From positions 31,029 to 95,028 of the forward strand of contig JBDRRS010000014.1 in assembly GCA_043825615.1 (NCBI GenBank): DNA of 64,000 nucleotides, given 5' to 3'. The notes under the pieces are model-generated. The model ran no database searches, was not told the DNA's origin, and saw only the letters and a list, made by a program, of their open reading frames with translations. How positions within the stretch are numbered: position 1 is the stretch's first letter; every line of letters begins with the position of its first letter. Origin of the DNA: a bacterium. GTDB taxonomy: Bacteria; CG03. Below, one piece after another: positions 1 through 64,000 of the stretch. The translations under genes were made by a program, and so were the position numbers.

Positions 1-527
1 CGTTTGCGCGTGTGTCTATTTTTGAATGCCTCAAAGAAAAAACGGGCATTGATTTTAAGGGGAATCTCGGCCGTGACAATCTCCGCGCGCAGGCGGAAAA
101 ACTTGGAATCAGTTTTGAAAAAGATGCGCCGCCGGCTAAAATTTTCGAAAACATTTATGAAGAAGTCATCCTGAAAGATATGGGAATGCCGGTCTTTCTT
201 ATGGACTTTCCCGAGGAATTTTCACCTCTGGCGAAACCCCGATGCGGGACACCGATAGCGGAAAGGTTTGAGCTCTACATAAACAATATGGAAATTGCGA
301 ATGCTTATTCGGAACTGAATGATCCCGTCCGGCAGAGGGCGCACTTTGCGAGTCAGGCGGATGTCAGCGGGAAAGAACAGATAGACGAGGACTTTCTCGA
401 AGCCCTTGAATACGGGATGCCTCCGACAGGGGGGCTGGGAATAGGCATTGACCGTCTCATTATGGCGCTAAGCGGCAGTCAATCAATAAAGGATGTCATA
501 ATATTCCCGCAGCTGAAGAGCAGGTGA
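1..527 (+). CDS. lysS: Lysyl-tRNA synthetase, C-terminal part (5' end lies outside the window)
   Basis: Class II aaRS motif 3 region GMPPTGGLGIGIDRLIMAL...IIFP typical of LysS; the ORF runs off the window start. Confidence 0.85.
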   Translation, partial: FARVSIFECLKEKTGIDFKGNLGRDNLRAQAEKLGISFEKDAPPAKIFENIYEEVILKDMGMPVFLMDFPEEFSPLAKPRCGTPIAERFELYINNMEIANAYSELNDPVRQRAHFASQADVSGKEQIDEDFLEALEYGMPPTGGLGIGIDRLIMALSGSQSIKDVIIFPQLKSR

Positions 528-1741
528 GTTCCGCAAAACTGCAATTCTTTATTGCAAGAAGATACCTTTTTTCCAGAAGGAAAGAGGTTTTTCTTCTGAT
601 TTCAACGCTCATTTCCATTCTTGGAATAACAATCGGCGTCGCCGCTCTTCTTATAACCCTGTCCGTGATGAACGGGTTTCACACTGACCTGAAAAATAAA
701 TTTGTTTCAACCTCATCCCCGATAAATGTTCTTCTGCCCGCAACCTATAGCCGTGACGAGTGGACTAAACTGATGACGGAAATTTGCGGTGTAAAGGGCG
801 TTTCCGCTTGCGCGCCTTACGTTCTGAATCAGGCGGTTTTCACAAAGCGGACCCGTTCGCAGGGAATTGCCGTTAAGGGAATTGATACGGAAAAAGAAAA
901 GTCCGTAACGGCAATAAAAAATCAGATTACGGAGGGGAATTACTCGCTGGAAGGAGGTGAAATTTTTGTCGGGTCGGAACTCGCCAGGAGTTTCGGTCTC
1001 GGAGCGGGGGACAGCGTTTTCCTCACGCTGCCGCCTGCGGAAATGGCCGCTTTTACCGGCGGCCGTGTCGGGGAGTTTAAGATTGCGGGAATTTTCTCGT
1101 CGGGAATGTGGGAATACGACATGAACCTTGTTTATATAAACATTCGCCGGATGCAGCAGCTCTACGGGCTGGGGGACTCTATAACGGGCATTGAGGTTGC
1201 GCTTTACGATGCCGACAAAGCGGACAGTATTGCCGCTCTTATAAGGGAAAAAATGACGCACCGTTTGTGGGTGAGAACATGGAAGGAAACGAACAGAACG
1301 CTTTTTGCGGCTCTGGAACTGGAAAAGAAAATGATGTTCATAATTCTCTCGCTTATCGTGATGGTGGCGGTTTTCAACATAATTTCAAGTTTGCTTCTCC
1401 AGACGATAGAGAAAGTTAAGGACATAGGGGTTCTGAAAGCGGTGGGCGCGGACAGAAAATTCATAGAAGGTATCTTTGCTTTTCAGGGCCTGATAAACGG
1501 GACGTTCGGAATTGTTCTCGGGAACATCATTGCGGTTGTCGTCTGTGTTCTCCTCAAGAGATACCGCTTCATTGAAATCCCGGCAGAAGTTTATTATCTT
1601 GATAAACTTCCGGTAATAATGAGTTTGAGGGACTTTATTCTCGTGGATGCCGTGAGCATTATTTTAACTTTCTTCGCTTCGTTTATTCCCGCCCGGCAGG
1701 CGGGAAAAATCAGTCCGGCAGCCGCTTTAAAGTATGAATAA
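524..1741 (+). CDS. lolC: Lipoprotein-releasing system permease LolC/E (FtsX-like)
   Basis: 405 aa with an N-terminal TM helix, a large periplasmic loop and three C-terminal TM helices. GTG start overlaps the lysS stop. The lolD ATPase gene follows immediately. Confidence 0.75.
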   Translation: MSSAKLQFFIARRYLFSRRKEVFLLISTLISILGITIGVAALLITLSVMNGFHTDLKNKFVSTSSPINVLLPATYSRDEWTKLMTEICGVKGVSACAPYVLNQAVFTKRTRSQGIAVKGIDTEKEKSVTAIKNQITEGNYSLEGGEIFVGSELARSFGLGAGDSVFLTLPPAEMAAFTGGRVGEFKIAGIFSSGMWEYDMNLVYINIRRMQQLYGLGDSITGIEVALYDADKADSIAALIREKMTHRLWVRTWKETNRTLFAALELEKKMMFIILSLIVMVAVFNIISSLLLQTIEKVKDIGVLKAVGADRKFIEGIFAFQGLINGTFGIVLGNIIAVVVCVLLKRYRFIEIPAEVYYLDKLPVIMSLRDFILVDAVSIILTFFASFIPARQAGKISPAAALKYE

Positions 1742-2408
1742 TCTGCTTGTTTTTGAAAATGTGTGGAAAATTTACTCCGAAGGAACTTCTCTGGAGGTAG
1801 CCGCATTAAGAGACATAAATCTTGAAATAGAAAAAGGTTCCTTCACGTATGTTCTCGGGCCTTCGGGCTCCGGCAAAACGACGCTCTTGAATATTGCCGG
1901 TCTTCTTGATGCGCCGTCTAAGGGTCGGATCCTTTTTGCGGGCAGGGTCATCCACTCCGACGACGGCAGGGAGCGGGCGCGGTTAAGAAATTCTTCCATC
2001 GGTTTTGTTTTTCAGCAGCCGAGTTTCCTCCCGGAGTTTACCGCTCTGGAAAATGTTGTTCTTCCGGCTTTAATCGGCGGGCGGACGGAAAGCGCGGTTG
2101 TTCCGGAAGTCCGGAAAATGTTTCAGGAAATGGGTATGGAAAAACGTATGGAGCATTTCCCGGGCCAGCTTTCGGGAGGAGAGTTGCAGCGTCTTACAAT
2201 CCTGAGGGCTCTGGTAAATAAACCGGAGATTATTTTGTGCGACGAGCCGACGGGCCAGCTCGACGAGAAGAATGCGGGAATCGTGCTCGGCGCCATGGAG
2301 GAAATTTTTAAAAGATTCGGCGCGACTGTTCTTTTTGTCACTCATAATGAGGAATTGACGAAAATCGGAAAAAAAGTTATCAATTTAAGAAATGGCCGGA
2401 TTGTTTGA
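1734..2408 (+). CDS. lolD: Lipoprotein-releasing system ATP-binding protein LolD
   Basis: Walker A GPSGSGKTT, ABC signature LSGGELQR and a Walker B ILCDEPTGQLD. Start overlaps the permease gene stop. Confidence 0.8.
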   Translation: MNNLLVFENVWKIYSEGTSLEVAALRDINLEIEKGSFTYVLGPSGSGKTTLLNIAGLLDAPSKGRILFAGRVIHSDDGRERARLRNSSIGFVFQQPSFLPEFTALENVVLPALIGGRTESAVVPEVRKMFQEMGMEKRMEHFPGQLSGGELQRLTILRALVNKPEIILCDEPTGQLDEKNAGIVLGAMEEIFKRFGATVLFVTHNEELTKIGKKVINLRNGRIV

Positions 2409-2442
2409 ATGGAAATTCTTTATATTATAATAAGGAGATGAT

Positions 2443-3312
2443 ATGCTGAAAATTTTACTTGACGGTAAACTGGTTGACGAAAACGAGGCGAAAATTTCCG
2501 TTTTTGACCACGGACTTCTTTACGGCGACGGTGTTTTTGAGGGGATTCGCGCCTATTCCGGCCGCGTTTTCCGTCTGAAAGAACATGTGGACCGTCTGTT
2601 TGATTCGGCGAAAGCCATTATGCTGGATATCCCCGTTTCCGAAAAGAAAATGCTCGGGGAAATCCTTGCGACCATCAGGGCGAATTCTCTCCGAGACGCT
2701 TACATAAGGGTTGTCGTTACAAGGGGGAAGGGTGACCTCGGCCTCGACCCCGTGAAGTGCCCGCGCCCGACCTATTTCATAATAGCCGATAAGATTGCTT
2801 TATATCCGAAGGAATTTTATGAAAAAGGTCTTAAAATAGCCACGGTGAGTATCAGAAAAAATATTCCGGAGGCGATAAATCCGAGAATAAAATCCCTGAA
2901 TTACTTAAACGGCATTCTCGCCAAAATAGAAGGTCGGCAGCGCGGCGTTGAGGAAGCGCTACTTCTGAATAAAGACGGGTTTGTCGCGGAATGCACGGGA
3001 GACAACATTTTTATTGTTTCGCACGGTAAATTGATAACTCCGCATTATTCTGCCGGCGCGCTGGAAGGTATCACCCAGCAGGCGGTTATAGGTCTTGCCG
3101 GAAAAAATAAAATGGAAGTTCACAGAGAATTTTTCACAAGATTCTGTATTTTTACGGCGGAGGAGTGTTTTTTGACGGGAACGGCCGCGGAAATCATTCC
3201 GGTCATTGAGGTGGACGGGAGAAAGATAGGAGACGGGAAACCGGGAAAAATTACCCGCCGGCTGATTTCGGAATTCCGACGCCTTGTGAAGACGACAGGG
3301 ACGCCGATATAA
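2443..3312 (+). CDS. ilvE: Branched-chain amino acid aminotransferase (class IV PLP aminotransferase)
   Basis: 289 aa. The N-terminus ISVFDHGLLYGDGVFEGIRAY aligns with the IlvE signature region. Short-form class IV fold enzyme. Confidence 0.7.
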   Translation: MLKILLDGKLVDENEAKISVFDHGLLYGDGVFEGIRAYSGRVFRLKEHVDRLFDSAKAIMLDIPVSEKKMLGEILATIRANSLRDAYIRVVVTRGKGDLGLDPVKCPRPTYFIIADKIALYPKEFYEKGLKIATVSIRKNIPEAINPRIKSLNYLNGILAKIEGRQRGVEEALLLNKDGFVAECTGDNIFIVSHGKLITPHYSAGALEGITQQAVIGLAGKNKMEVHREFFTRFCIFTAEECFLTGTAAEIIPVIEVDGRKIGDGKPGKITRRLISEFRRLVKTTGTPI

Positions 3313-3391
3313 AATTTAAAATGCAGCAGCAGAAATTGCGCTGCCTGTTTTGGCCGTTAAGAATAGAAATGACATTGACGGGAATGTGATT

Positions 3392-3883
3392 ATGCTTTGT
3401 GATATCTGTCATCAGAAAGAGGCTGTCATACATTTTACCCAGATAGTAAACGGCGAGGTCACAAAAATGCACTTTTGCGAAGAGTGCGCTTCGGAACAGG
3501 AAATTTCCTTAAACGATCTGCCGGATAAGCCGTTTGACCTTCTGAGTAAATTCCTTTCCGCCCTGGCGCTGCCCGAAACTTTTACCGATACAAAATGTCC
3601 GACCTGCGGAAAGATGCTTTCCGAATTCAAAAAGGACGGCAAACTCGGCTGCCCCGAGTGCTGGAACGTTTTCAGGTCTGATATCGTTCCTCTTTTGAAA
3701 AAACTGCACGGCAAAACCCGTCAGAAAATTAGTTCTTCGGAGCCACCGCAAACCCGCGTCTCCGCAAAAGTAAGAGTTCTTCAGGGTAAACTGCAGGAGG
3801 CGGTGGAGAAGGAAGAATTTGAAGCGGCGGCAAAAATCAGGGACGAGATAAAAAATATAAAAAATGAAAAGAAAAAAACATAA
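3392..3883 (+). CDS. mcsA: Protein-arginine kinase activator McsA-like (zinc-finger plus UVR domain)
   Basis: CxxC...CxxC pairs (CDICH, CEEC, CPTCG, CPEC) followed by a UVR motif LQGKLQEAVEKEEFEAAAKIRDEIKNI. It sits directly upstream of mcsB. The longer ORF from 3350 is also possible. Confidence 0.7.
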   Translation: MLCDICHQKEAVIHFTQIVNGEVTKMHFCEECASEQEISLNDLPDKPFDLLSKFLSALALPETFTDTKCPTCGKMLSEFKKDGKLGCPECWNVFRSDIVPLLKKLHGKTRQKISSSEPPQTRVSAKVRVLQGKLQEAVEKEEFEAAAKIRDEIKNIKNEKKKT

Positions 3884-3901
3884 AAAAGTCAAAAAACAAA
3901 A

Positions 3902-4942
3902 ATGGTTTTAAGGGACTTTGCATCCAGAAGCTGCGAGTGGCTTGATTCGGACACATCATCGCCTTTTATTTCAACAAGAATACGTTTTGCGAGGAACATG
4001 GATGGATTTTTTTTTCCAAACCGCGCCGGCCATTCACAGCAGGCGGAGATAAGAAAACTCGCTTTTGAGAAAATAGGGAGACAAGAAAAATGGAAGAACT
4101 GTAAAAAAATTGCTCTTGAGGATATTGACATCACCGACAGGCGTCTTCTTCTGGAAAGACACCTTGCGAGTTATGACCTTGTGTTCACGGATAGAGTGGC
4201 GGGGCTTGTCGTTAATGAAAAAGAGTCAATGAGCATAATGGTGAACGAGGAAGACCATCTGCGTCTCCAGATATTCGGTCTCGGTTTCAATTTAAACGAT
4301 ACGTTTAATCTTGCCTCTTGCGTTTCAAAGGAAATAAGCGAAAATTTTGATTTTGCAAAACATCCCGAGTTCGGTTTTCTTACCGCCTGTCCTACGAACG
4401 TCGGAACAGGTCTGAGAATTTCGTTTCTGGCGCATCTTCCCGCTCTTGTAAGGACAAATCATATGGGGGAGGTGATTGATTCGCTAAGCCGCCTCGGGAT
4501 TGTTGTAAGGGGTTTCTACGGTGAGGCGACAAATCCCGTCGGAGATTTTTTCCAGATATCAAACCAGATAACGCTCGGGGTCTCCGAAAACGACATCATC
4601 GAGAAACTGACGGCAATTACTTCCGAACTCGAAGATGCATCGCAGAAGGCGGAAAACGAGCTTTTGAAAAAGAATAGAATTGAGATTGAGGACGCAATTT
4701 ACAGAAGTTACGGGATTATCCAGTATGCGAAGAAAATTTCCTACGAAGAATTGATGAGTTGCGTATCCGACATAAGGTTCGGTCTGAAAACAGGAATGCC
4801 TCTTCCCATCGGCGGAGACCGTCTGAACGACCTTCTCTTTCTGTCCCAGCCCGCTCACATAGAGGAAAGGGCCGGCAGAAATTTGCCCCCTCCTGAAAGA
4901 GATGAGGCAAGAAGTGAGTTCATAAAAGAAACGCTGGGTTAA
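3902..4942 (+). CDS. mcsB: Protein arginine kinase McsB (ATP:guanido phosphotransferase)
   Basis: Phosphagen-kinase active-site motif CPTNVGTGLR. 346 aa, the typical McsB length. Confidence 0.8.
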   Translation: MVLRDFASRSCEWLDSDTSSPFISTRIRFARNMDGFFFPNRAGHSQQAEIRKLAFEKIGRQEKWKNCKKIALEDIDITDRRLLLERHLASYDLVFTDRVAGLVVNEKESMSIMVNEEDHLRLQIFGLGFNLNDTFNLASCVSKEISENFDFAKHPEFGFLTACPTNVGTGLRISFLAHLPALVRTNHMGEVIDSLSRLGIVVRGFYGEATNPVGDFFQISNQITLGVSENDIIEKLTAITSELEDASQKAENELLKKNRIEIEDAIYRSYGIIQYAKKISYEELMSCVSDIRFGLKTGMPLPIGGDRLNDLLFLSQPAHIEERAGRNLPPPERDEARSEFIKETLG

Positions 4943-5042
4943 AATTCCCGCCACGGCATAAGGTATTGACTTAATTGTAATTATGACAGCAATTCTAAAA
5001 ACCAGTTTTTCACTAGACGAGAAATTTTTAACGGCGAAAAAA

Positions 5043-5175
5043 TGTCATTGCCCTCTGCAATCCAAAGGATTGCGAGGACTTGGTCCCGGGAATTCTCCGA
5101 ATTCCTCGGGGCGAGTCCGCCTAAGGCGGACGTGGCAATCTCGAGATTGCTTCGGCTGCGCCTCGCAATGACACT
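5043..5175. repeat. Intergenic palindromic repeat element, family R1 copy 1 (terminal inverted repeats TGTCATTGC...GCAATGACA, stacked internal hairpins)
   Basis: The 3' half ...CGTGGCAATCTCGAGATTGCTTCGG...CCTCGCAATGACAC is the reverse complement of the copy at 10080-10152. It contains the perfect palindrome GCAATCTCGAGATTGC and the hairpins GCAATCC/GGATTGC and GTCCGCC/GGCGGAC. Confidence 0.5.
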
Positions 5176-5330
5176 TCGTGTCATTTCTTAACGATTTTTT
5201 CACCTAAATTTCTCTATATCGTTTCAAAACTGATTTTTAGAACCAGTTATATGTTTCACTTAATTTTTACTTTGTTTTTTTGTAATCGGGTTTTTACGGT
5301 ACTTGATGAAATTTTGTTATAATTATTCTG

Positions 5331-7016
5331 ATGAAAGGCGGGAAGGTTCTTTTTTTATATGCTGTCTGCGGTATTTCGGGGCAGATTCTGTTTTTGTTTG
5401 CACCGTCTGCGGTCGGGGTATCCGGCTATTATGCTTTTGCCTCTGCCGGTTTTGTCTGCTGGCTCTCTGCCGCATTGATTTTTTTCAGAAAGACCTTAAA
5501 GCCCGGATTTAAAGAAACAAACGGGGAAGTACCGTTAAACCTGCCCTCCATTGCCCGCGGTTTCCGGCGCTGGCAGGCGGGGGCCGCTTTTCTGCTTATA
5601 ATGGCCTCGGCATTTTATTTCCGTATGCACAGGTTAGAGGAAGTTCCGGGCGGGCTGTGGTATGATGAGGCAATCAATCTTCTTGACGCCCGCTCTACCG
5701 CCGGCGGTGACATCAGGATAATATACAACTCGTACGGACATCCGCGTCAGCCGCTTTACATTTATTTCACGGCGCTGATAATAAAACTGATTCCGGAATC
5801 GCCTCTTGCTTTGCGCCTGTCAAGCGCGCTGTTTTCGGTCATCACGATTGCCGTGATGTTTCTGGCGGTCTCCGTGATGTTCGGATTCCCGACGGCATTT
5901 TTTTCCTGCTTTCTTTTCGCGACCTCATTCTGGATAACGGCTTTGAGCCGCACCGGTTTCAGGGCGGTGACAAGCCCTCTTTTTGAAATACTGCTTTTGT
6001 GGCTTTTTTATTCATGGCTTTCCGGAAAAAGAAAAGAAACACTTAATGCTTTTCTTGCCGGCGCCGTAACGGGGTTTGGCTGTTACACTTATCTTGCGTT
6101 TTACTCTCTCCTGATAACAGCGCCGGTTATTTTTTTATTTCTCGGTAAAAAACTGCGTTCCCCCTGCCGAAGCGGCGCGGCATTCACGTGCGCTTTGCTC
6201 ATCACGCTGAGTCCGCTTGTGTATCATTATTCAAAATATCCGGAGGATTTACTCAAAAGGGGCGCCGAGGTATCGGTTTTAAATTCTCCCGCTCCCGCCG
6301 CGGAGATTCTTAAAAATGTCCTCAAAACGGCCGCGGCATTTAATTTGTATACGGGCGGGAAACACCCGAGGTCTTTGCCGCCCGCCCGGGCTCTTTTAAA
6401 CTGCGCCGCCGGATTTCTTTTTATAACGGGTTTTCTTTGGGGCTTCGGAAAGAAAGGGAAGTACCGTCTTGTGTTTATTTTTCTGGCGGCTTCGCTTATT
6501 CCCTCGATATTGTCGTCCGGCGCGCCGCACCCTTTAAGGCTTGTCAATGCCGCCGTTCCGGTTTTTATATTGTGCGGCGCGGCTTTGAGTTCAATCTCCG
6601 GCAAACGGATTGTTAAAACGGCAGTTCCTCTTTTGTTTCTGTTGCTGTCTCTCGCCGGCGACCATCGCGCTTATTTCAGTGAATACGCGGAAAATCCCGA
6701 ACTCTGGTATGCTTTTGAGAAAGATGCCTGCGCCGCGGTTCCCTTTATTCTGGAAAAACAGAAAAGTTACAGTTTATATTTTTCAAAACGGTGGGAGAAT
6801 AATCCTGTTTTCCGGCTGGTGCCGGCTATCAAACACGAGGGCATAAGAAAGGACGGACGTTATGATATGGATAAAGCGCTGTTTTTGATATCGGGGTATG
6901 AAATACAGAATTATGAGTGGCTGAAGAAACGTTACCCGGAGTTAAAGTTATTCAGGCTCTGCGATACGGAAACCGGAAATCTCATCACCTGTATTTTCAG
7001 CAAACGCCCTTTGTGA
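5331..7016 (+). CDS. Polytopic membrane glycosyltransferase, GT39/GT83 (ArnT/PMT-like) family, putative
   Basis: 561 aa with about 11 predicted TM helices. A YDEA motif lies in the first periplasmic loop. An AT-rich promoter-like region lies upstream. Confidence 0.5.
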   Translation: MKGGKVLFLYAVCGISGQILFLFAPSAVGVSGYYAFASAGFVCWLSAALIFFRKTLKPGFKETNGEVPLNLPSIARGFRRWQAGAAFLLIMASAFYFRMHRLEEVPGGLWYDEAINLLDARSTAGGDIRIIYNSYGHPRQPLYIYFTALIIKLIPESPLALRLSSALFSVITIAVMFLAVSVMFGFPTAFFSCFLFATSFWITALSRTGFRAVTSPLFEILLLWLFYSWLSGKRKETLNAFLAGAVTGFGCYTYLAFYSLLITAPVIFLFLGKKLRSPCRSGAAFTCALLITLSPLVYHYSKYPEDLLKRGAEVSVLNSPAPAAEILKNVLKTAAAFNLYTGGKHPRSLPPARALLNCAAGFLFITGFLWGFGKKGKYRLVFIFLAASLIPSILSSGAPHPLRLVNAAVPVFILCGAALSSISGKRIVKTAVPLLFLLLSLAGDHRAYFSEYAENPELWYAFEKDACAAVPFILEKQKSYSLYFSKRWENNPVFRLVPAIKHEGIRKDGRYDMDKALFLISGYEIQNYEWLKKRYPELKLFRLCDTETGNLITCIFSKRPL

Positions 7017-7099
7017 AACTCTCGGGAGCCGGGCATTTTTGAAATTATCCTCTTTACAATTCAGGCAATAATTTGTCAAATAACTGCGGGTAGATAAAA

Positions 7100-7975
7100 G
7101 TGAAAACATTGCAGGAAATAATTCTTAAATTATCCTCTTTCTGGGGGGATAACGGCTGCGTGATTGCCGAGCCGTACGATGTGGAGAAAGGCGCGGGCAC
7201 TTTCAACCCTATGACTTTTCTGAAACTTTTTGACGGGAACAACTGGAGGGCGGCTTATGTGGAGCCGTCCCGCCGTCCGCAGGACGGACGGTACGGGGAA
7301 AATCCCTTCCGTCTTTACAAGCATTTTCAGTTTCAGGTGATTCTCAAGCCCGCGCCGAAAAATTCGAGGGTTCTTTACCTGAAAAGTTTAAAAACCATAG
7401 GGATTGACCTGAAGAGGCACGACATAAGATTTTTGGAGGACAACTGGGAGTCCCCCACCCTCGGAGCGTGGGGCAGGGGCTGGGAAGTGCGTCTCGACGG
7501 GCTTGAGATAACGCAGTTCACGTACTTCCAGCAGGCCGGCGGAATTGACCTTGAAATGATTCCTGTGGAACTCACATACGGTCTTGAGCGTATCGCGATG
7601 TTTCTTTCAAAAAAAAGGAATGTTTTTGATGTTGAATGGGCGCGCGGTGTTGATTACGGGGCGATGCGCAGGGAAGAAGAAAGTCAGTTCAGCAGGTATT
7701 ATTTTGACGAGGCGCCCGCACCTGACCTGCTCGGAATTTTTTCTTTTTACGAGAAGGAAACGGAACGGCTGATTTTTCTCTCTCTGCCGCTTCCCGCATA
7801 CGACTGTCTCCTGAAAATGTCGCATATTTTCAACGTTGTCGACGCAAGAGGAGGTTTTGACCACGCGACGAGAACGGCGTTCGTAAAAAAAATAAGAGGT
7901 TTCGCAGGCAGAATTGCGGCGTATGTAAAGGAAAATAAAGTATTTATGCCGAACAGTCGGTATCGAAAGGGATGA
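7100..7975 (+). CDS. glyQ: Glycyl-tRNA synthetase alpha subunit
   Basis: Strong GlyQ similarity throughout (WGDNGCVIAEPYD, RPQDGRYGENPFRL, FQFQVILKP, TQFTYFQQAGG). GTG start. Confidence 0.9.
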   Translation: MKTLQEIILKLSSFWGDNGCVIAEPYDVEKGAGTFNPMTFLKLFDGNNWRAAYVEPSRRPQDGRYGENPFRLYKHFQFQVILKPAPKNSRVLYLKSLKTIGIDLKRHDIRFLEDNWESPTLGAWGRGWEVRLDGLEITQFTYFQQAGGIDLEMIPVELTYGLERIAMFLSKKRNVFDVEWARGVDYGAMRREEESQFSRYYFDEAPAPDLLGIFSFYEKETERLIFLSLPLPAYDCLLKMSHIFNVVDARGGFDHATRTAFVKKIRGFAGRIAAYVKENKVFMPNSRYRKG

Positions 7976-8009
7976 AAAGAGCAAGTGTCGTATTGCAAGA
8001 CCTGACCCC

Positions 8010-10046
8010 ATGAAAAGGTCTGATTTTCTTGCGGAATTGTGCGTTGAGGACCTGCCGGTTGATATCCAGGAGGAGGCGTCTCAGAGGATGCTTCTTGCCG
8101 TCGCCGAATTTTTCAAGAAAGAGAAAATTTTATTTTCGCTCATGCGTTCTTTCTCGACGCCGCGACGCCTGGCGGTTTTGTTCTGCGGCGTGGCGCGGGA
8201 AATTCCGGAGGAGAAGACCCTTATAAAAGGTCCGCCCGCCCGCATTTCCTTTGACGGGAAAGATGAGCCCACCGAGACCCTTAACGGTTTTCTGAAAAAA
8301 TTCGCCGCGGATATCGCTGATATTCGATTGAAGGCCACGGACAAGGGTGACTATGTTTTTCTCGAAAAAAGGAAACCGGAGAGGAAAACGGAAGATGTAA
8401 TAAGAAATAATATCGCCGGTATTCTGGAGACCCTTAAATTCGGTAAAACGATGAGATGGGATAAGTATTTTTTTCCGCGGCCCGTAAGGAACATTCTGAT
8501 TTTATTCGGCGGAAAGCCGCTCAGGATTTCCTGTTTCGGCATAAATTCGTCGAAAGGTTCCCGCAATTTTTTTAATGAGGCAATTATGGTGAAGAGTCCT
8601 TCAATGTATGAAAAAACGCTTGAAAGGAAGGGCATTATTGCCGACAGGGATAAGAGAAGGGGCGCGATTGCCGCGGGTCTCCTCCGCGCCGAAAAAATAC
8701 TGAAGGCAAAAGCCGTGCCGGACGACGATTTACTCGCGGAAACGGCGGGAATCTGCGAGCGCCCCTGCGTATTTCAGGCGGAATTTGACAAAAAATTTCT
8801 TTCGATGCCTACGGAAATTCTTGGGGAAACGCTGAAGATCCATCAGAAATGTTTCTCGCTAACGTCATTAAAAACGCCGCGCAAGGTCATTAACAAATTT
8901 ATTTTTGTTACCGACGGCGTAAATTCAAACATCCCGGAAATAACCGCTAATTACGAAAGATGCGTGGAGGCGAGATTCGAGGATTCAAAGTTTTTCTGGG
9001 AATCAGACAAGAAACGAAAACTGCCGGATTTTTACCCGGAACTTAAAAGCATAGCCAATGTCGGAAAGTTCGGGAATTTGGCGGATAAGGCGGAAAGGGT
9101 CGTGCGGGACGCCGGGGAGATTGCTTCGGTTTATGCGCCTTCCATGAATGAGCGGGTTAAGAATGTTTCGAAACTTCTTTATTGTGATTTTCCGACGAGA
9201 ATTGTTTTTGAATTTCCACTGCTCCACGGGATTGCCGCGTCTTATCTGGCGCTCGCACAGAATCTGCCCGGCGCTCCGGAGGTCAGGAATGCGGTGACGC
9301 TTGAAGAGATTTCCGATGTCTCGGCGGTTTGCGGTCTCGCCGACCGGCTTAATACGCTGAAATCGTTTTTTTATTCAGGGGTGTCCGTGACAACTTCCTC
9401 TGACCCGTACGGTCTGAAAAAAACGGCGGATGAGATTTGCAGAATTTTTGTAACCGCGGGGATTTATTTTGATTTAAACAGGGTCTTTTCAATTGTTTTT
9501 GACGATGTACCCGACGATATCCGCAAAAAAGTTGCGTCTTTTCTGCGCGCCAGGTTCGTGATTTTTCTTACAAAGAAAGGAATTGCCCGCGATGAAATTG
9601 ATATGGCAACGGAAAAATTTGAAGTTCCGAAGAGGTGTTTTGATATCGCCTCCGCGGTCGGTCTATTGAGAAAAAAAGAAGCGGTCCTTTTTGAAAAAAT
9701 CATTCTTGCGTCCAAGCGGGCGGAAAACATTCTGAAACAGGCGGAAAAACTTGGTATAAAGATGGGTGTTTTGGACGATAAATTTCTCGACGCCTGCGAG
9801 GAGGTTAATCTTTTTCAGGCGCTCAAAAAAGTTGAGGAGGCCGTCCTGTCCAATTGCGGTAAAAATGATTTTGAGGGCGCTTTGAATTGCCTCTCGGAGA
9901 TTAAAGCGCCGCTCGATTCCTTTTTTGACGGGGTTCTTGTGATGGACAAAGACGAAAAAATCAGGGACAACCGCCTTGCGCTGGTTAAGAGAATTTTAGA
10001 CCTCTTTTCAAATTTCGGTAAATTTTCTAACATTGTAATTATGTAG
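8010..10046 (+). CDS. glyS: Glycyl-tRNA synthetase beta subunit
   Basis: 678 aa immediately downstream of glyQ, the usual beta-subunit length and position. Confidence 0.85.
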   Translation: MKRSDFLAELCVEDLPVDIQEEASQRMLLAVAEFFKKEKILFSLMRSFSTPRRLAVLFCGVAREIPEEKTLIKGPPARISFDGKDEPTETLNGFLKKFAADIADIRLKATDKGDYVFLEKRKPERKTEDVIRNNIAGILETLKFGKTMRWDKYFFPRPVRNILILFGGKPLRISCFGINSSKGSRNFFNEAIMVKSPSMYEKTLERKGIIADRDKRRGAIAAGLLRAEKILKAKAVPDDDLLAETAGICERPCVFQAEFDKKFLSMPTEILGETLKIHQKCFSLTSLKTPRKVINKFIFVTDGVNSNIPEITANYERCVEARFEDSKFFWESDKKRKLPDFYPELKSIANVGKFGNLADKAERVVRDAGEIASVYAPSMNERVKNVSKLLYCDFPTRIVFEFPLLHGIAASYLALAQNLPGAPEVRNAVTLEEISDVSAVCGLADRLNTLKSFFYSGVSVTTSSDPYGLKKTADEICRIFVTAGIYFDLNRVFSIVFDDVPDDIRKKVASFLRARFVIFLTKKGIARDEIDMATEKFEVPKRCFDIASAVGLLRKKEAVLFEKIILASKRAENILKQAEKLGIKMGVLDDKFLDACEEVNLFQALKKVEEAVLSNCGKNDFEGALNCLSEIKAPLDSFFDGVLVMDKDEKIRDNRLALVKRILDLFSNFGKFSNIVIM

Positions 10047-10079
10047 TGGTAATTCATGCGTAAAAGCTCAGTGAACGGC

Positions 10080-10152
10080 GTGTCATTGCGAGGGAATGAA
10101 ATGACCGAAGCAATCTCGAGATTGCCACGCCCTTCGGGCTCGCAATGACAAA
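10080..10152. repeat. Intergenic palindromic repeat element, family R1 copy 2 (inverted relative to copy 1)
   Basis: GTGTCATTGCGAGG...GAAGCAATCTCGAGATTGCCACG...GCTCGCAATGACA. A 12-bp terminal inverted repeat can close a long stem. It lies just after the glyS stop. Confidence 0.5.
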
Positions 10153-10192
10153 TAGGGTGTTTACTGAATTGCCTGATTCGGGGAGGAAATAA

Positions 10193-10924
10193 ATGGAATA
10201 TCCGGTAAATATTAATTCAAGGGAAACCGGCAGCAAAGCGCTGCTTAAGAAACTTCGCAGGGAAAAGAAAATCCCCGCGGTTGTTTACGGCTCCGATTTT
10301 GATTCAAGGGCAGTGTGGGTTGACGGGAAAGAAATTCTGAAAATTATTTCCCGCTCGAAAACGTCGGTTCTGGAACTGCATGACGGGGAAAAGAAAATAA
10401 AGGCGATTATAAAAGATATCTCGTACGAGCCCTTGACGGAAGAGATTAATCACATAGATTTTCTGACATTACAGGCAAAACACGAAGTGGAACTCAAAGT
10501 CCCTGTCAGAATAGTCGGTTCCTGCCCCGGCGTTAAGGAAGGCGGTGTTCTTGATTTTATCACGAGAGAATTAGAAATAAAAACAATTCCGGCGAAGATT
10601 CCCCAAGACCTGCAAATCGACGTTTCAGCTTTGGGAATAGGGCACGTGATGAAGGTCTCGGATATAGAAATTCCGGAGGGTATTACGGTTCTCACCCCCG
10701 GGGATACAATTTGCATTACTGTTAAGGCGCCGAGGAAGGAAGAGGAAGTTCCGGAGCCGGCCGAAACAGGTGAAGCCGAACCCGAAGTGGTAAAGAAGGG
10801 CAAGGAAGCCAAAGAAACGGAAGAACCCGAAGGAAAAGAAAAAGGAAAAGAAAAAGGAAAAGAGAAAGGGAAAGAGAAAGAAGAACCGGCGCCGGCAGGG
10901 AAGAAAGAGAAAAAGGGGAAGTGA
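10193..10924 (+). CDS. rplY: 50S ribosomal protein L25 / general stress protein Ctc with a K/E-rich C-terminal extension
   Basis: L25/Ctc N-terminal and beta-barrel domains. The C-terminus reads ...KEKGKEKGKEKGKEKEE..., a low-complexity tail. pth follows, the conserved ctc-pth order. Confidence 0.8.
   Translation: MEYPVNINSRETGSKALLKKLRREKKIPAVVYGSDFDSRAVWVDGKEILKIISRSKTSVLELHDGEKKIKAIIKDISYEPLTEEINHIDFLTLQAKHEVELKVPVRIVGSCPGVKEGGVLDFITRELEIKTIPAKIPQDLQIDVSALGIGHVMKVSDIEIPEGITVLTPGDTICITVKAPRKEEEVPEPAETGEAEPEVVKKGKEAKETEEPEGKEKGKEKGKEKGKEKEEPAPAGKKEKKGK
10832..10885 (+). repeat. 12-bp tandem repeat (GGAAAAGAAAAA-like, about 4 units) encoding the GKEK repeat in the L25 tail
   Basis: Direct reading: ggaaaagaaaaaggaaaagaaaaaggaaaagagaaagggaaagagaaag. 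Confidence 0.6.
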
Positions 10925-11463
10925 CGGCTGTTTTTGGTCTTGGCAACCCTCCATCTTATAACGGTACGCGGCATAACATAGGGCGGGAAATCTCGCTGAA
11001 TCTGAAAACCGGTCTTAAAAAAAAGAGGACAGGGGAGTTTTACGACTTATTCGGCATGGGGAAGAGGGGCCTGATTATGGGCAGAACCTATATGAATGAA
11101 TCGGGGCTGGCATTCGGCGATGCGGTTTATTCTTCGGGTCTGTCAATCGGGGATATTCTCGTAATTTGCGACGACATCAACATCCCTCTGGGAAAAATCC
11201 GTTACAGGGTTTCCGGTTCTTCCGGCGGTCACAAAGGTCTGAAATCGATAATTGAATGTATGGGGACGAGAAATTTTCCGCGTCTGCGAGTGGGAATCGG
11301 GAAACCAGACGCCAGTGATATTGACGTAAAGGACTGGGTTCTCGGAAAATTTCAGAAGGATGAAATTCAGGTGATTAAAAATGTTGTCCCTGCGGCGGAA
11401 GAATTCGTAATGGAGTATTGGGCGGGAAAATGGCCCGATGAAAATTTAAGTGTGCACATTTAG
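10921..11463 (+). CDS. pth: Peptidyl-tRNA hydrolase
   Basis: N-terminus FGLGNP...YNGTRHNIG, the Pth signature. GTG start overlaps the rplY stop. Confidence 0.85.
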   Translation: MTAVFGLGNPPSYNGTRHNIGREISLNLKTGLKKKRTGEFYDLFGMGKRGLIMGRTYMNESGLAFGDAVYSSGLSIGDILVICDDINIPLGKIRYRVSGSSGGHKGLKSIIECMGTRNFPRLRVGIGKPDASDIDVKDWVLGKFQKDEIQVIKNVVPAAEEFVMEYWAGKWPDENLSVHI

Positions 11464-11524
11464 CAGGCAGGAAATGACGTTGCCTTTTAGGGCAGCTCGC
11501 GGTCTTGCCGTCGGGGACGTTTTT

Positions 11525-11572
11525 ATGGAAGGGGACAGTTCTTTTCAAGACCTGTCCCCAACCATCAAGTTC
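11525..11572 (-). repeat. Hairpin-containing intergenic repeat, family B copy 1 (GGGGACAG...CTGTCCCC stem)
   Basis: GGAAGGGGACAGTTCTTTTCAAGACCTGTCCCCAACCATCAAG is the reverse complement of the repeat at 15121-15180 and 22663-22720. Confidence 0.5.
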
Positions 11573-11705
11573 ACTCTGGGTTCGCTACGGGCATTCTGCA
11601 AATCCCTCGCTCACACAGCCCCGCCTGCCAAGAACCGCTCGCTACAAAACAGCCCCGTCAGACAACGGTCATTTTTCCGCTATAGTAGAGGCATTAGAAA
11701 CTTGA

Positions 11706-12290
11706 ATGTTTAGGAAATTTAAGAAGAAAACAATTACGGGGCTTCTGGTGCTTATGCCTATCGGCATAACCCTGTACTTGTTTTACTTTCTGTTCCATCT
11801 GATAGCGGGATTTATGCTGCCCTTTGTTTTGAAAATTCCCTTTTTAAGAACATGGCCGCTGCAGGCGCATTACGTTTTGAGTTTTACTCTGGTAATTTTA
11901 ATACTCTGGTCCCTCGGGATTATTACCTCAAACATATTCGGGAGCACGCTTTTAAGGCTGGTTGACGGCATTTTTCTGAAAGCGCCGATTATCAATAAAA
12001 TTTATTTCACGATAAAGCAGATTGTTGATATTATCGCTACGAAAAAAACCGCTTTCAAACGGGTGGTAATGATAGAATATCCCAGCAGAGGAATAAAAAC
12101 CATTGCGTTTATCACGGGTGAAACCGAATTAGACGGGGAAAAACACTATTCCCTGTTTGTGCCGACGACGCCTAATCCGACGAGCGGTTTTTTTTGCATG
12201 GTTAAAGTAACGGATGTAAAAGAACTTGATATGGACACTGAAACCGCAATGAAAATGATTATTTCGGGAGGAATGCTGAAGCCCGGCTAA
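11706..12290 (+). CDS. DUF502-family membrane protein
   Basis: 194 aa. The N-terminus KKTITGLLVLMPIGITLYLFYFLF, two TM helices and a C-terminal soluble domain fit the DUF502 pattern. Confidence 0.55.
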   Translation: MFRKFKKKTITGLLVLMPIGITLYLFYFLFHLIAGFMLPFVLKIPFLRTWPLQAHYVLSFTLVILILWSLGIITSNIFGSTLLRLVDGIFLKAPIINKIYFTIKQIVDIIATKKTAFKRVVMIEYPSRGIKTIAFITGETELDGEKHYSLFVPTTPNPTSGFFCMVKVTDVKELDMDTETAMKMIISGGMLKPG

Positions 12291-12326
12291 ATTGACAAAA
12301 TCCGGGAATGTGGTAAAATTAAAGTT

Positions 12327-13472
12327 ATGCCGCTAAATATAAAGTCGGTTTTAAAAAACCTTTCTTCAGTCCGGCCCTCCGGAAACATTCTCGGCGTTGA
12401 TTTCGGCTCTTCTTCGGTTAAGATTGCCGCCCTGAAAAAAACGGGGGAGTCCTTTCAACTGGCGCACTGCGGCATTGTGCCGATGCCGTCGGGAGCGAAA
12501 GCCCTGATGGAAATGGAAATGGAAGAAAGAGCGGAACTTGTCAAAAGATTGAAAGATTTTCTTTCTTCCGCAAAGGTCAGGACGAAACCCGCGGGCGTTT
12601 CCGTTATGGGGAGTTCCGTTATTGTCAGGTACGTGAAGTTACCGAAAATGCCCGACGACGAACTCGCAAAGAGTTTGAGGTTTGAGGCGGAGGAGTTTAT
12701 ACCTTTCGACATATCGGACGTTTATCTTGCCGCAGAACTCATAAAGGATGTGGAGGAAGAGGGGCAGGTAAAAGCGGAATCGGTGCTTGTCGCCGCGAAG
12801 AAGGAAATCGTTGACGAGCGCATTGAATTGCTGAAGAATATAGGGCTTGACCCCGTGATGGTGGACGTTGACAGTTTTTGCGTCAATAATGTTTACGAAT
12901 ACTGTTTTCCCGCTTACAGGGACGAGAACGTAATGATTTTAAATATCGGCGCGAATATGACGACTCTGTCGATTTCGGACCATGGCGCGGTTAGAGTGGT
13001 AAGGGATGTGTCTTTCGGCGGGGGGTCTCTCAGCAAACTCGTGATGAGTGCCTTCGCCTGTGATTTCCCCAAGGCGGAGGCTTTGAAGAGACAGTACGGC
13101 ATTGTTCCCAGCACTGAACTTGAAACGATGTCCGAGGCGGAGACCGCCGAACAGGTAACGTCCGCTTTGATACAGAGTGTTGATGACCAGCTTCTTACGG
13201 AAATCCAGAGGTCGGTCGATTATTTTAACACGATTTCCACCGCGTCGGAAGGCATTAAAAAAATTGTTCTTTCCGGAGGCGGCGCGAATCTGAAAAATTT
13301 GGATAAGTATCTTGCCCGTCAGATCGACATCCCTGTTGAAATTTTCAATCCGCTGGATTTTATAAATCATCCGGATGATGCCGCCCTCGCGGAAAATGCC
13401 GCCGCTTTTGCGGTAGCGCTCGGGCTTGCAATGAGACAGGCAGGGGATTCAAAGTCAATAAGAGCGGTGTAA
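12327..13472 (+). CDS. pilM: Type IV pilus assembly protein PilM (actin-like ATPase)
   Basis: ILGVDFGSSSVKIAALKK matches the PilM/FtsA-like N-terminus. It begins a pilM-N-O-P-Q gene series. Confidence 0.85.
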   Translation: MPLNIKSVLKNLSSVRPSGNILGVDFGSSSVKIAALKKTGESFQLAHCGIVPMPSGAKALMEMEMEERAELVKRLKDFLSSAKVRTKPAGVSVMGSSVIVRYVKLPKMPDDELAKSLRFEAEEFIPFDISDVYLAAELIKDVEEEGQVKAESVLVAAKKEIVDERIELLKNIGLDPVMVDVDSFCVNNVYEYCFPAYRDENVMILNIGANMTTLSISDHGAVRVVRDVSFGGGSLSKLVMSAFACDFPKAEALKRQYGIVPSTELETMSEAETAEQVTSALIQSVDDQLLTEIQRSVDYFNTISTASEGIKKIVLSGGGANLKNLDKYLARQIDIPVEIFNPLDFINHPDDAALAENAAAFAVALGLAMRQAGDSKSIRAV

Positions 13473-13522
13473 TAATGAAAAGTATTGCGGGGAAAAACCC
13501 CGAAATTTCCGGCAGGGATTAG

Positions 13523-14098
13523 ATGCTCAGGATAAATTTACTTCCTTATGAAATTGAGAAAAAAGCGGCCGCGCGGAAACAGATTTTTCTCGCCTCTGTT
13601 GCAGGGGCCGTTGTTGTTTTTATAGTTGCAGGATGTTTTTTGATGAGGGTTGCGAAAATAGCGTCTCTCAAAAAGGAATCCAAAAAGGCCGACGCGGAGT
13701 TAAGCAGATACAATGCGGAGTTGGAGAAAATTCAGATTATCGAAAACCAGAAGAAGAGTTTGCAGACGCGGCTTAGTACCATTGACGGGTTAATGGCTTC
13801 GCAGCTGAATTACCCGAAGATGATGGAGGTTATGACGTTGCCCTCCGTTCTTCCCGCAAACGTCTGGCTTAAAACGTTTACCACGCGCGATGCCGGCCCG
13901 GAAGAAATAAGTTTTATTTTTGACGCCGAAGCGGCTGACAATTACGCCGTCGCCGATTTTCTGACCAATCTTGAAAAATCACCGCTGTTCGACAAAGTTA
14001 TCATCAGGGGTTTTACCGCCGGCTCCGGCCCGGCAGGAGAGAAAACAAGGGCATTAAATGTGAGTTGTATGTATAAACCCCAGAAGGGGAAACCCTGA
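13523..14098 (+). CDS. pilN: Type IV pilus assembly protein PilN
   Basis: 191 aa. N-terminal INLLPYE motif, a single TM helix and a coiled coil. Position after pilM. Confidence 0.75.
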   Translation: MLRINLLPYEIEKKAAARKQIFLASVAGAVVVFIVAGCFLMRVAKIASLKKESKKADAELSRYNAELEKIQIIENQKKSLQTRLSTIDGLMASQLNYPKMMEVMTLPSVLPANVWLKTFTTRDAGPEEISFIFDAEAADNYAVADFLTNLEKSPLFDKVIIRGFTAGSGPAGEKTRALNVSCMYKPQKGKP

Positions 14099-14119
14099 TG
14101 TTATGCGGAGCGGAATATA

Positions 14120-14671
14120 ATGGCTGAGGGAAAACCTGTCCCCAAGGAACAGAAGATATTTTTAGCCGTCCTCGGCCTCGTCGGTATTTTCATGTTTTAC
14201 AGCAAGGTCTGGAAGCCCCAGGGGAATAAAATAAAGGAATTCCAAAAAAATATTGAGGACACGAGAGATAAAATCAACAAGGTAAAAAAAGACATAGCAA
14301 GAATGAAACAGATAGAAGCGGAATTCGCAAAACTGAAACTGAAAGAAGCGGAGGTCGAGAAGAAACTGCCGAGGGAGGAGGAACTGCCTCAGATTATCAG
14401 GGATATAACGGCAACGGGTTCCGCCCACAATATCGAAATAGACAATTTAAGGATTGCCGCTGTTGTTCCGAAGGAGTTTTATGAAGAGCGCCATTACAAT
14501 TTTTCAATTTCGGCATCGTATCACAAACTCGCCCAGTTCTTTACGGATATCTGCCAGAAGGAAAGGATTATGACGGTAAAAGACCTGAAGCTTGCGCCTG
14601 CCGGCGGGGCTGAGCAAACCCCGGATTTACAGACGACGTTCACGCTGATTGTTTACACATACAAAGAATGA
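14120..14671 (+). CDS. pilO: Type IV pilus assembly protein PilO
   Basis: 183 aa bitopic protein with a coiled coil. Position between pilN and pilP/pilQ. Confidence 0.7.
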   Translation: MAEGKPVPKEQKIFLAVLGLVGIFMFYSKVWKPQGNKIKEFQKNIEDTRDKINKVKKDIARMKQIEAEFAKLKLKEAEVEKKLPREEELPQIIRDITATGSAHNIEIDNLRIAAVVPKEFYEERHYNFSISASYHKLAQFFTDICQKERIMTVKDLKLAPAGGAEQTPDLQTTFTLIVYTYKE

Positions 14672-15123
14672 AACTGAAATTTAAGACGGTAATTGTGATT
14701 TTAATTTTCTGCCGGTTGCCGGCGGCTTACGGAGAGGGCGAGCCCGGACCTACCCCTGACGCCGGAGAAAAAACAGAGGCAAAATATGTGTATCAGGGTC
14801 ACAAGAACAGGAATCCTTTCTGCAGGGCGGGGTCCGGAAGCGTTTCGGGTTATCAGGAAACACAGGGCGAAAAACAAAGCATTTCCGATTTTTGTCTGAC
14901 AGGCATTATGACCGACATATCCGGAACGAAATACGCGATTCTAACCGATGAAGTATCAGGGAGTTATATTTTGAAAAACGGCTGGCTGTATGATGCCGAA
15001 GGGAAAAGAGTTCCTTCAATAACGGGCACCGTCTTTGAAGAGCGGGTCATAATAATCATAGGCACGCGCATCAAAGAGCTGAAACTTCCCGAAGAAGATG
15101 AGTCCACGATAAAACTGGAATAG
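14668..15123 (+). CDS. pilP: PilP-like pilus assembly protein
   Basis: 151 aa with a signal peptide. Small secreted protein directly before the secretin gene, with overlapping start and stop. Confidence 0.5.
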   Translation: MKLKFKTVIVILIFCRLPAAYGEGEPGPTPDAGEKTEAKYVYQGHKNRNPFCRAGSGSVSGYQETQGEKQSISDFCLTGIMTDISGTKYAILTDEVSGSYILKNGWLYDAEGKRVPSITGTVFEERVIIIIGTRIKELKLPEEDESTIKLE

Positions 15124-15180
15124 TTGGGGACAGTTGATAGTTGGGGACTGGTCTTGAAAAGCCCCGTCCCCTTCCATAAT
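15121..15180 (+). repeat. Family B repeat copy 2: direct repeats TAGTTGGGGACAG x2 plus hairpin GGGGACTGG/CCCGTCCCC followed by a T-rich run. Candidate intrinsic terminator after pilP.
   Basis: tagttggggacagttgatagttggggactggtcttgaaaagccccgtccccttccataat. Confidence 0.5.
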
Positions 15181-15229
15181 TCCGGAAAATGTATTATAAT
15201 ATTGAAATATATTGTGGAAATGCAGGATA

Positions 15230-17041
15230 ATGAGAAATTTTAGAAGAAACGCGGTATTAGCCGTAGCGGTATGCCTTGTTTTTTTCTCTTCCCGTCTCCC
15301 GGCGCAGAACGGTCTTGAAAAAATCAGGAGCGTCAACGCCAGCGTTGATTCGGAAAAAAAGCTCTCGGTCGTTATAGACGTGACGGGACCGGTAAATTAT
15401 TACCTGTTTAAAGTTCAGAACCCTCCGCGTCTCGTGGCGGAATTTACAAGCGCTCTCATTGAAATTGAGAAAAAGGAAATAACGCTGGATAGGTCTTTTG
15501 TAAAGAAAATCCGCGTCGGGCAGTACAAAAGTATTCCTGTGGAAATTTCGCGGATTGTGTTTGATTTGATAACCGATGATGTTTTTTACGACGCTCTGTC
15601 GGTCGGTAATAAGATTTATATGACTGTTGCGGCCGCTCCCGAACTTGCAAAGGTGTCTGTTCCGGAGCCCGAGCCGAAACAGGCGCCGGTTTCAAAAAGA
15701 ACAGTGCTCTCCGGGAAAAAATCGATTGCGAGGAATATTCCCACGTCCGAACACAGAAAAAAGGTTGAGGAAATAAATGCCGCCGGTGAACCGGTGGCCG
15801 AAAAAGAAGAAGAAACGCCGCCGGAAGAAGATGCTTATGAGGCGACGATGGTAAAAGCGACGTACGGTTTTCTGCAGATAAGCAGAAAGCGCATTTCTCT
15901 GAACTTTCACGAAGCGGACATAAGAATGGTTCTCCGTGCGATTGCGGAACAGACGGGGGTGAATTTTATTTACGGTTCCGATGTTGAGGGAACCATAACC
16001 CTGAAACTCAAAGATGTCGCTTTTGACGATGCAATCCGGCTGATTCTCAAATTGTCAGGTCTTGTCGTGGAAAAGGAAGCGGACAATATTATAAGGATTA
16101 TTACGCCGGAAGAACTCAAAAACGAGAGGTCGAAAGCCATTCAGTTTACGAGGGTTATGCCTTTGAAATACACCATTGCCGAAGACATCAAAAAACAGCT
16201 GGACAAGATTAAAATTGAGGGCATCACCCCGATAATAGGGGATGACCCTCTCACGAACAGCGTTATCATAACGGCGAGTCCGCAGGGTCTTGAGAAATAC
16301 GGGGAACTGATTAGTGTTTTCGACGTAAAGCCGAGACAGGTTCTGATTGAGGCCTCTCTGCTTGAGGTTGATTATTCGGAAGGGCTTGACCTCGGAATCG
16401 CATGGGGTATGAGCAATTTTGACATTGATAAAAAGGGGCTTACCGGCTCGCTTGATTCGGTCGGCGCCGCGCAGACCGTCGGAACGGTCGGCGTGCCCGC
16501 TCTCACTTTTACCATCGGCGGCCTTTTGAATTCAAACCAGTTTAATGCGACGATAAATGCTCTTCAAAAGAGGAACAAGGCGAAGTTATTGTCAAGGCCG
16601 AAGATTGTGGCATTAAACAAAGAAAATGCAAAAATTGTTTCGGGGGAATCATTGCCTTATACGGAAACGACCATCGGCAGCGGCGGCGCTACGACGACCT
16701 CGACAAAATTCACAAGCGTTGGCGTGGAACTTACGGTCACGCCGACGATCCATTCCGAAGAATACGTGACTCTTGAAGTCAAGCCGAAAGTCAGTACGCT
16801 CAGGCAAATGCTCCCTGCTGGTCCGTGGACGGCCGAGAGGGAGGCAACCACGAAAGTTATGGTTAAAAGCGGTGACACCGTCGTGATAGGTGGTCTCATC
16901 AAGGAAGAGGACCTGAAGGCGGTAGAGCAGTTCCCTCTCCTCGGCGACCTTCCCATTATAGGTTATCTTTTCAAGCACCAGCAGGAAACGACAGACAGGG
17001 TCGAACTTCTGGTCTTCCTGAAACCGATAATTTTAGAATAG
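15230..17041 (+). CDS. pilQ: Type IV pilus secretin PilQ
   Basis: Signal peptide, AMIN-like N-domain and a secretin C-terminus (VVIGGLIKEEDLKAVEQFPLLGDLPIIGYLFK...ELLVFLKP). The longest ORF starts at 15212. Confidence 0.85.
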   Translation: MRNFRRNAVLAVAVCLVFFSSRLPAQNGLEKIRSVNASVDSEKKLSVVIDVTGPVNYYLFKVQNPPRLVAEFTSALIEIEKKEITLDRSFVKKIRVGQYKSIPVEISRIVFDLITDDVFYDALSVGNKIYMTVAAAPELAKVSVPEPEPKQAPVSKRTVLSGKKSIARNIPTSEHRKKVEEINAAGEPVAEKEEETPPEEDAYEATMVKATYGFLQISRKRISLNFHEADIRMVLRAIAEQTGVNFIYGSDVEGTITLKLKDVAFDDAIRLILKLSGLVVEKEADNIIRIITPEELKNERSKAIQFTRVMPLKYTIAEDIKKQLDKIKIEGITPIIGDDPLTNSVIITASPQGLEKYGELISVFDVKPRQVLIEASLLEVDYSEGLDLGIAWGMSNFDIDKKGLTGSLDSVGAAQTVGTVGVPALTFTIGGLLNSNQFNATINALQKRNKAKLLSRPKIVALNKENAKIVSGESLPYTETTIGSGGATTTSTKFTSVGVELTVTPTIHSEEYVTLEVKPKVSTLRQMLPAGPWTAEREATTKVMVKSGDTVVIGGLIKEEDLKAVEQFPLLGDLPIIGYLFKHQQETTDRVELLVFLKPIILE

Positions 17042-17623
17042 TTGACTGCGGAGCAAATTCGTCATGCGAAGATTCTCAGAAAATCGGGTCTTTTTTCCGA
17101 AGCTGCCGGGTTTTATCAGGATATTTTAAAAGAAAATCCTTCGGATAAACTTGCGAAACTCGGTTATGCGCAATGCCTTATTAAACAAGGCATTACGCCG
17201 CTGTTCTACAGGGCGGAGAAGGTGCTTTTTGAACTTATCGGAGAGGATTATCTTTTCCAGCAGGCGCATGACGAACTCATATTTTTGAGCCGCCGGCTCA
17301 ACCATCTGGGGAACCTCTCAAAGTACTATAACGAAAAACTAATGCAGTATCCTGCGAGAGATATTTATGAAGAGTGCCTGAAAAAAATTACGGGCGTCGT
17401 TTCTCTCGTCCTGCCGGTCCGAAAAAAGAAAAGGCTGCGGGCGCCTCTTATCGTAAAAGTTTTTTTTTACGGCGTGACGGTTTCCTTGTGTGTCGTTCTT
17501 CTGCTCGGCATTTTTTCCGCAAAATTCAGAAGTTTATTTTTCCCGTCTCTGCTGCTCATTGTTCTGTTTATCGGATTAGGTGTTTTTAATTATCTGAAAG
17601 AGAGTTCTTCTCCGCAGTGGTAG
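17042..17623 (+). CDS. Hypothetical TPR-like protein with a C-terminal membrane anchor
   Basis: 193 aa. Helical N-terminal half and two C-terminal hydrophobic helices. TTG start as annotated, with an alternative ATG at 17064. Confidence 0.4.
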   Translation: MTAEQIRHAKILRKSGLFSEAAGFYQDILKENPSDKLAKLGYAQCLIKQGITPLFYRAEKVLFELIGEDYLFQQAHDELIFLSRRLNHLGNLSKYYNEKLMQYPARDIYEECLKKITGVVSLVLPVRKKKRLRAPLIVKVFFYGVTVSLCVVLLLGIFSAKFRSLFFPSLLLIVLFIGLGVFNYLKESSSPQW

Positions 17624-18960
17624 TGTTACTCGGTCTTCTTCCCGCTGCATGCTTTTTTTCTTTTTTGTTCAATCTGTGGGCTGTTACTCTTTCCCTCGTT
17701 CTTTCCGTCCCGTTTATTCTCGGGAAGAGGGCACTGCCTAAGACCGCCCCGTATCTTTTTATTCTCATCCTGATAAGCGCCGTTGTCTCAGGTATTACGA
17801 AATTTCAGTTTAACAGTATGTCTTTCGTCCTCCAGGAAATGCTTTACCTGATATTTTTTATACTCGGATTTAATCTAAGAATTAAAAGCCGCCGGCTTCT
17901 GATTCCTCTTTCGGCTTTTCTTTTTATCCCTTTTGTTTACGCCGCCGGAAGCATCAATCCGAATATTGTTTCTTCTTTTACAGCGCTTCTGGTTGCGCTG
18001 CTCTGGCTAAGCGGCGCGCAGAAAGGCCTGAAATATATTTTCTCTTTTCTCGGTGTTTTTCTCATAATCAGTCACGGTTCTTATATCGCTCTTTTTGCGC
18101 TTTTCGCCGCATGGGTGATTGCGGCAAAAAGAAGGTTATGGCCTCTTATAATAATCTTTATTTCAGCGGCAACGTTTCTTAATGAGAATTCCGTCATTGA
18201 AAGAATCATCTGGTTTAAGAAGGGCTTTGACGTTTTTCTCATCGCTCCTTTCGGCACGGGTTTTTTCGGAATGAAATATTTTCTTGCGGGGACGGGGACT
18301 CAGAACACGGTTTTTCTGCATAGTTTTTTTCTGCAGTTTCTTATTGAGTGCGGGATTTTCGGTTTTGCGGTTCTTGCGGTTTTTTTTCTGAAACTTCTGA
18401 AATCGGCAGAAGGGGTTAATTACAGGTTTGCCGTTTTAACGGGCATAATTTTAGGTCTCCTTGATTATTCTTTTTACTATCCTGCCTGCGGAATGCTGTT
18501 CGCTCTGATTGCGGGTCTTGCCGCCCGAAGCCGCGAAAAAAACGGGGACGTTTCTGGTTTTTTTGTGGCGAAAACCGATTTTAAAATAGTCCTGTTCAGG
18601 GCTTTATTTTTTATGTCCCTCGCCCTGGCGGCCGTTATGTTTTTAAGTTCGAGAAATTTTGCGAAAGGAAATTTTGAGCTTTTTTCAAACCGTCCGCGGG
18701 AGGCGGTTAAGCAGTATGACAAGGTCTTCCGTTTTCCGAGATATCCGGCGGTTTTTTCGGCCCGCGCCGCAGCGCTCAGTATTATTTATGATGAAGACGG
18801 GAGCGTCTCTCTTGATGAATGTTTCGCCCTTCAGGAAAAAGCCCTTGCCGTTAAAGGTCCCGCATACGCTGATTTCCTCGCGGCAAAGCAGAAAAAGGAC
18901 ACCGGAAAACTCAGAGATTCCTGTATGAAAGTCCTTTTTCTTGAAGGGGCAAAACCGTAA
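17617..18960 (+). CDS. O-antigen ligase (Wzy_C) family polytopic membrane protein with a C-terminal TPR-like soluble region
   Basis: 447 aa with about 10-12 TM helices and a large loop typical of WaaL/PglL/TfpO-type enzymes. It follows pilQ directly. Confidence 0.5.
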   Translation: MVVLLGLLPAACFFSFLFNLWAVTLSLVLSVPFILGKRALPKTAPYLFILILISAVVSGITKFQFNSMSFVLQEMLYLIFFILGFNLRIKSRRLLIPLSAFLFIPFVYAAGSINPNIVSSFTALLVALLWLSGAQKGLKYIFSFLGVFLIISHGSYIALFALFAAWVIAAKRRLWPLIIIFISAATFLNENSVIERIIWFKKGFDVFLIAPFGTGFFGMKYFLAGTGTQNTVFLHSFFLQFLIECGIFGFAVLAVFFLKLLKSAEGVNYRFAVLTGIILGLLDYSFYYPACGMLFALIAGLAARSREKNGDVSGFFVAKTDFKIVLFRALFFMSLALAAVMFLSSRNFAKGNFELFSNRPREAVKQYDKVFRFPRYPAVFSARAAALSIIYDEDGSVSLDECFALQEKALAVKGPAYADFLAAKQKKDTGKLRDSCMKVLFLEGAKP

Positions 18961-19056
18961 GGAAGATTAAACTGAATTTTGCTATTCGCGATAAACGGCC
19001 AGTAAGGCATCTCCGCCGGCGATAATGCTTATGGCAAAACTTCAGGAATTAAAAAA

Positions 19057-20169
19057 ATGGCGAAAAATGATTTTAAAATAGTTGCGGCAGACGGGAAAGC
19101 CCGAGCCGGCGTTCTCGTGACTTCTCACGGCGCGGTTGAGACGCCTGTTTTTATGCCTGTCGGAACGCAGGCGACAATCAAAGGCGTGCCGCATGACATT
19201 CTTAACTGTCCGGTAATTCTTTCCAATGCGTATTATCTTTACCTCAAACCCGGCATTCAGGTGCTCAAAAAATTCGGGGGCCTGCACAAATTTATGAACT
19301 GGAAACATTCCATCCTTACGGATTCCGGGGGATTTCAGATTTTTTCTCTCGCGGCTCTTTTCAAAATTCACGAGGGCGGAGTTGAGTTCAGGTCGAAGTT
19401 CGACGGGTCCCGGCATTTTCTGACGCCCGCCGATGTCATTGACGTCCAGATTGCTCTGGGAAGCGACATAATGATGGTTCTGGACAGATGCGTGGAATAT
19501 CCGCAGCCGCTGGCAGTTATTGAACGCGCCGCCGCTCAGACGGTAAAATGGGCGGAGGAAAGCGTAAAGCATTTCGGAAGCCGCAAAACGAATCAGAAAC
19601 TCTTTGCGATTGTGCAGGGCGGGACGGATGCAGCTCTGCGCAGGAGATGCTCGGAAGAACTTTACGTTCTCCCATTCGACGGTTTTGCGGTAGGCGGCCT
19701 CGGCGTCGGTGAACCCCGGAGTTTAAGGAGAGAGGTTCTTGAAGAAACCCTCGGGTTTTTAGACCCGTTGCGCCCGCGCTACGTTATGGGGATGGGCCCT
19801 GCGGATGAGATATGGGAAGCGGTTGAGGCGGGCGCCGATATGTTTGATTGTGTGATGCCGACGAGAAACGGGAGAAACGGCCAGGCATTTACTTTCTCGG
19901 GAAAACTGAATTTGAGAAATGCGAAGTTCAAGGAGGACGAAAAACCGCTTGAACAGGGTTGTTCCTGCCCCGCCTGCCGCAGTTATTCCCGCGCTTATAT
20001 ACACCACCTCTTTAACGTGGGCGAAATGCTTGCCCAGACGCTCGCTTCTTTACACAACATAAATTTTATGTTAAATTTGATGAATTTGATTAGAAACTCA
20101 ATAAAAGAAAATGCCTTTCAAAAGGAAAAGAAGAAGTTTCTAAAGTTATGGAGGAATGATGCTATTTGA
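19057..20169 (+). CDS. tgt: Queuine tRNA-ribosyltransferase (tRNA-guanine transglycosylase)
   Basis: Strong Tgt similarity (VETPVFMPVGTQATIKG, LTDSGGFQIFSL, the zinc site CSCPAC). Confidence 0.9.
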   Translation: MAKNDFKIVAADGKARAGVLVTSHGAVETPVFMPVGTQATIKGVPHDILNCPVILSNAYYLYLKPGIQVLKKFGGLHKFMNWKHSILTDSGGFQIFSLAALFKIHEGGVEFRSKFDGSRHFLTPADVIDVQIALGSDIMMVLDRCVEYPQPLAVIERAAAQTVKWAEESVKHFGSRKTNQKLFAIVQGGTDAALRRRCSEELYVLPFDGFAVGGLGVGEPRSLRREVLEETLGFLDPLRPRYVMGMGPADEIWEAVEAGADMFDCVMPTRNGRNGQAFTFSGKLNLRNAKFKEDEKPLEQGCSCPACRSYSRAYIHHLFNVGEMLAQTLASLHNINFMLNLMNLIRNSIKENAFQKEKKKFLKLWRNDAI

Positions 20170-20470
20170 AACGCTTTTGTTCGCAGCCGAGGCGCCCGCC
20201 CAGGCGCCGGCGTCCGCTTTTACGGGATTTATGCCGCTGATACTGATTTTTGTCATTTCTTATTTTCTGCTGATAAGGCCGCAGCAGAAGCAGGCGAAGG
20301 AACACAGGAAAATGCTTGCCGCATTGAAAAAGGGCGACAGGGTTACGACTTCGGGCGGAATAATCGGAACGATTGTCGGGCTCGGAGACAAGGATATCGT
20401 CGTAAAGATTTCGGACAACTGCAATGTGAGTTTCGTGAGAGGGTCGGTTACCGCTGTTTTGAAAAATTAA
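20156..20470 (+). CDS. yajC: Preprotein translocase subunit YajC
   Basis: 104 aa. Single TM helix plus a conserved C-terminal region (GDRVTTSGGIIGTIV). Conserved tgt-yajC-secDF order. Confidence 0.8.
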   Translation: MMLFETLLFAAEAPAQAPASAFTGFMPLILIFVISYFLLIRPQQKQAKEHRKMLAALKKGDRVTTSGGIIGTIVGLGDKDIVVKISDNCNVSFVRGSVTAVLKN

Positions 20471-20478
20471 TATAAGAA

Positions 20479-21801
20479 ATGCCTAAGTCGCTGCAGTACA
20501 AAATTGTTTTTATCCTTTGCGTAATAGGTCTTGCAGTGTATATTCTGTTTCCGACTTTTGCATGGTATTCGGGGAAACACGCTCCCGGCGAGACCAGCGA
20601 CCGGAAAATTCTTAAACTGGGCCTTGACCTTCAGGGCGGGGTGCGGCTTCTGCTTGAAGTGGAAACTGATAAAGTTCCGCCCGATGAAAAAAAAGATGTC
20701 GCGGCGCGGGCTCTGGAGATTATAAGAAACCGCGTTGACCAGTTCGGCGTGTCGGAACCGCTGATTGTGAAGCAGGGCGATAAATGGATTGTGGTTCAGC
20801 TGCCGGGTATCAGTGAGCCGCAGAAAGCCATTAAAATCATAGGGCAGACCGCCCTTTTGGAATTTAAACTGGTCAGCGAAAGCAATGACTTTGAAAATGT
20901 CCCCGAGGGGTTTCAGACGCTTCCGCAGAAAGACGGCGGGCAGGTAATCGTACAATCAACGGCTGAGATCTCGGGTTCGGCTCTGAAGAACGCAAGGGTT
21001 GAAATAGGCGGCCAGTACAATATGCCGTACATTTCGCTTGAGTTCACGCGCGAAGGCGCAAAAAAATTCGCAAAAATAACGGGTGAGAATATAAACCGCT
21101 CCCTCGCCATCGTTCTCGACAATGTCGTTCAGTCGCGCCCCGTAATCCGGACGAGAATACCCGACGGCAAAGCGGTCATTGAAGGCGTTTTCAGCATGGA
21201 GGAAGCCGGGTATCTGGCGATTGTCCTGAGAGCGGGCGCTCTGCCTGCCCCCGTAAAAATAATCGAAAACAGGACGATAGGCCCGTCCCTCGGCAGCGAC
21301 TCAATAAGGCAGGGCGCTACGGCTGCTGCGGTCGGATTTCTTGCGGTCTGTATCTTCATGCTTGCGTATTATAAAAAAGCGGGTTTACTCGCCGATACCG
21401 CCCTGATATTAAATCTGCTTATACTTTCGGCGGTAATGATTATGATGAGAGCGACTCTGACTCTTCCCGGAATCGCGGGAATCGTGCTGACCATAGGAAT
21501 GGCCGTTGACGCCAACGTTCTTATTTTTTCAAGAATCCGCGAGGAACTGTCGGCTGGAAAAACGCCTCTCGTCGCCATTGATTCGGGTTACGAAAAAGCG
21601 CTAAAAACGATTCTCGACGCGAACATAACGACGCTGATCGCGTCGGGTTTTCTTTTCCAGTTCGGTTCGGGACCTGTCAAGGGCTTTGCCGTAACCTTGA
21701 GCGTCGGAATCGCAGCGAGTATGTTTACGGCTATTTTCGTAACGCACGCGCTGTGGGATGCCGCCCTTTTCGGCAGGCAGGTTAAGAAGGTTTCAATATG
21801 A
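20479..21801 (+). CDS. secD: Protein translocase subunit SecD
   Basis: 440 aa. Periplasmic domain plus the C-terminal 6-TM SecD/F core. Confidence 0.9.
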   Translation: MPKSLQYKIVFILCVIGLAVYILFPTFAWYSGKHAPGETSDRKILKLGLDLQGGVRLLLEVETDKVPPDEKKDVAARALEIIRNRVDQFGVSEPLIVKQGDKWIVVQLPGISEPQKAIKIIGQTALLEFKLVSESNDFENVPEGFQTLPQKDGGQVIVQSTAEISGSALKNARVEIGGQYNMPYISLEFTREGAKKFAKITGENINRSLAIVLDNVVQSRPVIRTRIPDGKAVIEGVFSMEEAGYLAIVLRAGALPAPVKIIENRTIGPSLGSDSIRQGATAAAVGFLAVCIFMLAYYKKAGLLADTALILNLLILSAVMIMMRATLTLPGIAGIVLTIGMAVDANVLIFSRIREELSAGKTPLVAIDSGYEKALKTILDANITTLIASGFLFQFGSGPVKGFAVTLSVGIAASMFTAIFVTHALWDAALFGRQVKKVSI

Positions 21802-22664
21802 GCGGGAAAATCGGGTTTATAGAGTTCAGGAAAAAGGCATTCTTAATCTCCGGGGCAATTGTGCTTTTTGCCGCGTACAACATTTTTCTCGGGAAGATAA
21901 ACTGGGGCATTGATTTTACCGGCGGAACGGTTGCCCAGATAAAGTTTGAAAAAAAACTCGCAATAACGGAACTCCGCGAGGCGCTGGCGGAATACAAACC
22001 GGTGATACAGGAGTTTTCAGGAGAGACCTCATACATTCTGAAGTTCTCCCAGTCGGAAGAAGAGCAGAATCTGAGCGCGGAAATAAAAGATAAATTAAAA
22101 GAAAAATTTCCGGAAAACGAAGTAACCATCGTGAGATTTGAAATGGTAGGCCCTGTCGTGGGGAAATTCCTCATAAATGCGGCTCTTTACGCTTTTATGG
22201 GGGCGCTCTTCGGAATTATCTTCTATGTCGCTTTGCGGTTCAAAGGAAGCATCTGGGGTATTGCGGCGGTTGTTGCGCTGATTCACGATATGGTTATAAC
22301 GTTCGGCATTTTGTGTTTCGCAGGCGTTACCGTTGACCTTATCGTCATCACGGGTCTTCTTTTTATTGCGGGTTATTCCGTGAACGATACCATCGTCATT
22401 TATGACAGAATCAGGGAAAATCTGAAAAAGGTTGAAAGAAAGAAAACTTCCGAAATTTTCAACGACTCGATAAAACAAACGCTTTCACGCACCCTGATAA
22501 CGTCGCTCACGACGGCTATTGTCGTTTTGTGTCTTTTCTTCCTCGGCGGTGAAATAATCCACAATTTTGCGGCGGCTGTCTTGTTAGGAATTGTCATAGG
22601 GACGTACTCCTCAGTTTTTATTGCGAGCCCGCTGGTTTACGGCGTGGTTGGGGACGGTTCATAG
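21798..22664 (+). CDS. secF: Protein translocase subunit SecF
   Basis: 288 aa with a SecF-type TM core. Start overlaps the secD stop. Confidence 0.9.
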   Translation: MSGKIGFIEFRKKAFLISGAIVLFAAYNIFLGKINWGIDFTGGTVAQIKFEKKLAITELREALAEYKPVIQEFSGETSYILKFSQSEEEQNLSAEIKDKLKEKFPENEVTIVRFEMVGPVVGKFLINAALYAFMGALFGIIFYVALRFKGSIWGIAAVVALIHDMVITFGILCFAGVTVDLIVITGLLFIAGYSVNDTIVIYDRIRENLKKVERKKTSEIFNDSIKQTLSRTLITSLTTAIVVLCLFFLGGEIIHNFAAAVLLGIVIGTYSSVFIASPLVYGVVGDGS

Positions 22665-22720
22665 TTGGGGACAGGTGATAGTTGGGGACAGGTCTTGAAA
22701 AGCCCTGTCCCCTTTCTTAT
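22663..22720 (+). repeat. Family B repeat copy 3: about three 17-bp direct units (the first degenerate: GTTGGGGACGGTTCA, then TAGTTGGGGACAGGTGA x2), then hairpin GGGGACAGG/CCTGTCCCC and a T-tract. Candidate terminator after secF.
   Basis: gttggggacggttcatagttggggacaggtgatagttggggacaggtcttgaaaagccctgtcccctttcttat. The first unit lies inside the secF 3' end. Confidence 0.5.
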
Positions 22721-22773
22721 ATTAGAGTTTACTTGCGACTTGAAATATTTTATAATTTCGCAGGGAGGGAATC

Positions 22774-23844
22774 ATGATAAAAATAATTGATAACGAAGAT
22801 AACCTCAGAGCAAAGATAAAAGTTATCGGGGTTGGCGGCGGCGGCTGTAACGCCATTAACAGGATGATTAAATCCAACATCAAAGGCGTGGAGTTTATCG
22901 CCGCCAATACGGATGCTCAGGCGCTGAGGCAATCGCTTGCGACGTATCGCATTCAGCTCGGGGAAGAAGGCACAAAAGGGCTTGGCGCCGGCGGTAATCC
23001 GGAGATCGGTAAAGAGGCCGCCGAAGAATCAAGAGAATTGATAAAAAAAGCGGTTGCCGGAGCGGATATGGTTTTCGTAACGGTCGGAATGGGCGGAGGC
23101 ACGGGAACGGGGGCGACGCCCGTTTTTTCAAGCATTGCCAAAGAGATGGATATACTGACTGTTGTTGTGGCGACAAAGCCGTTTAATTTTGAAGGCCCCG
23201 TAAGAATGAAACAGGCGGAAGACGGGCTGAAGAATGTTGAAGGCCAGGCCGACACGCTTTTGACGATTCCGAACCAGAAACTGCTGAACGTAATTTCAGA
23301 GGACACTCTCGCCGACCAGGCGTTTAACACCGTTGACGACGTTTTAAGGCAGGCGGTTCAGGCGATAACGGACGTTATAACTTCCGAGTCGGTGATAAAT
23401 GTTGATTTTGCCGATATAAAGACAATAATGAAAAATGCGGGCAGGGCTCTTATGGGCATCGGCGAGGGCAGGGGCGACACCCGCGCCGTTGACGCCATAA
23501 GACAGGCGATAACAAGCCCTCTGCTTGAAGATGTGTCGATAGCGGGAGCAAAAGGCGTGCTCGTAAACATTACCGGCAATCCAAAAAATCTTACGATGTT
23601 TGAAATATCAAAAGCCATGGAACTCGTTCACAAAGAGGTCTCCAAAAGCGTGCATGTTTTCTTCGGGCAGACATTTGACGACACTCTCGAAGAAAAAATC
23701 AAAATTACCGTCATAGCTACGGATTTCGAAAAGGGAAAAAGACGGCAGATGTCCGGTTCATCCGATACGTTTGTTCCGCCGCCCGAGGCGGAACGTCCGG
23801 ATGCGGTTGATATCCCGCCGGAATTAAGGAAAAAAGGGTTTTGA
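22774..23844 (+). CDS. ftsZ: Cell division protein FtsZ
   Basis: Tubulin signature GGGTGTG, N-terminus IKVIGVGGGGCNAINRM, and a C-terminal peptide tail. Confidence 0.9.
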   Translation: MIKIIDNEDNLRAKIKVIGVGGGGCNAINRMIKSNIKGVEFIAANTDAQALRQSLATYRIQLGEEGTKGLGAGGNPEIGKEAAEESRELIKKAVAGADMVFVTVGMGGGTGTGATPVFSSIAKEMDILTVVVATKPFNFEGPVRMKQAEDGLKNVEGQADTLLTIPNQKLLNVISEDTLADQAFNTVDDVLRQAVQAITDVITSESVINVDFADIKTIMKNAGRALMGIGEGRGDTRAVDAIRQAITSPLLEDVSIAGAKGVLVNITGNPKNLTMFEISKAMELVHKEVSKSVHVFFGQTFDDTLEEKIKITVIATDFEKGKRRQMSGSSDTFVPPPEAERPDAVDIPPELRKKGF

Positions 23845-23898
23845 TGGCCGCCACCCCCAACGGGGCAAGCCTCCCGCCGCCCTGATAAGGAAGAAGAT

Positions 23899-24984
23899 AT
23901 GGACGTTGACAAACTTTTTGAATTGATGCTCTCCCGCGGCGCTTCGGATTTGCACCTGAGGGCGGGGCTTCCCGCGGTTATAAGGGTGAACAAGCGTCTC
24001 GAAAAAGTTGAGATGGAGGCGCTGTCGGCGGAAACGATAAGTAATTTTATTTCGGGCATTCTTGACGAGAAGAGGAAAAACGAACTTGAAAGGAATCTCC
24101 AGTGCGATTTTTCGCATTTTATTCAGGGGGTCGGACGGTTCAGGGGCGCCGCTTTTTACCAGAAGGGGTCTCTCGGCGTTGTGTTCAGGGCGATTCCTGA
24201 TGCGCCTTCCGATTTTCGCGCATTGAACCTTCCGGAAATCCTTGAAAAAATCTGCCTGTATTCCAACGGCCTCGTCCTCGTGACGGGCCCGGCCGGCAGC
24301 GGCAAGTCAACGACTCTCGCCGCAATGATAAACCACATAAACGAAAGCAGGCGAGCCCATATCGTTACGCTTGAGGACCCGATTGAATATTTTTTTAAAG
24401 ATAAAAAATCGGTGTTAACACAGCGGGAACTCGGGATTGATATGATTTCTTATATGGATGCGCTGAAAAATATCGTAAGGGAAGATCCCGATGTTATCCT
24501 GATAGGCGAGATGAGAGATATTGACACGATTTCAGCCGGCATTTCCGTTGCCGAGGTCGGTAACCTCGTTCTTTCATCAGTCCACACGATAAATGCCTTT
24601 CAGACGGTCTCAAGAATTATTGATTTCTATCCCGTTGCGCACCAGAACCAGGTGCGCGGACAACTCTCCGAAATACTGCGGGCGGTCATTTCAATGCGCC
24701 TGATGCCGTCGAAGGACAGAAATTCTCTCGTTCCCGTCTGTGAAATTTTGATAAACACTGAAATTGTAAAAAAACACATAGCGGAGAACAACCTTTCGGA
24801 AATTTACGATGTTATGGCCAAGGGCTCGTATTACGGAATGCAGACATTCAACCAGGCGCTTGTGGGTCTCTGTCAGAGCGGTGTGGTAACGGAGGATGAT
24901 GCTTTGAAGGTCTCAACCAACCCCGAAGAATTCCGGCTTTTTATGAGAGGAATCGACACGACAACCGCTTCCACGGGCAAATAA
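23899..24984 (+). CDS. pilT: Twitching motility ATPase PilT
   Basis: 361 aa. Walker A GPAGSGKST and a PilT-type N-terminus LMLSRGASDLHL. Typical PilT length. Confidence 0.85.
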   Translation: MDVDKLFELMLSRGASDLHLRAGLPAVIRVNKRLEKVEMEALSAETISNFISGILDEKRKNELERNLQCDFSHFIQGVGRFRGAAFYQKGSLGVVFRAIPDAPSDFRALNLPEILEKICLYSNGLVLVTGPAGSGKSTTLAAMINHINESRRAHIVTLEDPIEYFFKDKKSVLTQRELGIDMISYMDALKNIVREDPDVILIGEMRDIDTISAGISVAEVGNLVLSSVHTINAFQTVSRIIDFYPVAHQNQVRGQLSEILRAVISMRLMPSKDRNSLVPVCEILINTEIVKKHIAENNLSEIYDVMAKGSYYGMQTFNQALVGLCQSGVVTEDDALKVSTNPEEFRLFMRGIDTTTASTGK

Positions 24985-25001
24985 AAAATTAGAAAACAAA
25001 T

Positions 25002-25694
25002 ATGCCGAAAATTGATGAGCCGGAATTTTTAGATTTGTCGCGTTATCTCGGGAAAGGAGTGTGTGCGGTTTTTTCGCTTTCCCGGGCGGGTGATATGAAG
25101 GATGAAAACATAATAAATGATTTCGTAAGACGGCAATTCGGAGACGCAGGACTAATCTACAGCGAACAGGTTCACAAAACGAATGTCTCGTGCGTTGATA
25201 TTCGCACAAAAATCCCGGTTCCGGATTCCGACGGGCTTATAACAAAGGACAGGAATGTTGTTCTCGGAGTTTTTACGGCTGACTGCATTCCCGTTTTTCT
25301 GTACGATGAGGTCTCGGGGCTCGCCGGGCTTTTGCACGCCGGCTGGAGAGGAATTTCCAAGAATTTTATAATTTCCGCAGTTGATTTTATTCAGAAAAAC
25401 AGCACTGTTTACGTTTCCTCTCTTAAGGTCGTAATCGGTCCGGGTCTGTGCGTCAAGCATTTTGAGGTCTCCGCCGAACTGGCGCATGTCTTCCCCGGAA
25501 TGTTTATCAGAAAGAAAAAAGAGAAAAGTTTTGTGGATTTAAAGAAAATAATAAAAAAGCAGTTTGTGGATTCAGGGGTACAGCAGGGGAACATCTATGA
25601 CGCGGGTCTGTGCTCGTTTGAAGAGAAAAATATCTTTTCCCTCCGGCGGGAGCAGACGGAAAAAAGAAACTGCGCTTTCATAAAACTGCTGTAA
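25002..25694 (+). CDS. pgeF: Peptidoglycan editing factor PgeF (YfiH/YlmD family, DUF152)
   Basis: Motifs TADCIPVFLYD and LHAGWRG. ylmD-type genes classically sit downstream of ftsZ. Confidence 0.75.
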   Translation: MPKIDEPEFLDLSRYLGKGVCAVFSLSRAGDMKDENIINDFVRRQFGDAGLIYSEQVHKTNVSCVDIRTKIPVPDSDGLITKDRNVVLGVFTADCIPVFLYDEVSGLAGLLHAGWRGISKNFIISAVDFIQKNSTVYVSSLKVVIGPGLCVKHFEVSAELAHVFPGMFIRKKKEKSFVDLKKIIKKQFVDSGVQQGNIYDAGLCSFEEKNIFSLRREQTEKRNCAFIKLL

Positions 25695-25747
25695 GTTGAA
25701 AAAAACAGAACTGAAAGTATCGGGATTTCAAAGGCATGTGCGGAAAT

Positions 25748-25775
25748 TTGACAAAAAAATTATTATTTGTAAAAA
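25748..25775 (+). promoter_or_regulatory. Putative sigma70-type promoter (TTGACA-N16/17-TAAAAA) for the large secreted protein gene
   Basis: tttgacaaaaaaattattatttgtaaaaattt lies about 10 nt upstream of the ATG at 25786. The leader is very short and no SD is visible. Confidence 0.3.
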
Positions 25776-25785
25776 TTTAAAACCA

Positions 25786-28743
25786 ATGAAAAGGTTTTGT
25801 GCCGGTTTGTTCCTGGGTCTTGTTTTTTTATTGTCAGCCAGGAGTTCATCCATGGCTTTACCATACCAAATTATGACAGCCAGCGTCGCCGTAATTGACC
25901 CCGCAGGGGCGGACCTTAAAACAACCACTCTTAAGTTTGAAGATAAAATTAGAATTTCAATAGAAGTAAAAGAGCACGATGGAAGCGGTTATAACATTCC
26001 TGCTGCCAGCGGTACGGCATGGGCGAATATAGGCAATGTATTAGAGGGGATTACTCTTTTTGATGACGGTCTTACCAGCACCAGCACCCATTCCGACAAT
26101 ACTGCCGGGGATGGAATTTATAGCACGATTTTATCTATTCCCGCCGGTATTACTGTTTCCGCCGGAGAAATTAAAACGTATTTTACTTCATCGGGTACTG
26201 TTTCGGCGGAGAATGACGGGTATCCGTTTGGTGTGGATACGAGCACTTCCAACGACATTTCAATAACCATAGATGCTACAAGACCGGTGGTAACCAATGT
26301 AGGGCTTTTGACTCTGCCGTACAACCCGGAGAAAGGTTATCTTAATATCAGTTACACATTGAACGAGGGATCCGTTATTCAGATAGAAATTTACCGCTCA
26401 TCATATACCCCTGCCAACCTTATCCGGAAACTCACGCCTCCACCGGCTATGTTCGGCGACAATTTCGTTACGTGGGACGGTCTGGATGATGAGGGTTATA
26501 TGGTCGGAACGCTCTTGAACGGTGTCATTAATGATTCAGGGTTGAACGGAAATCCGGACGGCGACTACAAGTGCGTGATAAAAGCCACCGACCTTATCGG
26601 GAACAGGGGCGAGGACTTAATCACAACCATCAAGGTCTCGACCGTTTTTCTTGAAGTATACGATATGACCGTTTCACCGAATCCTGTCACTCCTGATGAT
26701 GATAATGTTAATGATAACCCGAATTTTAATTTAAAAATGCTTCTCAGAGGAAGTACGCTTCAGCTTAACAATCTTGATTTTGATGTTGAAGCCAGCTCAT
26801 CACCGTATAACAGGCCTTACGCGCTTCTTGCGCTGAATATGTACTCGTCTGCGGGGGAAAGAATTGATACGCTTGAGCAGGACTTAACTGACGGTGATTC
26901 CGACCCGTTTCCCAATGACTGGCCGAATTATGTTTCAACTGTGCCGTCACCGTATCTCTGGTATCCTTTTTCGTTTCCGCTGGCGGGCAGCGCGGGTTTG
27001 CCTATATGGGCTGATGGCGATGGCGCTGATGGAAACGATTGGGATATTCTGGTTCCATTTGACAGGGTTTCAGGAACCACAGATGAATATGAAGCAATTT
27101 TCTCTGTCAGACACATATTTAAATCACCTCCGGATAATGGCACCTATATTGAAAGAGCGCAGTTTGAACTGGTTGCTGCGGACTGGGTAGTAGAAATTGA
27201 GGAAAAAACATATACTGTACAGGTTGGGAGTTGGACTTATTCCTATGAAAATTTCCCCTTTCAAGTTTGTCATGAAAAACCCGATTACACGCATTTCAGT
27301 CCTCTTTCCAATACGGTAGAACAGGTTTTTATAGTTGAGGACTCGCTGGCGGATGCCCTTGATTTTACGGCGCCGACAATTGTATTTACCGACCCTGGGC
27401 AGGATGAACAGAAACAGCAGGGCAAGGTTGATAAGGTATTTGCGTATTTAAATGACGGGCTCGGCGGTATAGGAGTGGATTTGGTTAATTCTGTCATATA
27501 TCTTAAAAATCCCCTCGGAAACAAAGTGAGCGGCACACAGACGAATGACGGAGCAAATAAAATTTACTGGAAACTTCCGGAAAATACGTATCTTGACGAA
27601 AGCGGAGTATATACCATTGTTGTCGAGGCGGTTGATAAGAGAGGAAATACCACAGGAGAGGTTGAATGCACATTTACTGTTATTGACACATTGCCGCCGT
27701 ATGTTGTAAGTACCAAACCCGAAGAGAATATTCTTAAGAACGGAAGTTTTTCTATGGGAAGCGCAGATATTGCCGAGTTTACAATTATCCTTTTTGATGA
27801 AGGCGTAGGTCTTGACGGAGCCAGAACCAAGCCGACCATGACTCTGGAAAAAGATGAAGCAGTGGTTGCAAGTTCAACAACATGGGTATCCAGCCCCAAC
27901 TCCGACAGTTTTACTCTTACGCCGAACAGCTTGCCGATAGCCGCGGGAAACTATGAACTCAAAATTACCGCTTATGATAAAAGTGGAAACGCCAAGGCGT
28001 TTTCATACCTCTTTACGGTTAGCGGCGTTGGCGCTGTTTATGTTTCTTACGGGGGGCTTACTTATATGACCCTTCCTGCCGGAACTACCATCTATAGCGG
28101 TGGAGTTTCAACAGAGTCTGTCAGTGTAAAGTCACCTCTGCCCGTCCTTACGAACTGGGATGAGGCGCATTTCGGGTCTGTCGGAGATGTAATTGATTTT
28201 GAGCCGGATAGTTTAAGTTTTTCCAAAACCGTAACTCTCACCATGCACTATACGGATGAAGATATTGCCAGCGTGTCTGACGAGAATGACCTGCTTATTT
28301 ATGGATATAGCGCCGCAGATGGATGGAGTTCATTAAGCGGAACTGTCGTTGATGCCGCAAATAATCGGATAAATCTGCAGATTAATTCCGGAACGACCCT
28401 CGCCGAAAGGTATATCGTGGGTTATATCCTCCCCCCAAGGGTCAGTTCCTTCACAGAAATGGTAAAAGCGTATCCCCAGCCGTCGAAAAAAGGTTCTATA
28501 ACTTTTGCGTATGACAAAGCGCTTTTTTCCGGTGAAGTCACGGAACAGGTTGAAATTTATACGATTTACGGCGAAAAACTTTGGGAAAGAACACAAAAAT
28601 CTAATCCCGCTTCCGGAGCAATTACATGGAATTACAAAAGTAATTATTCTGCCCTTGCCCCGGGTGTTTATATTTACAGATTGACAGTGTGGGATGCAAC
28701 AAAATCGTATGAAGCGGTGAAGAAAGCGGTGATATACAAATGA
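25786..28743 (+). CDS. Large secreted protein (about 985 aa) with a C-terminal T9SS type-A-like / FlgD-Ig-like sorting domain
   Basis: Signal peptide MKRFCAGLFLGLVFLLSARSSSMA. The C-terminal 80 aa ...GVYIYRLTVWDATKSYEAVKKAVIYK resemble a Por-secretion-tail. Ig-like repeat architecture. The longest ORF begins at 25696. Confidence 0.6.
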   Translation: MKRFCAGLFLGLVFLLSARSSSMALPYQIMTASVAVIDPAGADLKTTTLKFEDKIRISIEVKEHDGSGYNIPAASGTAWANIGNVLEGITLFDDGLTSTSTHSDNTAGDGIYSTILSIPAGITVSAGEIKTYFTSSGTVSAENDGYPFGVDTSTSNDISITIDATRPVVTNVGLLTLPYNPEKGYLNISYTLNEGSVIQIEIYRSSYTPANLIRKLTPPPAMFGDNFVTWDGLDDEGYMVGTLLNGVINDSGLNGNPDGDYKCVIKATDLIGNRGEDLITTIKVSTVFLEVYDMTVSPNPVTPDDDNVNDNPNFNLKMLLRGSTLQLNNLDFDVEASSSPYNRPYALLALNMYSSAGERIDTLEQDLTDGDSDPFPNDWPNYVSTVPSPYLWYPFSFPLAGSAGLPIWADGDGADGNDWDILVPFDRVSGTTDEYEAIFSVRHIFKSPPDNGTYIERAQFELVAADWVVEIEEKTYTVQVGSWTYSYENFPFQVCHEKPDYTHFSPLSNTVEQVFIVEDSLADALDFTAPTIVFTDPGQDEQKQQGKVDKVFAYLNDGLGGIGVDLVNSVIYLKNPLGNKVSGTQTNDGANKIYWKLPENTYLDESGVYTIVVEAVDKRGNTTGEVECTFTVIDTLPPYVVSTKPEENILKNGSFSMGSADIAEFTIILFDEGVGLDGARTKPTMTLEKDEAVVASSTTWVSSPNSDSFTLTPNSLPIAAGNYELKITAYDKSGNAKAFSYLFTVSGVGAVYVSYGGLTYMTLPAGTTIYSGGVSTESVSVKSPLPVLTNWDEAHFGSVGDVIDFEPDSLSFSKTVTLTMHYTDEDIASVSDENDLLIYGYSAADGWSSLSGTVVDAANNRINLQINSGTTLAERYIVGYILPPRVSSFTEMVKAYPQPSKKGSITFAYDKALFSGEVTEQVEIYTIYGEKLWERTQKSNPASGAITWNYKSNYSALAPGVYIYRLTVWDATKSYEAVKKAVIYK

Positions 28744-29747
28744 CAAAAAGAGAAATTGAGAAAATAAAAATTAAGAGATTAAGGGGTTCTATTTCCCCCT
28801 TTAGTAAAGGGGGATTAAGGGGGATTTTCGCTTTACTTTTCACGTTTACCGCTTTACCCTTCACGCTTTACGCAGGCGGGGAGGGGACGACCGCCGCCCA
28901 GTTTTTAAAAATTGCGTTAAACCCGCAAATAGAAGGGAAGGGCGGAGCCGGAGTCGCTTCTTTTAACGACGAAATTTTTTACAATCCCGCTTCAATTTCA
29001 AAAGTAAAGAAAGTCAGCAGCCGGGCGGGCTACGTCTCCTGGTTTGAGGACATTTCCAAGGCGAATGTTTTCTGCGCGGTTCCGCTGGGGCGCAGCGACT
29101 GGAAACTGGCAGGCGACCTGTCATATTTTAAAATCGGGGGGTTAAAGTCATATACGAGTGCGACGGATCCGGGGACAGGGTTTGACAGGAACAGCGCCGC
29201 TTTTTCCGTCGGAGTCGCCAGAGGTGGAGATAAGGTTTCTTTCGGTCTCGTGATAAAAGGAATTTCCGAAAAATACGATGCTGAAAGCGGCTCCGCTTTT
29301 GCGGCTGATGCGGGAGTGATTTTTTCTCCGGCGAATAATATTTCTCTCGGATTTTCCGTCCAGAATTTCGGAACGAAACTTGGAATATCGGATGTTGAGA
29401 AAAAACTGCCTGAAAATAAAAAATTGGGAATATGCTTAAGGCCCGCCGGGATTCTTGAGTTGAATTTTGACATTGATATGCCGTCTGATTCCGATAACCG
29501 CAGTCATTTCGGCGCGGAAATTGAATTTGCGAAGAATTACTTTTTGAGAGCCGGCCAGCAGACATTCGGGGAAATCAGCGGGGCGACTTTCGGTTTCGGG
29601 ATGAAATTTCCCGCTTCTTCACGCTCTTCATGGAGGGGTTCTCCAGCTGTCGGCGAAAGCGAAAACATGATATCGGTGGATTACGGTTATCAGAGCAATC
29701 CGGAATTTGACGCCATTCACAGATTTTCCGTCGGCGTTGAATTTTAA
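28740..29747 (+). CDS. Outer-membrane beta-barrel protein, FadL/PorV-like or PorP/SprF-like, translationally coupled to the upstream gene
   Basis: ATGA start/stop overlap. Has the N-terminal motif QFLKIALNPQIEGKGGAGVASFNDEIFYNPA. Alternating amphipathic strands, and the C-terminus ends in F. Confidence 0.5.
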   Translation: MTKREIEKIKIKRLRGSISPFSKGGLRGIFALLFTFTALPFTLYAGGEGTTAAQFLKIALNPQIEGKGGAGVASFNDEIFYNPASISKVKKVSSRAGYVSWFEDISKANVFCAVPLGRSDWKLAGDLSYFKIGGLKSYTSATDPGTGFDRNSAAFSVGVARGGDKVSFGLVIKGISEKYDAESGSAFAADAGVIFSPANNISLGFSVQNFGTKLGISDVEKKLPENKKLGICLRPAGILELNFDIDMPSDSDNRSHFGAEIEFAKNYFLRAGQQTFGEISGATFGFGMKFPASSRSSWRGSPAVGESENMISVDYGYQSNPEFDAIHRFSVGVEF

Positions 29748-29769
29748 CTTCCCTCCCTCGTATTTTTAG

Positions 29770-29970
29770 ACGGGTAACATTTTTTACCAAATCAAAAATA
29801 AGATACTCAGTTTAGGAACCGAACCAAGACCTTCCTGTTGTGAAAAACTAACAAAAAAAGAAGGGTATTGCATCAGGGTCAGAAACTTCAGAATTCTCTA
29901 CAGAATCGACGACAAGAACAAAGAAATTTTTATCTACAGGGTCAAACACCGGCGGGAAGTATATAGATAG
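29770..29970 (+). pseudogene. RelE/ParE-family toxin remnant (C-terminal half only, no start codon)
   Basis: The translation ...KKEGYCIRVRNFRILYRIDDKNKEIFIYRVKHRREVYR* matches the conserved RelE/ParE C-terminus. There is no ATG/GTG/TTG in frame after the upstream TAG, and no antitoxin gene upstream. Confidence 0.45.
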
Positions 29971-29992
29971 GTCTTTTCCGGGATAATGCTGA

Positions 29993-30400
29993 CTAACCCA
30001 TATCTCTTATGAAGGTTAGCATGCTTTTTTCAAAATCTTCCAACAATTTAAAGTGCGAATTCTTTATCTTACCGTAGATTTCTAAAGCCTGCTGCGCATC
30101 GTAAATATGAGATGTTTTGTTTCTATCTTCCAGCATGTCTATCCATCCCTGGCCGTCTTCAATCATTTTTACCTTGAATGCCTCTTTTATTATCAGGCGG
30201 GGCGTCTCTGATTCAATGCCGGCGTGATTTAATACTGCTTTGGAAAGTTTCCATGCCAGCTCAAACGTGAATTCAAACCTTTGAATTGTTCCGTCAGCCA
30301 CAATGCTGCCCTTAGATAAGTCCTCTCCGAGGGCTTCTTTTAATCTTGCTAAAGCATTTTTGAAATCCGAATAAATTTCATTAATCTTTTCTATGCTCAT
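29993..30400 (-). CDS. hepT: HepT-like toxin (nucleotidyltransferase substrate-binding protein, HI0074 family)
   Basis: 135 aa all-helical protein of the HI0074 type. Overlaps the upstream MNT gene by 20 bp. Confidence 0.65.
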   Translation of the reverse strand: MSIEKINEIYSDFKNALARLKEALGEDLSKGSIVADGTIQRFEFTFELAWKLSKAVLNHAGIESETPRLIIKEAFKVKMIEDGQGWIDMLEDRNKTSHIYDAQQALEIYGKIKNSHFKLLEDFEKSMLTFIRDMG

Positions 30401-30728
30401 AAATCACGCTCCCTTTTGCTAAAATATTTTTTATTAATTTTTCTTTTGTAATTGCGTAAAAATTAATGACATCAAACTTTAAAGGTATTTTCACATCTTC
30501 GTTTAAGGTATGCTTTATTATGTTAAAATCCCTATCCGACCACCCCTTTGCAAAAACGGCTATATCTATATCCGAGGTTCTTTTAAAAATTTTTGTCGTT
30601 CTTGAACCGAATAAAACTATTTTCTCTGCTTTTTTGTATGATAAAATTATTTTTATTATTTGTTCCGCAACAGCATTATCCACGCCGTTAATTACTCTTC
30701 CCGCGTTATTTTGTCTGTTATTTGTCAT
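30381..30728 (-). CDS. mntA: MNT-type minimal nucleotidyltransferase antitoxin (HI0073 family)
   Basis: GS...DIDIAVF nucleotidyltransferase motif (GSRTTKIFKRTSDIDIAVF). 115 aa. Paired with the HepT-like gene. Confidence 0.7.
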   Translation of the reverse strand: MTNNRQNNAGRVINGVDNAVAEQIIKIILSYKKAEKIVLFGSRTTKIFKRTSDIDIAVFAKGWSDRDFNIIKHTLNEDVKIPLKFDVINFYAITKEKLIKNILAKGSVIYEHRKD

Positions 30729-32487
30729 CTGTCATCTTCTTTTGTGCCTGTTTCAGCAGTTTTTTTACGCTTTTGTCTTCGGGGTCAATTTGCAACGCTT
30801 CTTCCGCCAGTTTTATTGCCTCTTCGTATGATTGGCGGTCCAATTTCTGCTGTATCTTTCTTTTCAGTAATCTGATTTCGGCTTCTTTTTCTCTTTTCAA
30901 GCGCTGTTCCTGCGCGCGTATATCCGCCTTTTTCCGGTTATCAATTTCCGTAAGCAGCGATTTGGCTATTTTGTTTTCAGGGGCGATGTTAAATATTTCC
31001 GCAATTGTTTGAGTTGATTTGACATAGTCCTTACTTCGGATATATTTGCGCGCATCTCTTATCAGATTCCTGATTTCCTCGGTTCTTTTCCTCTCCAGTT
31101 CCGCTTCTTTTTTCGCTTGCAGTTCTTCTTCGGACACAGGCGTTTCTTTTTTCATATCAATTTCTTTATTTTTTTCAATATCCCTGAGCAGCGCTCCGGC
31201 CTGCCTGTTTTTCGGGTCGCTCTTGAGGATTTCCGCAATTGTTTCAGCCGCTTTTTCGTAGTCCTTGCTTCTTATAAGTTTGCTGACATCCCGTATTAAG
31301 TTCCTTATTTCAGCGGTTCTTTTTTTCTCCAGTTTTTCCGCTTCTTCCTTTTCTTTTTCCTTTTGCTGTTTTTTCAGTTTTCGGGTTTCCCTGTCCGAAA
31401 GGATTTTATTGATTTCATCATCGCCGATCGTTCTGCCGAACCGGCAGAGAAAAGAAAAATAATGACTCGAAAATCCGCCGCCCATATTCAGAGGGAAGGT
31501 ATATGCGTAATCAATCTGCACTGCTTTGGTGAAGTTGCCGAAAATATTTTGGAAGCAGAAACCTGCGGAAAAGAAGTCGGGGCTTATGCCGCCCCTTAAC
31601 CCGAAATTGCGGAAGAACGGCCAGGTCTCCATAGAGAGGATGTAATTCAGCCGGTCGGAAGTTCTCAGGTAAGAAGCGTTTCTGTAATCGATTTCCAGAT
31701 GGAAAGTCGTATCGTACAGCCGTAGGAATCCTTTTTTATTTAACGCAATTCCGCTTTTGAAAACGAGCGGCACGGCGTCTTTTTCTTTCAGCCCCACGTC
31801 GGCGGGCAGCAGGTTCTGACAGCAGATGCCCACGTTAACTGAATCAAATTTCAGCAGGACTCCTCCGTCAACCGTAAAAGCGTTTTTTGAAGTTCCGCTT
31901 TGAAGGACAGGGTCGGCCGCCGTATATTTATCTTTGTAGGAATATTCATGCCCGAGCAGTTTCAGATTGATTCCCCAGAACGCTTTTTTAAGAGAGAGAA
32001 TGTATGTTGACTCGGAATAAATATCCGAAAGGGAAAGAATATTGCTTCCTGCGCCGAGGATTCCGTATTTGACAGGGATGTTAAAAGCGAGTATATTTTG
32101 TTTCAAAGAATCGTCAAGCGATGAGAGAAGGTTGTTATAACCGGCTCCTGCCTCTATCCTTTTAACGCCGGGCACTCTTGCGGGGTTTGAAAAAATTGAC
32201 AGGGCGTCCCCGTCCATTGCGACGTTGCCGCCGGCGAGGGCCGCCTCCCGCGCGTTTGAAAAGGGCTGGTTGAAAGCCGCATGGGAATGGGATATTAAGA
32301 TAATAAACAGGAAAAAGATTACACTTAATTTCCCGATTCTTGTTACGGGCAGCGGAGCTGCCTGCCGGAGACGCTCACGTGTGCGTCTCGCTCCGGCAAT
32401 CCTGCGGGCATACTGTAAAACTCCTCGGATTGACGGCTCCGTCAGGCACCATCCGCAACCCGGAAGATACTCACATGTTTTTTTCAT
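30718..32487 (-). CDS. Outer-membrane beta-barrel protein (FadL/PorV- or PorP/SprF-like) with a long C-terminal coiled-coil/TPR-like extension containing a tandem duplication
   Basis: N-terminal motif NAREAALAGGNVAMDGDALSIFSNPA. The ATG at 32487 forms an ATGA overlap with the stop of the giant upstream gene. The longest ORF extends to 32592. The C-terminal 250 aa are K/E-rich with two copies of an approximately 55-aa unit (...EIRNLIRD..K.IRSKDY.K...TIAEI...). Confidence 0.5.
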   Translation of the reverse strand: MKKTCEYLPGCGWCLTEPSIRGVLQYARRIAGARRTRERLRQAAPLPVTRIGKLSVIFFLFIILISHSHAAFNQPFSNAREAALAGGNVAMDGDALSIFSNPARVPGVKRIEAGAGYNNLLSSLDDSLKQNILAFNIPVKYGILGAGSNILSLSDIYSESTYILSLKKAFWGINLKLLGHEYSYKDKYTAADPVLQSGTSKNAFTVDGGVLLKFDSVNVGICCQNLLPADVGLKEKDAVPLVFKSGIALNKKGFLRLYDTTFHLEIDYRNASYLRTSDRLNYILSMETWPFFRNFGLRGGISPDFFSAGFCFQNIFGNFTKAVQIDYAYTFPLNMGGGFSSHYFSFLCRFGRTIGDDEINKILSDRETRKLKKQQKEKEKEEAEKLEKKRTAEIRNLIRDVSKLIRSKDYEKAAETIAEILKSDPKNRQAGALLRDIEKNKEIDMKKETPVSEEELQAKKEAELERKRTEEIRNLIRDARKYIRSKDYVKSTQTIAEIFNIAPENKIAKSLLTEIDNRKKADIRAQEQRLKREKEAEIRLLKRKIQQKLDRQSYEEAIKLAEEALQIDPEDKSVKKLLKQAQKKMTDDK

Positions 32488-35400
32488 TTTGCTATGACGA
32501 CAGCGCCGTTCTTTGTGACGCCGTCTTTTTCCACCCGGTATATGTATATGCCGCTTTCGGCGGTTTTTCCCTCTTTGCTTTTGCCGTACCACCGGGGCTC
32601 GTCCGTTATTTCCTTTATTATTTTGCCGGAGAGAGAGTAAATCGTTATTTTGAACGGCTTGTTAAGGCCGACGAATTCAATGTAATCGTTTATCCCGTCG
32701 TTGTTGGGCGTAAAGATTTTTCTTTTCGGAAGATAGTCGGGAAGCCCGAAGGTCTGATTGCTTTTTAACGGGAAGACGCCGAACAGACCCAGATTGTAAA
32801 TGTTTGCGGAAATCGTATCGGAAGAGGTGTTGACTTCTCCGCCGAGGTACCGCCAGTTGAAACCGTCCCAGTAAAAAATTCCGAGGTCTGTTTCATCACT
32901 CCCGCTTTTGTCTTCCTGCCCGTCGCCGTCAAAGTCAAAATAAATCAAAGTTAATTTTACCCCGTCGGAAAAGTTCTCTGATGAGGAAAGCGAGGTTTTT
33001 TTATCGAGAAGCGCCCTGCTTGTTCCCGTCGCAGCGGGGTTTGTCCCTTCTTCAAGTTGAATTCCGTAAACGGCTTTTCCGGAGTTCAGTGCGCTGTTGA
33101 TGTGCGGGTTATCAGTTCCGGCGTGATTTTCACCGGCGGTGGAAATTTTTATTTTGAGCGCCATAGCGTCTTTAACCGCGCCTGCGGGAAAGACGATGTT
33201 TATTCTGGAGTCCCCCAGAATTTCAACGTTCTTTCCGGTGGATGTAATCTGCTCGTACTGGTATGCTCTTATGTCAATTCCGCTCTGTTTTCCGGTTACG
33301 TTTCCGGTACTTACCACGAGCGAAAAGAACCCTTCGTTTCCGAAAATTACTTCGCCTTTGAAGGTGTGCGTGCCCTGGTCAGCGGCGGTAAATTTATAGT
33401 TCCCGGGTAGTTCTGCGGCGGTGTCGGTCGAACTGAAATTTATCCAGTCGGTATAATTTACGGCAATGCCGTCGGGATTTCTGCATTTTACTGTTACGCT
33501 TGCGGGAACCCCCGCTAAAATAGGGGAAGGGACGCCTGATACGTCAAATGATGTCGGAATATATATGCCGTATGGGGCAGCCACCGACGCCTGATTGGAA
33601 ATAGATGAGGTGGAGAAGCAAAATTCAACGCTGTCAATTGATTTTACGGCGAAATAGTAGGTAACGCCCGCCGTCAGGCCGCTTACGGTGAAGTTCTCCG
33701 TTCCGCCCGGCGCGGCGGGAATAATGCTGTTGCCGATTTCCTGCGAGGAGTTCCACCACAGCGTGCCGTCGCCGGTGGAATTGAAAGTGGCGCGGCGGAT
33801 TGAGTACTCTTTCACTGAGTTGCTTAAAGGCAAATCCGCAGGGGCTGTCCAGGAAAGATGCACTCTTCCGTCATAAGAACTGTCCGGCAGGGCGGAAAGG
33901 GAGGTTATCGTTTCGGGCGGCTGTGAATCAAAATAAAACTGGACCTGGAAACTGAAATAATTATCATCCGTGTCATAAGCGGCAGCGGTTAATGTGTAAG
34001 TCGACCCGGAAACCCAGTTTGAGGAATCAAAACCGTAAGACCAGTTCGTCGTTCCCGACGTCAAAACGCTTGTTGATATAACTGTCCAGCCGGAATCGCT
34101 CCAGTAAGTAGTTCCGGCGCTGATGGTCAGAAGGACTTTTTTTATTCCGGTGTAGGCGTCCGTAGAAGTTCCGCTGATAACATCCATGAAACCGTATGAC
34201 TTGTTTTCAAGGGGGAAATTTATGTTTCCCGCGGGGGAACTGATGTCAAGCGTCCTTGCGGCTGCGACGTTGGAATTTGTGGAAACGTTTCCCGCCTCGT
34301 CAATCGTCCAGACGGAAAAGTAATATGTCGCCTGCATGACCAGACCCGTAACGATTTTCAAGCACGGGTCTCCGGGCGAGACGGCGCTGGTCGGGATTTC
34401 AATTTCATAAACGGTTGAAGCCCACGGCTTTGACTGCTCGGTTGAATAATCGATTCTGAAACTGCTGCCGCCGGGTAAAATTTCGGACATTCCGTTGTCC
34501 CCGGGCGCCGACCAGACGAGTGAAATTTTTTCGGGCTCGCCGAGCATAGCTGCCGCGAGGTCGCCGACGGCGAGCGGCGAGACGACGTCGGGGGTTTTCG
34601 TTGATGTGCTGTTTGATATTTCCGACCAGTTGTATGCTTCGTCTCTCGTCCAGAGACGGAAATGATAAGTCGTATCGTCCGCAAGACCCGTGATTATGCG
34701 GGTTTGAAGGTCCCTGGGATTGACGTTGTTTGTCGTTATGGATACCTGACAGGAAGAAGTTGACCAGGAAACTTCGGAGAAAGTCGAGAGCTGGATTTTA
34801 AACTCTGCCGAAAAACCTCCCGTTGTACCGTAATTGATGTAATCGTCGTCTCCCGGCGCGCTCCATGAGAGTTCTATTGACGATGAAGAGCCCTGAACCT
34901 GAAAAGAATTGAGAGAGGTAACATTCCCCGGCGCCACGAGGTCAGGCGGCGCGGCGACCGTCGCGCCGTTGGACAGTTCGCTCCAGTTCGGGACTTCGTC
35001 GGCTGTCCAGATATGGAAATAATAAGTAGCGTTGGGCGTAAGCCCCGTAACAGTGTGCCGGATGACGGTTCCCGGGTTAACGCCGGATGTGGAAATGGTT
35101 ATTGCTGCGGAGGATGTTGACCACACGACTCCCGCCCAGGTTGACTTCTGGATTTTGTATTCGCTCCCCGGGGGAAGAGCGCCTCTTGTCCCGTTATCGC
35201 CGGGCGCCGTCCAGACGAGGTCTATTTCGCCTTCATAATAGCCCCGGGTTCCGGTAAGGGTCGTTATCTTATTCGGCGGGTTCAGGTCAAGCGTTTTTGT
35301 TGAGGTTGTATTTGAGTATTCTTCGGAGATGTTGCCGCTTTCATCGTAAGTCCAGAGGACAAAATAATATGTGGTGTCGTCCGTAAGACCTGTGATTATT

Positions 35401-37796
35401 TTTTCCTGCGCATCTCCCGGAAAAACGGACGAAGTGGATATGGCCACCTGCGCCTCCGATACGTCCGGCGTAAACGCGGAGGAAGTAGAGTGCTGGATTT
35501 TGAAGACCGCCGAAAATCCGGTCGTTGAACCGTAGTTGATATATTCATCGTCTCCGGGGGCGCTCCAGTTGAGTTTTATTTCGGTGGAAGAACCTGAAAC
35601 CTGATATGAGGCGAGCGCGCTCACTGTCCCGGGCGCCGTAACGTCAATCTGAGCCATTGCGGTTGTCCCGTCGGACAGAAGGGAAACGTTCGGGACCTCG
35701 TCTTCCGTCCAGATACGAAAATAATAAGTCGCCCCCGGAATGAGTCCCGTCAGGGCCAATGACTCGGATTTCCCGAAATCCGTATTCTCAACCGGAATCT
35801 GAGTTTGCGCATCAGCCGTTGACCACACAACCGAAAAGTCCGTTGAGCGCTGGATATAGTACTGCCCGCGTATGATTGACTGCATTGTTGCGTTGTCCCC
35901 GGGGGCTGTCCAGGTTAAGTTAATTTTTCCTTCGGTTAAGCCCGTTTCCGCCGATAAGTCCGAAATTTTTGAAGGGCTGACGTTGTCTGCAGCGCTTGCC
36001 GCATCTGCCGCGTTTGCCGGCGGTTCTATTACGCTTTTGTTGCTGACGTCGTCCACTGCCCGGAGAAGAAAGTAATAACTTGTGGAACTCAAAAGATAAA
36101 TGCTTTTTTGCTCCGCCCCGCCAGGGGAAAGAGGACTCCATAACTGCCCGTATGAGGCGGATGCGTTCCACCAGTTGCTTCTGGCTGCACCCGGCGGCGC
36201 CTCTGTCGAGTATTTCAGAGTGTAATAGGCGGCTTTCCCGCCTGCGGTTGCGTCTTCGTGCGGAGCAATCCAGGTAAGTTTTATTTCGTCGGGGTTTTCG
36301 CCGGTCAGCGCGGAAAGGGTTGTTATTGATTCGGGAGCGATGCTGTCGGGGTCGCCTGTCCGCTGAACATAAATATCGCTGACCGTTGTTCTTTCATCCT
36401 GCCAGCAGATTATTGCTCCGCTTAGACCGTCGTCGGTAATCTGTGGAAACTTCTGATATCCTGCCAATGCCGCACCCGAAGAAATCAACGTCCCTGAATA
36501 TTCTTCCCCCCATGGCAGGTTGCCGTCAATATCATATTTTTGGGTGTAAATGTCGCCGTTGTCCTGCCAGCAGATTATTGCCCCGCCTGTTTCTTCCGGA
36601 ATTATTTTTATGTTCTCCTGCGTTCCGGTCCGGTTACAAACCGCTATTCCAAGATTGTTTCCCGGATTCCATACAGGCAAACCGTCGGAGCCGAACCTTT
36701 CGCAATAAATATCACCGATAGGGAGGTCTTCGTTTTCGAAGTCCCTCCACGCAATAACCGCCGAGCCGGCTGCTTCGCCTTTTACGATAACGGGCTCCAT
36801 CTGATGAAGACCGGCATTGCATACGATTGAGCCGCCCGCTTCCCAGAGGTCGCTTCCGTCGGTTCCGTCAAGACGCTGGGCGTAAATGTCGTAAAGGTCG
36901 TTTGAATCCCTTTCCTGCCAGCAGAGCAGGGCTCCCCCCGCTCCGTCTTCCGTCATTTCAACGTCGGGAGTGTAGTCGGGGGGTTTATCCCCGTTTGTAT
37001 TGGAGAACACCTGTTTCTCGCCCCAGACGGTCACGCCCGTTGAGTTAATTCTTTTGGAATAAATATCCCAATACCCGTCAGCGTCTCTGTTGTCGTGCCA
37101 GCAAATTATCGCTCCATTATTGTTGTCGCTTATGATGACAGGATAATTCTGGAAATTCAAATCGCTGCAGACGGGAATGCCGTTATCCGTCCATTCAGGA
37201 GTTCCTCCTCCCGTAATTTTCTGGGCGTAGATGTCCTCGCTTCCATTTCTCTTATCGACCCAGCAGATTATTGCGCCCCCCGCGCCGTCTTTGACAATTC
37301 CGATTCTGTATTTATCGAATGTGGCGTCGGTTGTAATGTTCGTAAACGTAGAAATTGCGATTCCGTTAGCTGTCCACTGAGGGTTTCCCGAAGAGTTAAG
37401 ACGCTGGCTGTAAATGCCGTAATATGTTCCGTCTCTTTTGTCCCACCAGGCAATTATTGCCCCTCCCGCATCATCGGAGACAATTGCGGGTTTTAACTGG
37501 TCGTTGGATGCGTTTGAGACGGCAACGCCGCCCAAAGACCACTTTACGGTTCCTTCCGTATTTATTGCCTGCGCGTAAATATCCCAATACCCGTCAGCGT
37601 CTCTGTTGTCGTGCCAGCAAATTATCGCCCCGAGCGTGCCGTCGGAAATAATTTGAGGATAGTCCTGACGGTATGCCTCGGTTGACAGAGCGACGCCTCC
37701 CGCCGTCCAGATATTCTGACCGGCGGCAAAACAGAGAGCAGATGTTAGATACAGGATGCAGGATAAAAAAACAGAAAGACAGAAGGTCTTTTTCAT
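32484..37796 (-). CDS. Giant secreted repeat protein (1770 aa): eight propeller-like WxDxR...DIYAQ repeats, seven FN3-like modules, and a C-terminal CHU_C / T9SS type-B-like sorting domain
   Basis: Signal peptide MKKTFCLSVFLSCILYLTSALCFA. Repeats GGAIICWHDNRDADGYWDIYAQ x8. FN3-like modules each with (L/W)TAPGD(N/D). The C-terminus has FTPNNDGINDYIEF...GIYIYRV, like the gliding-motility C-terminal domain. Confidence 0.65.
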   Translation of the reverse strand: MKKTFCLSVFLSCILYLTSALCFAAGQNIWTAGGVALSTEAYRQDYPQIISDGTLGAIICWHDNRDADGYWDIYAQAINTEGTVKWSLGGVAVSNASNDQLKPAIVSDDAGGAIIAWWDKRDGTYYGIYSQRLNSSGNPQWTANGIAISTFTNITTDATFDKYRIGIVKDGAGGAIICWVDKRNGSEDIYAQKITGGGTPEWTDNGIPVCSDLNFQNYPVIISDNNNGAIICWHDNRDADGYWDIYSKRINSTGVTVWGEKQVFSNTNGDKPPDYTPDVEMTEDGAGGALLCWQERDSNDLYDIYAQRLDGTDGSDLWEAGGSIVCNAGLHQMEPVIVKGEAAGSAVIAWRDFENEDLPIGDIYCERFGSDGLPVWNPGNNLGIAVCNRTGTQENIKIIPEETGGAIICWQDNGDIYTQKYDIDGNLPWGEEYSGTLISSGAALAGYQKFPQITDDGLSGAIICWQDERTTVSDIYVQRTGDPDSIAPESITTLSALTGENPDEIKLTWIAPHEDATAGGKAAYYTLKYSTEAPPGAARSNWWNASASYGQLWSPLSPGGAEQKSIYLLSSTSYYFLLRAVDDVSNKSVIEPPANAADAASAADNVSPSKISDLSAETGLTEGKINLTWTAPGDNATMQSIIRGQYYIQRSTDFSVVWSTADAQTQIPVENTDFGKSESLALTGLIPGATYYFRIWTEDEVPNVSLLSDGTTAMAQIDVTAPGTVSALASYQVSGSSTEIKLNWSAPGDDEYINYGSTTGFSAVFKIQHSTSSAFTPDVSEAQVAISTSSVFPGDAQEKIITGLTDDTTYYFVLWTYDESGNISEEYSNTTSTKTLDLNPPNKITTLTGTRGYYEGEIDLVWTAPGDNGTRGALPPGSEYKIQKSTWAGVVWSTSSAAITISTSGVNPGTVIRHTVTGLTPNATYYFHIWTADEVPNWSELSNGATVAAPPDLVAPGNVTSLNSFQVQGSSSSIELSWSAPGDDDYINYGTTGGFSAEFKIQLSTFSEVSWSTSSCQVSITTNNVNPRDLQTRIITGLADDTTYHFRLWTRDEAYNWSEISNSTSTKTPDVVSPLAVGDLAAAMLGEPEKISLVWSAPGDNGMSEILPGGSSFRIDYSTEQSKPWASTVYEIEIPTSAVSPGDPCLKIVTGLVMQATYYFSVWTIDEAGNVSTNSNVAAARTLDISSPAGNINFPLENKSYGFMDVISGTSTDAYTGIKKVLLTISAGTTYWSDSGWTVISTSVLTSGTTNWSYGFDSSNWVSGSTYTLTAAAYDTDDNYFSFQVQFYFDSQPPETITSLSALPDSSYDGRVHLSWTAPADLPLSNSVKEYSIRRATFNSTGDGTLWWNSSQEIGNSIIPAAPGGTENFTVSGLTAGVTYYFAVKSIDSVEFCFSTSSISNQASVAAPYGIYIPTSFDVSGVPSPILAGVPASVTVKCRNPDGIAVNYTDWINFSSTDTAAELPGNYKFTAADQGTHTFKGEVIFGNEGFFSLVVSTGNVTGKQSGIDIRAYQYEQITSTGKNVEILGDSRINIVFPAGAVKDAMALKIKISTAGENHAGTDNPHINSALNSGKAVYGIQLEEGTNPAATGTSRALLDKKTSLSSSENFSDGVKLTLIYFDFDGDGQEDKSGSDETDLGIFYWDGFNWRYLGGEVNTSSDTISANIYNLGLFGVFPLKSNQTFGLPDYLPKRKIFTPNNDGINDYIEFVGLNKPFKITIYSLSGKIIKEITDEPRWYGKSKEGKTAESGIYIYRVEKDGVTKNGAVVIAK

Positions 37797-37867
37797 CGGA
37801 AGTATTCAGTCAAACACGTCATCTATTTCATGGTTTTTCAATACTCAGTGCTCAGTGCTCAGTACTC

Positions 37868-39076
37868 TTACCATGAAGGTCCAAGTTCTTTCCAGGAAAC
37901 CTGTTTTATATTAAGTTCGGTTGTTTCAACCTGCAGGGCTATAGCTTCATTATAATAAATGGATGTACCTCCCATACCACCTGCAACCCCTATAGCCTGA
38001 ATGCACCCATTTATAACAGGCGACCCATTTGCCGATATAGTCCCCCCCACATAAATAAACCCTTCAACAGCAATTTTTGCAGGTGTAAAATGGTATTGTG
38101 GGTAGTCAGGATTTGCCGGGCTTGCAAAATTATTAGTCCAATACTGCTTTGCGCTCTGTAACGGCGCAACAACTATGTCCTTTTGATATTCATCTTCCGC
38201 ATTATCAGGGATGTCTGCATAGTATGTACCCTTGCCGCTGCCGTTTAAGTACAGATTTCCTTTTACAATAAGAGTCCCCACAAGATAAGAATTTTTCAAT
38301 TCGCAATTACCTTCAATATAATACACTGTTGGTTCATCTCCGTGGGTATCTTCTATGGCATTCGGCGTTTTAATATTATGGTCACCAGCCCAGTAGGTGC
38401 CGGTGGTTGTGGCTTTCGCTAGATAATAAGGAAAGTTTATTCCCGGAGGCGACTTAACACTGCTATCATGCGCCCAATACTCAATATTATCAGTATCGGG
38501 AGGAGTACGTCCGATGATGTCTCCTCCTGCATACTTCATGGGGAAGCAGTCCTGGGGATCTGCAGTTATATTTCCGATTGACTTTATCGGGCCCCAGTGC
38601 ACCTCTATATTACCTCCCATGTTTATAGTCGGCGCTGATATAGCCGCTTCAACCGCCGCGTGTTTAACTATCAGTTCAATTACTCTCACTTCGTTCGTTG
38701 AGGAGTCCCTTCCTCTTCCTATGATTTTTCTTTCGGTTTCCTCGGATGTTATTGAAATTACAATCTTATATGTGCCCCCTGCAATGTCTTCATAGACAAT
38801 ATCATTATTGTAACCGGCCACGGTTCCTTCGGCAAAGGAATCCCATACATCCTTTGATTCCCGCAATTTCCACAGGCCCCTGTCGGTGGCTGCCTCCGCA
38901 AGATGAAAAGCGGTTGTCGAACGCTTGTGTTTTGTCGTCATTTTTGTCTCATGACGCAGTAAATTAATAAGATTCGGCAGATACACCAGAAGGACGAGAA
39001 TAATAATCATTGCGAACACTAACGTCTGACCTTTCCGGGAATTGAACATTTCTTTTAAATTACTACGTTTATTCAT
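37868..39076 (-). CDS. PilX-N-domain minor pilin-like protein
   Basis: N-terminus RKGQTLVFAMIIILVLLV resembles the PilX N-terminal hydrophobic segment. 402 aa. It follows two prepilin-type genes on the same strand. Confidence 0.5.
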   Translation of the reverse strand: MNKRSNLKEMFNSRKGQTLVFAMIIILVLLVYLPNLINLLRHETKMTTKHKRSTTAFHLAEAATDRGLWKLRESKDVWDSFAEGTVAGYNNDIVYEDIAGGTYKIVISITSEETERKIIGRGRDSSTNEVRVIELIVKHAAVEAAISAPTINMGGNIEVHWGPIKSIGNITADPQDCFPMKYAGGDIIGRTPPDTDNIEYWAHDSSVKSPPGINFPYYLAKATTTGTYWAGDHNIKTPNAIEDTHGDEPTVYYIEGNCELKNSYLVGTLIVKGNLYLNGSGKGTYYADIPDNAEDEYQKDIVVAPLQSAKQYWTNNFASPANPDYPQYHFTPAKIAVEGFIYVGGTISANGSPVINGCIQAIGVAGGMGGTSIYYNEAIALQVETTELNIKQVSWKELGPSW

Positions 39077-39082
39077 CTATTG

Positions 39083-39595
39083 CTAATTCATTATTCTTAC
39101 AATCTGAACGGATAATTTTGAAGTTCTTGTTTTTTCAGCGTAGGTTTTTTGTTCCAGGCAAAGCCCGATGTTTACCGATGCATCATCACCGCTCTCAACG
39201 GTCGCGAAAGAAATCACCCTGACGTTTTCACCGAGTTCCTTTCCCGCTCCGCCATCTTTAGACCAGTAGAGTTTTAAGCCGCTCTGGTAGTATGAATAAG
39301 CGCTCCCGTTTATGTGAGTGAAATCTATTTTACTGCAGGGAGGGTCGTCGGCTGAATTTCTGCTGATTGTTATTGTTCCCGCCTGCGCCTGCCGCAGGGG
39401 TCTGTTTATCAAATAAAGCATTCGTCTTGCGCCTTCCTGAACGTTTATCCTCGCTGAGTTCTGCCGCCAGGTCCTGAAACCCTGAAAGAACATTTGCCCC
39501 AGAACCAGAGAGATAATTCCGATTATTGCCGTTGTGATGAGCGTTTCAATCAGAGTTAAACCTTTACATTTTTTCATTTGCTTGCTCATGGCCAT
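39083..39595 (-). CDS. Type IV pilin-like protein (prepilin-type N-terminal cleavage/methylation domain)
   Basis: N-terminus KGLTLIETLITTAIIGIISLV has the class III signal motif G-(F/L)TLIE. 170 aa. Confidence 0.65.
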   Translation of the reverse strand: MAMSKQMKKCKGLTLIETLITTAIIGIISLVLGQMFFQGFRTWRQNSARINVQEGARRMLYLINRPLRQAQAGTITISRNSADDPPCSKIDFTHINGSAYSYYQSGLKLYWSKDGGAGKELGENVRVISFATVESGDDASVNIGLCLEQKTYAEKTRTSKLSVQIVRIMN

Positions 39596-41463
39596 GTAAA
39601 ATTAACCTGAGCGGTTGTGCCGACGGTCAGGTCTGCTGTTCCAGGGTCGTCTCTTGTTGTTGTCGTTCCGTCCCACGAGTCGTTTATTTCCGTGTACCAT
39701 GCGTAAACGTTATATGTATATCCCACCCGCGCCTTTATTTCGTATTCCCCTTCAGTGTGACTTATTCCGCCGTAGTTACCCGCTGCTCCGACGTTCATAT
39801 CAGGAGGAGGGTCGCTGATTGTGCCTGTTGAAGCAATTATAAGAACCCCTGTTGTAATCGGTTCGCCGGTGTCCGTAACATTTCCGCTGATATAACCCCA
39901 TGCGCGGGTTATGGTAAAATCACAACCGGAGGCGTTTCCTCCTTTGACAACTACGGTGTTCACGCTTGCAGGGATTGAAACATCTTCCGCGTCCTTAATC
40001 GGCGCTACTGTGTAAGGATTCCGGGTAAATAACCCCATTTGCGTCGGGAGCTGCGTGATTTCATAATAGCCGTCCGCATCGGACAATCCAACGCCTCTTT
40101 CTATGAGGGCCTTGTCAACCGCTCTGACGACCATTCCGGGAAGTTTGTCAACGCCGCCTGCGGTGTAAACGGTTCCCGAAATTTTGCCGGCAGGGTAAAT
40201 TCTCATCTCGTCGGCCTGAACGTTCTGCCCTGCGGAAACGTCAACGTTTGTTGTATCTGTTGTATAACTCGGGTTATCGCCGCCCGGGTTTGCCGTGACG
40301 GTGATATCGGTGCCCGCATCAACGTTTTCAATTGTATAAGACCCTGTGGTTTTTGTAAAACTTTCGCTCCCCCCGCCGCTGACCCTAATGTCCTTGTGGT
40401 CGCCGCTGTCGTCCTTGAAAACCAATCCGGAAATACTCCCTGATGTGGCATCGGTATCCAGCAGGATGTCGTAATATACCCGCTCGTCTACCACTTCAAC
40501 AACAACCGTTGTGCTTCCGGAAAGATCAAGAGGGGTTCCTGTCGTTGCAAATATTGTCCAGGTTCCCGTTGACACCTCAAGAAGTTCAAAATACCCATTT
40601 ACATCTGAATCATCGGAAACTGATGTCTCGTCATTGCAGGTAATTGTTGCGAAGGGGACGGTTGCGCCGTCGGTTAAGCCCCCTGTTGATATTATTACAT
40701 AACCCTTTATTTTTCCTTTTCCCAGTGCTGTCAGGTCAAGTTTAAAACCACCCGCAATGTCAATATCAATATTTACCGTATCCCCTTCGGTTACTGCATA
40801 TGGATTGTTAGGGGCTGCTTGCTTTGAGAAATAACCTTTCTTTGAGGCATTCAGGTTCCAGTCGCCGGTTGAGACCTTTATTTCATAGTCGCCGTTCACA
40901 TCGGTTGAAGCCGACCAATTCGGATTTTCAACAACATATACCGTCGCCGCCATAATTGCGCCTCCGCCCGAAGCGTTCCGTACTCTCCCCGTTATTGTTC
41001 CGCTGAGCGGCGCCCTGTCGGGGTTCTGCCGCAGGTTATAAATGGTGACGGTTTTGGCATTTTCGTTTTCCGTCCAGGTTACTTCAACTTTTATTCTTTT
41101 CAAACCCTCATCGGGGTCGGCGGCGTCTATAACTTCAATGTCTCCGCCGGGTGTTTCTCTTACTTTTCTCACGGTTACATAGCGGGTAAAATCCTTTCTT
41201 TTAACGGTGTAAGTTACCGGAGGATAATAAACGGTGTCATAGTCGGGGATTGTTGTGGTCGTTACGTAGAGACGGGGGTAGGTGAGTTTTTTCAGCGTTT
41301 CCACTTTCTCGTGGGCGATGTTTACCGCGATTGTCTTGTTCTGCGTGCGGATTAAGCCGGTGCCTATTCCCATAAATCCTTTTGTCAGCGCCAGGAAAGC
41401 GATGGACACAATCAGTACGGTGATGACGACTTCAATCAGCGAAAAACCTTTATTGGGTTTCAT
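39586..41463 (-). CDS. Large minor-pilin-like protein (625 aa) with a prepilin N-terminus and carboxypeptidase-regulatory-like beta-sandwich repeats
   Basis: N-terminus KGFSLIEVVITVLIVSIAF. Internal GxxRNASGGG...TDVNGDYEI-type Cna/CarboxypepD_reg-like segments. SD aggaag lies 5 nt before the ATG. Confidence 0.6.
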   Translation of the reverse strand: MKPNKGFSLIEVVITVLIVSIAFLALTKGFMGIGTGLIRTQNKTIAVNIAHEKVETLKKLTYPRLYVTTTTIPDYDTVYYPPVTYTVKRKDFTRYVTVRKVRETPGGDIEVIDAADPDEGLKRIKVEVTWTENENAKTVTIYNLRQNPDRAPLSGTITGRVRNASGGGAIMAATVYVVENPNWSASTDVNGDYEIKVSTGDWNLNASKKGYFSKQAAPNNPYAVTEGDTVNIDIDIAGGFKLDLTALGKGKIKGYVIISTGGLTDGATVPFATITCNDETSVSDDSDVNGYFELLEVSTGTWTIFATTGTPLDLSGSTTVVVEVVDERVYYDILLDTDATSGSISGLVFKDDSGDHKDIRVSGGGSESFTKTTGSYTIENVDAGTDITVTANPGGDNPSYTTDTTNVDVSAGQNVQADEMRIYPAGKISGTVYTAGGVDKLPGMVVRAVDKALIERGVGLSDADGYYEITQLPTQMGLFTRNPYTVAPIKDAEDVSIPASVNTVVVKGGNASGCDFTITRAWGYISGNVTDTGEPITTGVLIIASTGTISDPPPDMNVGAAGNYGGISHTEGEYEIKARVGYTYNVYAWYTEINDSWDGTTTTRDDPGTADLTVGTTAQVNFTWP

Positions 41464-41785
41464 TTTTACTTCCTGCTATAATTATACAACGAAAAGCCCT
41501 AAATGAAAAGCCGCAAAAGTTATAGCGCCCGTTGTTCCCACTTTGACAAAGGGGTTTTGACAAGGGTCGGGGTCAGGGCAATGGGGGAGTTTACATAATC
41601 AAGATTATCGGGCAGATTCTTTGATTCTTATTAAGAAATTATAAAGCGCAGTAAATTTGTCAGTTTCCTATTATTTCATTTAGACCGTCAATAACTTGGG
41701 CTAATTCCTCTGATTGCACTCTACCCATTCTCTTACCAATTCGTTCCACGGAAAGTATTCGAATTAGCCCAACGAATTTCTCCCC

Positions 41786-42028
41786 TCAGTATTTTGGCCA
41801 TTTCTTTATTTCCTCGGATAGACCTTCTTCAGCCATTGCCTTCTCGAAGGATGGATCGAGTTTAGCGCACTCTCTGGATAGACGGTTGCGTTCCATTCGT
41901 TCCAGCTTTTCCCGAACAGCTTCCTGAATTGCCCGGCTCCGGTTAATAAAAATATGTTCCTTGACGAGTCTATCCAAGCATTCTACCGTACCCCGCTCCA
42001 TACTGATTGCAATTTTAGCGCTATTCAT
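41786..42028 (-). CDS. Ribbon-helix-helix (CopG/ParD-like) DNA-binding protein, orphan
   Basis: 80 aa. The N-terminal beta-strand-helix-helix pattern (KIAISMERGTVECLDRLVKE...SRAIQEAVREKL) fits RHH. No intact toxin partner. It lies upstream of the pilin-like operon. Confidence 0.55.
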   Translation of the reverse strand: MNSAKIAISMERGTVECLDRLVKEHIFINRSRAIQEAVREKLERMERNRLSRECAKLDPSFEKAMAEEGLSEEIKKWPKY

Positions 42029-42157
42029 AAGACCCCCTCTTTCCCCGGTACTACCATTATCATACCGCGAATTTTATCAAGTGTCACGGCGAGCGACGGG
42101 TGGTAGCTGGGTATAATCGCTAAAATTCCAGAGAAACCCCTGCGCTGAATTCCGGAA

Positions 42158-44083
42158 TTAAAATTTAAGCGAAATTCCCCCTGTAAAACTCCTCAAAGAG
42201 GCAGGGTAATAAGTTCCGGAGTATGCGCTTTCGCAGTATTGTTTGTTCCCGACGTTTTTTACCGCGAGAAAGATTTCTTCGTTGTTCAGCGTTTTTGTAA
42301 TTTTCATATCGACAACCCCGTAACCCGCAAGTTTGTTTTTCTGAACATAATCGCTTCCGAAAAATCTGTCGCTTATTCCGTTAGCGCTCATATTTATTTT
42401 TAAATTCCCGGCCGGTCTGATTCCCAACTTGATACCGCATTTGTGCTTCGGGACAAGAGGTATATCTTTTCCGTCATAAACGCCCGATTCGAATTCCCCG
42501 CGGGTGTATGAATAAGACAATGAGGCGTCCAGCAATTCATTAAAAGCGCGCCCGAAATTCAATTCCGCGCCGTTTCTTATCGTGGGGGAAGGGTAATTTT
42601 CGTTTAACCAGGAGATATTGTTGTAATAAATTTCATCCTTGATTTTATCGTGAAATACGGAAACATAAGCGTTAAAATCACTTCCCTGGTATTTTAATCC
42701 CGCCTCTTTTTCGGTGTTTTTCTGGGGTAGAAGCGCCGGATTATAGGCGCCCCAGGATACATATTCGTCGCTGCGGGGCATTCGGAATGCTCTGGAAAAC
42801 CGCAGGTAAAAGTTCAAACGGGAAGTTAAAAGAAATCCGGCGCCCATATTCAGCGCCCGCAGGTTTTCGGCATTAGTATAAGATTTTCCTGCCGATTCAT
42901 CATCGATGGATTGTTTAAAATTCTCCCTTCTCCCGCCGATATCAATCGAAAACGGGTGAAAGAATAAACCGATTTTAAGAAAGGCGGCGTTGTTTTTTCT
43001 TTTCACATTCTGATCGTCATTTGCAACTGTGGGGGCTAAATTCTGCTCAATGGGCCTGACGTTATAGAATGTATCGTAAATTTCTCCGCCGCCGAGAGCC
43101 GTAAGCGTTTTGTCCGAATACTGAAATTTTTGTTCTCCCGAAAGAGAGCGGGTGTAATGATTTTTATAACTCGGCCAGGAATCCATAAAGCTCAAAGCGT
43201 CCCGCATCGTGAAGGAAACATCCGTAATTCCTTCGATATTTCCAATGCCGTATTTGGTGCTGAAAATGGAATGTAAATCTCTGGTTTTGCCGTAATCCTC
43301 GGGAGTGTAGGTTTTTTTTAAGTCCTTTTTTTCCCAGTCCGCCTGCAGAATGTAACCGGGCAAACCGTATCTGTCCTGGTGCATTTGCATAAACAAATTC
43401 CAGGGAAGAGTGTTTTGCCGGTTTTCAATCTGTCCCGACATATTAAGCGATTCTACCTGATTGTTGTCGCGGAAACCCTGATTGAATCTGTGAGAAAAGT
43501 TCATGAAATACGCCAAATCCCCATCCTGTCCGTCGATGCCGAACAAAGAATCGGCGCCTTTGAAACTTGAATATGAAAAACCGAGCCGTTTTTCTTTTTT
43601 GGAAGGTGTTTTTGTAATAATATTTATTACCCCGCCCGTTGCGCCGTCTCCGTAAAGGGAACTCATCCCCCCGCGTATTATTTCCACTCTTTCCACGCCG
43701 TTGAGAGAAATCTGACTCAAATCAACATTTGATATATCCGCGTTGTTGAATTTTCTTCCGTTGATTAAGATTACGGAATTCATCGCGGCGGCTTCCCCGT
43801 AACCTCTTATATCAACGCTTGATTTTACCTTGTTGCCGGTCACATCCTGAATAAAAATTCCTGCTTCGTATTTTAAAAGCTCGGCAATGTTGTCTGCTGA
43901 GGAGTCCTTAATTTCATCGCTGTCTATAACCGTTATGCTGTTCGGAGATTTAAAAGATTCTATCTCCCATCCTTTTTGGGGAGTAACGACAATCGTTCCG
44001 AGGTCGCCGAGATAATCGCCGGCGAAGCCGGCGCCCGAAAGAAACAGAAACAGACCCGAAAAAAGTAAAAAAGTTTTCTTCAT
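42158..44083 (-). CDS. btuB: TonB-dependent outer-membrane receptor (BtuB-like cobalamin receptor)
   Basis: Signal peptide MKKTFLLFSGLFLFLSGAGFA, a TonB-box/plug region, a 22-strand barrel length, and the C-terminus ends in F. A cobalamin-riboswitch-like leader lies immediately upstream. The longest ORF extends to 44182 across the leader. Confidence 0.75.
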   Translation of the reverse strand: MKKTFLLFSGLFLFLSGAGFAGDYLGDLGTIVVTPQKGWEIESFKSPNSITVIDSDEIKDSSADNIAELLKYEAGIFIQDVTGNKVKSSVDIRGYGEAAAMNSVILINGRKFNNADISNVDLSQISLNGVERVEIIRGGMSSLYGDGATGGVINIITKTPSKKEKRLGFSYSSFKGADSLFGIDGQDGDLAYFMNFSHRFNQGFRDNNQVESLNMSGQIENRQNTLPWNLFMQMHQDRYGLPGYILQADWEKKDLKKTYTPEDYGKTRDLHSIFSTKYGIGNIEGITDVSFTMRDALSFMDSWPSYKNHYTRSLSGEQKFQYSDKTLTALGGGEIYDTFYNVRPIEQNLAPTVANDDQNVKRKNNAAFLKIGLFFHPFSIDIGGRRENFKQSIDDESAGKSYTNAENLRALNMGAGFLLTSRLNFYLRFSRAFRMPRSDEYVSWGAYNPALLPQKNTEKEAGLKYQGSDFNAYVSVFHDKIKDEIYYNNISWLNENYPSPTIRNGAELNFGRAFNELLDASLSYSYTRGEFESGVYDGKDIPLVPKHKCGIKLGIRPAGNLKINMSANGISDRFFGSDYVQKNKLAGYGVVDMKITKTLNNEEIFLAVKNVGNKQYCESAYSGTYYPASLRSFTGGISLKF

Positions 44084-44094
44084 CTTTTCCTCCT

Positions 44095-44215
44095 GCGAAG
44101 ATACTTCCCAGGATAAGCAGTGGACCAGGCTCGTCCGCACGAGGCGGAAATTACTGTTGCGCGGCAGCGCCCCGAATCTCACGGAGACTTCCCCTACCTA
44201 TCCGGCTAAACAGAA
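44095..44215 (-). promoter_or_regulatory. Cobalamin riboswitch-like leader upstream of btuB
   Basis: The - strand reads ...GGGGAAGTCTCCGTGAGATTCGGGGCGCTGCCGCGCAACAGTAA...GAGCCTGGTCCACTGC..., matching the conserved GGGAAG / GGTGA-AATCC / GCTGCCCCCGCAAC-GTAA / B12-box AGCC-GG---CTGC blocks. Confidence 0.65.
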
Positions 44216-44247
44216 CTAGTCAATTCTACTTGCTTTATTAAAATCAC

Positions 44248-44427
44248 TCAATAGACATTTTTGGACATAGATGTCCTGCCTGTAATTCTTGAGACCTGCC
44301 TGACGGAAAGGCCGAATTTTCCGGCGATGACTTTCAATAATTTTCCCTTTTTTCTCAACAGTATTATTTCCTTGTCCCGCTGCGCCAGGTAATGCCTGAA
44401 AATGTTATTAAGTTTCTTTTTGTTCAT
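44248..44427 (-). CDS. Small hypothetical HTH-type protein (60 aa)
   Basis: MNKKKLNNIFRHYLAQRDKEIILLRKKGKLLKVIAGKFGLSVRQVSRI has a sigma-70 region-4-like HTH. The ATG lies 1 nt after the btuD stop. The longest ORF (to 44547) overlaps btuD. Confidence 0.3.
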   Translation of the reverse strand: MNKKKLNNIFRHYLAQRDKEIILLRKKGKLLKVIAGKFGLSVRQVSRITGRTSMSKNVY

Positions 44428-44428
44428 T

Positions 44429-45190
44429 TCAAAAAGCGGGCAGTACCGACCATGCTTTCCCGTGCGGCTTTGAAATTGCGACTTTTGTTTCGTAGAGGAA
44501 AGAAATTTTTTCTTCGGTGAGTTCGTCTCTGTCCGTAATTTCGGCAATTTTTCCGTTTTTCAGGAGGATGAATTTCTCGGCGATATTTACCGCATCGTTC
44601 AAGTCGTGAAATGTTATGACGAGTGTTTTTCCGCCGCTCTTTTTAAGTTCCAGAACTTTCCGGAAAAATTTTACCCTGTGACGGATGTCCAGATGTGCGG
44701 TCGGCTCGTCCATAAGAATTATATCGGTGTTTTTCGCAATAATCTGAGCGAGGACGCACCTCTGCTTCTGCCCCGTTGAAATCTCATTTATTTTTCTGTT
44801 CTTTATTTTCGAAATATCCAGCGCTTCCATTGTCTTTTCGACGATTTCCGCGTCCTCTTCGCTTCCCCAGAAATGCCTGTTCACCGCAAACCTGCCCATC
44901 TCAACGAATTCACTGACGCTGAATTCAAAGGGAATGAAGACCTCCGACGGCGAGAATGAAACTTTTTTTGCGGTTTCTTCCGTTTTCATTTTAAAAATGT
45001 TTTTCCCGTCTAAAAATATCTGCCCGCTGTGGAACGGGATGTCGGCGAGAAGCGAGCGGAGGAAGGTCGTCTTGCCCGAAGCGTTCGGACCTATCAGCGC
45101 GTAAATCAGGGAGCCGCCGATTTTGCAGGCAATGTCGTTTAAGACGAAACTTTTGCTGTATCCTGCTGAAAAATTTTTAACCTCAATCAT
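44429..45190 (-). CDS. btuD: Cobalamin/iron-siderophore ABC transporter ATP-binding protein
   Basis: Walker A GPNASGKTT, signature region, Walker B ILMDEPTAHLD. The ATG at 45190 forms an ATGA overlap with the btuC stop. Confidence 0.75.
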   Translation of the reverse strand: MIEVKNFSAGYSKSFVLNDIACKIGGSLIYALIGPNASGKTTFLRSLLADIPFHSGQIFLDGKNIFKMKTEETAKKVSFSPSEVFIPFEFSVSEFVEMGRFAVNRHFWGSEEDAEIVEKTMEALDISKIKNRKINEISTGQKQRCVLAQIIAKNTDIILMDEPTAHLDIRHRVKFFRKVLELKKSGGKTLVITFHDLNDAVNIAEKFILLKNGKIAEITDRDELTEEKISFLYETKVAISKPHGKAWSVLPAF

Positions 45191-46107
45191 TTTTTTCCAT
45201 AAAGCCAGATAAAATACGGCGCGCCGACGAGAGCGGTGATAACCCCTACGGGGATTTCCATCGGGTAGAGAATACTCCGGGCAAGAATGTCCGAACAGAT
45301 TAGAAGACACGCTCCGGTGGCGCCGGAACTTATGATTAAAAATCTGGCGTCCGCGCCTGTAAATTTCCTCGCAATGTGGGGCGCCATGAGCCCGACGAAG
45401 CCCACTGTCCCTGAGATGGAAACGGCCGCCCCGACGAGGAGGGAGGCAATGATAAGCAGGTTTTTGGACGATTTGTTAAAGTCAATTCCGAGCTGGCGGC
45501 TGAGCCCGTGTCCGAAAGAAACGGCGTTCAGGATTCTCGCGTTAAGAAACAGGCCCGCCGAAAAGATAACTGTTATAAAAGCGGAAGTTACAATGAGTGA
45601 AGTGTTCGTTTCGCTCAGGTCGCCCATCATAAAGTACAAAACGGAAAACGCCTCTTTTCTTTTCAGGGTGATAATCAGTATGACGAGAGCGGAGAGAAAA
45701 AAATTCAGCGCCACGCCGGAAAGGATGAGGGTATTTCTTGAGAGGAACTTTCCGGAAATTCTGAGGACGATGTAAACCGCAAGGCAGGAGGAAAGACCGG
45801 CTGTCAGGGGGTAGATTACGCCTGTCCGCGCAATGCCGAACAGAATCAGCAGCGCAGTGCCGAGAGCCGCTCCCGAAGAACTTCCGAGCAGGTATGGGTC
45901 CGCCAAGGGGTTGGAGAAAACCATCTGAAAAGCAACCCCTGCCTCCGCCAGAGCGAATCCGCAGATTCCGGCGACGAGAATTCTCATCAGCCGGATTTTC
46001 ACGATTTCAGGCGCAGGCCACCCGCCGGCGGTTAAGGAAATGAGGGCGGAAACAGCGACAGCAAGGGCGCTTATTACCAGAATTTTAAAAAATTTACTTT
46101 TTTGCAT
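45187..46107 (-). CDS. btuC: FecCD-family ABC permease (BtuC-like)
   Basis: 306 aa with about 9 TM helices of the FecCD fold. It lies between the binding-protein and ATPase genes. Confidence 0.8.
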   Translation of the reverse strand: MQKSKFFKILVISALAVAVSALISLTAGGWPAPEIVKIRLMRILVAGICGFALAEAGVAFQMVFSNPLADPYLLGSSSGAALGTALLILFGIARTGVIYPLTAGLSSCLAVYIVLRISGKFLSRNTLILSGVALNFFLSALVILIITLKRKEAFSVLYFMMGDLSETNTSLIVTSAFITVIFSAGLFLNARILNAVSFGHGLSRQLGIDFNKSSKNLLIIASLLVGAAVSISGTVGFVGLMAPHIARKFTGADARFLIISSGATGACLLICSDILARSILYPMEIPVGVITALVGAPYFIWLYGKK

Positions 46108-46990
46108 CGGGCGTACGCAAGTAAGGCGGAGACGGTTTCTTTTCGGTATGTTTTTCCCCCAGTAATTTTGAGATGCGCCATCTGATTTCCCACATTCCCT
46201 CCACGATGCGGGGTCCGGGTCTTACGAGAATATCGGGGTTCGTCATAGAAATTATTTTTCCCCCGGAAAAAAAAGGATAAATCGAAAGGAATTCCTGAAC
46301 GGAAGTTCCCGTCAGGAGAATGAAGTCGGGTTTTTTCTTTATGAGCCACTCGACATTTATCTGCGGATAACTGTGAGGAAGAGTGCACACGTTCCGCAGC
46401 CCCAGCGTTCGGCACACGGAACTTAAAAAAGTGGGTTTAGAAGCGGCGATGAGCGGTTTGGAGCAGACCTCTATGAATACCGTTTTATTTTTTATTTTGG
46501 GAATCTGTTTAATTTCGCCCTTCATTTTCAGAAGGAGTTTTTCCGCATTTTTCTTTTCCCCTATGATGGTTCCTATCTCTGAAATTTGCTTAAAAAGTTC
46601 GTCAACGGTTTCCGGGTGGTAAATTCTTATCTCGTAACCGAGATTTCCGAGAGACCGTAATACTTTTCCCTGGCCGGGCCCTGCCGCAAAAATTTTTGTG
46701 GGTTTCAGCAGGATTATTTTTTCGATTGACGGGAATGAAAAGTCGCCGACCCGCTCTTTTCCCGAAACCTCCTTCGGCCAGTTGCAGAAATTTGTGACGC
46801 CGGCAAGGTTTTTCTCGCCTTTGAGAGCATAAATTATTTCGGTTACCGCCGGGGACAGTGAAACAATTCTGAGTTTTTTCGGAGTTTCCCGCCGTCCGCA
46901 GGATATTGCCAGCAGTAAGAGAATAAATGGAATAAATGGTAAAGGAATAAATGGGGTCAGGTCTTGCAATGCAACATTTATTTTTTTCAT
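46094..46990 (-). CDS. btuF: Periplasmic cobalamin/siderophore-binding protein (BtuF-like, class III SBP)
   Basis: IVSLSPAVTEIIYALKGEKNLAGVTNFCNWP matches the BtuF/FhuD N-lobe. A cobalamin riboswitch-like element lies in the leader. Confidence 0.7.
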   Translation of the reverse strand: MKKINVALQDLTPFIPLPFIPFILLLLAISCGRRETPKKLRIVSLSPAVTEIIYALKGEKNLAGVTNFCNWPKEVSGKERVGDFSFPSIEKIILLKPTKIFAAGPGQGKVLRSLGNLGYEIRIYHPETVDELFKQISEIGTIIGEKKNAEKLLLKMKGEIKQIPKIKNKTVFIEVCSKPLIAASKPTFLSSVCRTLGLRNVCTLPHSYPQINVEWLIKKKPDFILLTGTSVQEFLSIYPFFSGGKIISMTNPDILVRPGPRIVEGMWEIRWRISKLLGEKHTEKKPSPPYLRTPDAKK

Positions 46991-47021
46991 AAAAATAAAA
47001 AGCCCGCATCAGGCGGGCTTA
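46991..47021 (-). terminator. Hairpin AAGCCCGCCTGATGCGGGCTT plus U-tract immediately 5' of the btuF start codon. Putative riboswitch expression platform (attenuator) or RBS-sequestering stem.
   Basis: Direct reading on the - strand: aagcccgcctgatgcgggctttttatttttATG. Confidence 0.4.
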
Positions 47022-47104
47022 CGGGAAACTTATATCCTTCACCGCCGTTAGAGGATTGACCTCTAATGGGGCATGGGCCTTTCGCTTCCACCTCCCGCGA
47101 GGAA

Positions 47105-47180
47105 AAAAAATTTCTGCAGGTCTCCGGGCTTTAACCGTTGCGGGGCAGCGGCCGGTTTTCACGGCGCTTTCCCTGCAAAA
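47105..47180 (-). promoter_or_regulatory. Compact cobalamin riboswitch-like element in the btuFCD leader, with a TTGACA-N18-TAAAGT promoter-like sequence just upstream (about 47181-47215)
   Basis: - strand: GCAGGGAAAGCGCCGTGAAAACCGGCCGCTGCCCCGCAACGGTTAAAGCCCGGAGACCTGC carries all the core blocks, including the B12 box AGCCCGGAGACCTGC. Confidence 0.55.
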
Positions 47181-47357
47181 ACACTTAACTTTACAAAAAA
47201 ATATTTTATTCTGTCAACGGGCGGGGAGGCCTCTGGGGGGGGTACCCCGCACCACCGGAAAGCCATCCGCCGGATAAACCCGTTGTGCTTGGCTGCAATG
47301 ATTAATATCCAAACAGACGGAGTGTTTACAAGAAAGGGCCTTTCGGGATTTTGCCTC

Positions 47358-47414
47358 TTGACAGGATTTTGTTTTCAAATTATAATATTACCAAAGCGGT
47401 AATTTTGGTAATTA
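47358..47414 (+). promoter_or_regulatory. Sigma70 consensus promoter (TTGACA-N17-TATAAT) followed by the inverted repeat ATTACCAAA-N8-TTTGGTAAT. Candidate Rrf2 operator.
   Basis: ttgaca 47358-47363 and tataat 47381-47386. Inverted-repeat arms 47387-47395 and 47404-47412. SD ggagg 47418-47422. ATG 47428. Confidence 0.5.
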
Positions 47415-47427
47415 ATGGAGGCGGGTA

Positions 47428-47874
47428 ATGAAACTTTCTACGAAAGGGCGTTATGGAGCCAGAGCAATGCTGGAACTGGCGCTTAATTATGAAAAGGGTA
47501 CTATGCTGCTTCGGGACATTGCCCATAGACAGGAAATTTCGGAAAGTTATCTTGAACGAATGATGACCGCTTTGGTTTCTGCCGGTTTGGTAAGAAGTTT
47601 ACGCGGACAGCATGGAGGGTTTATTTTAGCAAAGCCGCCGGGCGAAATCAGGCTGAGTAAAATAATTCAGGTTGTGGAGGGTTCGCTTTCTCCGTCTCCG
47701 TGCGTTGACGACCCGAAGCTGTGTAAACGGGTTAATATCTGTGTTACCCGCGATATATGGAGGAGGTTAAAAGAAGCAATGGCAGATATTCTGGATTCAA
47801 TAACTTTGAAGGATATGGTGAATATGCAGAAGAATAAGTGCGCGGGATTAGATGAGCAAATGTATTATATTTAG
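47428..47874 (+). CDS. Rrf2-family transcriptional regulator (CymR/IscR-like)
   Basis: MKLSTKGRYGARAMLELAL...LRDIAHRQEISESYLERMMTAL is the Rrf2 wHTH. It sits upstream of cysK, as CymR does in Firmicutes. Confidence 0.75.
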   Translation: MKLSTKGRYGARAMLELALNYEKGTMLLRDIAHRQEISESYLERMMTALVSAGLVRSLRGQHGGFILAKPPGEIRLSKIIQVVEGSLSPSPCVDDPKLCKRVNICVTRDIWRRLKEAMADILDSITLKDMVNMQKNKCAGLDEQMYYI

Positions 47875-47976
47875 AAAAAAGAATGACGGAGATGGAGCCG
47901 CCGGCGGCGGGTGAAGAGCACAATCAGGGGCCCTATTGAGTCGAGCAGGCACGAATTAAGTATAGAAGGGGGAAGT

Positions 47977-48903
47977 ATGGCGAAAATAGCGGATAGCGTT
48001 CTTGGTTTGATTGGAAACACCCCGCTGGTCAGGTTAAGGAAAATAACTGCCGGCGCAGGAGCTGAGATTGTCGGGAAACTTGAATTTTTCAATCCCTGCG
48101 GGAGTGTGAAAGACCGTATCGGCGTGAGTATGATTAATGAAGCGGAAAAGCAGGGCTTACTAAAAAAAGGTTCCGTGATTGTCGAACCGACCAGCGGTAA
48201 CACCGGTATTGCGCTTGCTTTTGTGTGCGCGGTTAAGGGATACCGTTTGATTCTTACAATGCCGGATACGATGAGCATTGAGAGGAGAACGATGCTCAAG
48301 GCATTTGGCGCCGAAATAATTTTGACTCCCGGCAGTGAGGGAATGAAAGGGGCTATTGATAAGGCCGGAGAAATTACAAAGAAGAACAGCAAAGCATTTA
48401 TGCCCCAGCAGTTTAAAAATCCCGCCAATCCCGAAATCCACCGGAAAACCACTGCACTGGAAATCTGGAGGGACACGGACGGGAAGGCGGACATTCTTGT
48501 TTCAGGCGTGGGAACCGGCGGAACAATTACAGGGATAGCCGAAGTAATAAAAAAGAAAAAGCCGGAATTCAAAGTTATTGCCGTTGAACCGGCGGATTCA
48601 GCGGTTCTTTCCGGCGGCCCTGCGGGTCCGCACAAGATTCAGGGAATAGGCGCCGGTTTTATCCCGGATGTTTTGAACAGAGAAGTTATTGATGAAATAA
48701 TAACGGTTGAAAATGAAGATGCGATAGAAACCGCGAGGAAACTCGCAAAAGAAGAAGGGATATTTGCCGGAATTTCCTCCGGAGCGGCTGTTTATGCGGC
48801 AATAAAAATTGCCGGACGAAAGGAAAATAAGGGAAAACTGATTGTTGTGATTCTTCCCGATTTAGGAGACAGGTATTTATCGACGGAGGTGTTTAATGTT
48901 TAG
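47977..48903 (+). CDS. cysK: Cysteine synthase A (O-acetylserine sulfhydrylase)
   Basis: IGNTPLVRL, the PLP-lysine region NPCGSVKDR, and [10 protein letters not shown]. The longest ORF starts at 47911. The ATG at 47977 has SD gaaggggga. Confidence 0.85.
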
Positions 48904-49014
48904 AAGTAAAATTATCATGGCGAGATGGAACAGCTTATGGCTGATGCGATGCCCCGTATGGGGCCAAGCGACAGGGGATTACAGACGAGTGAGAAAGTAT
49001 AAAGGAGTATAAAA

Positions 49015-50223
49015 ATGGCGAAGACGATTTCCGAAATAAATGAAAAAATAAAGAAAGGTGAAGCGGTTGTATTAACTGCCGAGGAGATGACGGACTTTGT
49101 AAGTAAAAAAGGGGCAAAGACCGCAGCGAAGGAAGTGGACGTCGTAACAACAGGGACATTCGGCCCGATGTGTTCCAGCGGGATGTATCTTAATATAGGA
49201 CATTCCAAGCCGAAGATAAAACTGGGGGGAGGGTCCTGCACACTTAACGATGTTCCGGCTTATTGCGGTTTTGCCGCAGTAGATATTTATCTCGGATGCA
49301 CGCATCTGCCCGACGATGACCCGCGTAACAAGGTCTATCCGGGCGAATTCAAGTACGGCGGAGGTCATGTGATAGAGGATTTTGTCGCCGGCAAGGATAT
49401 CAAGCTTATTGCCGCGGCGTACGGCACTGATTGCTATCCAAGAAGGAAACTGGAGACATTGATAAACATCAAGGATGTAAATGAGGCTGTTCTTTTCAAT
49501 CCGCGGAACGTATACCAGAATTACAACGTGGCGGTCAATTTAAGCGACAAAATAATTTACACCTACATGGGCGCGCTGAAACCGAATCTGGGTAATGCAA
49601 ATTACTGCAGCGCCGGTCAGCTGTCGCCCCTGCTGAACGACCCTCTGTACAAAACTACAGGAATCGGAACAAAGATTTTTCTCGGCGGCGGCACCGGTTA
49701 TGTTGTGTGGCAGGGAACCCAGCACAACCCGACTGTCAAAAGAAGGGAAAACGGCGTCCCGGTATCTCCCGCAGGAACGCTTGCCGTTATCGGGGATTTG
49801 AAAGAAATGTCTTCCGAATGGCTTAAAGGAACAAGCATGTTCGGTTACGGTGCAACTCTTACGGTGGGAATAGGCATACCCATTCCGATAATCAACGAGG
49901 AAATTGCCGTATACGCGGCAGTTAAAGATGATGACATTTTTGCTCCGATTGTTGATTACAGCGAAGCGTATCCAAATGCAAAACCCGGGAATTTAGGCGA
50001 GGTTTCTTACGCCCGGTTGAAGAGCGGAAAGATTACTGTTCAGGGGAAGGATGTCGCAACAGCTCCTCTATCCAGTTATTCAAAAGCAAAAGAAATTGCG
50101 GAGATTTTAAAAGAGCGGATAAAAAAAGGGCAATTCTTATTGACTGAACAGGTTGCTTCTATTCCCGGACCTGACTCAGGACTGAAATTCAAACCGCTTA
50201 AGGAAAGACCGCTGGAGCAGTAA
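49015..50223 (+). CDS. DUF39 / COG1900 protein (homolog of the methanogen L-aspartate-semialdehyde sulfurtransferase for homocysteine biosynthesis)
   Basis: 402 aa. The conserved DUF39 core has multiple Cys (GPMCSSGMYLN, GGGSCTLNDVPAYCGF). A NIL-ferredoxin partner gene is immediately downstream. Confidence 0.65.
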   Translation: MAKTISEINEKIKKGEAVVLTAEEMTDFVSKKGAKTAAKEVDVVTTGTFGPMCSSGMYLNIGHSKPKIKLGGGSCTLNDVPAYCGFAAVDIYLGCTHLPDDDPRNKVYPGEFKYGGGHVIEDFVAGKDIKLIAAAYGTDCYPRRKLETLINIKDVNEAVLFNPRNVYQNYNVAVNLSDKIIYTYMGALKPNLGNANYCSAGQLSPLLNDPLYKTTGIGTKIFLGGGTGYVVWQGTQHNPTVKRRENGVPVSPAGTLAVIGDLKEMSSEWLKGTSMFGYGATLTVGIGIPIPIINEEIAVYAAVKDDDIFAPIVDYSEAYPNAKPGNLGEVSYARLKSGKITVQGKDVATAPLSSYSKAKEIAEILKERIKKGQFLLTEQVASIPGPDSGLKFKPLKERPLEQ

Positions 50224-50224
50224 A

Positions 50225-50632
50225 ATGGTTACCGAACGAATTGTATTGAAATTTCCGAAGCGTGTGGTTGACCAGCCTGTCATATGCCGTCTGGTAAAAG
50301 AATACGACCTTGAATTCAACATCCTCAAAGCTTATATTACACCGCAGGAAGAGGGTCTAATGGTTCTGGAACTGAAAGGAGAGGATGAAAACTACAGGAA
50401 AGGAATAGATTATTTGAAGGGCACAGGCGTGAAAGTTCAGTTGCTGAGCAGTGATATAATTCGCAATGACGCAAGATGTACCCATTGCGGTGTTTGTATA
50501 TCTGTATGTCCGACAGGCGCGCTGGTTATTGATTCTGTTACCCGCAAAGTTCGTTTCCATAATGAAAAATGTATTGCCTGCGAACTCTGTGTTCCCGCCT
50601 GTCCGGTGAGAGCAATGGAAGTAAGTTTTTAA
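50225..50632 (+). CDS. NIL-domain plus 2x[4Fe-4S] ferredoxin protein (MA1822-like partner of DUF39)
   Basis: 135 aa. Two CxxCxxCxxxCP motifs (CTHCGVCISVCP, CIACELCVPACP) after an N-terminal NIL-like domain. Start lies 2 nt after the DUF39 stop. Confidence 0.65.
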   Translation: MVTERIVLKFPKRVVDQPVICRLVKEYDLEFNILKAYITPQEEGLMVLELKGEDENYRKGIDYLKGTGVKVQLLSSDIIRNDARCTHCGVCISVCPTGALVIDSVTRKVRFHNEKCIACELCVPACPVRAMEVSF

Positions 50633-50638
50633 TTTAGA

Positions 50639-50947
50639 GTGGACATCCTGGAAAAAATAGCAGAACTTAAAAGTCAGGGGAAGAAAGGGGCATTGGCTAC
50701 AGTGGTTGACACGAAGGGTTCAACGCCCAGGAAAGCCGGCGCAAAGATGCTGGTTTTGGAAGACGGAACCTTTTCAGGTTCCATTTGCGGGGGTTGTGTC
50801 GAGGCGGAGGTTTATCAGGAGGCCTGCCGGGTATTGAAAGACGGAGAGCCGAAAGTATTAGAGTTCAAACTTAACGAGAGAGAAATGCCGGAAGAAAGCG
50901 GTTTGATTTGCGGAGGAATAATGAAAATATTTATTGAACCGATATGA
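50639..50947 (+). CDS. XdhC/CoxI N-terminal-domain-only protein
   Basis: 102 aa. GALATVVDTKGSTPRKAGAKMLV...GSICGGCVEAEV matches the XdhC_CoxI N-domain. GTG start. Confidence 0.5.
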   Translation: MDILEKIAELKSQGKKGALATVVDTKGSTPRKAGAKMLVLEDGTFSGSICGGCVEAEVYQEACRVLKDGEPKVLEFKLNEREMPEESGLICGGIMKIFIEPI

Positions 50948-51702
50948 GAGGGGGAAATAAGATGCTTAAAGACAAAATTCTTTTAGGGAAATCCGGAGAA
51001 AATGTTGCGGAGCTTGTAGAAAAGTTGAATTTTGCCGAGAAGGTTGAAAGGTCTCTTGAATTAATAGATGCTGCTTATAAGGAATTCGGCGACGGGCTCG
51101 TTGTGGCGAACAGTTTAGGAAAGGACTCAAGCGCAGTCTGGCATCTTGCAAAAAGAGTTAGTCCGAAAATAAAAGGATTTATTGTTACAACACGTTTTAA
51201 ACCGGACGAGACAAAACAGTTTATGAAAGAAGAAGTCGGCAGGTATTCCGAATTAAGGGTTTTTAAAAATGATGAAGAAGTTCCCGAAAAACTTTATGAA
51301 ACCGACCCTGACCGCTGCTGCGATATTCTAAAAGTCAAACCCACCCGTCAGGCAATCGAAGAGATGAATGTAACCTGCTGGGTCACAGGTCTCAGATGCA
51401 CCGAGGGAAGAACCAGAACGGACTTTAAAGAAGTTGAAGAGAGGGATAAGGGGCTTCTTAAACTTAACCCGATTCTCATCTGGTATGAGCGGGAAATATG
51501 GCAGTATCTGGCTCTGAACAGAGTTATTGTCAATCCTCTTTATGCGAAGGGCTACAGATCTCTTGGATGCGCTCCGTGCACAAAAATTACATCCGGCATA
51601 GATGAGCGTGCAGGCAGATGGGTTAATACAAGCAAGTGCGGGGGAGAATGCGGAATACACACTCAACCCCTGAAGACAAATGTGGACGGTGACGGGATTT
51701 GA
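50944..51702 (+). CDS. PAPS/APS reductase-family protein (CysH-like, PP-loop ATP-pyrophosphatase fold)
   Basis: PP-loop-like SLGKDSS and a C-terminal Cys cluster (RSLGCAPCT...CGGECG). 252 aa. Confidence 0.65.
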   Translation: MRGGNKMLKDKILLGKSGENVAELVEKLNFAEKVERSLELIDAAYKEFGDGLVVANSLGKDSSAVWHLAKRVSPKIKGFIVTTRFKPDETKQFMKEEVGRYSELRVFKNDEEVPEKLYETDPDRCCDILKVKPTRQAIEEMNVTCWVTGLRCTEGRTRTDFKEVEERDKGLLKLNPILIWYEREIWQYLALNRVIVNPLYAKGYRSLGCAPCTKITSGIDERAGRWVNTSKCGGECGIHTQPLKTNVDGDGI

Positions 51703-51708
51703 TGGTAA

Positions 51709-52677
51709 ATGGTGAAGTATAGTTTTCTTACATTGCTGGTAATCCTGTTTGCAATGAATATGGGCGGCAGCGGTATTGCGCCTTCTTTTGCGGCAAGTTA
51801 CGGCAGTAAAATAATTAAGAAGAAATTTGCCGTAATTCTATTTACAATATTTGTATTTCTGGGAGCGGTTACAGTCGGCAGAAATGTCGTTAAAACTTTA
51901 AGCAGCGGCATAATATCACCGGAATTTATTAATTTTGATGTTGCGTTAATCATAATTCTGTCTGCAACATTAACTCTCGCTCTGGCGAATTTCCTGAGGA
52001 TACCGGAATCCACAAGCATGGTAACAGTCGGAGCGATAGTAGGAACCGGTGTATTTTTCGGCAATGTCCATTTGAAACTTTTGTACCGGATGCTGTTGCT
52101 ATGGATTACTTTTCCGGTCGTATCATATTTTTTAACATACTGGCTGTATAAAATAGTCTATCCGCCTTCTAACAGGAATTTATGGATTTATGAAAAGTTC
52201 CTTATAAAAGAGAAAAATTTCAGAATATTCACCATAATTGCGAGCTGTTACGGCGCATTTGCCGTCGGAACGAATAATGTCGCCAATGCAATAGGGCCTC
52301 TGGTCGGCGCTGAACTTGTAACTCCTTCTATGGGATTATTGCTGGTTACTCCGTTTCTGGGGCTTGGAGGTCTTCTCTTTGGAAAGAGAACGATTGAAAC
52401 CTTCAGTAATGAAATTGTTCCTCTGGGAAATATTTCCGCGCCCTTGATTGTATTTGTTACCGGAACTCTGCTTATTTTAGCATCGGCTCTCGGCTTTCCT
52501 TATCCGTATGTGCAACTTACTGCATTGTCTATTTTAGCAATCAGCAGCGTCAAAAACGGATATAAACATACAATGCGCCAGAACGTGGTCAGGAAAATCT
52601 TCAAAATATGGGCCGTCACTCCTTTGTTTTCCGCAGGCCTGGCGTTTTTGCTTCTAACAATATTTTTCAGGAGATAG
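51709..52677 (+). CDS. PiT-family anion permease (phosphate/sulfate transporter, CysP-like)
   Basis: 322 aa with about 9 TM helices. The N-terminus NMGGSGIAPSFAASYGS and the internal repeat GTNNVANAIGPL are PHO4/PiT signatures. Confidence 0.65.
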   Translation: MVKYSFLTLLVILFAMNMGGSGIAPSFAASYGSKIIKKKFAVILFTIFVFLGAVTVGRNVVKTLSSGIISPEFINFDVALIIILSATLTLALANFLRIPESTSMVTVGAIVGTGVFFGNVHLKLLYRMLLLWITFPVVSYFLTYWLYKIVYPPSNRNLWIYEKFLIKEKNFRIFTIIASCYGAFAVGTNNVANAIGPLVGAELVTPSMGLLLVTPFLGLGGLLFGKRTIETFSNEIVPLGNISAPLIVFVTGTLLILASALGFPYPYVQLTALSILAISSVKNGYKHTMRQNVVRKIFKIWAVTPLFSAGLAFLLLTIFFRR

Positions 52678-52679
52678 AA

Positions 52680-53480
52680 GTGATATATTTAGAGAAAAAA
52701 CAGTTCAGCCGGATGATAGAACATTGTCAAAAAGAGTATCCTAAGGAGGCATGTGGAATTCTTGCCGGGAAAGCTTGTCCTGAGCGGGGCCGAAGGGATG
52801 AAAGGGTATCAAAGGTGTATAAAATGGTTAATACCTCGGAGAAACCTGAAATCTGTTATTTTATGGAACCTAAAGAGCAATTAAAAGTATTTAAAGAAAT
52901 GCGTCGGCTCGGTGTAGAGATGTTAGGAATATATCACTCTCATTCGGAGACTTTAGCCTATCCGTCAAAACGGGATTGCGAAATGGCATTCTATCCTGAA
53001 GCATCTTATGTGATCGTTTCGTTACAGGATTTTAATAAACCTGATGTGCGGGCTTTTAAAATTATGGAAGATAAAATTGATGAGGAACAAGTTGTGGTGA
53101 GAAAAAACATTCTTTTTGTCTGTGTAGAGAATTCATGCAGGAGCCAGATAGCAGAAGCGATAGTTAATAATCTTCACCGGCAGAAATTTGTCGCTTACAG
53201 CGCAGGCTCAAAGCCTTCCGGCGCCGTGAATCCGTTGGCAATAGAAGTAATGAAGGAAATAGGAATCGATATTTCCGGGCAAAAAAGCAAGGGCTTTGAT
53301 ACAGTCGGAGATATAGAATTTGACTATGTAATAACCATGGGCTGCGGTGATTCTTGCCCTGTTTATCCTGCAAAAGAGAGTTTTGACTGGCAGATAGATG
53401 ACCCGAAGAATAAACCAATAGAGTTTTTTCGAAAGGTGAGAGATGAGATTCAAAGAAAAATTCAGGAGTTGTTAAAATGA
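52680..53480 (+). CDS. Fusion protein: JAMM/MPN+ metalloprotease (Mec+/CysO-cleaving type) plus an LMW-PTP-family arsenate reductase (ArsC, thioredoxin-coupled type) domain
   Basis: JAMM motifs EACGIL ... HSHSETLAYPSKRD. The C-terminal half aligns with B. subtilis-type ArsC (FVCVENSCRSQIAEA, TMGCGDSCP, FFRKVRDEIQRKI). GTG start has SD aggaga 6 nt upstream. The longest ORF begins at 52608. Confidence 0.65.
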   Translation: MIYLEKKQFSRMIEHCQKEYPKEACGILAGKACPERGRRDERVSKVYKMVNTSEKPEICYFMEPKEQLKVFKEMRRLGVEMLGIYHSHSETLAYPSKRDCEMAFYPEASYVIVSLQDFNKPDVRAFKIMEDKIDEEQVVVRKNILFVCVENSCRSQIAEAIVNNLHRQKFVAYSAGSKPSGAVNPLAIEVMKEIGIDISGQKSKGFDTVGDIEFDYVITMGCGDSCPVYPAKESFDWQIDDPKNKPIEFFRKVRDEIQRKIQELLK

Positions 53481-54631
53481 ATTTTATTCTTTTAGGGATT
53501 AGTCATAAAACCGCTCCGGTAAAAGTGAGGGAGAGATACTCATTTTCTAAAAAGCGGCTTTCAGAGACTTTGATTAGATTATCCAGGAATAAAATGATAG
53601 ATGAAGTGGTGCTCCTTTGCACCTGCAATCGAACAGAAATATATGCAAACACACTTGCCCGCCGCGACTTGGCAGGCGGGGATTTTACAGATGCGGCGAA
53701 AAAATCTTTATACAGCGAATTACGCCGTGCCTGCCGGCAGGCAGGAACTACGAACTACCCCACGACTTCGCTTAGGGCAGGCGAATTACAATACTTTTAT
53801 TTCCTGCAAAACAAGGATGTGATCAAACATCTTTTCAGGGTTGGTGCAGGTCTTGATTCTCAGGTTATTGGAGAAAGCCAGATTCTGGGACAGGTGAAAA
53901 ATGCATATTTCCATGCAAAAGAACTGGGAACAACAGGGAAATATTTCTATAAGCTGTTTCAGAAAGCAATAGAAGCAGGCAAGATTGTACACAGGACAAC
54001 TAAAATATCTGAGGGGAATATTTCTATTGGTACTGTTGCATTGAGGATGGCTGAGAATTTATTGGGAACTTTGAATGGAAAGAAGATTTTGATAATTGGA
54101 ACAGGAAAAACCGGCGAATTAGCAGCTAAATATCTGGCAGATAGAGGAATATCCGGATCCTTTGTTGCTAATAGAACCCATGAAAAGGCAATAGAACTCG
54201 CAGCAAAAATTGGCGGCAGAGCAGTCGGATTTAATAATCTGAAAAATGAAATTAAAGATACAGACATCATTATCAGCGCCACAGCCAGTCCGCATTTGAT
54301 TTTGAAAAAAGAGATGATTAGAGAGATTATGAGTCTTCGCAGAAAACCTCTTTGTTTAATGGACCTGGCATTACCGCGTGATATAGACCCTGAAATAAAA
54401 TGTATTAATAATGTGAGTTTGTGCAATTTAGATGACTTTAATTTAATAATTGAAGAGAATTATAGAAAAAGAGTTCAAGAGGCAAAAAAAGCAGAAGAGA
54501 TTATAAAAGAAGAGGTGAAAAAATTTTGGAAATGTCTAAACGAACCACGAACAACCCCTCGACTTCGCTCGGGGCAGGCGAATTACGAACCACGGTTAGA
54601 ATCGGCACCCGTCCGAGCCGGCTTGCTTTAA
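53477..54631 (+). CDS. hemA: Glutamyl-tRNA reductase, with an in-frame repeat insertion and a repeat-derived C-terminus
   Basis: Active-site region VLLCTCNRTEIY, then HLFRVGAGLDSQVIGESQILGQ, and the NADPH-binding ILIIGTGKTGE. There is about 17 aa of extra sequence between the catalytic Cys region and the HLFRV block. Confidence 0.8.
   Translation: MNFILLGISHKTAPVKVRERYSFSKKRLSETLIRLSRNKMIDEVVLLCTCNRTEIYANTLARRDLAGGDFTDAAKKSLYSELRRACRQAGTTNYPTTSLRAGELQYFYFLQNKDVIKHLFRVGAGLDSQVIGESQILGQVKNAYFHAKELGTTGKYFYKLFQKAIEAGKIVHRTTKISEGNISIGTVALRMAENLLGTLNGKKILIIGTGKTGELAAKYLADRGISGSFVANRTHEKAIELAAKIGGRAVGFNNLKNEIKDTDIIISATASPHLILKKEMIREIMSLRRKPLCLMDLALPRDIDPEIKCINNVSLCNLDDFNLIIEENYRKRVQEAKKAEEIIKEEVKKFWKCLNEPRTTPRLRSGQANYEPRLESAPVRAGLL
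53745..53789 (+). repeat. Intragenic 45-bp repeat, copy 1 (inside hemA, in frame)
   Basis: gaactacgaactaccccacgacttcgcttagggcaggcgaattac. Flanked upstream by a second gcgaattac at 53716-53724. Confidence 0.45.
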
Positions 54632-55260
54632 AGCAGGCGGAGGAAGCAGCGGAGATGTTGAATGATTGTGAAATCAGGTTTGAGGTAAAAACATATAATA
54701 CTTCAGGAGATATGGATAAGACCACTCCGATTTCAGAAATTGACGGGTCTGATTTTTTTACGGACTTTCTTGAAAAAGCATTATTAAACGGTGAAATAGA
54801 TATAGCCGTGCATAGCGCTAAAGATTTACCTGATAAAATATCCGACGGACTGGTTATTGCTGCTGTAACCAGGTCAATAGACCCGTATGATGTGTTAATT
54901 TCCAAAAACAATTTAAGTTTAAGCGAACTTCCAAATGGCGCAAAAATCGCAACAAGCAGTATTCGGCGTAAAGAGCAGTTAAAAAAATACAGACCTGATT
55001 TTCAGATTCTGGATATTAGGGGCAATATTGAGGAACGTTTAGCAAAATTGGATAACAGTAACCTGGACGGCATTGTAATTGCCGCCGCCGGATTAATCCG
55101 TTTAGGTCTGGAAAACAGGATAACTCAAAAGATTCCTTTTGAAATTCTTGTGCCTCACCCTATGCAGGGAGCGCTGGCAATAGAGACACGTAAGGATAAT
55201 GAAGAAATGATTAACAGGGTGAAAAAACTGGACACAAGACATATTGAGAAGAAAAGATGA
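54526..55260 (+). CDS. hemC: Porphobilinogen deaminase (hydroxymethylbilane synthase)
   Basis: IGTRPSRLALKQAEE core, 244 aa. The N-terminal 20 aa are encoded by the repeat element. The start is ATG 54526 or 54532. It overlaps the hemA 3' end by about 100 bp in another frame. Confidence 0.8.
   Translation: MEMSKRTTNNPSTSLGAGELRTTVRIGTRPSRLALKQAEEAAEMLNDCEIRFEVKTYNTSGDMDKTTPISEIDGSDFFTDFLEKALLNGEIDIAVHSAKDLPDKISDGLVIAAVTRSIDPYDVLISKNNLSLSELPNGAKIATSSIRRKEQLKKYRPDFQILDIRGNIEERLAKLDNSNLDGIVIAAAGLIRLGLENRITQKIPFEILVPHPMQGALAIETRKDNEEMINRVKKLDTRHIEKKR
54542..54595 (+). repeat. Intragenic 45-bp repeat, copy 2 plus a partial third unit (spans the hemA 3' end and the hemC 5' end)
   Basis: gaaccacgaacaacccctcgacttcgctcggggcaggcgaattac followed by gaaccacgg. 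About 40/45 identical to copy 1 in the same orientation. Confidence 0.45.
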
Positions 55261-56633
55261 AAAAAGGTAAAGTTTATTTAATAGGAGCAGGCCCGGGTGA
55301 CCCGGGTTTGATTACCGTAAAGGGATTAGAGATTTTAAAACAGGCAGAAGTTGTAATTTATGATTATCTTGTGGATAAGACAATTTTGAAATATGCAAGT
55401 CCAACGGCAGAGTTGATATGCGCTGATGAATTAGATAGGGAAAGATTTAGCATAAATAAGATAATGGTGAAAAAAGCAAAAGCAGGAAAAAGAGTTGCGC
55501 GTTTGAAAAACGGGGACCCTTTTGTCTTTGGAAGGGCAAATGAAGAGATTGAAGCGCTGAGTAAAAACAGGATAGAATTTTCCGTGATTCCGGGAGTTAC
55601 TGCTGCAAATGCTGCCAGTTGTTTTAGCGGGATACCTTTAACAGCAAGAGGCGTTTCGTCAAATGTGGTATTTGCAACCGGTCATGAAGACCCTAAAAAA
55701 AATAAAGGTTTTATTAACTGGAAGAACATTGCTCAGGCTGATACCATTGTTTTATACATGGCAGTAGAAAACTTGCCTCAAATTACTCAAAAGTTGCTCG
55801 TATCAGGAAAGAAAATAAATACACCTGCAGCAGTTATTTCCGATGTGAGCAGGATTGGCCAGAAGATTGTTACAGGTGTTTTAAAAGATATTTCAAACAA
55901 GACAAAAGCAGAAAAAATATCTGCTCCTGCGATTGTAATTATCGGCGATGTTGTGAAAAAAGAAAGGAATTTTAACTGGTTCGGTAAAAACAGGAAGATA
56001 CTTTTTACAGGGCTTTCTTCGGAGAGGTTTTTTGAAAAAGGCATAATTTTTCATCTTCCCATGATTGAGATTAAACCTTTGAACGATTATAATGAGATGG
56101 ATAAATGGATTAAAAAGATAAATACTTTTGACTGGATTGTTTTTTCGAGCAGATTTGGAGCGCTTTATTTTTTCAGGAGATTATTAGGCCAGGGTTTTGA
56201 TACCCGTGTATTAAATGGAATAAAAATTGCGGCCATAGGAAATTCAACTGCTGGCAAATTAAGAGAATACGGCATCATTGCGGACATAATTCCGAAGCAG
56301 GAGTCGTCTTCCGGTCTGCTTGGGGAGTTGAGAAAATTAAACATTGCTGGTGCAAAGATTTTTCTGCCGCGCTCGGATATTGCTGATAAAGGTTTGACCG
56401 AAGGCTTAAAAAAGTTTGACGCTGTTGTTTATTCCTGTGTGGCTTACAGGAATGTTATGCCTGAAAATCTGCCGGACATGGACTTTGACTTTTTTGATGA
56501 GATTATATTCAGCAGTCCTTCAGCGGGAAGAAATCTTATAAAAAGATACGGAAAACCGCCGGAAAGAATCAGAATAAGAGCGATTGGTTCTGTGACCGGA
56601 AAGGAATTGAAAAAATGGGGTTTATCCGCTTAA
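55257..56633 (+). CDS. cobA: Uroporphyrinogen-III C-methyltransferase / uroporphyrinogen-III synthase fusion (CobA-HemD)
   Basis: The N-terminus VYLIGAGPGDPGLITVKG is the SAM-dependent tetrapyrrole methylase signature. The C-terminal 230 aa are HemD-like. Confidence 0.8.
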   Translation: MKKGKVYLIGAGPGDPGLITVKGLEILKQAEVVIYDYLVDKTILKYASPTAELICADELDRERFSINKIMVKKAKAGKRVARLKNGDPFVFGRANEEIEALSKNRIEFSVIPGVTAANAASCFSGIPLTARGVSSNVVFATGHEDPKKNKGFINWKNIAQADTIVLYMAVENLPQITQKLLVSGKKINTPAAVISDVSRIGQKIVTGVLKDISNKTKAEKISAPAIVIIGDVVKKERNFNWFGKNRKILFTGLSSERFFEKGIIFHLPMIEIKPLNDYNEMDKWIKKINTFDWIVFSSRFGALYFFRRLLGQGFDTRVLNGIKIAAIGNSTAGKLREYGIIADIIPKQESSSGLLGELRKLNIAGAKIFLPRSDIADKGLTEGLKKFDAVVYSCVAYRNVMPENLPDMDFDFFDEIIFSSPSAGRNLIKRYGKPPERIRIRAIGSVTGKELKKWGLSA

Positions 56634-57589
56634 GCCGTTTAAGAAGAAAAGAATCTTTACGGAAACTGGTTCAGGGCATCCGGATTTCTGTAAAAGATTT
56701 TGTTCTTCCTGTCTTTGTCCTTGAGGGGAAAAACAGGAAAGAGGAAATTTCCTCTATGCCCGGGGTCTTCAGGTTTTCCCCCGACAATTTAATAAAGGAA
56801 ATAGAAGAAGTGAAGAAATTGGGTATTATTGCAGTTCTTCTTTTTGGTGTCCCTGAAGAGAAAGATGAAAAAGGTTCTTCAGCTTTTGATAAAAATGGAA
56901 TTGTACAAAAGGCGGTTAAAAAAATAAGACAGGAATTCCCTGACATGGTATTAATAACCGATGTGTGCCTCTGCGGTTATACTTCCCATGGACATTGCGG
57001 CATAACAAAAATTAAAAGTTGCATTATTGACAATGATGCTACTTTGAAAATCCTGTCAAAAATTGCATTGTCGCACGCACAAGCAGGCGCTGATATTGTT
57101 GCTCCCTCGGCAATGATGGACGGACAGGTAACGACAATAAGAGAAACGCTGGATAAAAAGGGTTTCAAAGATGTTGCCATAATGGGATATTCCGCAAAAT
57201 ATTCTTCAGGGTTTTATGGCCCGTTCAGAGAAGCTGCGCAATCGTCACCTCATTTCGGAGACAGAAAAAGTTATCAGATGGATTATCATAATGTAAGGGA
57301 AGCTTTGAGAGAGGTGGAAGCAGATATAAAAGAGGGCGCTGATATTGTTATGGTAAAACCGGCTCTAACTTATTTGGATGTAATAAAGACAGTAAAGGAT
57401 AATTACGGGATACCTCTTGCAGCCTATAATGTGAGCGGAGAATACAGCATGGTGAAAGCCGCTTCTATGCAGGGTTGGCTTAATGAAAAAAAAGCGGTAT
57501 TGGAGATATTGACTTCGATTAAAAGAGCAGGCGCAGATATTATCATAACCTACTGGGCAAAGGATGCAGCAAAATGGCTAAGAAAATGA
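56615..57589 (+). CDS. hemB: Porphobilinogen synthase (delta-aminolevulinic acid dehydratase)
   Basis: Cys-rich zinc site DVCLCGYTSHGHCG and active-site Lys regions. 324 aa. Confidence 0.85.
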   Translation: MGFIRLSRLRRKESLRKLVQGIRISVKDFVLPVFVLEGKNRKEEISSMPGVFRFSPDNLIKEIEEVKKLGIIAVLLFGVPEEKDEKGSSAFDKNGIVQKAVKKIRQEFPDMVLITDVCLCGYTSHGHCGITKIKSCIIDNDATLKILSKIALSHAQAGADIVAPSAMMDGQVTTIRETLDKKGFKDVAIMGYSAKYSSGFYGPFREAAQSSPHFGDRKSYQMDYHNVREALREVEADIKEGADIVMVKPALTYLDVIKTVKDNYGIPLAAYNVSGEYSMVKAASMQGWLNEKKAVLEILTSIKRAGADIIITYWAKDAAKWLRK

Positions 57590-58896
57590 ATAAAAGACTA
57601 TTTAAAGAAGCGGAGAAGCACATACCGGGCGGAGTGAATTCTCCTGTAAGGGCGTTTAAAGCAGTCGGTGGAACCCCCTTGTTTATTAAAAGGGGAAAAG
57701 GTTCGAAAATTTATGATGTTAAAGGAAGAGAATATATTGATTATGTGATGTCATGGGGCGCATTGGTCTTAGGACATGGTCATCCTGAAGTAATCAGAAA
57801 AGTCAGAGCCGCCCTTGTAAACGGAACAAGTTTCGGCGCTCCTACGCAGATAGAAACGGAACTGGCAAAAGAGATTTGTAAAGCATATCCTTCAATTGAA
57901 AAGGTACGCCTGGTAAATTCAGGCACAGAGGCGTGCATGAGCGCTGTAAGGCTGGCAAGAGGTTATACGGGAAGAGCAAAAATTATTAAATTTTCCGGTT
58001 GTTATCACGGTCATGCTGATTATCTGTTGGTTCAGGCAGGTTCAGGCATGACAACATTTCGTTCAACGAGTTTGGGGGTGCCAAAAGATTTTATCAAGTA
58101 TACTTTTGTTCTGCCATATAATAATTTAGATGCAGTTGAGAAAACAGTAAAGAAGTATCACAAAGATATTGCCTGTATTATTATAGAACCGATTGCAGGG
58201 AACATGGGCGTTGTATTGCCGGAAGGGGATTTTCTGCAGGGTCTTCGTGAAATTTGCGACCGGTATAAAATAGTCCTTATTTTTGATGAGGTGATTACGG
58301 GCTTCAGAGTTGCTTATGGCGGGGCACAGGAAATTTATAGAGTAAAACCTGACATAACCTGTCTTGGAAAAATTATTGGCGGAGGATTGCCCATAGGAGC
58401 ATTTGGCGGGAATAAGGAAATTATGGATAATCTTTCTCCCGGGGGAGATGTATATCAGGCAGGCACATTATCAGGCAATCCTGTTGGTGTAACCGCCGGT
58501 CTTACAACATTAAAAATTCTTTCCACAAGAAAAGTATACGGTTTACTTGAAAAAAAAGCCGGACTTCTTTGCAAAGGGATTGAAGAAAATATAAACAAGA
58601 CAGGAGTAAAAGCCGTTATAAACAGGGCGGGTTCAATGTTTACAATATTTTTTACAAATGAGAAGGAAGTTTGCTATTATAAAACAGCGGCACGGTCAAA
58701 TACCGGACACTATGCACAGTTTTTTCATGAAATGCTGAAACAGGGGATTTATCTACCTCCGTCACAGTTTGAGTCCTGCTTTGTTTCTATTGCGCATACA
58801 GAAGCTGATATTAAAAAAACAATAAAAGCGTCTTTAATGGCATTTGAAAAATATAAGGTCGCCTCTTCGGCGACCTGCCGGGGAGGCAGGAGGTAA
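57574..58896 (+). CDS. hemL: Glutamate-1-semialdehyde 2,1-aminomutase
   Basis: Class III aminotransferase PLP fold. HemL N-terminus GGVNSPVRAF and the FDEVITGFR PLP region. Confidence 0.85.
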   Translation: MAKKMNKRLFKEAEKHIPGGVNSPVRAFKAVGGTPLFIKRGKGSKIYDVKGREYIDYVMSWGALVLGHGHPEVIRKVRAALVNGTSFGAPTQIETELAKEICKAYPSIEKVRLVNSGTEACMSAVRLARGYTGRAKIIKFSGCYHGHADYLLVQAGSGMTTFRSTSLGVPKDFIKYTFVLPYNNLDAVEKTVKKYHKDIACIIIEPIAGNMGVVLPEGDFLQGLREICDRYKIVLIFDEVITGFRVAYGGAQEIYRVKPDITCLGKIIGGGLPIGAFGGNKEIMDNLSPGGDVYQAGTLSGNPVGVTAGLTTLKILSTRKVYGLLEKKAGLLCKGIEENINKTGVKAVINRAGSMFTIFFTNEKEVCYYKTAARSNTGHYAQFFHEMLKQGIYLPPSQFESCFVSIAHTEADIKKTIKASLMAFEKYKVASSATCRGGRR

Positions 58897-58897
58897 A

Positions 58898-59752
58898 ATG
58901 GCGGAATATGACATTAAACAATTGAAAGCCGGCGGATTTATGAAACAGAAGGGGAAAGATTTATTCTCAGTCAGACTCCGCATTGTCGGAGGTTTCGTTA
59001 AAAGTGCGCAGCTTCCCAAATTGCAGAAAATCGCTGATAAATACGGACGCGGTTATATTCATCTCACCACCCGTCAGGGAATTGAAATTCCCCATGTGCA
59101 TTTTAAGGATTTTGAGAATGTGAAAAAAGAATTAAAAGAAGCAGGTCTGGGAATTGGCGCCTGCGGCCCTCGCGTCAGGACAATAACCGCGTGTCAGGGA
59201 AAGGCCTGTTCCCACGGACTCATTGACAGCCAGGAGCTTGCCGGGCATATTGATAAAATATTTTTCGGCAGCGCCGGGCTGCCCCATAAATTTAAAATAG
59301 GTATTACAGGTTGCCCGAATGCCTGTATTAAGCCGCAGGAAAATGACCTTGGCATTATGGGAATAATAAAAAAAGGTTTTGATAAGAATCTGTGTAATTA
59401 TTGCGGATTGTGCGCGGAAGTCTGTCCTGTGAAAGCAATAAAAGTTAGTGAGGGAAACATTGAATACAATGAAAAAAAATGTATAGGCTGCGGGGAGTGT
59501 GTTTTTTCCTGTCCTACTTGTGCATGGAGAAAAGATATGGAAGGTTACAGGATATTTGCAGGCGGCAAGATGGGCAAGTTTCCTAAACTGGGTTTTCCGC
59601 TTTTTGATTTTTACAGGAATTTAGACGAATTGTTAAATATCATAGAAAGACTGTTTGAGTTTTATAAGGAACAGGGAATAAAAGGAGAAAGATTCGGAGA
59701 CACAATAGACCGGCTGGGAATAGAGTATGTTAAAAATAAGTTGAGTGTTTGA
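58898..59752 (+). CDS. Small nitrite/sulfite-reductase-like sirohaem-[4Fe-4S] protein with an extra ferredoxin-type 2x[4Fe-4S] insert
   Basis: NiR/SiR ferredoxin-like half-domain plus [16 protein letters not shown]...GCPNAC (sirohaem-coupled cluster) and [12 protein letters not shown] / [14 protein letters not shown] aggagg lies before the ATG at 58898. The longest ORF begins at 58844. Confidence 0.55.
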
Positions 59753-59763
59753 GGAGGAAAACA

Positions 59764-60906
59764 ATGGCAATAAAGATTTTAATTAACGGTAAAGAAGAGG
59801 AATTGGAGAAAGAGATGGAAGTTCTGGAGGTGCTTAAGAAAAAAAATATCCGGCCGGAAGTGGTAACCGTAGAGTTGAATAAAAAGATAATAAATAGTAA
59901 AGATTATCAGTCAACCCTGCTTAAACAGGGTGATGTGCTTGAGTTTGTCTTTTTTATGGGAGGAGGCCGGAGCAAAATGCCCGATGAAGTTGCCGGTAAT
60001 GTTCTGGAATTGGTAGGAAACACGCCTACGGTAAGATTGAACAGGATTGTTGACAAAGAGTGCGCGGAAGTTTATGCCAAGCTGGAATCTTTTAATCCGG
60101 GCGGCAGTGTCAAAGACCGTATTTGCCTTTCTATGATTGAAGATGCGGAAAAGAAAGGAAAATTGAAGCCCGGCGCAATAATCGTTGAACCGACATCGGG
60201 AAATACAGGAATAGGCCTGGCAATGGTGTGCGCGGTCAAGGGGTATAAATGCATTCTGACAATGCCGGAATCAATGAGTCTTGAACGGATATTTATATTG
60301 AAATCTTACGGAGCAGAGGTTGTTTTAACGCCGTCTGCCGAAGGAATGCAGGGAGCGATAAAAAAAGCGGAAGGGATTATTAAAAAGACCCGGAACAGTT
60401 TTATGCCGCAGCAATTTAATAATCCGGCTAATCCTGAAGTACACCGCAGAATCACTGCAAAAGAAATACTGGCGGTTCTCGACGGCAAACTGGACGCTTT
60501 TGTTGCCGGCGTAGGAACAGGCGGAACGATTACGGGAGTAGGCGAAATCCTTAAAAAGAAAAACCCGGATATAAAGATAATAGCAGTTGAACCTTTAACT
60601 TCAGCAGTGCTGTCCGGTAAAAGCGCCGGTCCGCATAAAATTCAGGGGATTGGCGCAGGTTTTATTCCGGAGGTTCTAAACCGCAAAATAATTGATAAAA
60701 TCATTACAGTGGGTGACAAGCAGGCTTTTGATATTGCGAGGCGGCTGGCCAGAGAAGAAGGTTTGTTAGTAGGTATTTCTTCCGGGGCGGCGGTCTTTGC
60801 CGCGCTTAAGACGGCAAAGGATTTAGGGGCGGGGAAAAGAGTGATTGTCATCCTGCCTGATACGGGAGAAAGATATTTCAGTATGGAGCAGTATTTTACT
60901 GCCTGA
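59764..60906 (+). CDS. Fusion: ThiS/MoaD/CysO-like sulfur-carrier domain (ending GGG) plus cysteine synthase (CysM/CysK-type PLP enzyme)
   Basis: The N-terminal 70 aa form a beta-grasp-like domain [12 protein letters not shown]...[17 protein letters not shown]. The linker [10 protein letters not shown] comes next, then the full OASS fold ([27 protein letters not shown]). This fold is about 65-70 percent identical to cysK at 47977. SD gaggagg. Confidence 0.65.
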
Positions 60907-60920
60907 TAGGGAGTAAAGAA

Positions 60921-61166
60921 ATGAATGATATGAAGATTGACGGGAAGCTCGACCTGCGGGGTGTAATTTGTCCGATGAATTTTGTTAAAACAAAACTCAA
61001 ACTTGAAGAGATGCAGCCGGGGCAAATTCTTGAAGTGATACTTGATGACGGTGAGCCGGTTAGAAATGTTCCGCGCAGTGTAAAAGAAGAAGGGCATAAG
61101 ATTGTCAAAGTGGAAAGACTTGAGAATGCCTTCAAATTGCTGATTAAAAAATCTACGGAGGTTTGA
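60921..61166 (+). CDS. tusA: TusA-family sulfurtransferase
   Basis: 81 aa. CPxP motif LRGVICPMNFVKTK at the N-terminus of the TusA two-layer fold. Confidence 0.65.
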   Translation: MNDMKIDGKLDLRGVICPMNFVKTKLKLEEMQPGQILEVILDDGEPVRNVPRSVKEEGHKIVKVERLENAFKLLIKKSTEV

Positions 61167-62399
61167 ATGTCTTTTGTTAGAGGACTAAAATGCAGAGAAT
61201 GCGGCAGAAAATATCCTAAAGAACCGATTTATGTGTGCGAGTATTGTTTCGGCCCGTTGGAAGTGGATTATGATTATTCAGGAATAAAGAAAAAGCTAAA
61301 CAGAGATTTGATTGTTTCACGCCCCAAAAATCTCTGGCGTTATCGTGAATTGCTGCCTATCGACGGCGACCCGGTGGTTGGTCTGCAATCAGGTTTTACA
61401 CCGCTGATTAAAGCGGATAATTTAGCAAAAAAATTAGGAGTGAAGGAGTTATATGTCAAAGATGATTCGGTGTGTCATTCGACTCTTTCTTTCAAAGATA
61501 GAGTGGTCTCGGTTGCTATCTCTAAAGCAAAAGAATTCGGCTTTGATACTGTTGCCTGCGCTTCCACGGGGAATTTGGCAAATGCCGTCTCCGCGCAGGC
61601 CGCTCAGGCAGGCATGAAATGTTTTGTTTTCATACCTGCGGACCTGGAATCAGGAAAAGTAATTGCTTCGCTGATATATGCCCCGAGGGTTATTGCAGTC
61701 GAGGGAAATTACGATGAAGTGAACCGTCTTTGCACGGAAGTTGCAAATAAATACAAATGGGCATTTGTTAATATCAATATACGGCCTTATTATGCCGAGG
61801 GCTCAAAAACTTATGTTTATGAAATTGTTGAACAGCTTGGCTGGCGCGCGCCGCGCCACATTATTGTTCCGGTTGCGGGAGGGTCTTTGCTTTCCAAAAT
61901 CTGGAAAGGCTTGCAGGAGTTTCAAAAATTAGGGCTGATTGACGAATTTAACACAAAAATTTATGCTGCCCAGGCGCATGGCTGCTCTCCTGTGGTTACG
62001 GCGATTAAAGAGAACAGCGAAATTATCAAGCCGGTAAAACCAAAGACAATTGCCAAATCTTTAGCCATCGGGAATCCTGCGGACGGATACTATGCTTTTA
62101 AGACGGTTATGGAAAGCGGCGGCTGGGGGGAGGAGGCAACCGATGCAGAAATAGTTGAAGGGATAAAACTGCTTGCTTTAACCGAGGGAATATTCACTGA
62201 AACAGCAGGAGGCGTTACTGTTGCCGTAGCCAAAAAGCTTATTGCTCAGGGGAGAATTCCGAAGGATGAGTCAATAGTTATTTCGATTACAGGCAACGGG
62301 TTAAAGACACAGGAGGCGGTAGCGGGCAAAACAGGGGAACCGGTAAAGATAAAAGCGAATATAGATTCTTTTGAAGAAACAGTCCAGGTAAAAGGATGA
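61167..62399 (+). CDS. thrC: Threonine synthase-family PLP enzyme with an N-terminal zinc ribbon
   Basis: CRECG...CEYCFGPLEV zinc ribbon. PLP-lysine context SFKDRVV. 410 aa. Confidence 0.7.
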   Translation: MSFVRGLKCRECGRKYPKEPIYVCEYCFGPLEVDYDYSGIKKKLNRDLIVSRPKNLWRYRELLPIDGDPVVGLQSGFTPLIKADNLAKKLGVKELYVKDDSVCHSTLSFKDRVVSVAISKAKEFGFDTVACASTGNLANAVSAQAAQAGMKCFVFIPADLESGKVIASLIYAPRVIAVEGNYDEVNRLCTEVANKYKWAFVNINIRPYYAEGSKTYVYEIVEQLGWRAPRHIIVPVAGGSLLSKIWKGLQEFQKLGLIDEFNTKIYAAQAHGCSPVVTAIKENSEIIKPVKPKTIAKSLAIGNPADGYYAFKTVMESGGWGEEATDAEIVEGIKLLALTEGIFTETAGGVTVAVAKKLIAQGRIPKDESIVISITGNGLKTQEAVAGKTGEPVKIKANIDSFEETVQVKG

Positions 62400-62403
62400 A
62401 AAT

Positions 62404-64000
62404 ATGGATTTAATTCTTCGGTGGTTTCAGAGCAATATGGATATTATTTTTTTTATTTACGGAACAGCCTTTGTCGCGCTGGGAATTGCGGTTTTGGTTC
62501 AGCCGAAAAAAGACAGCGAATTTAAGTTGGCCGGAATTTTATGGCTTTTAGCCGGATTCGGTATAACTCACGGCTTAAATGAATGGCTGGACATGTGGTC
62601 AATAATTAAAGGCAGTCATCCGGTTTTAGATATGGTCAGATGGTTTGTACTTGTCATTTCCTACTTTTTCTTATTTGAATTCGGCAGACGGCTTTTCAGA
62701 ATAACCGGGCAGAAATGCCCTGTGTGGCGGCAAAAAAGCGCGAATGTTTTTATCCGGCAGCTATTACCGGTTATTGGATTTTTCATTCTTATTACAGGGT
62801 TTATATCCGCCGATTTCTGGAAAACGGGAAGCATCTGGACAAGATATCTGCTGGGTTTTCCCGGAGGCCTTTTAATCGGCTTCGGTTTCTTTTTCTATTA
62901 TGAGTGTGAAAAAGAAACGCTGAGGCCGCTCAAAGTAAAAAAGCATTTTCTTGTCGCAGGTTTGACATTCGTTACTTATGGTATTTTAGGGGGATTGGTT
63001 GTGCCGAAAGGAAATTTTTTTCCTGCCAACTGGCTCAATACCGATTCATTCTGTTTGACGGCGCACATTCCGGTACAGGTTTTTCGCGCGGTGTGCGCGG
63101 TGCTCGCCGCATGGTCCGTGGGCGGAATGCTTAAAATATTCAACTGGGAGCAAAGGAAGAAAATTCAGGACGCTTTCTTAATGAGAGAAAGAATAACCGA
63201 GGGAATTGGAGAAGGTATTCTTTTAATTGATAAGGACTTTAAGATAATCTGGGCGAATAAAAAAATCAGGGATGTTTACGGAGATGTAATCGGAGATTAT
63301 TGTTATCATGCAACTCATAAAAGAAATACGCCCTGTCAGCCGCCAAACGACCCCTGTCCTCTATTAGAGGTTTTAAAAACAGGTAAACCCCGGACATTTC
63401 TTCATACGCATCTTGATAAAGAAAATAATCCGGTATTTTTTGAAACTAGCGTTTATCCTGTGAGAAATGGAAAAGGTGAAATTACCGAATTTGTTCATTT
63501 AGCAAAAGATGTAACAGAAAGAGTAAAATTAGAAGAAACCATTAAAAGTATTGGTAATCCTTTAATTGTTACGGATCCAAAGGGGAAGATAGTTGTGGCA
63601 AACCGCCTTGTCCTTCATTTGCTTGGATATAAGGAAGAGGAAATTTTTGGTAAATCTATAGGAAAGATTTTTACAGAAGAGGAAGAAGAATTACAGCAAC
63701 TGCTTCATCGTCTCAAACTTGATATTCTTTTAGAATCGGGTTCTGTCCGGAATTTTGAAACAAAGATTTTTACAAAAGAGAAAAAAGAAATCCCTGTTTC
63801 TTTAAGAGCTTCCCTGGTGAAGCGAGAAGGAAAACTTGTAGGGTTTGTCTGCGTTTTCGGAGATTTAAGAGAAATAAGAAAATTACAGGAGCAGCTCATT
63901 CAGACGGAAAAACTGACGTCACTGGGAATGTTAGTCGGCGGCGTCGCGCATGAATTGAATAATCCTCTCACGGCTGTTCTCTCTCTCTCCCAGCTCATTT
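62404..64000 (+). CDS. Sensor histidine kinase with an N-terminal polytopic membrane domain and tandem PAS domains (3' end beyond the window)
   Basis: Manual translation of the open frame (it has no stop, so it is absent from the ORF track). It runs MDLILRWFQSNMDIIFFIYGTAFVALGIAVLV ... PAS (GILLIDKDFKIIWANKK...) ... PAS ... H-box LVGGVAHELNNPLTAVLSLSQL at the window end. Confidence 0.6.
   Translation, partial: MDLILRWFQSNMDIIFFIYGTAFVALGIAVLVQPKKDSEFKLAGILWLLAGFGITHGLNEWLDMWSIIKGSHPVLDMVRWFVLVISYFFLFEFGRRLFRITGQKCPVWRQKSANVFIRQLLPVIGFFILITGFISADFWKTGSIWTRYLLGFPGGLLIGFGFFFYYECEKETLRPLKVKKHFLVAGLTFVTYGILGGLVVPKGNFFPANWLNTDSFCLTAHIPVQVFRAVCAVLAAWSVGGMLKIFNWEQRKKIQDAFLMRERITEGIGEGILLIDKDFKIIWANKKIRDVYGDVIGDYCYHATHKRNTPCQPPNDPCPLLEVLKTGKPRTFLHTHLDKENNPVFFETSVYPVRNGKGEITEFVHLAKDVTERVKLEETIKSIGNPLIVTDPKGKIVVANRLVLHLLGYKEEEIFGKSIGKIFTEEEEELQQLLHRLKLDILLESGSVRNFETKIFTKEKKEIPVSLRASLVKREGKLVGFVCVFGDLREIRKLQEQLIQTEKLTSLGMLVGGVAHELNNPLTAVLSLSQLI

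Follow-up and report, generated by a model that had tools for sequence, protein, structure and literature searches.

A type-B-like cargo gene and PorP-like barrel gene behind a minor-pilin cassette in a clade of Elusimicrobiota

The window, the whole 64-kb stretch of DNA that was analysed, contains a block of five co-directional genes (g1 to g5) with successive gaps of -10, 6, 71 and -4 bp. The ORF coordinates, the gene lengths and the 71-bp gap all agree with the original prediction, which had described a five-gene block on the - strand. The features of the block are as follows.

41481-41509, - strand, candidate operon promoter, TTTTCA-17-TATAAT, 18 bp upstream of the g1 start
39586-41463, - strand, g1, ORF of 625 aa
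39083-39595, - strand, g2, ORF of 170 aa, 10-bp overlap with g1
37868-39076, - strand, g3, ORF of 402 aa, 6-bp gap from g2
37797-37867, - strand, g3-g4 spacer of 71 bp, in which CACTGAG is read three times
32484-37796, - strand, g4, secreted adhesin-like giant protein of 1770 aa
30718-32487, - strand, g5, 589 aa counted from the ATGA start, putative outer-membrane partner of g4

The promoter-like site upstream of g1 was located by a consensus scan for sigma-70-type promoters (10/12 matches) and lies inside a 694-bp gap following a TonB-receptor gene, which is the last gene of an upstream B12-uptake operon. The promoter and terminator between the pilin genes and the giant gene that the original prediction had named as contrary evidence were not found in the g3-g4 spacer by the same consensus scan. 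Spacing and scan together suggest that g4 and g5 are probably co-transcribed with g1-g3, in which case production of the giant adhesin would go together with that of the pilus tip proteins. The stop codon of g4 and the ATG of g5 share the sequence ATGA (4-bp overlap), an arrangement conserved in the related loci L002, L082, L085 and L171.

The pilin-like nature proposed for g1-g3 was upheld by the prepilin signals of g1 and g2 and by the GspK/XcpX/ComZ-like model of g3. g1 encodes a modular prepilin-type protein in which a class III signal (KG/FSLIE) and a pilin N-domain precede beta-sandwich domains of the CarboxypepD_reg type. Its profile scores exceeded the cut-offs for N_methyl (PF07963; 27.3 bits, cut-off 21.2), TIGR02532 (23.1, cut-off 16.3) and CarboxypepD_reg (68.3 bits, cut-off 32.3), while the Cna domain that had also been proposed for g1 was not found by profile search. 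g2 is a 170-aa minor pilin, as predicted, with the signal KG/LTLIE and scores above cut-off for both N_methyl (28.3 bits) and TIGR02532 (21.9). g3, previously called PilX-N-like, had zero matches in Pfam and NCBIfam, and its predicted PilX/GspK-like nature rests on a conserved AFHLAEAxxDRG motif, the processing site G/QTLVF, which lacks Glu+5 as in GspK and PilX, and the modelled fold, which resembles GspK, XcpX and ComZ, the tip pilin of the Thermus thermophilus competence pilus (PDB 6qvi). With an N-terminal TM helix, a pilin domain and a beta-solenoid, it is best classed as a GspK/PilX/ComZ-class tip pilin.

Three consecutive prepilin-type genes, the last without Glu+5 and with a GspK/XcpX-like fold, in a genome with pilus assembly genes recall GspI-GspJ-GspK of type II secretion systems (T2SS) and PilV-PilW-PilX of type IVa pili. 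Unlike these systems, the block lacks both a FimU/GspH-like fourth gene and a homologue of PilY1/PilC, and g1 is a 625-aa modular pilin. Gene order and weak N-terminal-helix matches are the sole grounds for placing g1 and g2, putatively, in the I/V and J/W classes. The Verru_Chthon cassette (TIGR02596-02600) is another pilin-like cassette and has a large fourth protein. g1 and g2 weakly matched its proteins B and C, respectively, and membership was rejected with scores far below the cut-offs (16.5 vs 51.4 and 27.2 vs 256.5).

The giant protein g4 is composed of four recognizable parts.

37725-37796, - strand, Sec signal peptide of g4 (aa 1-24), read by eye from the translation
36357-37724, - strand, propeller region of g4 (aa 25-480), eight repeats of ~57 aa with the pattern GGAIIxWxDxR...DIYAQR
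33627-36344, - strand, FN3 stretch of g4 (aa 485-1390), containing seven FN3 domains and, at roughly aa 1200-1290, an Ig-like insert
32487-32720, - strand, type-B-like C-terminal sorting domain of g4 (aa 1693-1770), FTPNNDGINDYIEF...GIYIYRV

The N-terminal Sec signal, MKKTFCLSVFLSCILYLTSALCFA/AGQ, was taken directly from the translation. The repeats that follow are spaced by 53-61 aa and may form an 8-bladed beta-propeller; no Pfam model matched them and only a weak match to beta_prop_Msarc was obtained. The FN3 stretch carries a W[ST]AP[GA]D motif at aa 509, 629, 744, 862, 978, 1095 and 1316, and Pfam matches in g4 comprise fn3 (81 bits), Pur_ac_phosph_N and NDNF. The C-terminus had been likened to a type B sorting domain of type IX secretion systems (T9SS), a likeness partly supported by PF13585 CHU_C at aa 1693-1758 (32.7 bits vs cut-off 27), whereas TIGR04131 (30.0 vs 35) and the type A model TIGR04183 (20.3 vs 23) remained below their cut-offs. 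Orthologues of g4, with total lengths of 1395-1889 aa, lie downstream of g3 in L002, L003, L082, L083/L084, L085, L171 and L172. Relatives of the propeller with 34-45% identity occur in at least 450 metagenome loci, where they mostly carry type-A CTD tails.

The downstream gene g5 encodes a barrel with an additional C-terminal region, and the copy in the window differs from its orthologues at the N-terminus.

32329-32475 (approximate), - strand, in-frame insertion of ~42 aa in g5, after the start codon and before the signal-peptide core
31426-32280, - strand, 14-stranded FadL/PorV-fold beta-barrel of g5 (aa 70-354)
30721-31365, - strand, tail of g5 (aa 375-589), three TPR-like/coiled-coil repeats of ~75 aa

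The original prediction of a PorP/SprF-like partner found partial support at the level of the barrel, which passes PF11751 (PorP_SprF) when searched alone (24.3 vs cut-off 22.3) and has PorV as its best structural match. Full-length g5 scored below all cut-offs (PorV_fam 34 vs 90; PF11751 20.6 vs 22.3; TIGR03519 23.3 vs 90.55), and its L083 orthologue reached 27.0 with PF11751. Among 72 members of the g5 family, 69 matched PorV_fam, 48 TIGR03519 and 31 PF11751. The g5 tail matched Fis1_TPR_C (46.9 bits, cut-off 25.3) and TPR_19 (34.2), and the even strand number of the barrel would place it in the periplasm. This TPR-like tail is confined to the closest relatives; tails in the family as a whole include TPR (11/72), OmpA (6/72) and LysM (5/72) types. 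The ~42-aa insertion, which contains a hairpin at 32365-32396, is unique to the window copy, being missing from L002, L082, L083 and L085, and has no repeat copy elsewhere in the window. Identity of the g4 CTD and of the g5 barrel to their orthologues falls together across loci, and this parallel divergence provides indirect support for putative binding between the g4 tail and g5.

Further genes in the window bear on both halves of the block.

12327-17041, + strand, type IV pilus assembly genes pilM, pilN, pilO, a 151-aa ORF and the secretin gene pilQ
23899-24984, PilT-like ATPase (T2SSE, 127 bits)
25696-29747, + strand, second cargo and barrel pair, pilin-free, convergent with the block, 4-bp overlap within the pair
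25696-28743, + strand, second cargo, 1015-aa Ig-domain protein with a weak type-A-like tail
28740-29747, + strand, second barrel, 335 aa, PorV/PorQ family (PorV_fam 103.5 bits vs cut-off 90)

The pilus assembly genes were identified with PilM_2 (208 bits), PilN (33.5), PilO (85.3) and Secretin (156, plus AMIN), and the 151-aa ORF had no profile match. Neither a major pilin nor a prepilin peptidase was seen within the 64-kb window. Likewise, a scan of ORFs of 150 aa or longer, together covering most of the window, revealed no T9SS core component (SprA/Sov, PorK/L/M/N, PorT or PorU). The pair on the + strand, also present in L082, resembles PorV/PorQ with PorU/PorZ in combining a tail-bearing protein with a PorV/PorQ barrel. 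Unlike PorU, the second cargo matches only the C-terminal tail region of that protein (37 bits; Por_Secre_tail weak), and no sortase domain was detected in it. Independent pilin-free pairs of cargo and barrel were found in the window, L043, L035 and L169.

The g1-g2-g3 cassette occurs in ~60 Elusimicrobiota species with homologues in the same order, usually with housekeeping genes downstream (tmk as the immediate next gene in 13 loci, UvrB and others at further loci). The g4-g5 pair lies between g3 and tmk in only one Elusimicrobiota clade, and the order g3, giant, barrel and then tmk-holB in L083, L085 and L171 marks the insertion of the pair. In the g3 tree, the giant-linked loci group together to the exclusion of all others (99/100 bootstraps), which indicates a single origin of the linkage. 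Co-inheritance, proposed as a check in the original prediction, was confirmed, with the five genes in order in 8/8 clade members with downstream sequence and in one divergent locus. The order is kept in two surroundings, with either the B12 operon or fabA upstream. In L166, a g3-like gene end is again followed by a giant, here with a different N-domain (FG-GAP) and a CHU_C tail. Outside the clade, relatives of the g4 propeller and of g5 are mostly not found beside pilins; the g5 barrel has 728 representatives among its relatives, and of the mere two informative contexts beyond the clade, one includes a g3-like gene end.

Genes for type B CTD proteins with a porP/sprF-like gene directly downstream are a known pairing (PMC12618676), and a type B cargo physically binds a PorP-like protein (PMC9143113). 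The g4-g5 pair is comparable to SprB-SprF and Fjoh_3952-Fjoh_3951 of Flavobacterium johnsoniae and to PG1035-PorP of Porphyromonas gingivalis. As in T9SS type B substrates, g4 is a large repeat adhesin, predicted to be Sec-exported, with a CHU_C-type C-terminal domain, and g5 is directly downstream, translationally coupled and of PorV/PorP/FadL fold, with CTD and barrel diverging together. Unlike described PorP/SprF partners, g5 has a TPR tail and takes a position intermediate between the models for PorV/PorQ and for PorP/SprF. The statement in the original prediction that no described system has this architecture therefore holds for the combination and not for its halves, a minor-pilin tip cassette and a type B cargo with a porP/sprF-like gene (PMC9143113, PMC12618676).

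We therefore lean, with modest confidence, towards an explanation by two modules of known kinds, a type-B-like cargo and PorP-like anchor pair appended to a minor-pilin operon. The first module (g1-g3) would be a conserved Elusimicrobiota minor-pilin cassette, consisting of a large modular pilin, a small pilin and a beta-solenoid tip pilin, which by analogy with GspIJK and PilVWX may prime and cap a type IV pilus of the pilMNOQ/pilT machinery encoded 15-25 kb away. The second module (g4-g5) would be a cargo with its cognate barrel, as known from T9SS type B substrates. Homology and fold suggest that g4 is exported by Sec and displays a propeller on an FN3 stalk, that the 14-stranded PorV/PorP-fold barrel of g5 binds the g4 sorting domain and keeps g4 on the cell surface, and that the TPR tail tethers the barrel in the periplasm. 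This second module would have entered the g3-tmk interval in a single event, at the base of one clade, and been retained as the 3' part of the pilin operon, g4 being neither a pilus subunit nor a PilY1 equivalent. Elusimicrobiota would then have, behind a pilus-tip cassette, a pairing known otherwise from type IX secretion in Bacteroidota.

Several observations count against this two-module explanation. The CHU_C/TIGR04131 and PorP/PorV scores are marginal, and the unusual N-terminal insertion in the window copy of g5 might impair export. The pair differs from described T9SS type B pairs in its position at the end of a pilin operon, without a T9SS core gene in the 64-kb window, and in its host phylum: published work assigns T9SS to Bacteroidota and the FCB group alone (PMC7463736, PMC12421860), and our literature search found no report of T9SS in Elusimicrobia. 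Furthermore, the linkage is complete in the clade despite g3 identities down to 38% and recurs in L166; such persistence exceeds what neutral synteny might predict and leaves room for real functional coupling.

Alternatively, the two modules could be mere neighbours, the cargo and barrel pair having landed by chance with its own promoter and without regulatory or functional ties, so that conservation reflects inherited synteny. We regard this as unlikely. The single origin in one clade and the common occurrence of both modules apart are in line with it, as are spacers before the giant gene of up to 166-309 bp in some relatives and the blindness of the promoter scan to non-sigma-70 promoters. 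However, the block is intact while both flanks vary, the spacers are just 18-71 bp in several loci, no terminator-like site was found in the window copy, and L166 repeats the junction with a different giant.

The functional chimera favoured by the original prediction, in which g4 is a tip adhesin docked on the g1-g2-g3 cap in place of PilY1/PilC, with g5 aiding passage or anchorage, appears improbable. PilY1 contains a propeller, as g4 may, and is likewise encoded after minor pilins; g4 starts 71 bp past the PilX-class gene g3. The complete linkage, the recurrence in L166 and the length of g1 in exactly the giant-bearing clade (615-631 aa vs a median of 862 aa elsewhere, ~230 aa shorter) also fit a chimera. 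The proposed PilY1/PilC role of g4 was nevertheless not supported: the PilC/PilY1 family (PF05567) had no match in g4 at E <= 0.01, the propeller-like repeats are N-terminal, unlike the C-terminal propeller of PilY1, and g4 has its own Sec signal, sorting domain and coupled barrel. Moreover, the propeller relatives are ordinary CTD-tailed surface proteins, none of which adjoins g1-g3 in the 80 loci examined of the at least 450. A chimera as the reason for the linkage is further contradicted by the ~60 related cassettes that work without an adjacent partner of the g4 kind and by the mostly pilin-free relatives of g4 and g5, and a single ancestral insertion accounts for the linkage at least as well.

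Least probable is a T2SS-like export route, a proposal prompted by the SprA/Sov translocon not being known from the phylum, in which the GspIJK-like g1-g3 cap and the PilQ secretin would push g4 across the outer membrane for g5 to capture and anchor its CTD: it would account for the lasting linkage of cargo and pilin genes and agrees with the likeness of g3 to GspK and XcpX, the secretin and assembly genes in the window, the absence of T9SS core genes there and the lack of a literature link, but the window is only 64 kb of a genome that may carry T9SS core genes in its remaining part, neither the second pair in the window nor the pairs of L043 and L035 belong to pilin operons, most cassettes in the phylum have no adjoining cargo, and the AMIN-type secretin and PilT-like ATPase fit a type IVa pilus capable of retraction better than a T2SS.

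The five co-directional minus-strand open reading frames of the original prediction were confirmed at their coordinates. They comprise a three-gene minor-pilin cassette (g1-g3), a giant secreted protein (g4) and its outer-membrane barrel (g5), and lie downstream of a B12-uptake operon.

Features of the five-gene block and its 5' flank.
47098-47213, minus strand: cobalamin riboswitch heading the B12-uptake operon
42158-47213, minus strand: B12-uptake operon (periplasmic binding protein, FecCD permease, ABC ATPase, TonB-dependent receptor)
39586-41463, minus strand: g1, 625 aa
39083-39595, minus strand: g2, 170 aa, 10-bp overlap with g1
37868-39076, minus strand: g3, 402 aa, 6-bp gap after g2
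32484-37796, minus strand: g4, 1770 aa, 71-bp spacer after g3
30718-32487, minus strand: g5, 589 aa, ATG overlapping the g4 stop (ATGA)

Because the upstream B12-uptake operon ends at 42158, the block starts at g1, and a consensus scan placed a promoter-like site 5' of this gene (41481-41509). The same kind of scan returned no promoter-like or terminator-like match in the g3-g4 spacer sequence. This spacer also contains three tandem copies of CACTGAG (37845-37866, minus strand).

Both g1 and g2 carry canonical prepilin signals (KG/FSLIE and KG/LTLIE) scoring above the N_methyl and TIGR02532 cut-offs, and g1 additionally contains a CarboxypepD_reg domain (68 bits). g3 matched no family in the profile search; it is a member of a small family that shares an invariant AFHLAEA motif and a G/QTLVF site lacking Glu+5, its homologues are from Elusimicrobiota MAGs, and its AF2 model (pLDDT 77.9) resembles several solved structures. 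GspIJK and PilVWX are minor-pilin tip triads, and g1-g3 match such a triad, with fold support for g3 only. A type IV pilus system is present, as the window encodes pilM, pilN, pilO, pilQ and a PilT-like ATPase; neither a major pilin nor a prepilin peptidase was seen within the window.

Type IV pilus genes of the window.
12327-17041, plus strand: pilM, pilN, pilO, an unassigned 151-aa ORF and the pilQ secretin with AMIN domain (profile matches); a TPR protein follows pilQ, extending the pil gene stretch to 12327-17623
23899-24984, plus strand: PilT-like ATPase, directly 3' of ftsZ (stretch 22774-24984)

The giant protein g4 consists of a Sec signal peptide, eight ~57-aa repeats, which we infer to form a propeller, seven FN3 domains and a C-terminal domain that scores above the Pfam CHU_C cut-off (32.7 vs 27) but below that of TIGR04131 (30 vs 35), both of which are models of type-B sorting domains (CTDs). 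Its position behind the minor pilins had been read as that normally occupied by PilY1/PilC-type tip adhesins; however, g4 was ruled out as PilY1/PilC by the absence of a family match and the wrong domain order, and a PilY1-like tip adhesin is very unlikely. The propeller N-domain (36357-37724, minus strand; repeat GGAIIxWxDxR...DIYAQR) matched no Pfam model, and a metagenome scan with its alignment as query retrieved relatives at 34-45% identity from at least 450 loci, in proteins of 470-1834 aa. In the 80 loci examined (L086-L165), these relatives mostly carry a type-A tail (PNPFNP...GVYFYRL...KMVLLK), and none adjoins g1-g3. The g4 N-domain is an unnamed, widespread surface-protein domain. 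Compared with the giant of the related locus L082, the propeller of g4 is 38% identical and the rest of the protein 74-87% (L082 11289-12788 vs window 36297-37796), which suggests that the N-terminal domain was replaced inside an otherwise conserved giant; such independent propeller divergence is typical of mosaic adhesins.

An exhaustive search of 1.84 billion representatives recovered 728 relatives of the g5 barrel, of which 69 of 72 sampled matched the PorV/PorQ family model and 48 the PorP/SprF model. This search was used after a homologue search had returned one match each with full-length g5 and with the barrel alone; the single full-length match was probably caused by the low-complexity TPR tail dominating the word index. 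A metagenome scan with the barrel alignment gave zero matches. The g5 tail is formed by three TPR-like repeats and, as relatives elsewhere have TPR, OmpA or LysM tails, this suggests a periplasmic tether. The window copy of g5 alone contains an in-frame insertion of ~42 aa between start codon and signal-peptide core (32329-32475, minus strand), which is absent from four orthologues, occurs once within the window and includes a hairpin (32365-32396; inverted repeat CCGGAGCGAGACGC...GCGTCTCCGG). Since the stretch from the ATGA start to the hydrophobic core has no in-frame ATG, GTG or TTG, a start nearer the signal peptide was ruled out and the long N-region is regarded as an insertion, not a miscalled start.

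Type B substrates of the T9SS include large adhesins with a porP/sprF-like partner gene directly downstream; its product binds the adhesin, which requires it for secretion and placement (PMC9143113, PMC12618676). g4 and g5 conform to this arrangement in their layout, type-B-like tail and barrel fold. According to the literature, the T9SS is limited to Bacteroidota and the FCB group (PMC7463736, PMC12421860). No T9SS core gene was identified among the window ORFs scanned, and our literature search found no paper linking Elusimicrobia to the T9SS, nor anything relevant on Elusimicrobia and pilins. The window encodes a further cargo-barrel pair:

25696-29747, plus strand: second cargo-barrel pair, convergent with the block, 4-bp overlap, no pilin genes

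Its cargo is a 1015-aa Ig-domain protein with a C-terminus weakly matching the PorU/type-A tail region, and its 335-aa barrel belongs to the PorV/PorQ family (103.5 vs NCBIfam cut-off 90). This pair is also present in L082, and similar cargo-barrel pairs were found in loci L043 and L035. In GCA_000404505.1, a relative of the g5 barrel lies behind a small CHU_C protein, and its neighbourhood contains no pilins.

Scanning species-representative genomes yielded 72 Elusimicrobiota-type loci, about 60 of which contain g1-, g2- and g3-like genes adjacent in that order. Housekeeping genes follow g3 in these cassettes, with tmk directly next in 13 loci and holB, PSP1 and metG beyond it in some. Other g3 neighbours are UvrB or a conserved 275-aa protein of unassigned function (directly next in 13 further loci), and class II RNR and a glycosyltransferase are also common. 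By reading representative sequences, tmk, holB, metG, class II RNR and the glycosyltransferase were identified; tmk, holB, PSP1 and metG were confirmed by Pfam. Proteins of ~680 aa behind g3, considered as alternative adhesins, were taken as housekeeping, their C-termini being read as UvrB by eye. A giant and barrel behind g3 occur only in the closest relatives of the window:

Linked loci and identity of their g3 to the window copy.
L002: 89%
L082: 58%
L083 and L084: 50%
L172: 48%, giant split into two ORFs
L085: 46%
L171: 41%
L003: 38%, contig ending before the barrel

In a g3 neighbour-joining tree, the eight linked loci grouped together to the exclusion of all others (99 of 100 bootstraps), g1 measures 615-631 aa in this clade versus a median of 862 aa elsewhere, and CTD and barrel identity fall together across it. 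In the more divergent locus L166, a g3-like gene, represented by its last 72 residues (HMM E = 9e-9), directly adjoins a 1497-aa FG-GAP/FN3/CHU_C protein, behind which lies a barrel ~40% identical to g5. L083, L085 and L171 share the gene order fabA, g1, g2, g3, giant, barrel, tmk, holB, which places the insertion of the pair between g3 and tmk. The window, L082 and L172 have the B12 operon, not fabA, upstream of the five genes; thus, the block was kept whole while its surroundings changed.

From this comparison of gene order and sequence, we lean slightly towards a single event in which a cargo and anchor pair would have been appended to the 3' end of a minor-pilin operon and then retained, probably as part of the same transcript. 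The alternative that pair and pilins are unrelated, separately transcribed neighbours would be compatible with the pilin-free pairs and the exclusive linked clade; against it speaks the lack of a terminator-like match in the spacer, and we consider it unlikely. Export of g4 via pilus/T2SS-like machinery with g5 as anchor would draw on the likeness of g1-g3 to GspIJK and on the nearby pil genes; we consider it highly improbable. As a long shot, the clade might be without SprA/Sov and type IV filament machinery might move T9SS-style cargo, the GspIJK-like g1-g3 cap and PilQ secretin acting as piston and gate for g4 while g5 captures the CTD and anchors it. If true, filament-driven g4 export would be a hybrid in which type II-like secretion is coupled to surface attachment of the T9SS kind, and would point to CTD-barrel 'shuttle' pairs being older than the T9SS translocon or independent of it.

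The original interpretation, which suggested a chimeric adhesion system, pilus-associated or T9SS-exported, is partly supported: the junction of pilins with a T9SS-style pair stands, the PilY1/PilC role does not. Each half is of a known kind; new are the conserved junction and the occurrence of T9SS-style cargo-barrel pairs in Elusimicrobiota, outside the Bacteroidota/FCB phyla of which the T9SS and its cargo-shuttle pairs have been described as a trait. One such genome contains two pairs: a type-B-like one whose barrel has the PorP/PorV fold, and a type-A-like one whose barrel is of the PorV/PorQ family. The former has been kept at the 3' end of a conserved minor-pilin operon for a long evolutionary time. 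The block therefore offers a checkable case of whether CTD-barrel pairs work outside known T9SS phyla, and of whether pilus tip proteins and giant adhesins share regulation or a physical link in an uncultured phylum. Should a normal T9SS core be encoded in these genomes, what remains is a taxonomic extension and an unusual operon junction.

Several smaller features accompany the block. The split giant of L172 (11200-15517) consists of a 727-aa ORF (propeller part) and a 477-aa ORF (CHU_C part) separated by a 700-bp gap, which could reflect a frameshift, assembly error or decay. A gene for a 120-123-aa four-helix bundle (23S_rRNA_IVP/bAvd family) directly follows the giant in L083 (15565-15936), L084 (8033-8404) and L003 (6409-6771), with no reverse transcriptase seen near it in these loci; the barrel comes next in L083, and the contigs of L084 and L003 end at this gene. 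Between TonB receptor and g1 (41680-42030, minus strand), the window contains an 80-aa ORF with weak ribbon-helix-helix matches, followed by apparent fragments of a MazF/PemK-type toxin gene, judged by eye. Downstream of g5 (29993-30728, minus strand), a toxin-antitoxin-like pair comprises a nucleotidyltransferase (Polbeta/NTP_transf_2) and an NTase_sub_bind/HEPN-type protein; as its first gene and the g5 stop share 11 bp, the pair may lie on the g5 transcript.

Follow-up and report, generated by a model that had tools for sequence, protein, structure and literature searches.

A 17-gene sulfur-assimilation region of an Omnitrophota-like bacterium with predicted ubiquitin-like sulfur carriers

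Several ways of incorporating sulfur are encoded side by side in one region of DNA from an uncultivated, Omnitrophota-like bacterium, which raises the question of what this region does as a whole and by which route sulfur would reach amino acids. In the 64,000-nucleotide stretch that we analyzed (the window), Pfam and NCBIfam matches delineate a tightly packed run of 17 co-directional genes at 47428-62399, all on the plus strand. A first-pass annotation of the same DNA had counted 15; it was right about the shared direction, and every component that it named lies where it had placed it, but its title omitted an Rrf2 regulator and an XdhC_CoxI-only protein. Its description of the junctions as very short or overlapping holds for 14 of 16 (overlap or gap of <=14 nt) and fails for two gaps of ~105-111 nt, one 3' of the Rrf2 gene and one 3' of cysK. 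We propose, with a probability of roughly 0.6, that the region serves to build oxidised sulfur into cysteine and homocysteine through ubiquitin-like carriers.

The upstream boundary is marked by a divergent cobalamin riboswitch (47098-47213, minus strand). Ahead of the first gene lies the best sigma-70-type promoter of the region (TTGACA, 17 nt, TATAAT; 47358..47386, plus strand), which fits the consensus at 12 of 12 positions. It is the only consensus promoter, and we found no intergenic terminator on the plus strand of the region. The first gene (47428..47874; PF02082, E=1e-39) encodes a CymR/IscR-like Rrf2-family regulator with a C-x6-C-x5-C motif, for which the NCBIfam models for CymR (132 bits) and IscR (124 bits) both score under their cut-offs. 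Co-directional genes also continue beyond 62399. A PAS sensor histidine kinase gene begins 5 nt later (62405..64000, plus strand, where it leaves the window; 722-aa product with PAS, HisKA, and HATPase domains), and is followed in the L001 locus on the same contig by genes for a response regulator, a MoaD-like~ThiF fusion, NIL, a PP-loop protein, ThiS, NadA, ThiS, NifU, and MnmA. The best explanation is that these 15 kb open a supraoperon of at least 23 kb that has the Rrf2 gene at its head.

Relatives share a conserved core order, namely cysH-PiT-JAMM-...-ThiS~CysK, a sulfite reductase gene and tusA (in either order), then ThrC-like-MoaD-ThiF-NIL. Omnitrophota-like contigs and Saganbacteria both show this order, with Rrf2 at its head in every case where the upstream sequence was covered (in L003, L084, and L091 the Rrf2 gene is the first cluster gene detected), and incomplete versions were found in Actinomycetota, Desulfuromonadales, and Spirochaetes. 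Since the same gene order is found again in other phyla, the arrangement is, on this comparative evidence, not random. The context loci were chosen via CysK similarity, and CysK adjacency in them is therefore partly built in. Neighboring genes have also been fused repeatedly (SiR~TusA, ThiS~CysK, MoaD~ThiF, and MoaD~NIL). One could instead regard the region as a patchwork of sulfur operons and haem operons, each independent of the others, that are co-directional through strand bias only and hence have no joint function. Such a patchwork would agree with the positive GC skew across the whole region, the two gaps exceeding 100 nt, and the variation of modules among relatives: L090 and L091 lack the hem genes, L002 and L003 lack the DUF39 module, and the two-component system is inserted only in the present locus. 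We nevertheless judge it very improbable, given the close or overlapping junctions, the single promoter without a detected plus-strand intergenic terminator, and the cross-phylum core order with its recurrent fusions.

The genes for reducing oxidised sulfur lie within this unit, and Pfam matches bear out the earlier view that sulfite reduction and sirohaem synthesis are embedded in it. CysH (50944..51702; PF01507; NF002537 at 166 bits, cut-off 154) is an assimilatory APS/PAPS reductase whose CC...CxxC and C-terminal ECGIH we take to be motifs of the iron-sulfur (APS) type. The adjacent PiT-family permease (51709..52677; PF01384) had been put forward as a possible sulfate importer, and this is now probable: of the NCBIfam models only SulfPermCysPBac, labeled as a sulfate permease, matches it, although the score of 267 bits is under the cut-off of 400, and in relatives the gene always follows cysH or sat. 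The small sirohaem-type sulfite reductase (58898..59752; PF03460, PF01077, and Fer4) carries an inserted 2x[4Fe-4S] ferredoxin domain, and its best solved relative is 7np8 (E=2e-45), the C-terminal catalytic half of the F420-dependent sulfite reductase.

The sirohaem branch comprises five genes. Glutamyl-tRNA reductase, encoded by hemA (53477..54631), matches only PF05201 and PF01488 and is without the dimerisation domain, and its gene contains a 45-nt repeat insert (53745-53789). Porphobilinogen deaminase (hemC, 54532..55260) is limited to domains 1-2, with PF01379 as its only match and an alignment to 4mlq (312 aa) that covers residues 6-221 of the latter and ends there. These are followed by a cobA~hemD fusion encoding uroporphyrinogen-III methyltransferase and synthase (55257..56633; PF00590 and PF02602; NF004790 at 276 bits), hemB for ALA dehydratase (56615..57589; PF00490, E=3e-150), and hemL for glutamate-1-semialdehyde aminomutase (57574..58896; PF00202, E=1e-74). 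In the proposed pathway, sulfate would be imported by the PiT permease, CysH would reduce APS to sulfite, and the small Fsr-C-like enzyme would reduce sulfite to sulfide with sirohaem made by hemA-L-B-C/cobA-hemD. The APS would have to come from an ATP sulfurylase encoded elsewhere. As the first-pass annotation had noted, Pfam scans of selected long ORFs reveal no E1, ATP sulfurylase, or APS kinase in the window; the search for sat that it proposed, made by tblastn with the Sat proteins of relatives against the window and its downstream extension, likewise gave no match within 71 kb, which counts against the pathway. In the closest relatives, the ATP sulfurylase gene lies between cysH and the PiT gene. 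In addition, cysE and genes for homoserine kinase and COG2122 were not seen in the window.

Two routes that may use free sulfide in parallel are encoded early in the run, and matches to TIGR01139, PF01837, and PF09383 agree with the first description of a plain O-acetylserine sulfhydrylase (OASS) and a DUF39/NIL-ferredoxin module within one long sulfur-assimilation unit. The free-standing OASS-A gene, cysK1 (TIGR01139 cysK at 480 bits, cut-off 351), has an ORF opening at GTG 47911, with ATG 47980 as the likely start (47980..48903). The DUF39/HcyBio homocysteine-biosynthesis protein (49015..50223; PF01837 over its full length, E=6e-155) is followed after 1 nt by its partner, a NIL-domain protein with a 2x[4Fe-4S] ferredoxin (50225..50632; PF09383 and Fer4 families). 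This adjacency resembles that in the homocysteine pathway of methanogens, Desulfovibrio, and Dehalococcoides (PMC5764234), but here the COG2122 partner is absent from the window and a 102-aa protein with only the XdhC_CoxI N-domain follows (50639..50947; PF02625, E=3e-27). The latter link is not kept elsewhere: a family of ~100-aa XdhC_CoxI-only homologues exists, with no DUF39-related contexts among them.

The later genes point to carrier proteins, as had been predicted from the ThiS-like fusion, the JAMM domain, and TusA. At 59764..60906, a ThiS-like carrier (59764-59967, ending in MGGG) is joined by a linker of ~12 aa to a CysK-type PLP enzyme, and the two domain matches (TIGR01683 thiS at 65 bits, cut-off 37; TIGR01139 cysK at 460 bits) confirm that the fusion is real. 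The beta-grasp fold, on which the earlier reading turned, is indicated by the TIGR01683 score, by matches to solved ThiS structures, and by an AF2 model that folds the N-domain as a beta-grasp and leaves the linker disordered (pLDDT < 50). The PLP half, in contrast, is not the CysM that had been named but a classical CysK, 63% identical to cysK1; M. tuberculosis CysM is not among its top 60 matches, and the solved structures closest to it are those of OASS-A enzymes working with free sulfide. The family is large, with both domains in each of the best 120 matches and GGG kept in 119 of these, while the linker behind it differs in sequence and length.

The second unusual fusion (52680..53480; PF14464 and PF01451) is likewise real. 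Its JAMM/Mec-like metallopeptidase part extends to ~53099 and contains the HxHx7Sx2D motif, and its ArsC-type LMWPc part (53100-53480) aligns with the arsenate reductases 3t38 and 2l17, including CX5R and CGDSC. The fusion was found in ~32 protein clusters and probably arose by the joining of adjacent genes; elsewhere, this ArsC-like module stands alone or is attached to HemC or to PhoU. A target for the peptidase is suggested by the carriers themselves. Unfused orthologues of the ThiS domain terminate at GGG plus 1-3 residues, and the MoaD-like carrier has Gly-Gly in 31 of 31 copies, followed by 0-33 residues, ThiF (10 loci), or NIL (1 locus). For both carriers, a Gly-Gly with nothing, 1-33 residues, or a whole enzyme behind it is consistent with JAMM trimming.

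A different role for the fused ThiS is possible but doubtful: it might be an unreleased docking or regulatory module, recruiting for example SiR, TusA, or E1, while its CysK domain uses free sulfide and JAMM serves the MoaD-type carrier only. The PLP domain is indeed an ordinary CysK in HMM, sequence, and fold, which also counts against our pathway, and a flexible hinge alone could explain the kept glycine run. Moreover, and again to the disadvantage of our pathway, Iyer et al. 2006 (PMC1779556) suggested that Ubl domains, when fused to ThiF, have a role other than that of a carrier and may act differently from a free one. However, the unfused orthologues have the classical form of a carrier precursor, GGG is invariant despite a linker that varies, and the ThiS-CysK adjacency, with JAMM and E1, persists across phyla. 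We therefore favor a releasable carrier. A precedent for this reading is MoaX, a MoaD-MoaE fusion in which the glycine has to be accessible.

How such a carrier becomes thiocarboxylated had been left open, but extending the search for a MoeZ/ThiF-type E1 beyond the window, as had been suggested, located one ~2.8 kb downstream of the window, on the contig and strand shared with the run: the MoaD-like~ThiF fusion (L001:15180-16277), which has no rhodanese domain. The TusA/SirA-family protein (60921..61166; PF01206, E=1e-24) had been considered as a persulfide relay; this idea gains support from TusA fused to SiR in L008, L012, and L084, and the predicted activator is the downstream E1. In relatives, the E1 gene is immediately 3' of the gene for a ThrC-like PLP enzyme, here at 61167..62399 (PF00291 and a NinF zinc ribbon, with an N-terminal CxxC...CxxC). 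This protein exceeds the thrC cut-off, but solved ThrC structures align with it only from residue 52-57 on, the zinc ribbon is retained in 16 of 17 orthologues, and a MoaD-like carrier gene lies <=3 kb away in all 15 loci with downstream sequence. With this gene arrangement, which is that of MetM/MetO, it is a candidate for MetM, the thiocarboxylate-dependent homocysteine synthase that uses O-phosphohomoserine.

The ThrC-like enzyme could alternatively be an ordinary threonine synthase, and ThiS a carrier for thiamin thiazole (or for another cofactor or tRNA thiolation) that lies near cysteine genes for no other reason than that its sulfur ultimately derives from cysteine. The above-cut-off scores for the thiS equivalog model TIGR01683 and for thrC would suit this, as would the ThiI-like PP-loop protein, MnmA, NifU, and two further ThiS genes downstream, and Iyer et al. 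2006 (PMC1779556) interpreted ThiS/cysteine-synthase associations in this way. We consider it unlikely, since thiG, thiH, thiC, and thiE are absent from the window and L001, the zinc ribbon is not in solved threonine synthases, the MoaD-like gene follows so consistently, and MetM is often annotated wrongly as threonine synthase (GapMind 2026 preprint).

On the carrier reading, we infer the remaining chemistry, including carrier cleavage and the pairing of carriers with enzymes, as follows. The E1 would adenylate the C-terminal Gly-Gly of both ubiquitin-like carriers, and sulfide would then be loaded, possibly via TusA. The ThiS-type thiocarboxylate would be used for cysteine by the CysK-type enzyme fused to it, and the MoaD-type thiocarboxylate, with O-phosphohomoserine, for homocysteine by the ThrC-like enzyme. 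JAMM may act twice, cutting after Gly-Gly to free the carriers from their trailing enzymes (here CysK and ThiF) and releasing the amino acid from a carrier-amino-acid adduct.

Comparable pathways are known. The Wolinella succinogenes methionine pathway (HcyS/HcyD/HcyF/Sir/MetY) was reportedly shown biochemically by Krishnamoorthy and Begley in 2011; there, a JAMM peptidase is said to cut the carrier's C-terminal extension, the E1 to be without rhodanese, the clustered sulfite reductase to give sulfide, and a PLP enzyme to use the thiocarboxylate. All four features recur in our proposal, but the extension is a single alanine in Wolinella and a whole enzyme here, and MetY acting on O-acetylhomoserine is replaced by CysK-type and ThrC-type enzymes. 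A further source likewise describes the Wolinella MetY as carrier dependent (PMC8191291). In M. tuberculosis (CysO/CysM/Mec+/MoeZR), the carrier thiocarboxylate attacks an aminoacrylate on a cysteine-synthase-fold enzyme and JAMM frees cysteine (PMC3227635), much as proposed here; the PLP enzyme there, however, is the O-phosphoserine-specific CysM rather than a CysK type, and the present carrier is ThiS-type and covalently enzyme-fused, with an E1 lacking rhodanese. Streptomyces albulus MetM/MetO/Mec/MoeZ is reported to convert O-phosphohomoserine to homocysteine (Hasebe et al. 2024; GapMind 2026 preprint) and shares the arrangement of a threonine-synthase homologue adjoining a small sulfur carrier, a JAMM maturation protein, and an E1. 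The reports list MoeZ as carrier-sulfur ligase, whereas here the E1 has no rhodanese and TusA is present, and they report a SAM riboswitch 5' of metM, whereas an Rfam gathering scan revealed none here.

The combination had been thought undescribed as an operon, but besides the Wolinella pathway, it corresponds to a neighborhood class in Iyer et al. 2006 (PMC1779556; Table 1, row 4e). That class and the present locus both unite, within a single predicted operon, a ThiS/MoaD carrier, JAB/JAMM, a rhodanese-less E1, SirA/TusA, a PAPS-reductase family member, and sulfite reductase; SirA was held to stand in for rhodanese, and sulfate or sulfite sulfur was proposed to end on the carrier, as here. 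In contrast to that class, the present locus is without ATP sulfurylase, APS kinase, an ABC transporter, and MetY, and has PiT, CysK, and the ThrC-like enzyme instead; its carriers form fusions with CysK and ThiF, and a full sirohaem branch and the DUF39 module are embedded. We found no literature description of the ThiS~CysK fusion family or of the embedded sirohaem branch. Collectively, the operon belongs to a pathway type that Mycobacterium, Wolinella, and Streptomyces also have, of which it is a richer variant, and is not a new kind of system.

The sulfur locus at 47428-62399 comprises 17 genes that all run in one direction, as established from an ORF list with translations and from Pfam and NCBIfam scans. 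The first-pass annotation had described 15 co-directional genes with short junctions; the shared direction and the mostly tight spacing hold, and the count is corrected to 17. In order, the genes encode an Rrf2 regulator, CysK (47980-48903, hereafter CysK1), a DUF39/HcyBio protein, a NIL-ferredoxin, a protein with an XdhC_CoxI domain only, a PAPS_reduct/CysH protein, a PiT permease, a JAMM~LMWPc fusion (52680-53480, hereafter JAMM~ArsC), HemA, HemC, a CobA~HemD fusion, HemB, HemL, a NIR_SIR protein (SiR), a ThiS~PALP fusion (59764-60906, hereafter ThiS~CysK), TusA, and a ThrC-like protein (61167-62399). Fourteen of the 16 junctions overlap or have a gap of at most 14 nt, and the two wider gaps (about 105-111 nt) follow the Rrf2 gene and cysK. 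A promoter matching the consensus at 12 of 12 positions lies at 47358-47386, and no terminator-like sites were found between the genes on the plus strand. A minus-strand cobalamin riboswitch (47098-47213; 49 bits, E = 2.5e-9) marks the upstream border of the locus; it precedes the divergent btuF/fecCD/ABC-ATPase/TonB-receptor operon (42158-46990, opposite direction).

On L001, a Logan contig that carries the sequence of the window and runs past its end, the genes after the ThrC-like gene stay on its strand and either overlap or lie a small gap apart. The first four encode a PAS histidine kinase, then a response regulator, the MoaD~ThiF fusion (365 aa), and a NIL-only protein (84 aa). ThiF/MoeB, ATP sulfurylase, and APS kinase had been reported as absent from the window, and Pfam scans of selected long ORFs elsewhere in it likewise yielded none. 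The E1 activator itself is not missing, as had been supposed: it is the MoaD~ThiF protein, encoded on the same strand about 2.8 kb past the window end (L001:15180-16277) and made up of a 92-aa Ubl followed by ThiF. NCBIfam groups its ThiF part with MoeB, UbaA, and MoeZ, and its match to the MoeZ model (392 positions) is confined to positions 4-275. Because this match is restricted to the adenylation part of the model, the E1 is without a rhodanese domain, in contrast to the E1 of the M. tuberculosis CysO/CysM pathway, MoeZR, which has a C-terminal rhodanese. Further on, the same strand encodes a ThiI-like PP-loop protein, ThiS (78 aa), NadA, a second ThiS (65 aa), NifU, and MnmA; both of these extra ThiS proteins end in GG. 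This run of genes past the window end (L001:16574-20406) points to a carrier and E1 machinery shared with tRNA thiolation or with the insertion of sulfur into cofactors.

With regard to conservation, we relied on the loci examined and on phmmer re-annotation of 91 loci, all reached via CysK similarity. Contig searches with the fusion were dominated by plain CysK loci because the conserved peptides sit in the CysK half; those loci became useful after re-annotation. The first part of the conserved core reads Rrf2 - cysH - (sat) - PiT - JAMM(~ArsC) - (hemA, hemC, cobA~hemD, hemB, hemL), and the second consists of ThiS~CysK, SiR and TusA (in either order), ThrC-like, MoaD-like, ThiF, and NIL. The closest other species (L091, fusion 80% identical) has sat and no hem genes; two further loci (L002 and L003) have the hem genes and lack both the ArsC domain and the DUF39 module. 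Shorter versions of the cluster occur in Saganbacteria (L012), Actinomycetota (L010), Desulfuromonadales (L019), and Spirochaetes (L082). These variants indicate that the window's version is a mosaic of the conserved core and additions, namely, the cysK-DUF39-NIL-Fd-XdhC_N module after Rrf2 and, ahead of the E1, a two-component system. The window also has the sirohaem branch, which only some of the relatives carry.

The first-pass annotation had counted the lack of a beta-grasp fold in the ThiS-like region among the grounds on which it would fall; HMM scores, matches to solved ThiS structures, and an AF2 model all find that fold in the N-terminal domain of ThiS~CysK. More specifically, the ThiS domain matches PF02597 (E = 2e-10), and the N-terminal 68 residues score 65 bits against the thiS equivalog TIGR01683 (cut-off, 37). 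A PDB search returned 2k5p/3cwi (E = 7e-10) and 1tyg_B (E = 6e-6); only single-stretch ThiS matches were counted, and the designer pentatricopeptide-repeat proteins that appeared as top matches were rejected as repeat-summed artefacts (i-Evalue of about 8 for each stretch). In the AF2 model, the elements of this domain are arranged beta-beta-alpha-beta-beta-beta and have block-mean pLDDT values of 72-92, and residues 63-78, which contain the GGG and the linker, fall below 50. Foldseek with the whole AF2 model listed only CysK folds among 50 matches and nothing on the N-domain.

The enzyme half of the fusion had been called CysM. We assign it to the CysK type instead: it scores 460 bits with the cysK model, above cut-off, and 302 and 286 bits with the cysM models, below their cut-offs (NCBIfam). 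It is 63% identical to the free-standing CysK1, which scores 480 bits with TIGR01139, and its nearest solved relatives, by both sequence and fold, are classical OASS-A enzymes. These results speak against placing it in the mycobacterial CysM family, which makes a CysO/CysM-like mechanism less likely. The 120 best homologues of the fusion combine ThiS with PALP without exception and measure 375-402 aa, apart from two of 514 aa that have DUF454 as an extra domain. Their named sources are Omnitrophota, WS2, Caldisericota, and "Unc6," and their annotation is cysteine synthase A only. The three-part DUF454~ThiS~CysK arrangement (514 aa) is found in some relatives (L091:6301-7845 and P0004, a database protein of this family), and L090 has DUF454 as a separate gene, two genes 5' of the fusion.

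Both carriers keep their terminal glycines irrespective of what follows them. The GGG motif is retained in 119 of 120 members of the ThiS~CysK family and is invariant in an alignment of 42 sequences, in which the next residue and the linker length differ. In ThiS~CysK this motif is internal, followed by the linker and then by CysK; ThiS orthologues encoded by separate genes end in GGG plus 1-3 residues (YAF, K, M, IN, or FN). Similarly, each of the 31 MoaD-like copies examined retains Pro-Ala/Ser-x-Ala-Gly-Gly, the Gly-Gly being invariant. Some copies stop at that point; in others, 1-33 further residues, a whole ThiF (10 loci, this organism among them), or a NIL domain (L019) come next. The differing extensions, in these 31 copies and in over 120 ThiS-like ones, are indirect evidence for cleavage after the Gly-Gly. 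A constant Gly-Gly with a near-arbitrary extension is the pattern expected from post-translational removal of that extension, and the candidate protease is the JAMM half of JAMM~ArsC. This half possesses the active-site Glu (EACG) and the HxHx7Sx2D zinc motif as HSHSETLAYPSKRD, matches PF14464 (E = 3e-25), and scores 88 bits as an NCBIfam desampylase, below the cut-off of 130.

There are precedents for such processing. In Wolinella, the extension of the HcyS-Ala carrier is reportedly trimmed by a JAMM peptidase. The carrier extension of the MetO system is also trimmed by a JAMM peptidase, according to the account in the GapMind 2026 preprint, and work on MoaX, a MoaD-MoaE fusion, indicates that the glycine must be accessible (PMC3227635). 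On the boldest reading, both carriers would be made only as pro-proteins, Gly-Gly-fused to partner enzymes (ThiS~CysK and MoaD~E1), JAMM would be their obligatory maturase, and a classical CysK-type OASS rather than CysM would take the protein thiocarboxylate as its sulfur donor; we hold this reading tentatively, at a probability of roughly 0.4.

The ThrC-like protein may represent the homocysteine counterpart. It carries about 56 additional N-terminal residues with CxxC...CxxC that are absent from solved threonine synthases, and this zinc ribbon is present in 16 of 17 orthologues. All 15 loci with downstream sequence have a MoaD-like gene no more than 3 kb from the gene for the ThrC-like protein, and 14 of these also have ThiF within 4 kb; the cluster includes JAMM as well. 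In NCBIfam, which has no MetM model, the ThrC-like protein scores as thrC, and the GapMind 2026 preprint states that MetM is usually misannotated as threonine synthase. As summarised there, the MetM/MetO/Mec/MoeZ proteins of Streptomyces albulus were reported in 2024 to convert O-phosphohomoserine to homocysteine. Like that route, our locus places a threonine-synthase homologue beside a small carrier, an E1, and a JAMM protein; the likeness is one of gene arrangement. Judged by this arrangement, which is that of the MetM/MetO/Mec/MoeZ route, the ThrC-like protein is a candidate MetM. A SAM riboswitch has been reported upstream of S. albulus metM, whereas an Rfam gathering scan of the whole window gave only the minus-strand cobalamin riboswitch and none 5' of the ThrC-like gene; this feature is probably not defining.

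We then consider the sulfur supply. CysH matches PF01507 and scores 166 bits with NF002537 (cut-off, 154), and its sequence contains CC...CxxC and a C-terminal ECGIH, motifs (CC...CxxC and ECG[LI]H) that we take to be marks of iron-sulfur APS reductases. The sole NCBIfam match of the PiT protein is SulfPermCysPBac, described as a sulfate permease, at a score below cut-off; in the relatives, PiT always lies 3' of cysH or sat. No ATP sulfurylase (Sat or CysDN) was matched by Pfam in the window, and tblastn with Sat of L091 and L084 against the window and L001 (71 kb) gave nothing with an E-value below 4. Sat (PUA_2 plus ATP-sulfurylase) sits between cysH and PiT in the close relatives L084, L085, and L091; the corresponding gap in the window (51702-51709) is 6 nt and holds no remnant, and sat is gone from its usual slot. 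Since there is no Sat within 71 kb, the APS for CysH would come from a gene elsewhere, or another sulfur compound would be the starting point; should the genome have no sat at all, CysH would be orphaned, with sulfite or thiosulfate as the likely substrate. SiR (284 aa) comprises a NIR_SIR ferredoxin-like half domain (PF03460, E = 9e-21) and a NIR_SIR 4Fe-4S/sirohaem domain (PF01077, E = 1e-30), and a ferredoxin domain is inserted in it; over 262 residues, GCPNxC included, it aligns with the catalytic half of Fsr 7np8, an F420-dependent sulfite reductase. SiR~TusA fusions in L008, L012, and L084 strengthen the earlier idea of a TusA relay, and SirA was predicted in 2006 to relay reduced sulfur where the E1 has no rhodanese (PMC1779556). 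With the E1 lacking that domain here as well, these observations support a role in which TusA may pass reduced sulfur on.

DUF39/HcyBio is matched with E = 6e-155 and adjoins the NIL-ferredoxin gene; no COG2122/ApbE-like protein was recognised among the scanned window proteins. The XdhC_CoxI N-domain-only protein (50639-50947, 102 aa) lies between NIL-ferredoxin and cysH, and homologues of about 100 aa exist as a family. We considered it as a COG2122 substitute in the DUF39 route and rejected this role, as the contexts of its homologues have no conserved link to DUF39: their neighbours are Mo-hydroxylase maturation genes in Dehalococcoidales and unrelated genes elsewhere. NIL-only proteins (80-100 aa) occur near E1 or carrier genes in L001 (16270-16524), L002, L003, L006, L012, L015, L019, L039, L090, and L091, and the one in L019 is fused to the MoaD-like carrier. 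NIL domains therefore accompany both homocysteine routes (DUF39/NIL-Fd and ThrC-like/MoaD/E1).

Two enzymes of the sirohaem branch are short. HemC (54532-55260) ends after domains 1-2, aligning with residues 6-221 of the 312-aa 4mlq; the missing C-terminal domain (domain 3) is presumably the bearer of the dipyrromethane-binding cysteine. The same truncation was found in all nine cluster-embedded homologues (the window, L002, L003, L007, L008, L009, L071, L084, and L085), and many of the closest 50%-identity HemC representatives have 212-239 aa or the same end point. Our literature searches found no description of a HemC truncated after domains 1-2. HemA (53477-54631) is without the C-terminal dimerisation domain, with GlutR_N and Shikimate_DH alone detected, and is also short in the relatives checked (ORFs of about 320-360 aa). 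In addition, a 45-nt repeat is present in two copies that are 89% identical (53745-53789 and 54542-54586), with a 20-nt core for which 0.01 occurrences are expected by chance. The copy in hemA is in-frame inside the N-domain and adds about 19 residues (GTTNYPTTSLRAGELQ); the second copy sits where hemA and hemC overlap, so that two reading frames run through it. The repeat resembles a small element that is tolerated within coding sequence.

The ArsC half of JAMM~ArsC contains CVENSCRS (a CX5R P-loop) and GCGDSC, which align with the arsenate reductases 3t38 and 2l17, and scores 92-105 bits with NCBIfam ArsC models, below their cut-offs. By alignment, it appears to be a good LMWP-type arsenate reductase. 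The fusion occurs in about 32 protein clusters; closely related ArsC modules elsewhere are free-standing, located at the end of HemC (L084), or joined to PhoU. A PhoU fusion whose ArsC-like domain is about 60% identical to that of the window lies at the end of a pstSCAB phosphate-transporter operon (L086:7796-8845). This distribution suggests that the domain may travel with oxyanion importers, and JAMM~ArsC can be read as a fusion of adjacent genes. Roles as a substitute for rhodanese or for HemC domain 3 are not supported: the domain is absent from L002 and L003, both of which have the same truncated HemC, and it also accompanies phosphate transporters. Protection against arsenate entering via oxyanion transporters seems more likely as the putative role beside the permease.

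The first-pass annotation did not recall this combination as a described operon. The class is known: Ubl~ThiF fusions were already listed by Iyer et al. in 2006 (PMC1779556), and the Wolinella pathway, as relayed in PMC8191291, provides a biochemical basis for this neighbourhood class. The pathway logic itself is established already in Mycobacterium, Wolinella, and Streptomyces. Our literature searches found no description of the ThiS~CysK fusion family, of CysK-type and MetM-type enzymes each with its own carrier in one operon, of the embedded sirohaem branch, or of the JAMM~ArsC fusion. The logic is familiar to the specialist; carriers fused to whole enzymes and the use of CysK might be surprising.

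If our reading is true, the pro-protein carriers and their JAMM maturase would parallel, in bacteria, the ubiquitin-fusion precursors that deubiquitinases process. The fusions ThiS~CysK, MoaD~ThiF, MoaD~NIL, and SiR~TusA suggest which protein passes sulfur to which, and the same four would offer a clean system for studying JAMM-dependent carrier maturation. Metagenomes of Omnitrophota and neighbouring candidate phyla contain hundreds of proteins so far annotated as nothing more than "cysteine synthase A" or "threonine synthase"; these would belong to carrier-protein cysteine and homocysteine routes, and predictions of amino acid auxotrophy would change for these uncultivated groups.

What the first reader, a model, noticed from the sequence alone, without database searches (positions are those of the whole stretch)
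52680..53480. JAMM (Mec+-type) protease fused to a thioredoxin-coupled ArsC/LMW-PTP domain
JAMM proteases in sulfur-carrier pathways cleave the carrier-GG-cysteine or carrier-GG-fusion bond. ArsC-family domains (CX5R P-loop FVCVENSCRSQ, plus the downstream Cys pair in MGCGDSCP) catalyse thiol-dependent reductions. A single polypeptide with both, sitting in the same locus as a ThiS-like-GGG~CysM fusion, suggests coupled processing and reduction chemistry. I have not seen this fusion described. The GTG start has a good SD.
Basis: partly seen in the sequence, partly recalled or inferred. Interest (0 to 1): 0.55.

Follow-up and report, generated by a model that had tools for sequence, protein, structure and literature searches.

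The report
JAMM peptidase fused to ArsC reductase
A real, conserved single gene joins a sulfur-carrier-trimming JAMM peptidase to an arsenate-reductase-type domain inside a sulfate-assimilation locus, but comparison with related loci indicates that two neighbouring genes merged end to end rather than forming a new coupled enzyme.

Summary
Window 52680-53480 (+) is one 266-aa ORF with a Prok-JAB domain (residues 6-127) and an LMWPc/ArsC domain (144-265). All catalytic motifs are intact, the GTG start has an SD, and a ThiS-GGG-CysK fusion lies 6 kb downstream. It is not a chimera: the identical protein is on an independent assembly, and 32 database cluster representatives (58-84% identity; named ones are Omnitrophica or Endomicrobiia MAGs) share the architecture with a gap-free "RKN" junction.

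The proposed coupling of cleavage and reduction is not supported. In 68 related loci with the same synteny (Rrf2|APS reductase|(Sat)|CysP|JAMM|hem genes|ThiS-CysK|Sir|TusA|ThrC), 50 have no LMWPc. In 9 it is fused to JAMM, in 3 to a short HemC, and in 6 it is a separate gene. The domain is 61-64% identical to ArsCs that sit beside ACR3, are fused to ArsM, or are fused to PhoU in a pst operon. It shows no clade-specific active-site change, and 3 of 33 fused proteins have lost catalytic residues while JAMM residues stay invariant.

Best reading: a bifunctional protein whose halves act independently. One half is a Mec+/HcyD-type ThiS peptidase. The other is an accessory thioredoxin-type arsenate reductase. 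The architecture is undescribed but probably ordinary.

The parts
52680..53480 (+). Single ORF (266 aa, GTG start, TGA stop) encoding the JAMM-LMWPc fusion
   Evidence: The identical product is called on an independent Logan contig. 32 database cluster representatives share the architecture.
52680..53099 (+). JAMM/MPN+ (Prok-JAB) domain, residues 1-140, with E23, H86, H88, S96, D99
   Evidence: Pfam PF14464, E 2.8e-25. PDB 2kks, E 6.5e-29. Foldseek TM 0.83 to 2kks and 0.86-0.92 to PfJAMM1. Catalytic residues are invariant in all fused proteins that cover them.
53100..53477 (+). ArsC-type LMWPc domain, residues 141-266, with P-loop C148-X5-R154-S155, C222-X3-C226 (GCGDSCP) and D241-P242
   Evidence: Pfam PF01451, E 1.3e-25. 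PDB 3t38 Cg_ArsC1' E 2.9e-26 and 2l17 E 4.6e-24. Foldseek TM 0.82-0.85 to pI258 ArsC. NCBIfam ArsC models hit but fall below their cutoffs.
52669..52673 (+). Shine-Dalgarno AGGAG, 6 nt before the GTG and inside the 3' end of the cysP-like gene
   Evidence: Sequence read directly.
51709..52677 (+). CysP-like PiT-family permease, immediately upstream (2-nt gap)
   Evidence: Pfam PHO4, E 4.9e-47. NCBIfam SulfPermCysPBac 267.5 bits, below its cutoff of 400. The PHO4|JAMM adjacency is conserved in most related loci.
50944..51702 (+). APS/PAPS-reductase family gene (CC...CxxC and ECGIH motifs)
   Evidence: Pfam PAPS_reduct. NF002537 at 166 bits, above its cutoff of 154.
53477..54631 (+). hemA (glutamyl-tRNA reductase); its start overlaps the stop of the fusion (ATGA)
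54655..55260 (+). Short hemC lacking the C-terminal domain. In sister lineages this gene carries the LMWPc domain at its C-terminus.
   Evidence: TIGR00212 positions 1-218 of 293. The start coordinate comes from the gene call on L175. HemC-LMWPc fusions.
59749..60906 (+). ThiS-GGG~CysK fusion, the inferred substrate of the JAMM domain
   Evidence: TIGR01683 ThiS at residues 10-73 and TIGR01139 cysK at 86-380. Sequence ...[12 protein letters not shown]....
58844..59752 (+). Small sulfite-reductase-like protein with a ferredoxin domain
   Evidence: TIGR02912 at 170 bits, below cutoff, plus other NIR_SIR-type models.
60921..61166 (+). TusA/SirA-like sulfur-relay protein
   Evidence: NF008242 and NF001423 hits, below cutoffs.
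61167..62399 (+). ThrC-like PLP enzyme with an N-terminal Zn ribbon
   Evidence: TIGR00260 at 300.6 bits, above its cutoff of 167.
47428..47874 (+). Rrf2-family regulator at the head of the locus
   Evidence: ORF listing. Rrf2 sits at the head of the related loci.

Best explanation
The gene encodes a bifunctional protein made by end-to-end fusion of two neighbouring operon genes. Their activities are most likely independent.

N-terminal half: a Zn-dependent JAMM/MPN+ peptidase of the Mec+/HcyD kind. It serves the protein-thiocarboxylate route to cysteine and homocysteine encoded in the same locus. It would cut after the ThiS ...GG(G) tail, freeing ThiS from the ThiS~CysK fusion. It would also hydrolyse the ThiS-Cys or ThiS-Hcy amide formed after the PLP enzymes (CysK, ThrC-like) act. 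These steps are inferred from family, motifs and conserved context; nothing has been assayed.

C-terminal half: a three-cysteine, thioredoxin-coupled arsenate reductase of the Cg_ArsC1'/pI258 type (P-loop Cys148, then Cys222 and Cys226). It would reduce As(V) to As(III). It is an optional accessory of this sulfate-assimilation/siroheme/ThiS locus, co-expressed with it, plausibly because arsenic stress and thiol supply are physiologically linked.

The fusion arose once, in an ancestor within the Omnitrophota-like lineages. The Met of the ArsC gene (MK[KN]ILFVC in stand-alone proteins) became Arg, giving ...VV-RKN-ILFVC. The fusion was then inherited.
For: Both domains and all catalytic motifs are present.

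The JAMM context is conserved across 80+ loci: Rrf2|APSr|(Sat)|PHO4|JAMM|hem|ThiS(-)CysK|Sir|TusA|ThrC|ThiF|NIL. This matches neighbourhood type 4e of Iyer et al. 2006 (PMC1779556).

LMWPc is optional and positionally promiscuous. Of 68 informative loci, 50 have none, 9 have it fused to JAMM, 3 have it fused to HemC and 6 have it as a separate gene.

Its nearest relatives outside the locus are arsenic or phosphate genes:
- P0060 (64% identity) abuts an ACR3 pump (430 bits against a cutoff of 283).
- P0066 (62%) is an ArsC-ArsM fusion (376 bits against 263).
- P0068 (61%) is a PhoU-ArsC at the end of a pst operon.
- Many further family members sit beside Acr3, ArsR or ArsM.

The consensus of the locus-linked clade and that of the arsenic-linked and stand-alone relatives are identical at every catalytic motif. 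Only 2 positions discriminate between them (166 and 261).

Other ars genes flank the same sulfur locus in other lineages: Acr3 upstream of Rrf2 in L152, and ArsM-like genes in L154, L135 and L098.

Three of the 33 fused proteins have lost LMWPc catalytic residues (P0024 C148Y; P0031 C148, C153, R154 and C226; P0032 R154I). JAMM residues H86, H88, S96 and D99 are invariant.

Sulfur-assimilation genes are known to be induced by arsenic (PMC4010505).
Against: There is no arsenite pump, ArsR or ArsM anywhere in the 64-kb window.

The adjacent PiT permease has the CysP-type Asp->Gly and Asp->Asn substitutions. These are thought to abolish phosphate transport, and hence probably arsenate transport (sequence; PMC5840216). 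The simple 'reduce what the neighbouring transporter lets in' rationale is therefore weak.

The LMWPc domain is at least as conserved as the JAMM domain (67% against 63% mean pairwise identity). The junction is length-invariant, and AF2 gives pTM 0.85 for the two-domain protein. All of this is compatible with a functionally integrated unit.

The locus-linked LMWPc domains form their own clade, which excluded the ars-linked proteins in about 90 of 100 NJ bootstrap replicates. A clade-specific role cannot be excluded.

NCBIfam ArsC equivalog cutoffs are not reached. No activity has been measured.
Confidence: 0.55

Rival explanations
1. The ArsC-type domain has been recruited to the sulfur-carrier pathway. 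It would use its P-loop Cys and CX3C relay, with thioredoxin, to reduce a sulfur intermediate (for example an S-sulfocysteine-like, persulfide or ThiS acyl-disulfide species). It would work in concert with JAMM cleavage.
For: The fusion has a rigid, zero-length, gap-free junction in all 33 sequences, and AF2 gives pTM 0.85. The LMWPc domain is under purifying selection equal to that on JAMM. The locus-linked LMWPc domains form a separate clade from the ars-linked ones in about 90% of bootstrap replicates. The window has no arsenite pump. The CysP-type permease is unlikely to import arsenate. The locus is rich in thiol and persulfide chemistry: TusA, APS reductase, and DsrE-type genes in relatives.
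Against: 50 of 68 syntenic loci run the same ThiS/JAMM pathway with no LMWPc. The sister clade has the domain on HemC, not JAMM. Active-site motifs do not differ from Acr3- or ArsM-linked ArsCs. Catalytic Cys or Arg is lost in 3 fused members while JAMM stays intact. I found no precedent in the literature searched.
Confidence: 0.15
2. The LMWPc domain serves the tetrapyrrole (siroheme) branch. For example, it might partner the truncated HemC, which lacks the usual cofactor-binding C-terminal domain. On this view its attachment to JAMM is incidental.
For: Seven cluster representatives plus loci L004 and L102 have short HemC fused at its C-terminus to LMWPc, exactly where domain 3 would be. In the window the fusion gene is translationally coupled to hemA. 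HemC here matches only positions 1-218 of 293 of TIGR00212.
Against: The same short HemC occurs in many loci with no LMWPc at all, for example L106, L119, L121, L123 and L127. L093 has JAMM-LMWPc with no hem genes in the visible locus. The LMWPc motifs are those of redox ArsCs.
Confidence: 0.07
3. The LMWPc domain acts as a phosphatase rather than a reductase. Its target might be a phospho-metabolite of the pathway (O-phosphoserine, O-phosphohomoserine, PAP) or a phosphoprotein.
For: The LMWPc fold has the CX5R(S) P-loop and a conserved Asp-Pro. pI258-type ArsCs retain weak phosphatase activity (own knowledge). A McsB arginine kinase is encoded elsewhere in the window.
Against: The two extra cysteines (GCGDxCP) are conserved in 32 of 33 fused proteins and are a reductase feature. 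Hits to Wzb/YwlE-type phosphatases are marginal (E 2e-4 in NCBIfam; 2e-5 to 4pic) compared with ArsC hits of 1e-24 to 1e-30.
Confidence: 0.05
4. Artefact: a misassembly, frameshift or read-through joining two separate genes.
For: None found.
Against: The identical 266-aa product is on an independent Logan assembly. 32 cluster representatives from NCBI, JGI, ENA and Logan assemblies share the architecture with a gap-free junction.
Confidence: 0.01

Closest known systems
Mec+ (Rv1334) of the M. tuberculosis CysO/CysM pathway and HcyD of the Wolinella succinogenes HcyS pathway. These are JAMM peptidases of protein-thiocarboxylate Cys/Met biosynthesis (own knowledge; Krishnamoorthy & Begley 2011 is cited as ref. 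34 in PMC5764234; the neighbourhood type is described in PMC1779556).
   Same: JAMM motif E...HxH...S..D. Operon association with a ThiS-like carrier ending in GG, a CysK/CysM-type PLP enzyme, APS/PAPS reductase, sulfite reductase and SirA/TusA.
   Different: Those proteins are single-domain. Here the JAMM domain carries a C-terminal ArsC domain, the carrier is fused to CysK, and the locus is interleaved with siroheme (hem) genes. No cleavage assay exists for this protein.
DSY2949 of Desulfitobacterium hafniense (PDB 2kks), an uncharacterised stand-alone Prok-JAB protein
   Same: Best sequence and structure match to residues 1-143 (E 6.5e-29, 42% identity, TM 0.83).
   Different: No LMWPc domain. 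Function not determined.
Cg_ArsC1' of Corynebacterium glutamicum (PDB 3t38), a thioredoxin-dependent three-cysteine arsenate reductase
   Same: Best PDB sequence match for the C-terminal half (E 2.9e-26). Shares the ITMGCGDxCP CX3C motif and the P-loop Cys/Arg.
   Different: Its P-loop is CVHNAGRSQ, against CVENSCRSQ here. It has an unrelated N-terminal extension and sits in an ars context.
S. aureus pI258 / B. subtilis ArsC (thioredoxin-coupled LMWPc arsenate reductases)
   Same: Same fold (TM 0.82-0.85), the CxxNSCRS P-loop and the DDP acid.
   Different: The resolving cysteines are spaced CX6C there and CX3C here. The TIGR02691 score is 92, against a cutoff of 174.
Other ArsC fusions in the same LMWPc subfamily: ArsC-ArsM (P0066), PhoU-ArsC and ArsC-PhoU (P0068, P0094, P0096), ArsR-LMWPc (P0121), HemC-ArsC (P0043 and others)
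   Same: 56-74% identical ArsC domains attached to whatever gene lies next to them.
   Different: The partner here is a JAMM peptidase. Only one 50%-identity cluster in 1.84 billion representatives has this pairing.

Membership tests
JAMM/MPN+ metallopeptidase (Prok-JAB, PF14464) | Profile match above the curated threshold | tested here: met
   88.9 bits against a cutoff of 25.
JAMM/MPN+ metallopeptidase (Prok-JAB, PF14464) | Catalytic motif: Glu, H-x-H, Ser and Asp (Zn ligands and general base) | tested here: met
   E23, H86, H88, S96 and D99 are present. H86, H88, S96 and D99 are invariant in 33 of 33 sequences, and E23 in 30 of 30 that cover it.
JAMM/MPN+ metallopeptidase (Prok-JAB, PF14464) | MPN fold | tested here: met
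   AF2 model (pLDDT 89) superposes on 2kks (TM 0.83) and PfJAMM1 (TM 0.86-0.92).
Mec+/HcyD-type sulfur-carrier peptidase | Genomic association with a ThiS/CysO-like carrier ending in GG and a PLP sulfhydrylase | tested here: met
   ThiS-GGG~CysK at 59749-60906. The JAMM + ThiS + CysK + ThrC synteny recurs in 80+ loci.
Mec+/HcyD-type sulfur-carrier peptidase | Hydrolysis of a carrier-GG-X bond or a carrier-Cys/Hcy amide | not testable with these tools
   Needs an enzyme assay.
Haloarchaeal desampylase (NF041370) | Equivalog score cutoff | tested here: not met
   88 bits against a cutoff of 130.
LMWPc superfamily (PF01451) | Profile match above threshold and the C-X5-R-(S/T) P-loop | tested here: met
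   90.7 bits against a cutoff of 23.2. The P-loop is C148-VENSC-R154-S155.
Thioredoxin-coupled arsenate reductase (pI258 ArsC family, TIGR02691 / NF010053) | Curated equivalog or subfamily score | tested here: not met
   92.4 against 174.3, and 94.3 against 215. The glutaredoxin-type model TIGR02689 scores 104.8 against 157.6. The Acr3-adjacent relative P0060 also scores below these cutoffs, so the models do not cover this subfamily.
Thioredoxin-coupled arsenate reductase (pI258 ArsC family, TIGR02691 / NF010053) | Three redox cysteines (nucleophile plus two resolving Cys) and an Asp general acid | tested here: met
   C148, C222 and C226 (CX3C spacing as in Cg_ArsC1', PDB 3t38) and D241. These are conserved in 30-33 of 33 sequences.
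Thioredoxin-coupled arsenate reductase (pI258 ArsC family, TIGR02691 / NF010053) | Arsenic-resistance gene context (arsR, arsB/acr3, arsM) | tested here: not met
   None of these genes is in the 64-kb window. The feature is met only by close relatives and by neighbours of some related sulfur loci.
Thioredoxin-coupled arsenate reductase (pI258 ArsC family, TIGR02691 / NF010053) | As(V) reduction with thioredoxin as the electron donor | not testable with these tools
   Needs an enzyme assay or complementation.
LMW protein tyrosine/arginine phosphatase (Wzb, YwlE) | Significant similarity to the phosphatase subfamilies | tested here: not met
   Wzb model NF007520 scores 21.7 bits against a cutoff of 243. 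YwlE PDB entries give E 2e-5 to 3e-4, against ArsC at 1e-24 or better.

The most novel reading that the evidence does not exclude
The ArsC-type domain is not an arsenic enzyme here. It is a dedicated thioredoxin-linked thiol/disulfide reductase of the ThiS-thiocarboxylate pathway. It would resolve an S-sulfo, persulfide or acyl-disulfide intermediate on the carrier or on CysK, and it would be physically coupled to the JAMM peptidase that releases the product. This would be a new catalytic use of the LMWPc/ArsC scaffold in sulfur assimilation.
Probability: 0.12. Interest if true: 0.7.

Novelty: new variant of a known kind. Interest (0 to 1): 0.3.

Why it matters
If the halves act independently, as the evidence favours, the finding is mainly useful for annotation. 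Public records name these proteins only 'Mov34/MPN/PAD-1 family protein' or 'protein-tyrosine-phosphatase' and miss one activity or the other.

It also shows that an ArsC module is a recurrent accessory of the sulfate-assimilation/siroheme/ThiS supraoperon in Omnitrophota-like bacteria. That is one more genomic link between arsenic handling and thiol supply.

It is a caution as well. Rosetta-stone reasoning from a single fusion can mislead when the domain in question fuses with any neighbour (JAMM, HemC, PhoU, ArsM, ArsR).

Only if the minority reading holds, with ArsC chemistry applied to a sulfur intermediate, would it change how protein-thiocarboxylate pathways are understood.

Tried and rejected
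- LMWPc as a substitute for the missing HemC C-terminal domain. Rejected as a general explanation, because the same short HemC occurs in many loci with no LMWPc.
- A conserved LMWPc + HD-phosphohydrolase pair. An HD gene follows LMWPc in L004 and in L173. The two HD proteins are unrelated, and the L004-type HD gene also occurs in loci without LMWPc (L106, L139). It is absent from the window.
- Three or more independent recruitments of ArsC into the locus, suggested by the first NJ tree. This did not survive bootstrapping. L107 and L110 fall inside the main locus-linked clade in about 55% of replicates and L108 in 22%. L108's copy lies next to an ArsR-like gene, so it may belong to a neighbouring ars unit. 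I make no claim about independent recruitment.
- 'ArsC mops up arsenate let in by the adjacent PiT permease'. This is weakened by the CysP-type Asp substitutions in both PiT signature motifs and by L093, which has JAMM-LMWPc but no PHO4.
It returned only one partial fused locus (L013), so it gives no taxonomic census of the fusion.
- The first bootstrap script timed out.
- Krishnamoorthy & Begley 2011 (PMC3089676) is not held. The HcyD comparison rests on my own knowledge and on its citation in PMC5764234.
- A search for other JAMM+LMWPc architectures among the multi-stretch hits of the representative search found only tandem LMWPc, ArsR-LMWPc and tandem JAB proteins.
Full report
**1. The observation**

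Window 52680-53480 (+) is a single ORF of 266 codons.
- It starts at a GTG 6 nt after an AGGAG. The cysP-like gene's TAG stop is 2 nt upstream of that GTG.
- Its own TGA overlaps the ATG of hemA (ATGA), so it is packed into a translationally coupled gene string.
- Pfam finds Prok-JAB at residues 6-127 (E 2.8e-25) and LMWPc at 144-265 (E 1.3e-25), both far above the gathering scores.
- The JAMM signature is complete: E23, H86-x-H88, S96, D99. So is the ArsC-type set: C148-X5-R154-S155, C222-X3-C226, D241-P242.
- The best solved relatives are DSY2949 (2kks, E 6.5e-29) for the N-terminal half, and Cg_ArsC1' (3t38, E 2.9e-26) and Synechocystis ArsC (2l17) for the C-terminal half.
- An AlphaFold2 model built on 22 homologues has pLDDT 89.3 and pTM 0.85. 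Foldseek recovers MPN structures (TM 0.83-0.92) and pI258, Deinococcus and B. subtilis ArsC structures (TM 0.78-0.85). No solved structure covers both halves.

**2. It is not an artefact**

- The identical 266-aa product is called on an independently assembled Logan contig with the same neighbours.
- Among the best 120 hits in the 5.8-billion-protein collection, 32 cluster representatives (58-84% identity) carry both Pfam domains. They come from NCBI, JGI, ENA and Logan assemblies. Those that are named are Candidatus Omnitrophica or Endomicrobiia MAGs.
- In an alignment of all 33 sequences the junction ...(I/V)(V/I)(V/I)-RKN-ILFVC... has no gaps. Stand-alone relatives begin MK(K/N)(I/V)LFVC. 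The join is therefore essentially end to end, with Arg where the ArsC initiator Met used to be.
- The family is narrow. In the 1.84-billion-sequence library of 50%-identity representatives, exactly one protein (P0010) matches the query over its full length. The other multi-stretch hits are tandem LMWPc, ArsR-LMWPc or tandem JAB proteins.

**3. The locus**

On the + strand the window encodes, in order:
- Rrf2
- CysK
- HcyBio (DUF39)
- NIL-ferredoxin
- a small XdhC_CoxI-domain protein
- an APS/PAPS-reductase-family enzyme with the Fe-S cysteine motifs
- a CysP-like PiT permease
- JAMM-LMWPc
- HemA
- a short HemC
- CobA-HemD
- HemB
- HemL
- a small sulfite-reductase-like protein
- ThiS~CysK
- a TusA-like protein
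- a ThrC-like enzyme

This is the 'ThiS/MoaD + JAB + SirA + sulfate assimilation' neighbourhood that Iyer et al. described (row 4e of Table 1, PMC1779556). Here it is interleaved with the genes for the siroheme precursor pathway. That paper does not mention any arsenate reductase or phosphatase partner, and a full-text search for JAMM together with arsenate reductase found nothing relevant. The DUF39/NIL-ferredoxin pair is the known alternative homocysteine route (PMC5764234). The window contains no ATP sulfurylase and no ThiF/E1-like gene, whereas relatives do.

**4. Comparative context, the decisive evidence**

I fetched 80 metagenomic loci encoding JAMM relatives (46-70% identity) and added the loci of selected homologues. 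I then mapped the window's proteins onto all of them.

The synteny is strongly conserved: Rrf2|APSr|(Sat)|PHO4|JAMM|HemA|HemC|CobA-HemD|HemB|HemL|ThiS(-)CysK|Sir|TusA|ThrC|ThiF|NIL. The LMWPc module is not. Of 68 loci where the sequence downstream of JAMM is visible:
- 50 have no LMWPc.
- 9 have it fused to JAMM.
- 3 have it fused to the C-terminus of the short HemC. Seven further HemC-LMWPc cluster representatives appear, and the architecture was confirmed for P0043.
- 6 have it as a separate gene. In L107 it lies between JAMM and HemA. In L108-112 it lies upstream of Rrf2. In L110 it overlaps the end of hemC in another frame.

In locus L004 a stand-alone 145-aa JAMM is followed 7 nt later by HemC-LMWPc, and that LMWPc is 74% identical to the window's. 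So the same LMWPc lineage is attached to different neighbours in sister lineages, and the ThiS/JAMM pathway usually runs without it.

**5. What kind of LMWPc this is**

The closest relatives outside the locus sit in arsenic or phosphate contexts.
- P0060 (64% identity) abuts a gene that scores 430 bits on the ACR3 equivalog model, against a cutoff of 283.
- P0066 (62%) is fused to an arsenite methyltransferase (376 bits against 263).
- P0068 (61%) is a PhoU-LMWPc closing a phoBR-pstSCAB operon.
- Among 74 stand-alone family members from GTDB genomes, many lie beside Acr3, ArsR or ArsM.

An NJ tree puts the JAMM-fused and most HemC-fused domains in one clade. That clade excludes the Acr3-, ArsM- and PhoU-linked proteins in about 90 of 100 bootstrap replicates. 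Even so, the consensus sequences of the two groups are identical at every catalytic motif. Only two positions (166 and 261) discriminate between them.

Within the fused family the LMWPc half is as conserved as the JAMM half (67% against 63% mean pairwise identity). Three of the 33 have nevertheless lost catalytic residues: P0024 has C148Y, P0031 has lost C148, C153, R154 and C226, and P0032 has R154I. The JAMM residues never vary.

Arsenic genes also flank the same sulfur locus elsewhere. Acr3 lies directly upstream of Rrf2 in L152, and ArsM-like genes occur in L154, L135 and L098.

**6. Interpretation**

The most economical reading is that a thioredoxin-type arsenate reductase gene became an accessory member of this sulfur locus in an Omnitrophota-like ancestor. 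It then merged with whichever gene preceded it: JAMM in one branch, HemC in another. On this reading the two halves keep their separate jobs.

The JAMM half is inferred to process the ThiS C-terminus, cleaving ThiS~CysK after GG(G) and releasing Cys or Hcy from the carrier. This follows the example of Mec+ and HcyD (own knowledge; neighbourhood evidence). The ArsC half is inferred to reduce arsenate.

A physiological link is plausible. Arsenic exposure induces sulfate uptake, sulfur assimilation and cysteine synthesis in bacteria, yeast and plants (PMC4010505).

The narrower rationale that ArsC deals with arsenate entering through the adjacent permease is weak. The permease has the CysP-type Asp->Gly and Asp->Asn replacements in both PiT signature motifs (sequence; PMC5840216), and L093 has the fusion without any PHO4 gene.

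**7.

- The junction is rigid and gap-free, and the pTM is 0.85.
- The ArsC half is under strong purifying selection.
- The locus-linked domains form a separate clade.
- The window has no arsenite pump.

I put a sulfur-directed or JAMM-coupled role at about 0.15, a HemC-directed role at about 0.07, a phosphatase role at about 0.05 and an artefact at about 0.01.

**8. Novelty and score**

Both domains, the pathway and the neighbourhood type are known. ArsC domains of this subfamily fuse with many different neighbours. The JAMM-ArsC pairing itself appears undescribed in the literature I could search. It is confined to one 50%-identity cluster.

I rate it a new variant of a known kind, with an interest of 0.3. 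The score would rise substantially only if the ArsC half proves to act on a sulfur intermediate.

Noticed in passing
window 54655-55260 (hemC); L004 10001-11083; L102 8666-9688: hemC in this window and in all related loci is short (about 200-220 aa). It matches only positions 1-218 of the 293-position TIGR00212 model, so it lacks the C-terminal domain that carries the dipyrromethane-binding Cys in E. coli HemC (own knowledge). The window protein has a single Cys. In several lineages this short HemC is fused at its C-terminus to the ArsC-type LMWPc domain. How a HemC without that domain binds its cofactor is unexplained.
   Followed up: partly
window 53745-53789 and 54542-54586: A 45-nt direct repeat, 89% identical (0 expected by chance). 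One copy is inside the hemA ORF and the other is in its 3' tail. Both read in frame as low-complexity peptide (..TTNYPTTSLRAGELQ.. and ..RTTPRLRSGQANYEP..). Homologues of the JAMM-LMWPc protein carry unrelated low-complexity in-frame inserts in the same JAMM loop. The window has ACPERGRR, which its 84%-identical relative P0001 lacks. This suggests short repeat elements that insert into coding sequence.
   Followed up: partly
window 59749-60906: A ThiS-like carrier ending FMGGG is fused in frame to a full CysK-type cysteine synthase. The same fusion, or an abutting ThiS|CysK pair, recurs in most related loci. A second, unfused CysK (47911-48903) sits next to the DUF39/NIL-ferredoxin homocysteine genes. 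The locus therefore encodes parallel routes to Cys and Hcy.
   Followed up: partly
window 47428-62399 compared with L001, L003, L004, L011: The window locus has no ATP sulfurylase between the APS-reductase-like gene and cysP. It also has no ThiF/E1-like gene after thrC, and neither is found anywhere in the 64 kb. Many relatives have both. The loci fall into two classes: one with an APS reductase about 75% identical to the window's and usually no Sat, the other with one about 31% identical plus Sat.
   Followed up: partly
L152 1761-2738; L154 1879-2610; L135 4048-4746; L098 3381-4115; L108 5670-5861: Arsenic-resistance-type genes lie directly beside the same Rrf2-headed sulfur locus in several unrelated metagenomic contigs. 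They include an Acr3 73% identical to a bona fide ACR3, ArsM-like methyltransferases and an ArsR-like regulator. This hints at a recurrent arsenic/sulfur-assimilation gene linkage beyond the ArsC domain.
   Followed up: partly
window 51709-52677: The PiT-family permease has GGSGIAPS and GTNNVANA in place of the two GANDVANA signatures. These are the same Asp->Gly and Asp->Asn changes reported for B. subtilis CysP (PMC5840216). It is therefore probably a sulfate permease rather than a phosphate permease. It scores below the NCBIfam CysP cutoff (267 against 400).
   Followed up: partly
window 50639-50947: A 102-aa protein consists only of the XdhC_CoxI N-terminal domain. It sits between the NIL-ferredoxin gene and the APS-reductase-like gene. 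Its role in a sulfur locus is unclear.
   Followed up: no
L004 11061-11588; L095 3064-3567; L102 6231-6734; L103 9161-9655; L001 17020-17712: An HD-domain protein, some copies with an N-terminal Zn ribbon, is a frequent extra member of the related loci. It often lies right after the LMWPc-containing gene, but it also occurs in loci without LMWPc. It is absent from the window.
   Followed up: partly
window 3350-4942: A McsA-like (UVR motif) and McsB (ATP:guanido phosphotransferase) pair, the protein-arginine kinase system. Its usual phosphatase partner, YwlE, is an LMWPc protein, but the LMWPc domain studied here is clearly ArsC-like and not YwlE-like.
   Followed up: no
window 12327-17041 and 30718-41463: Type IV pilus assembly genes (PilM/N/O, secretin). 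On the opposite strand there is a block of very large ORFs (up to 1770 aa) with pseudopilin-like N-termini.
   Followed up: no
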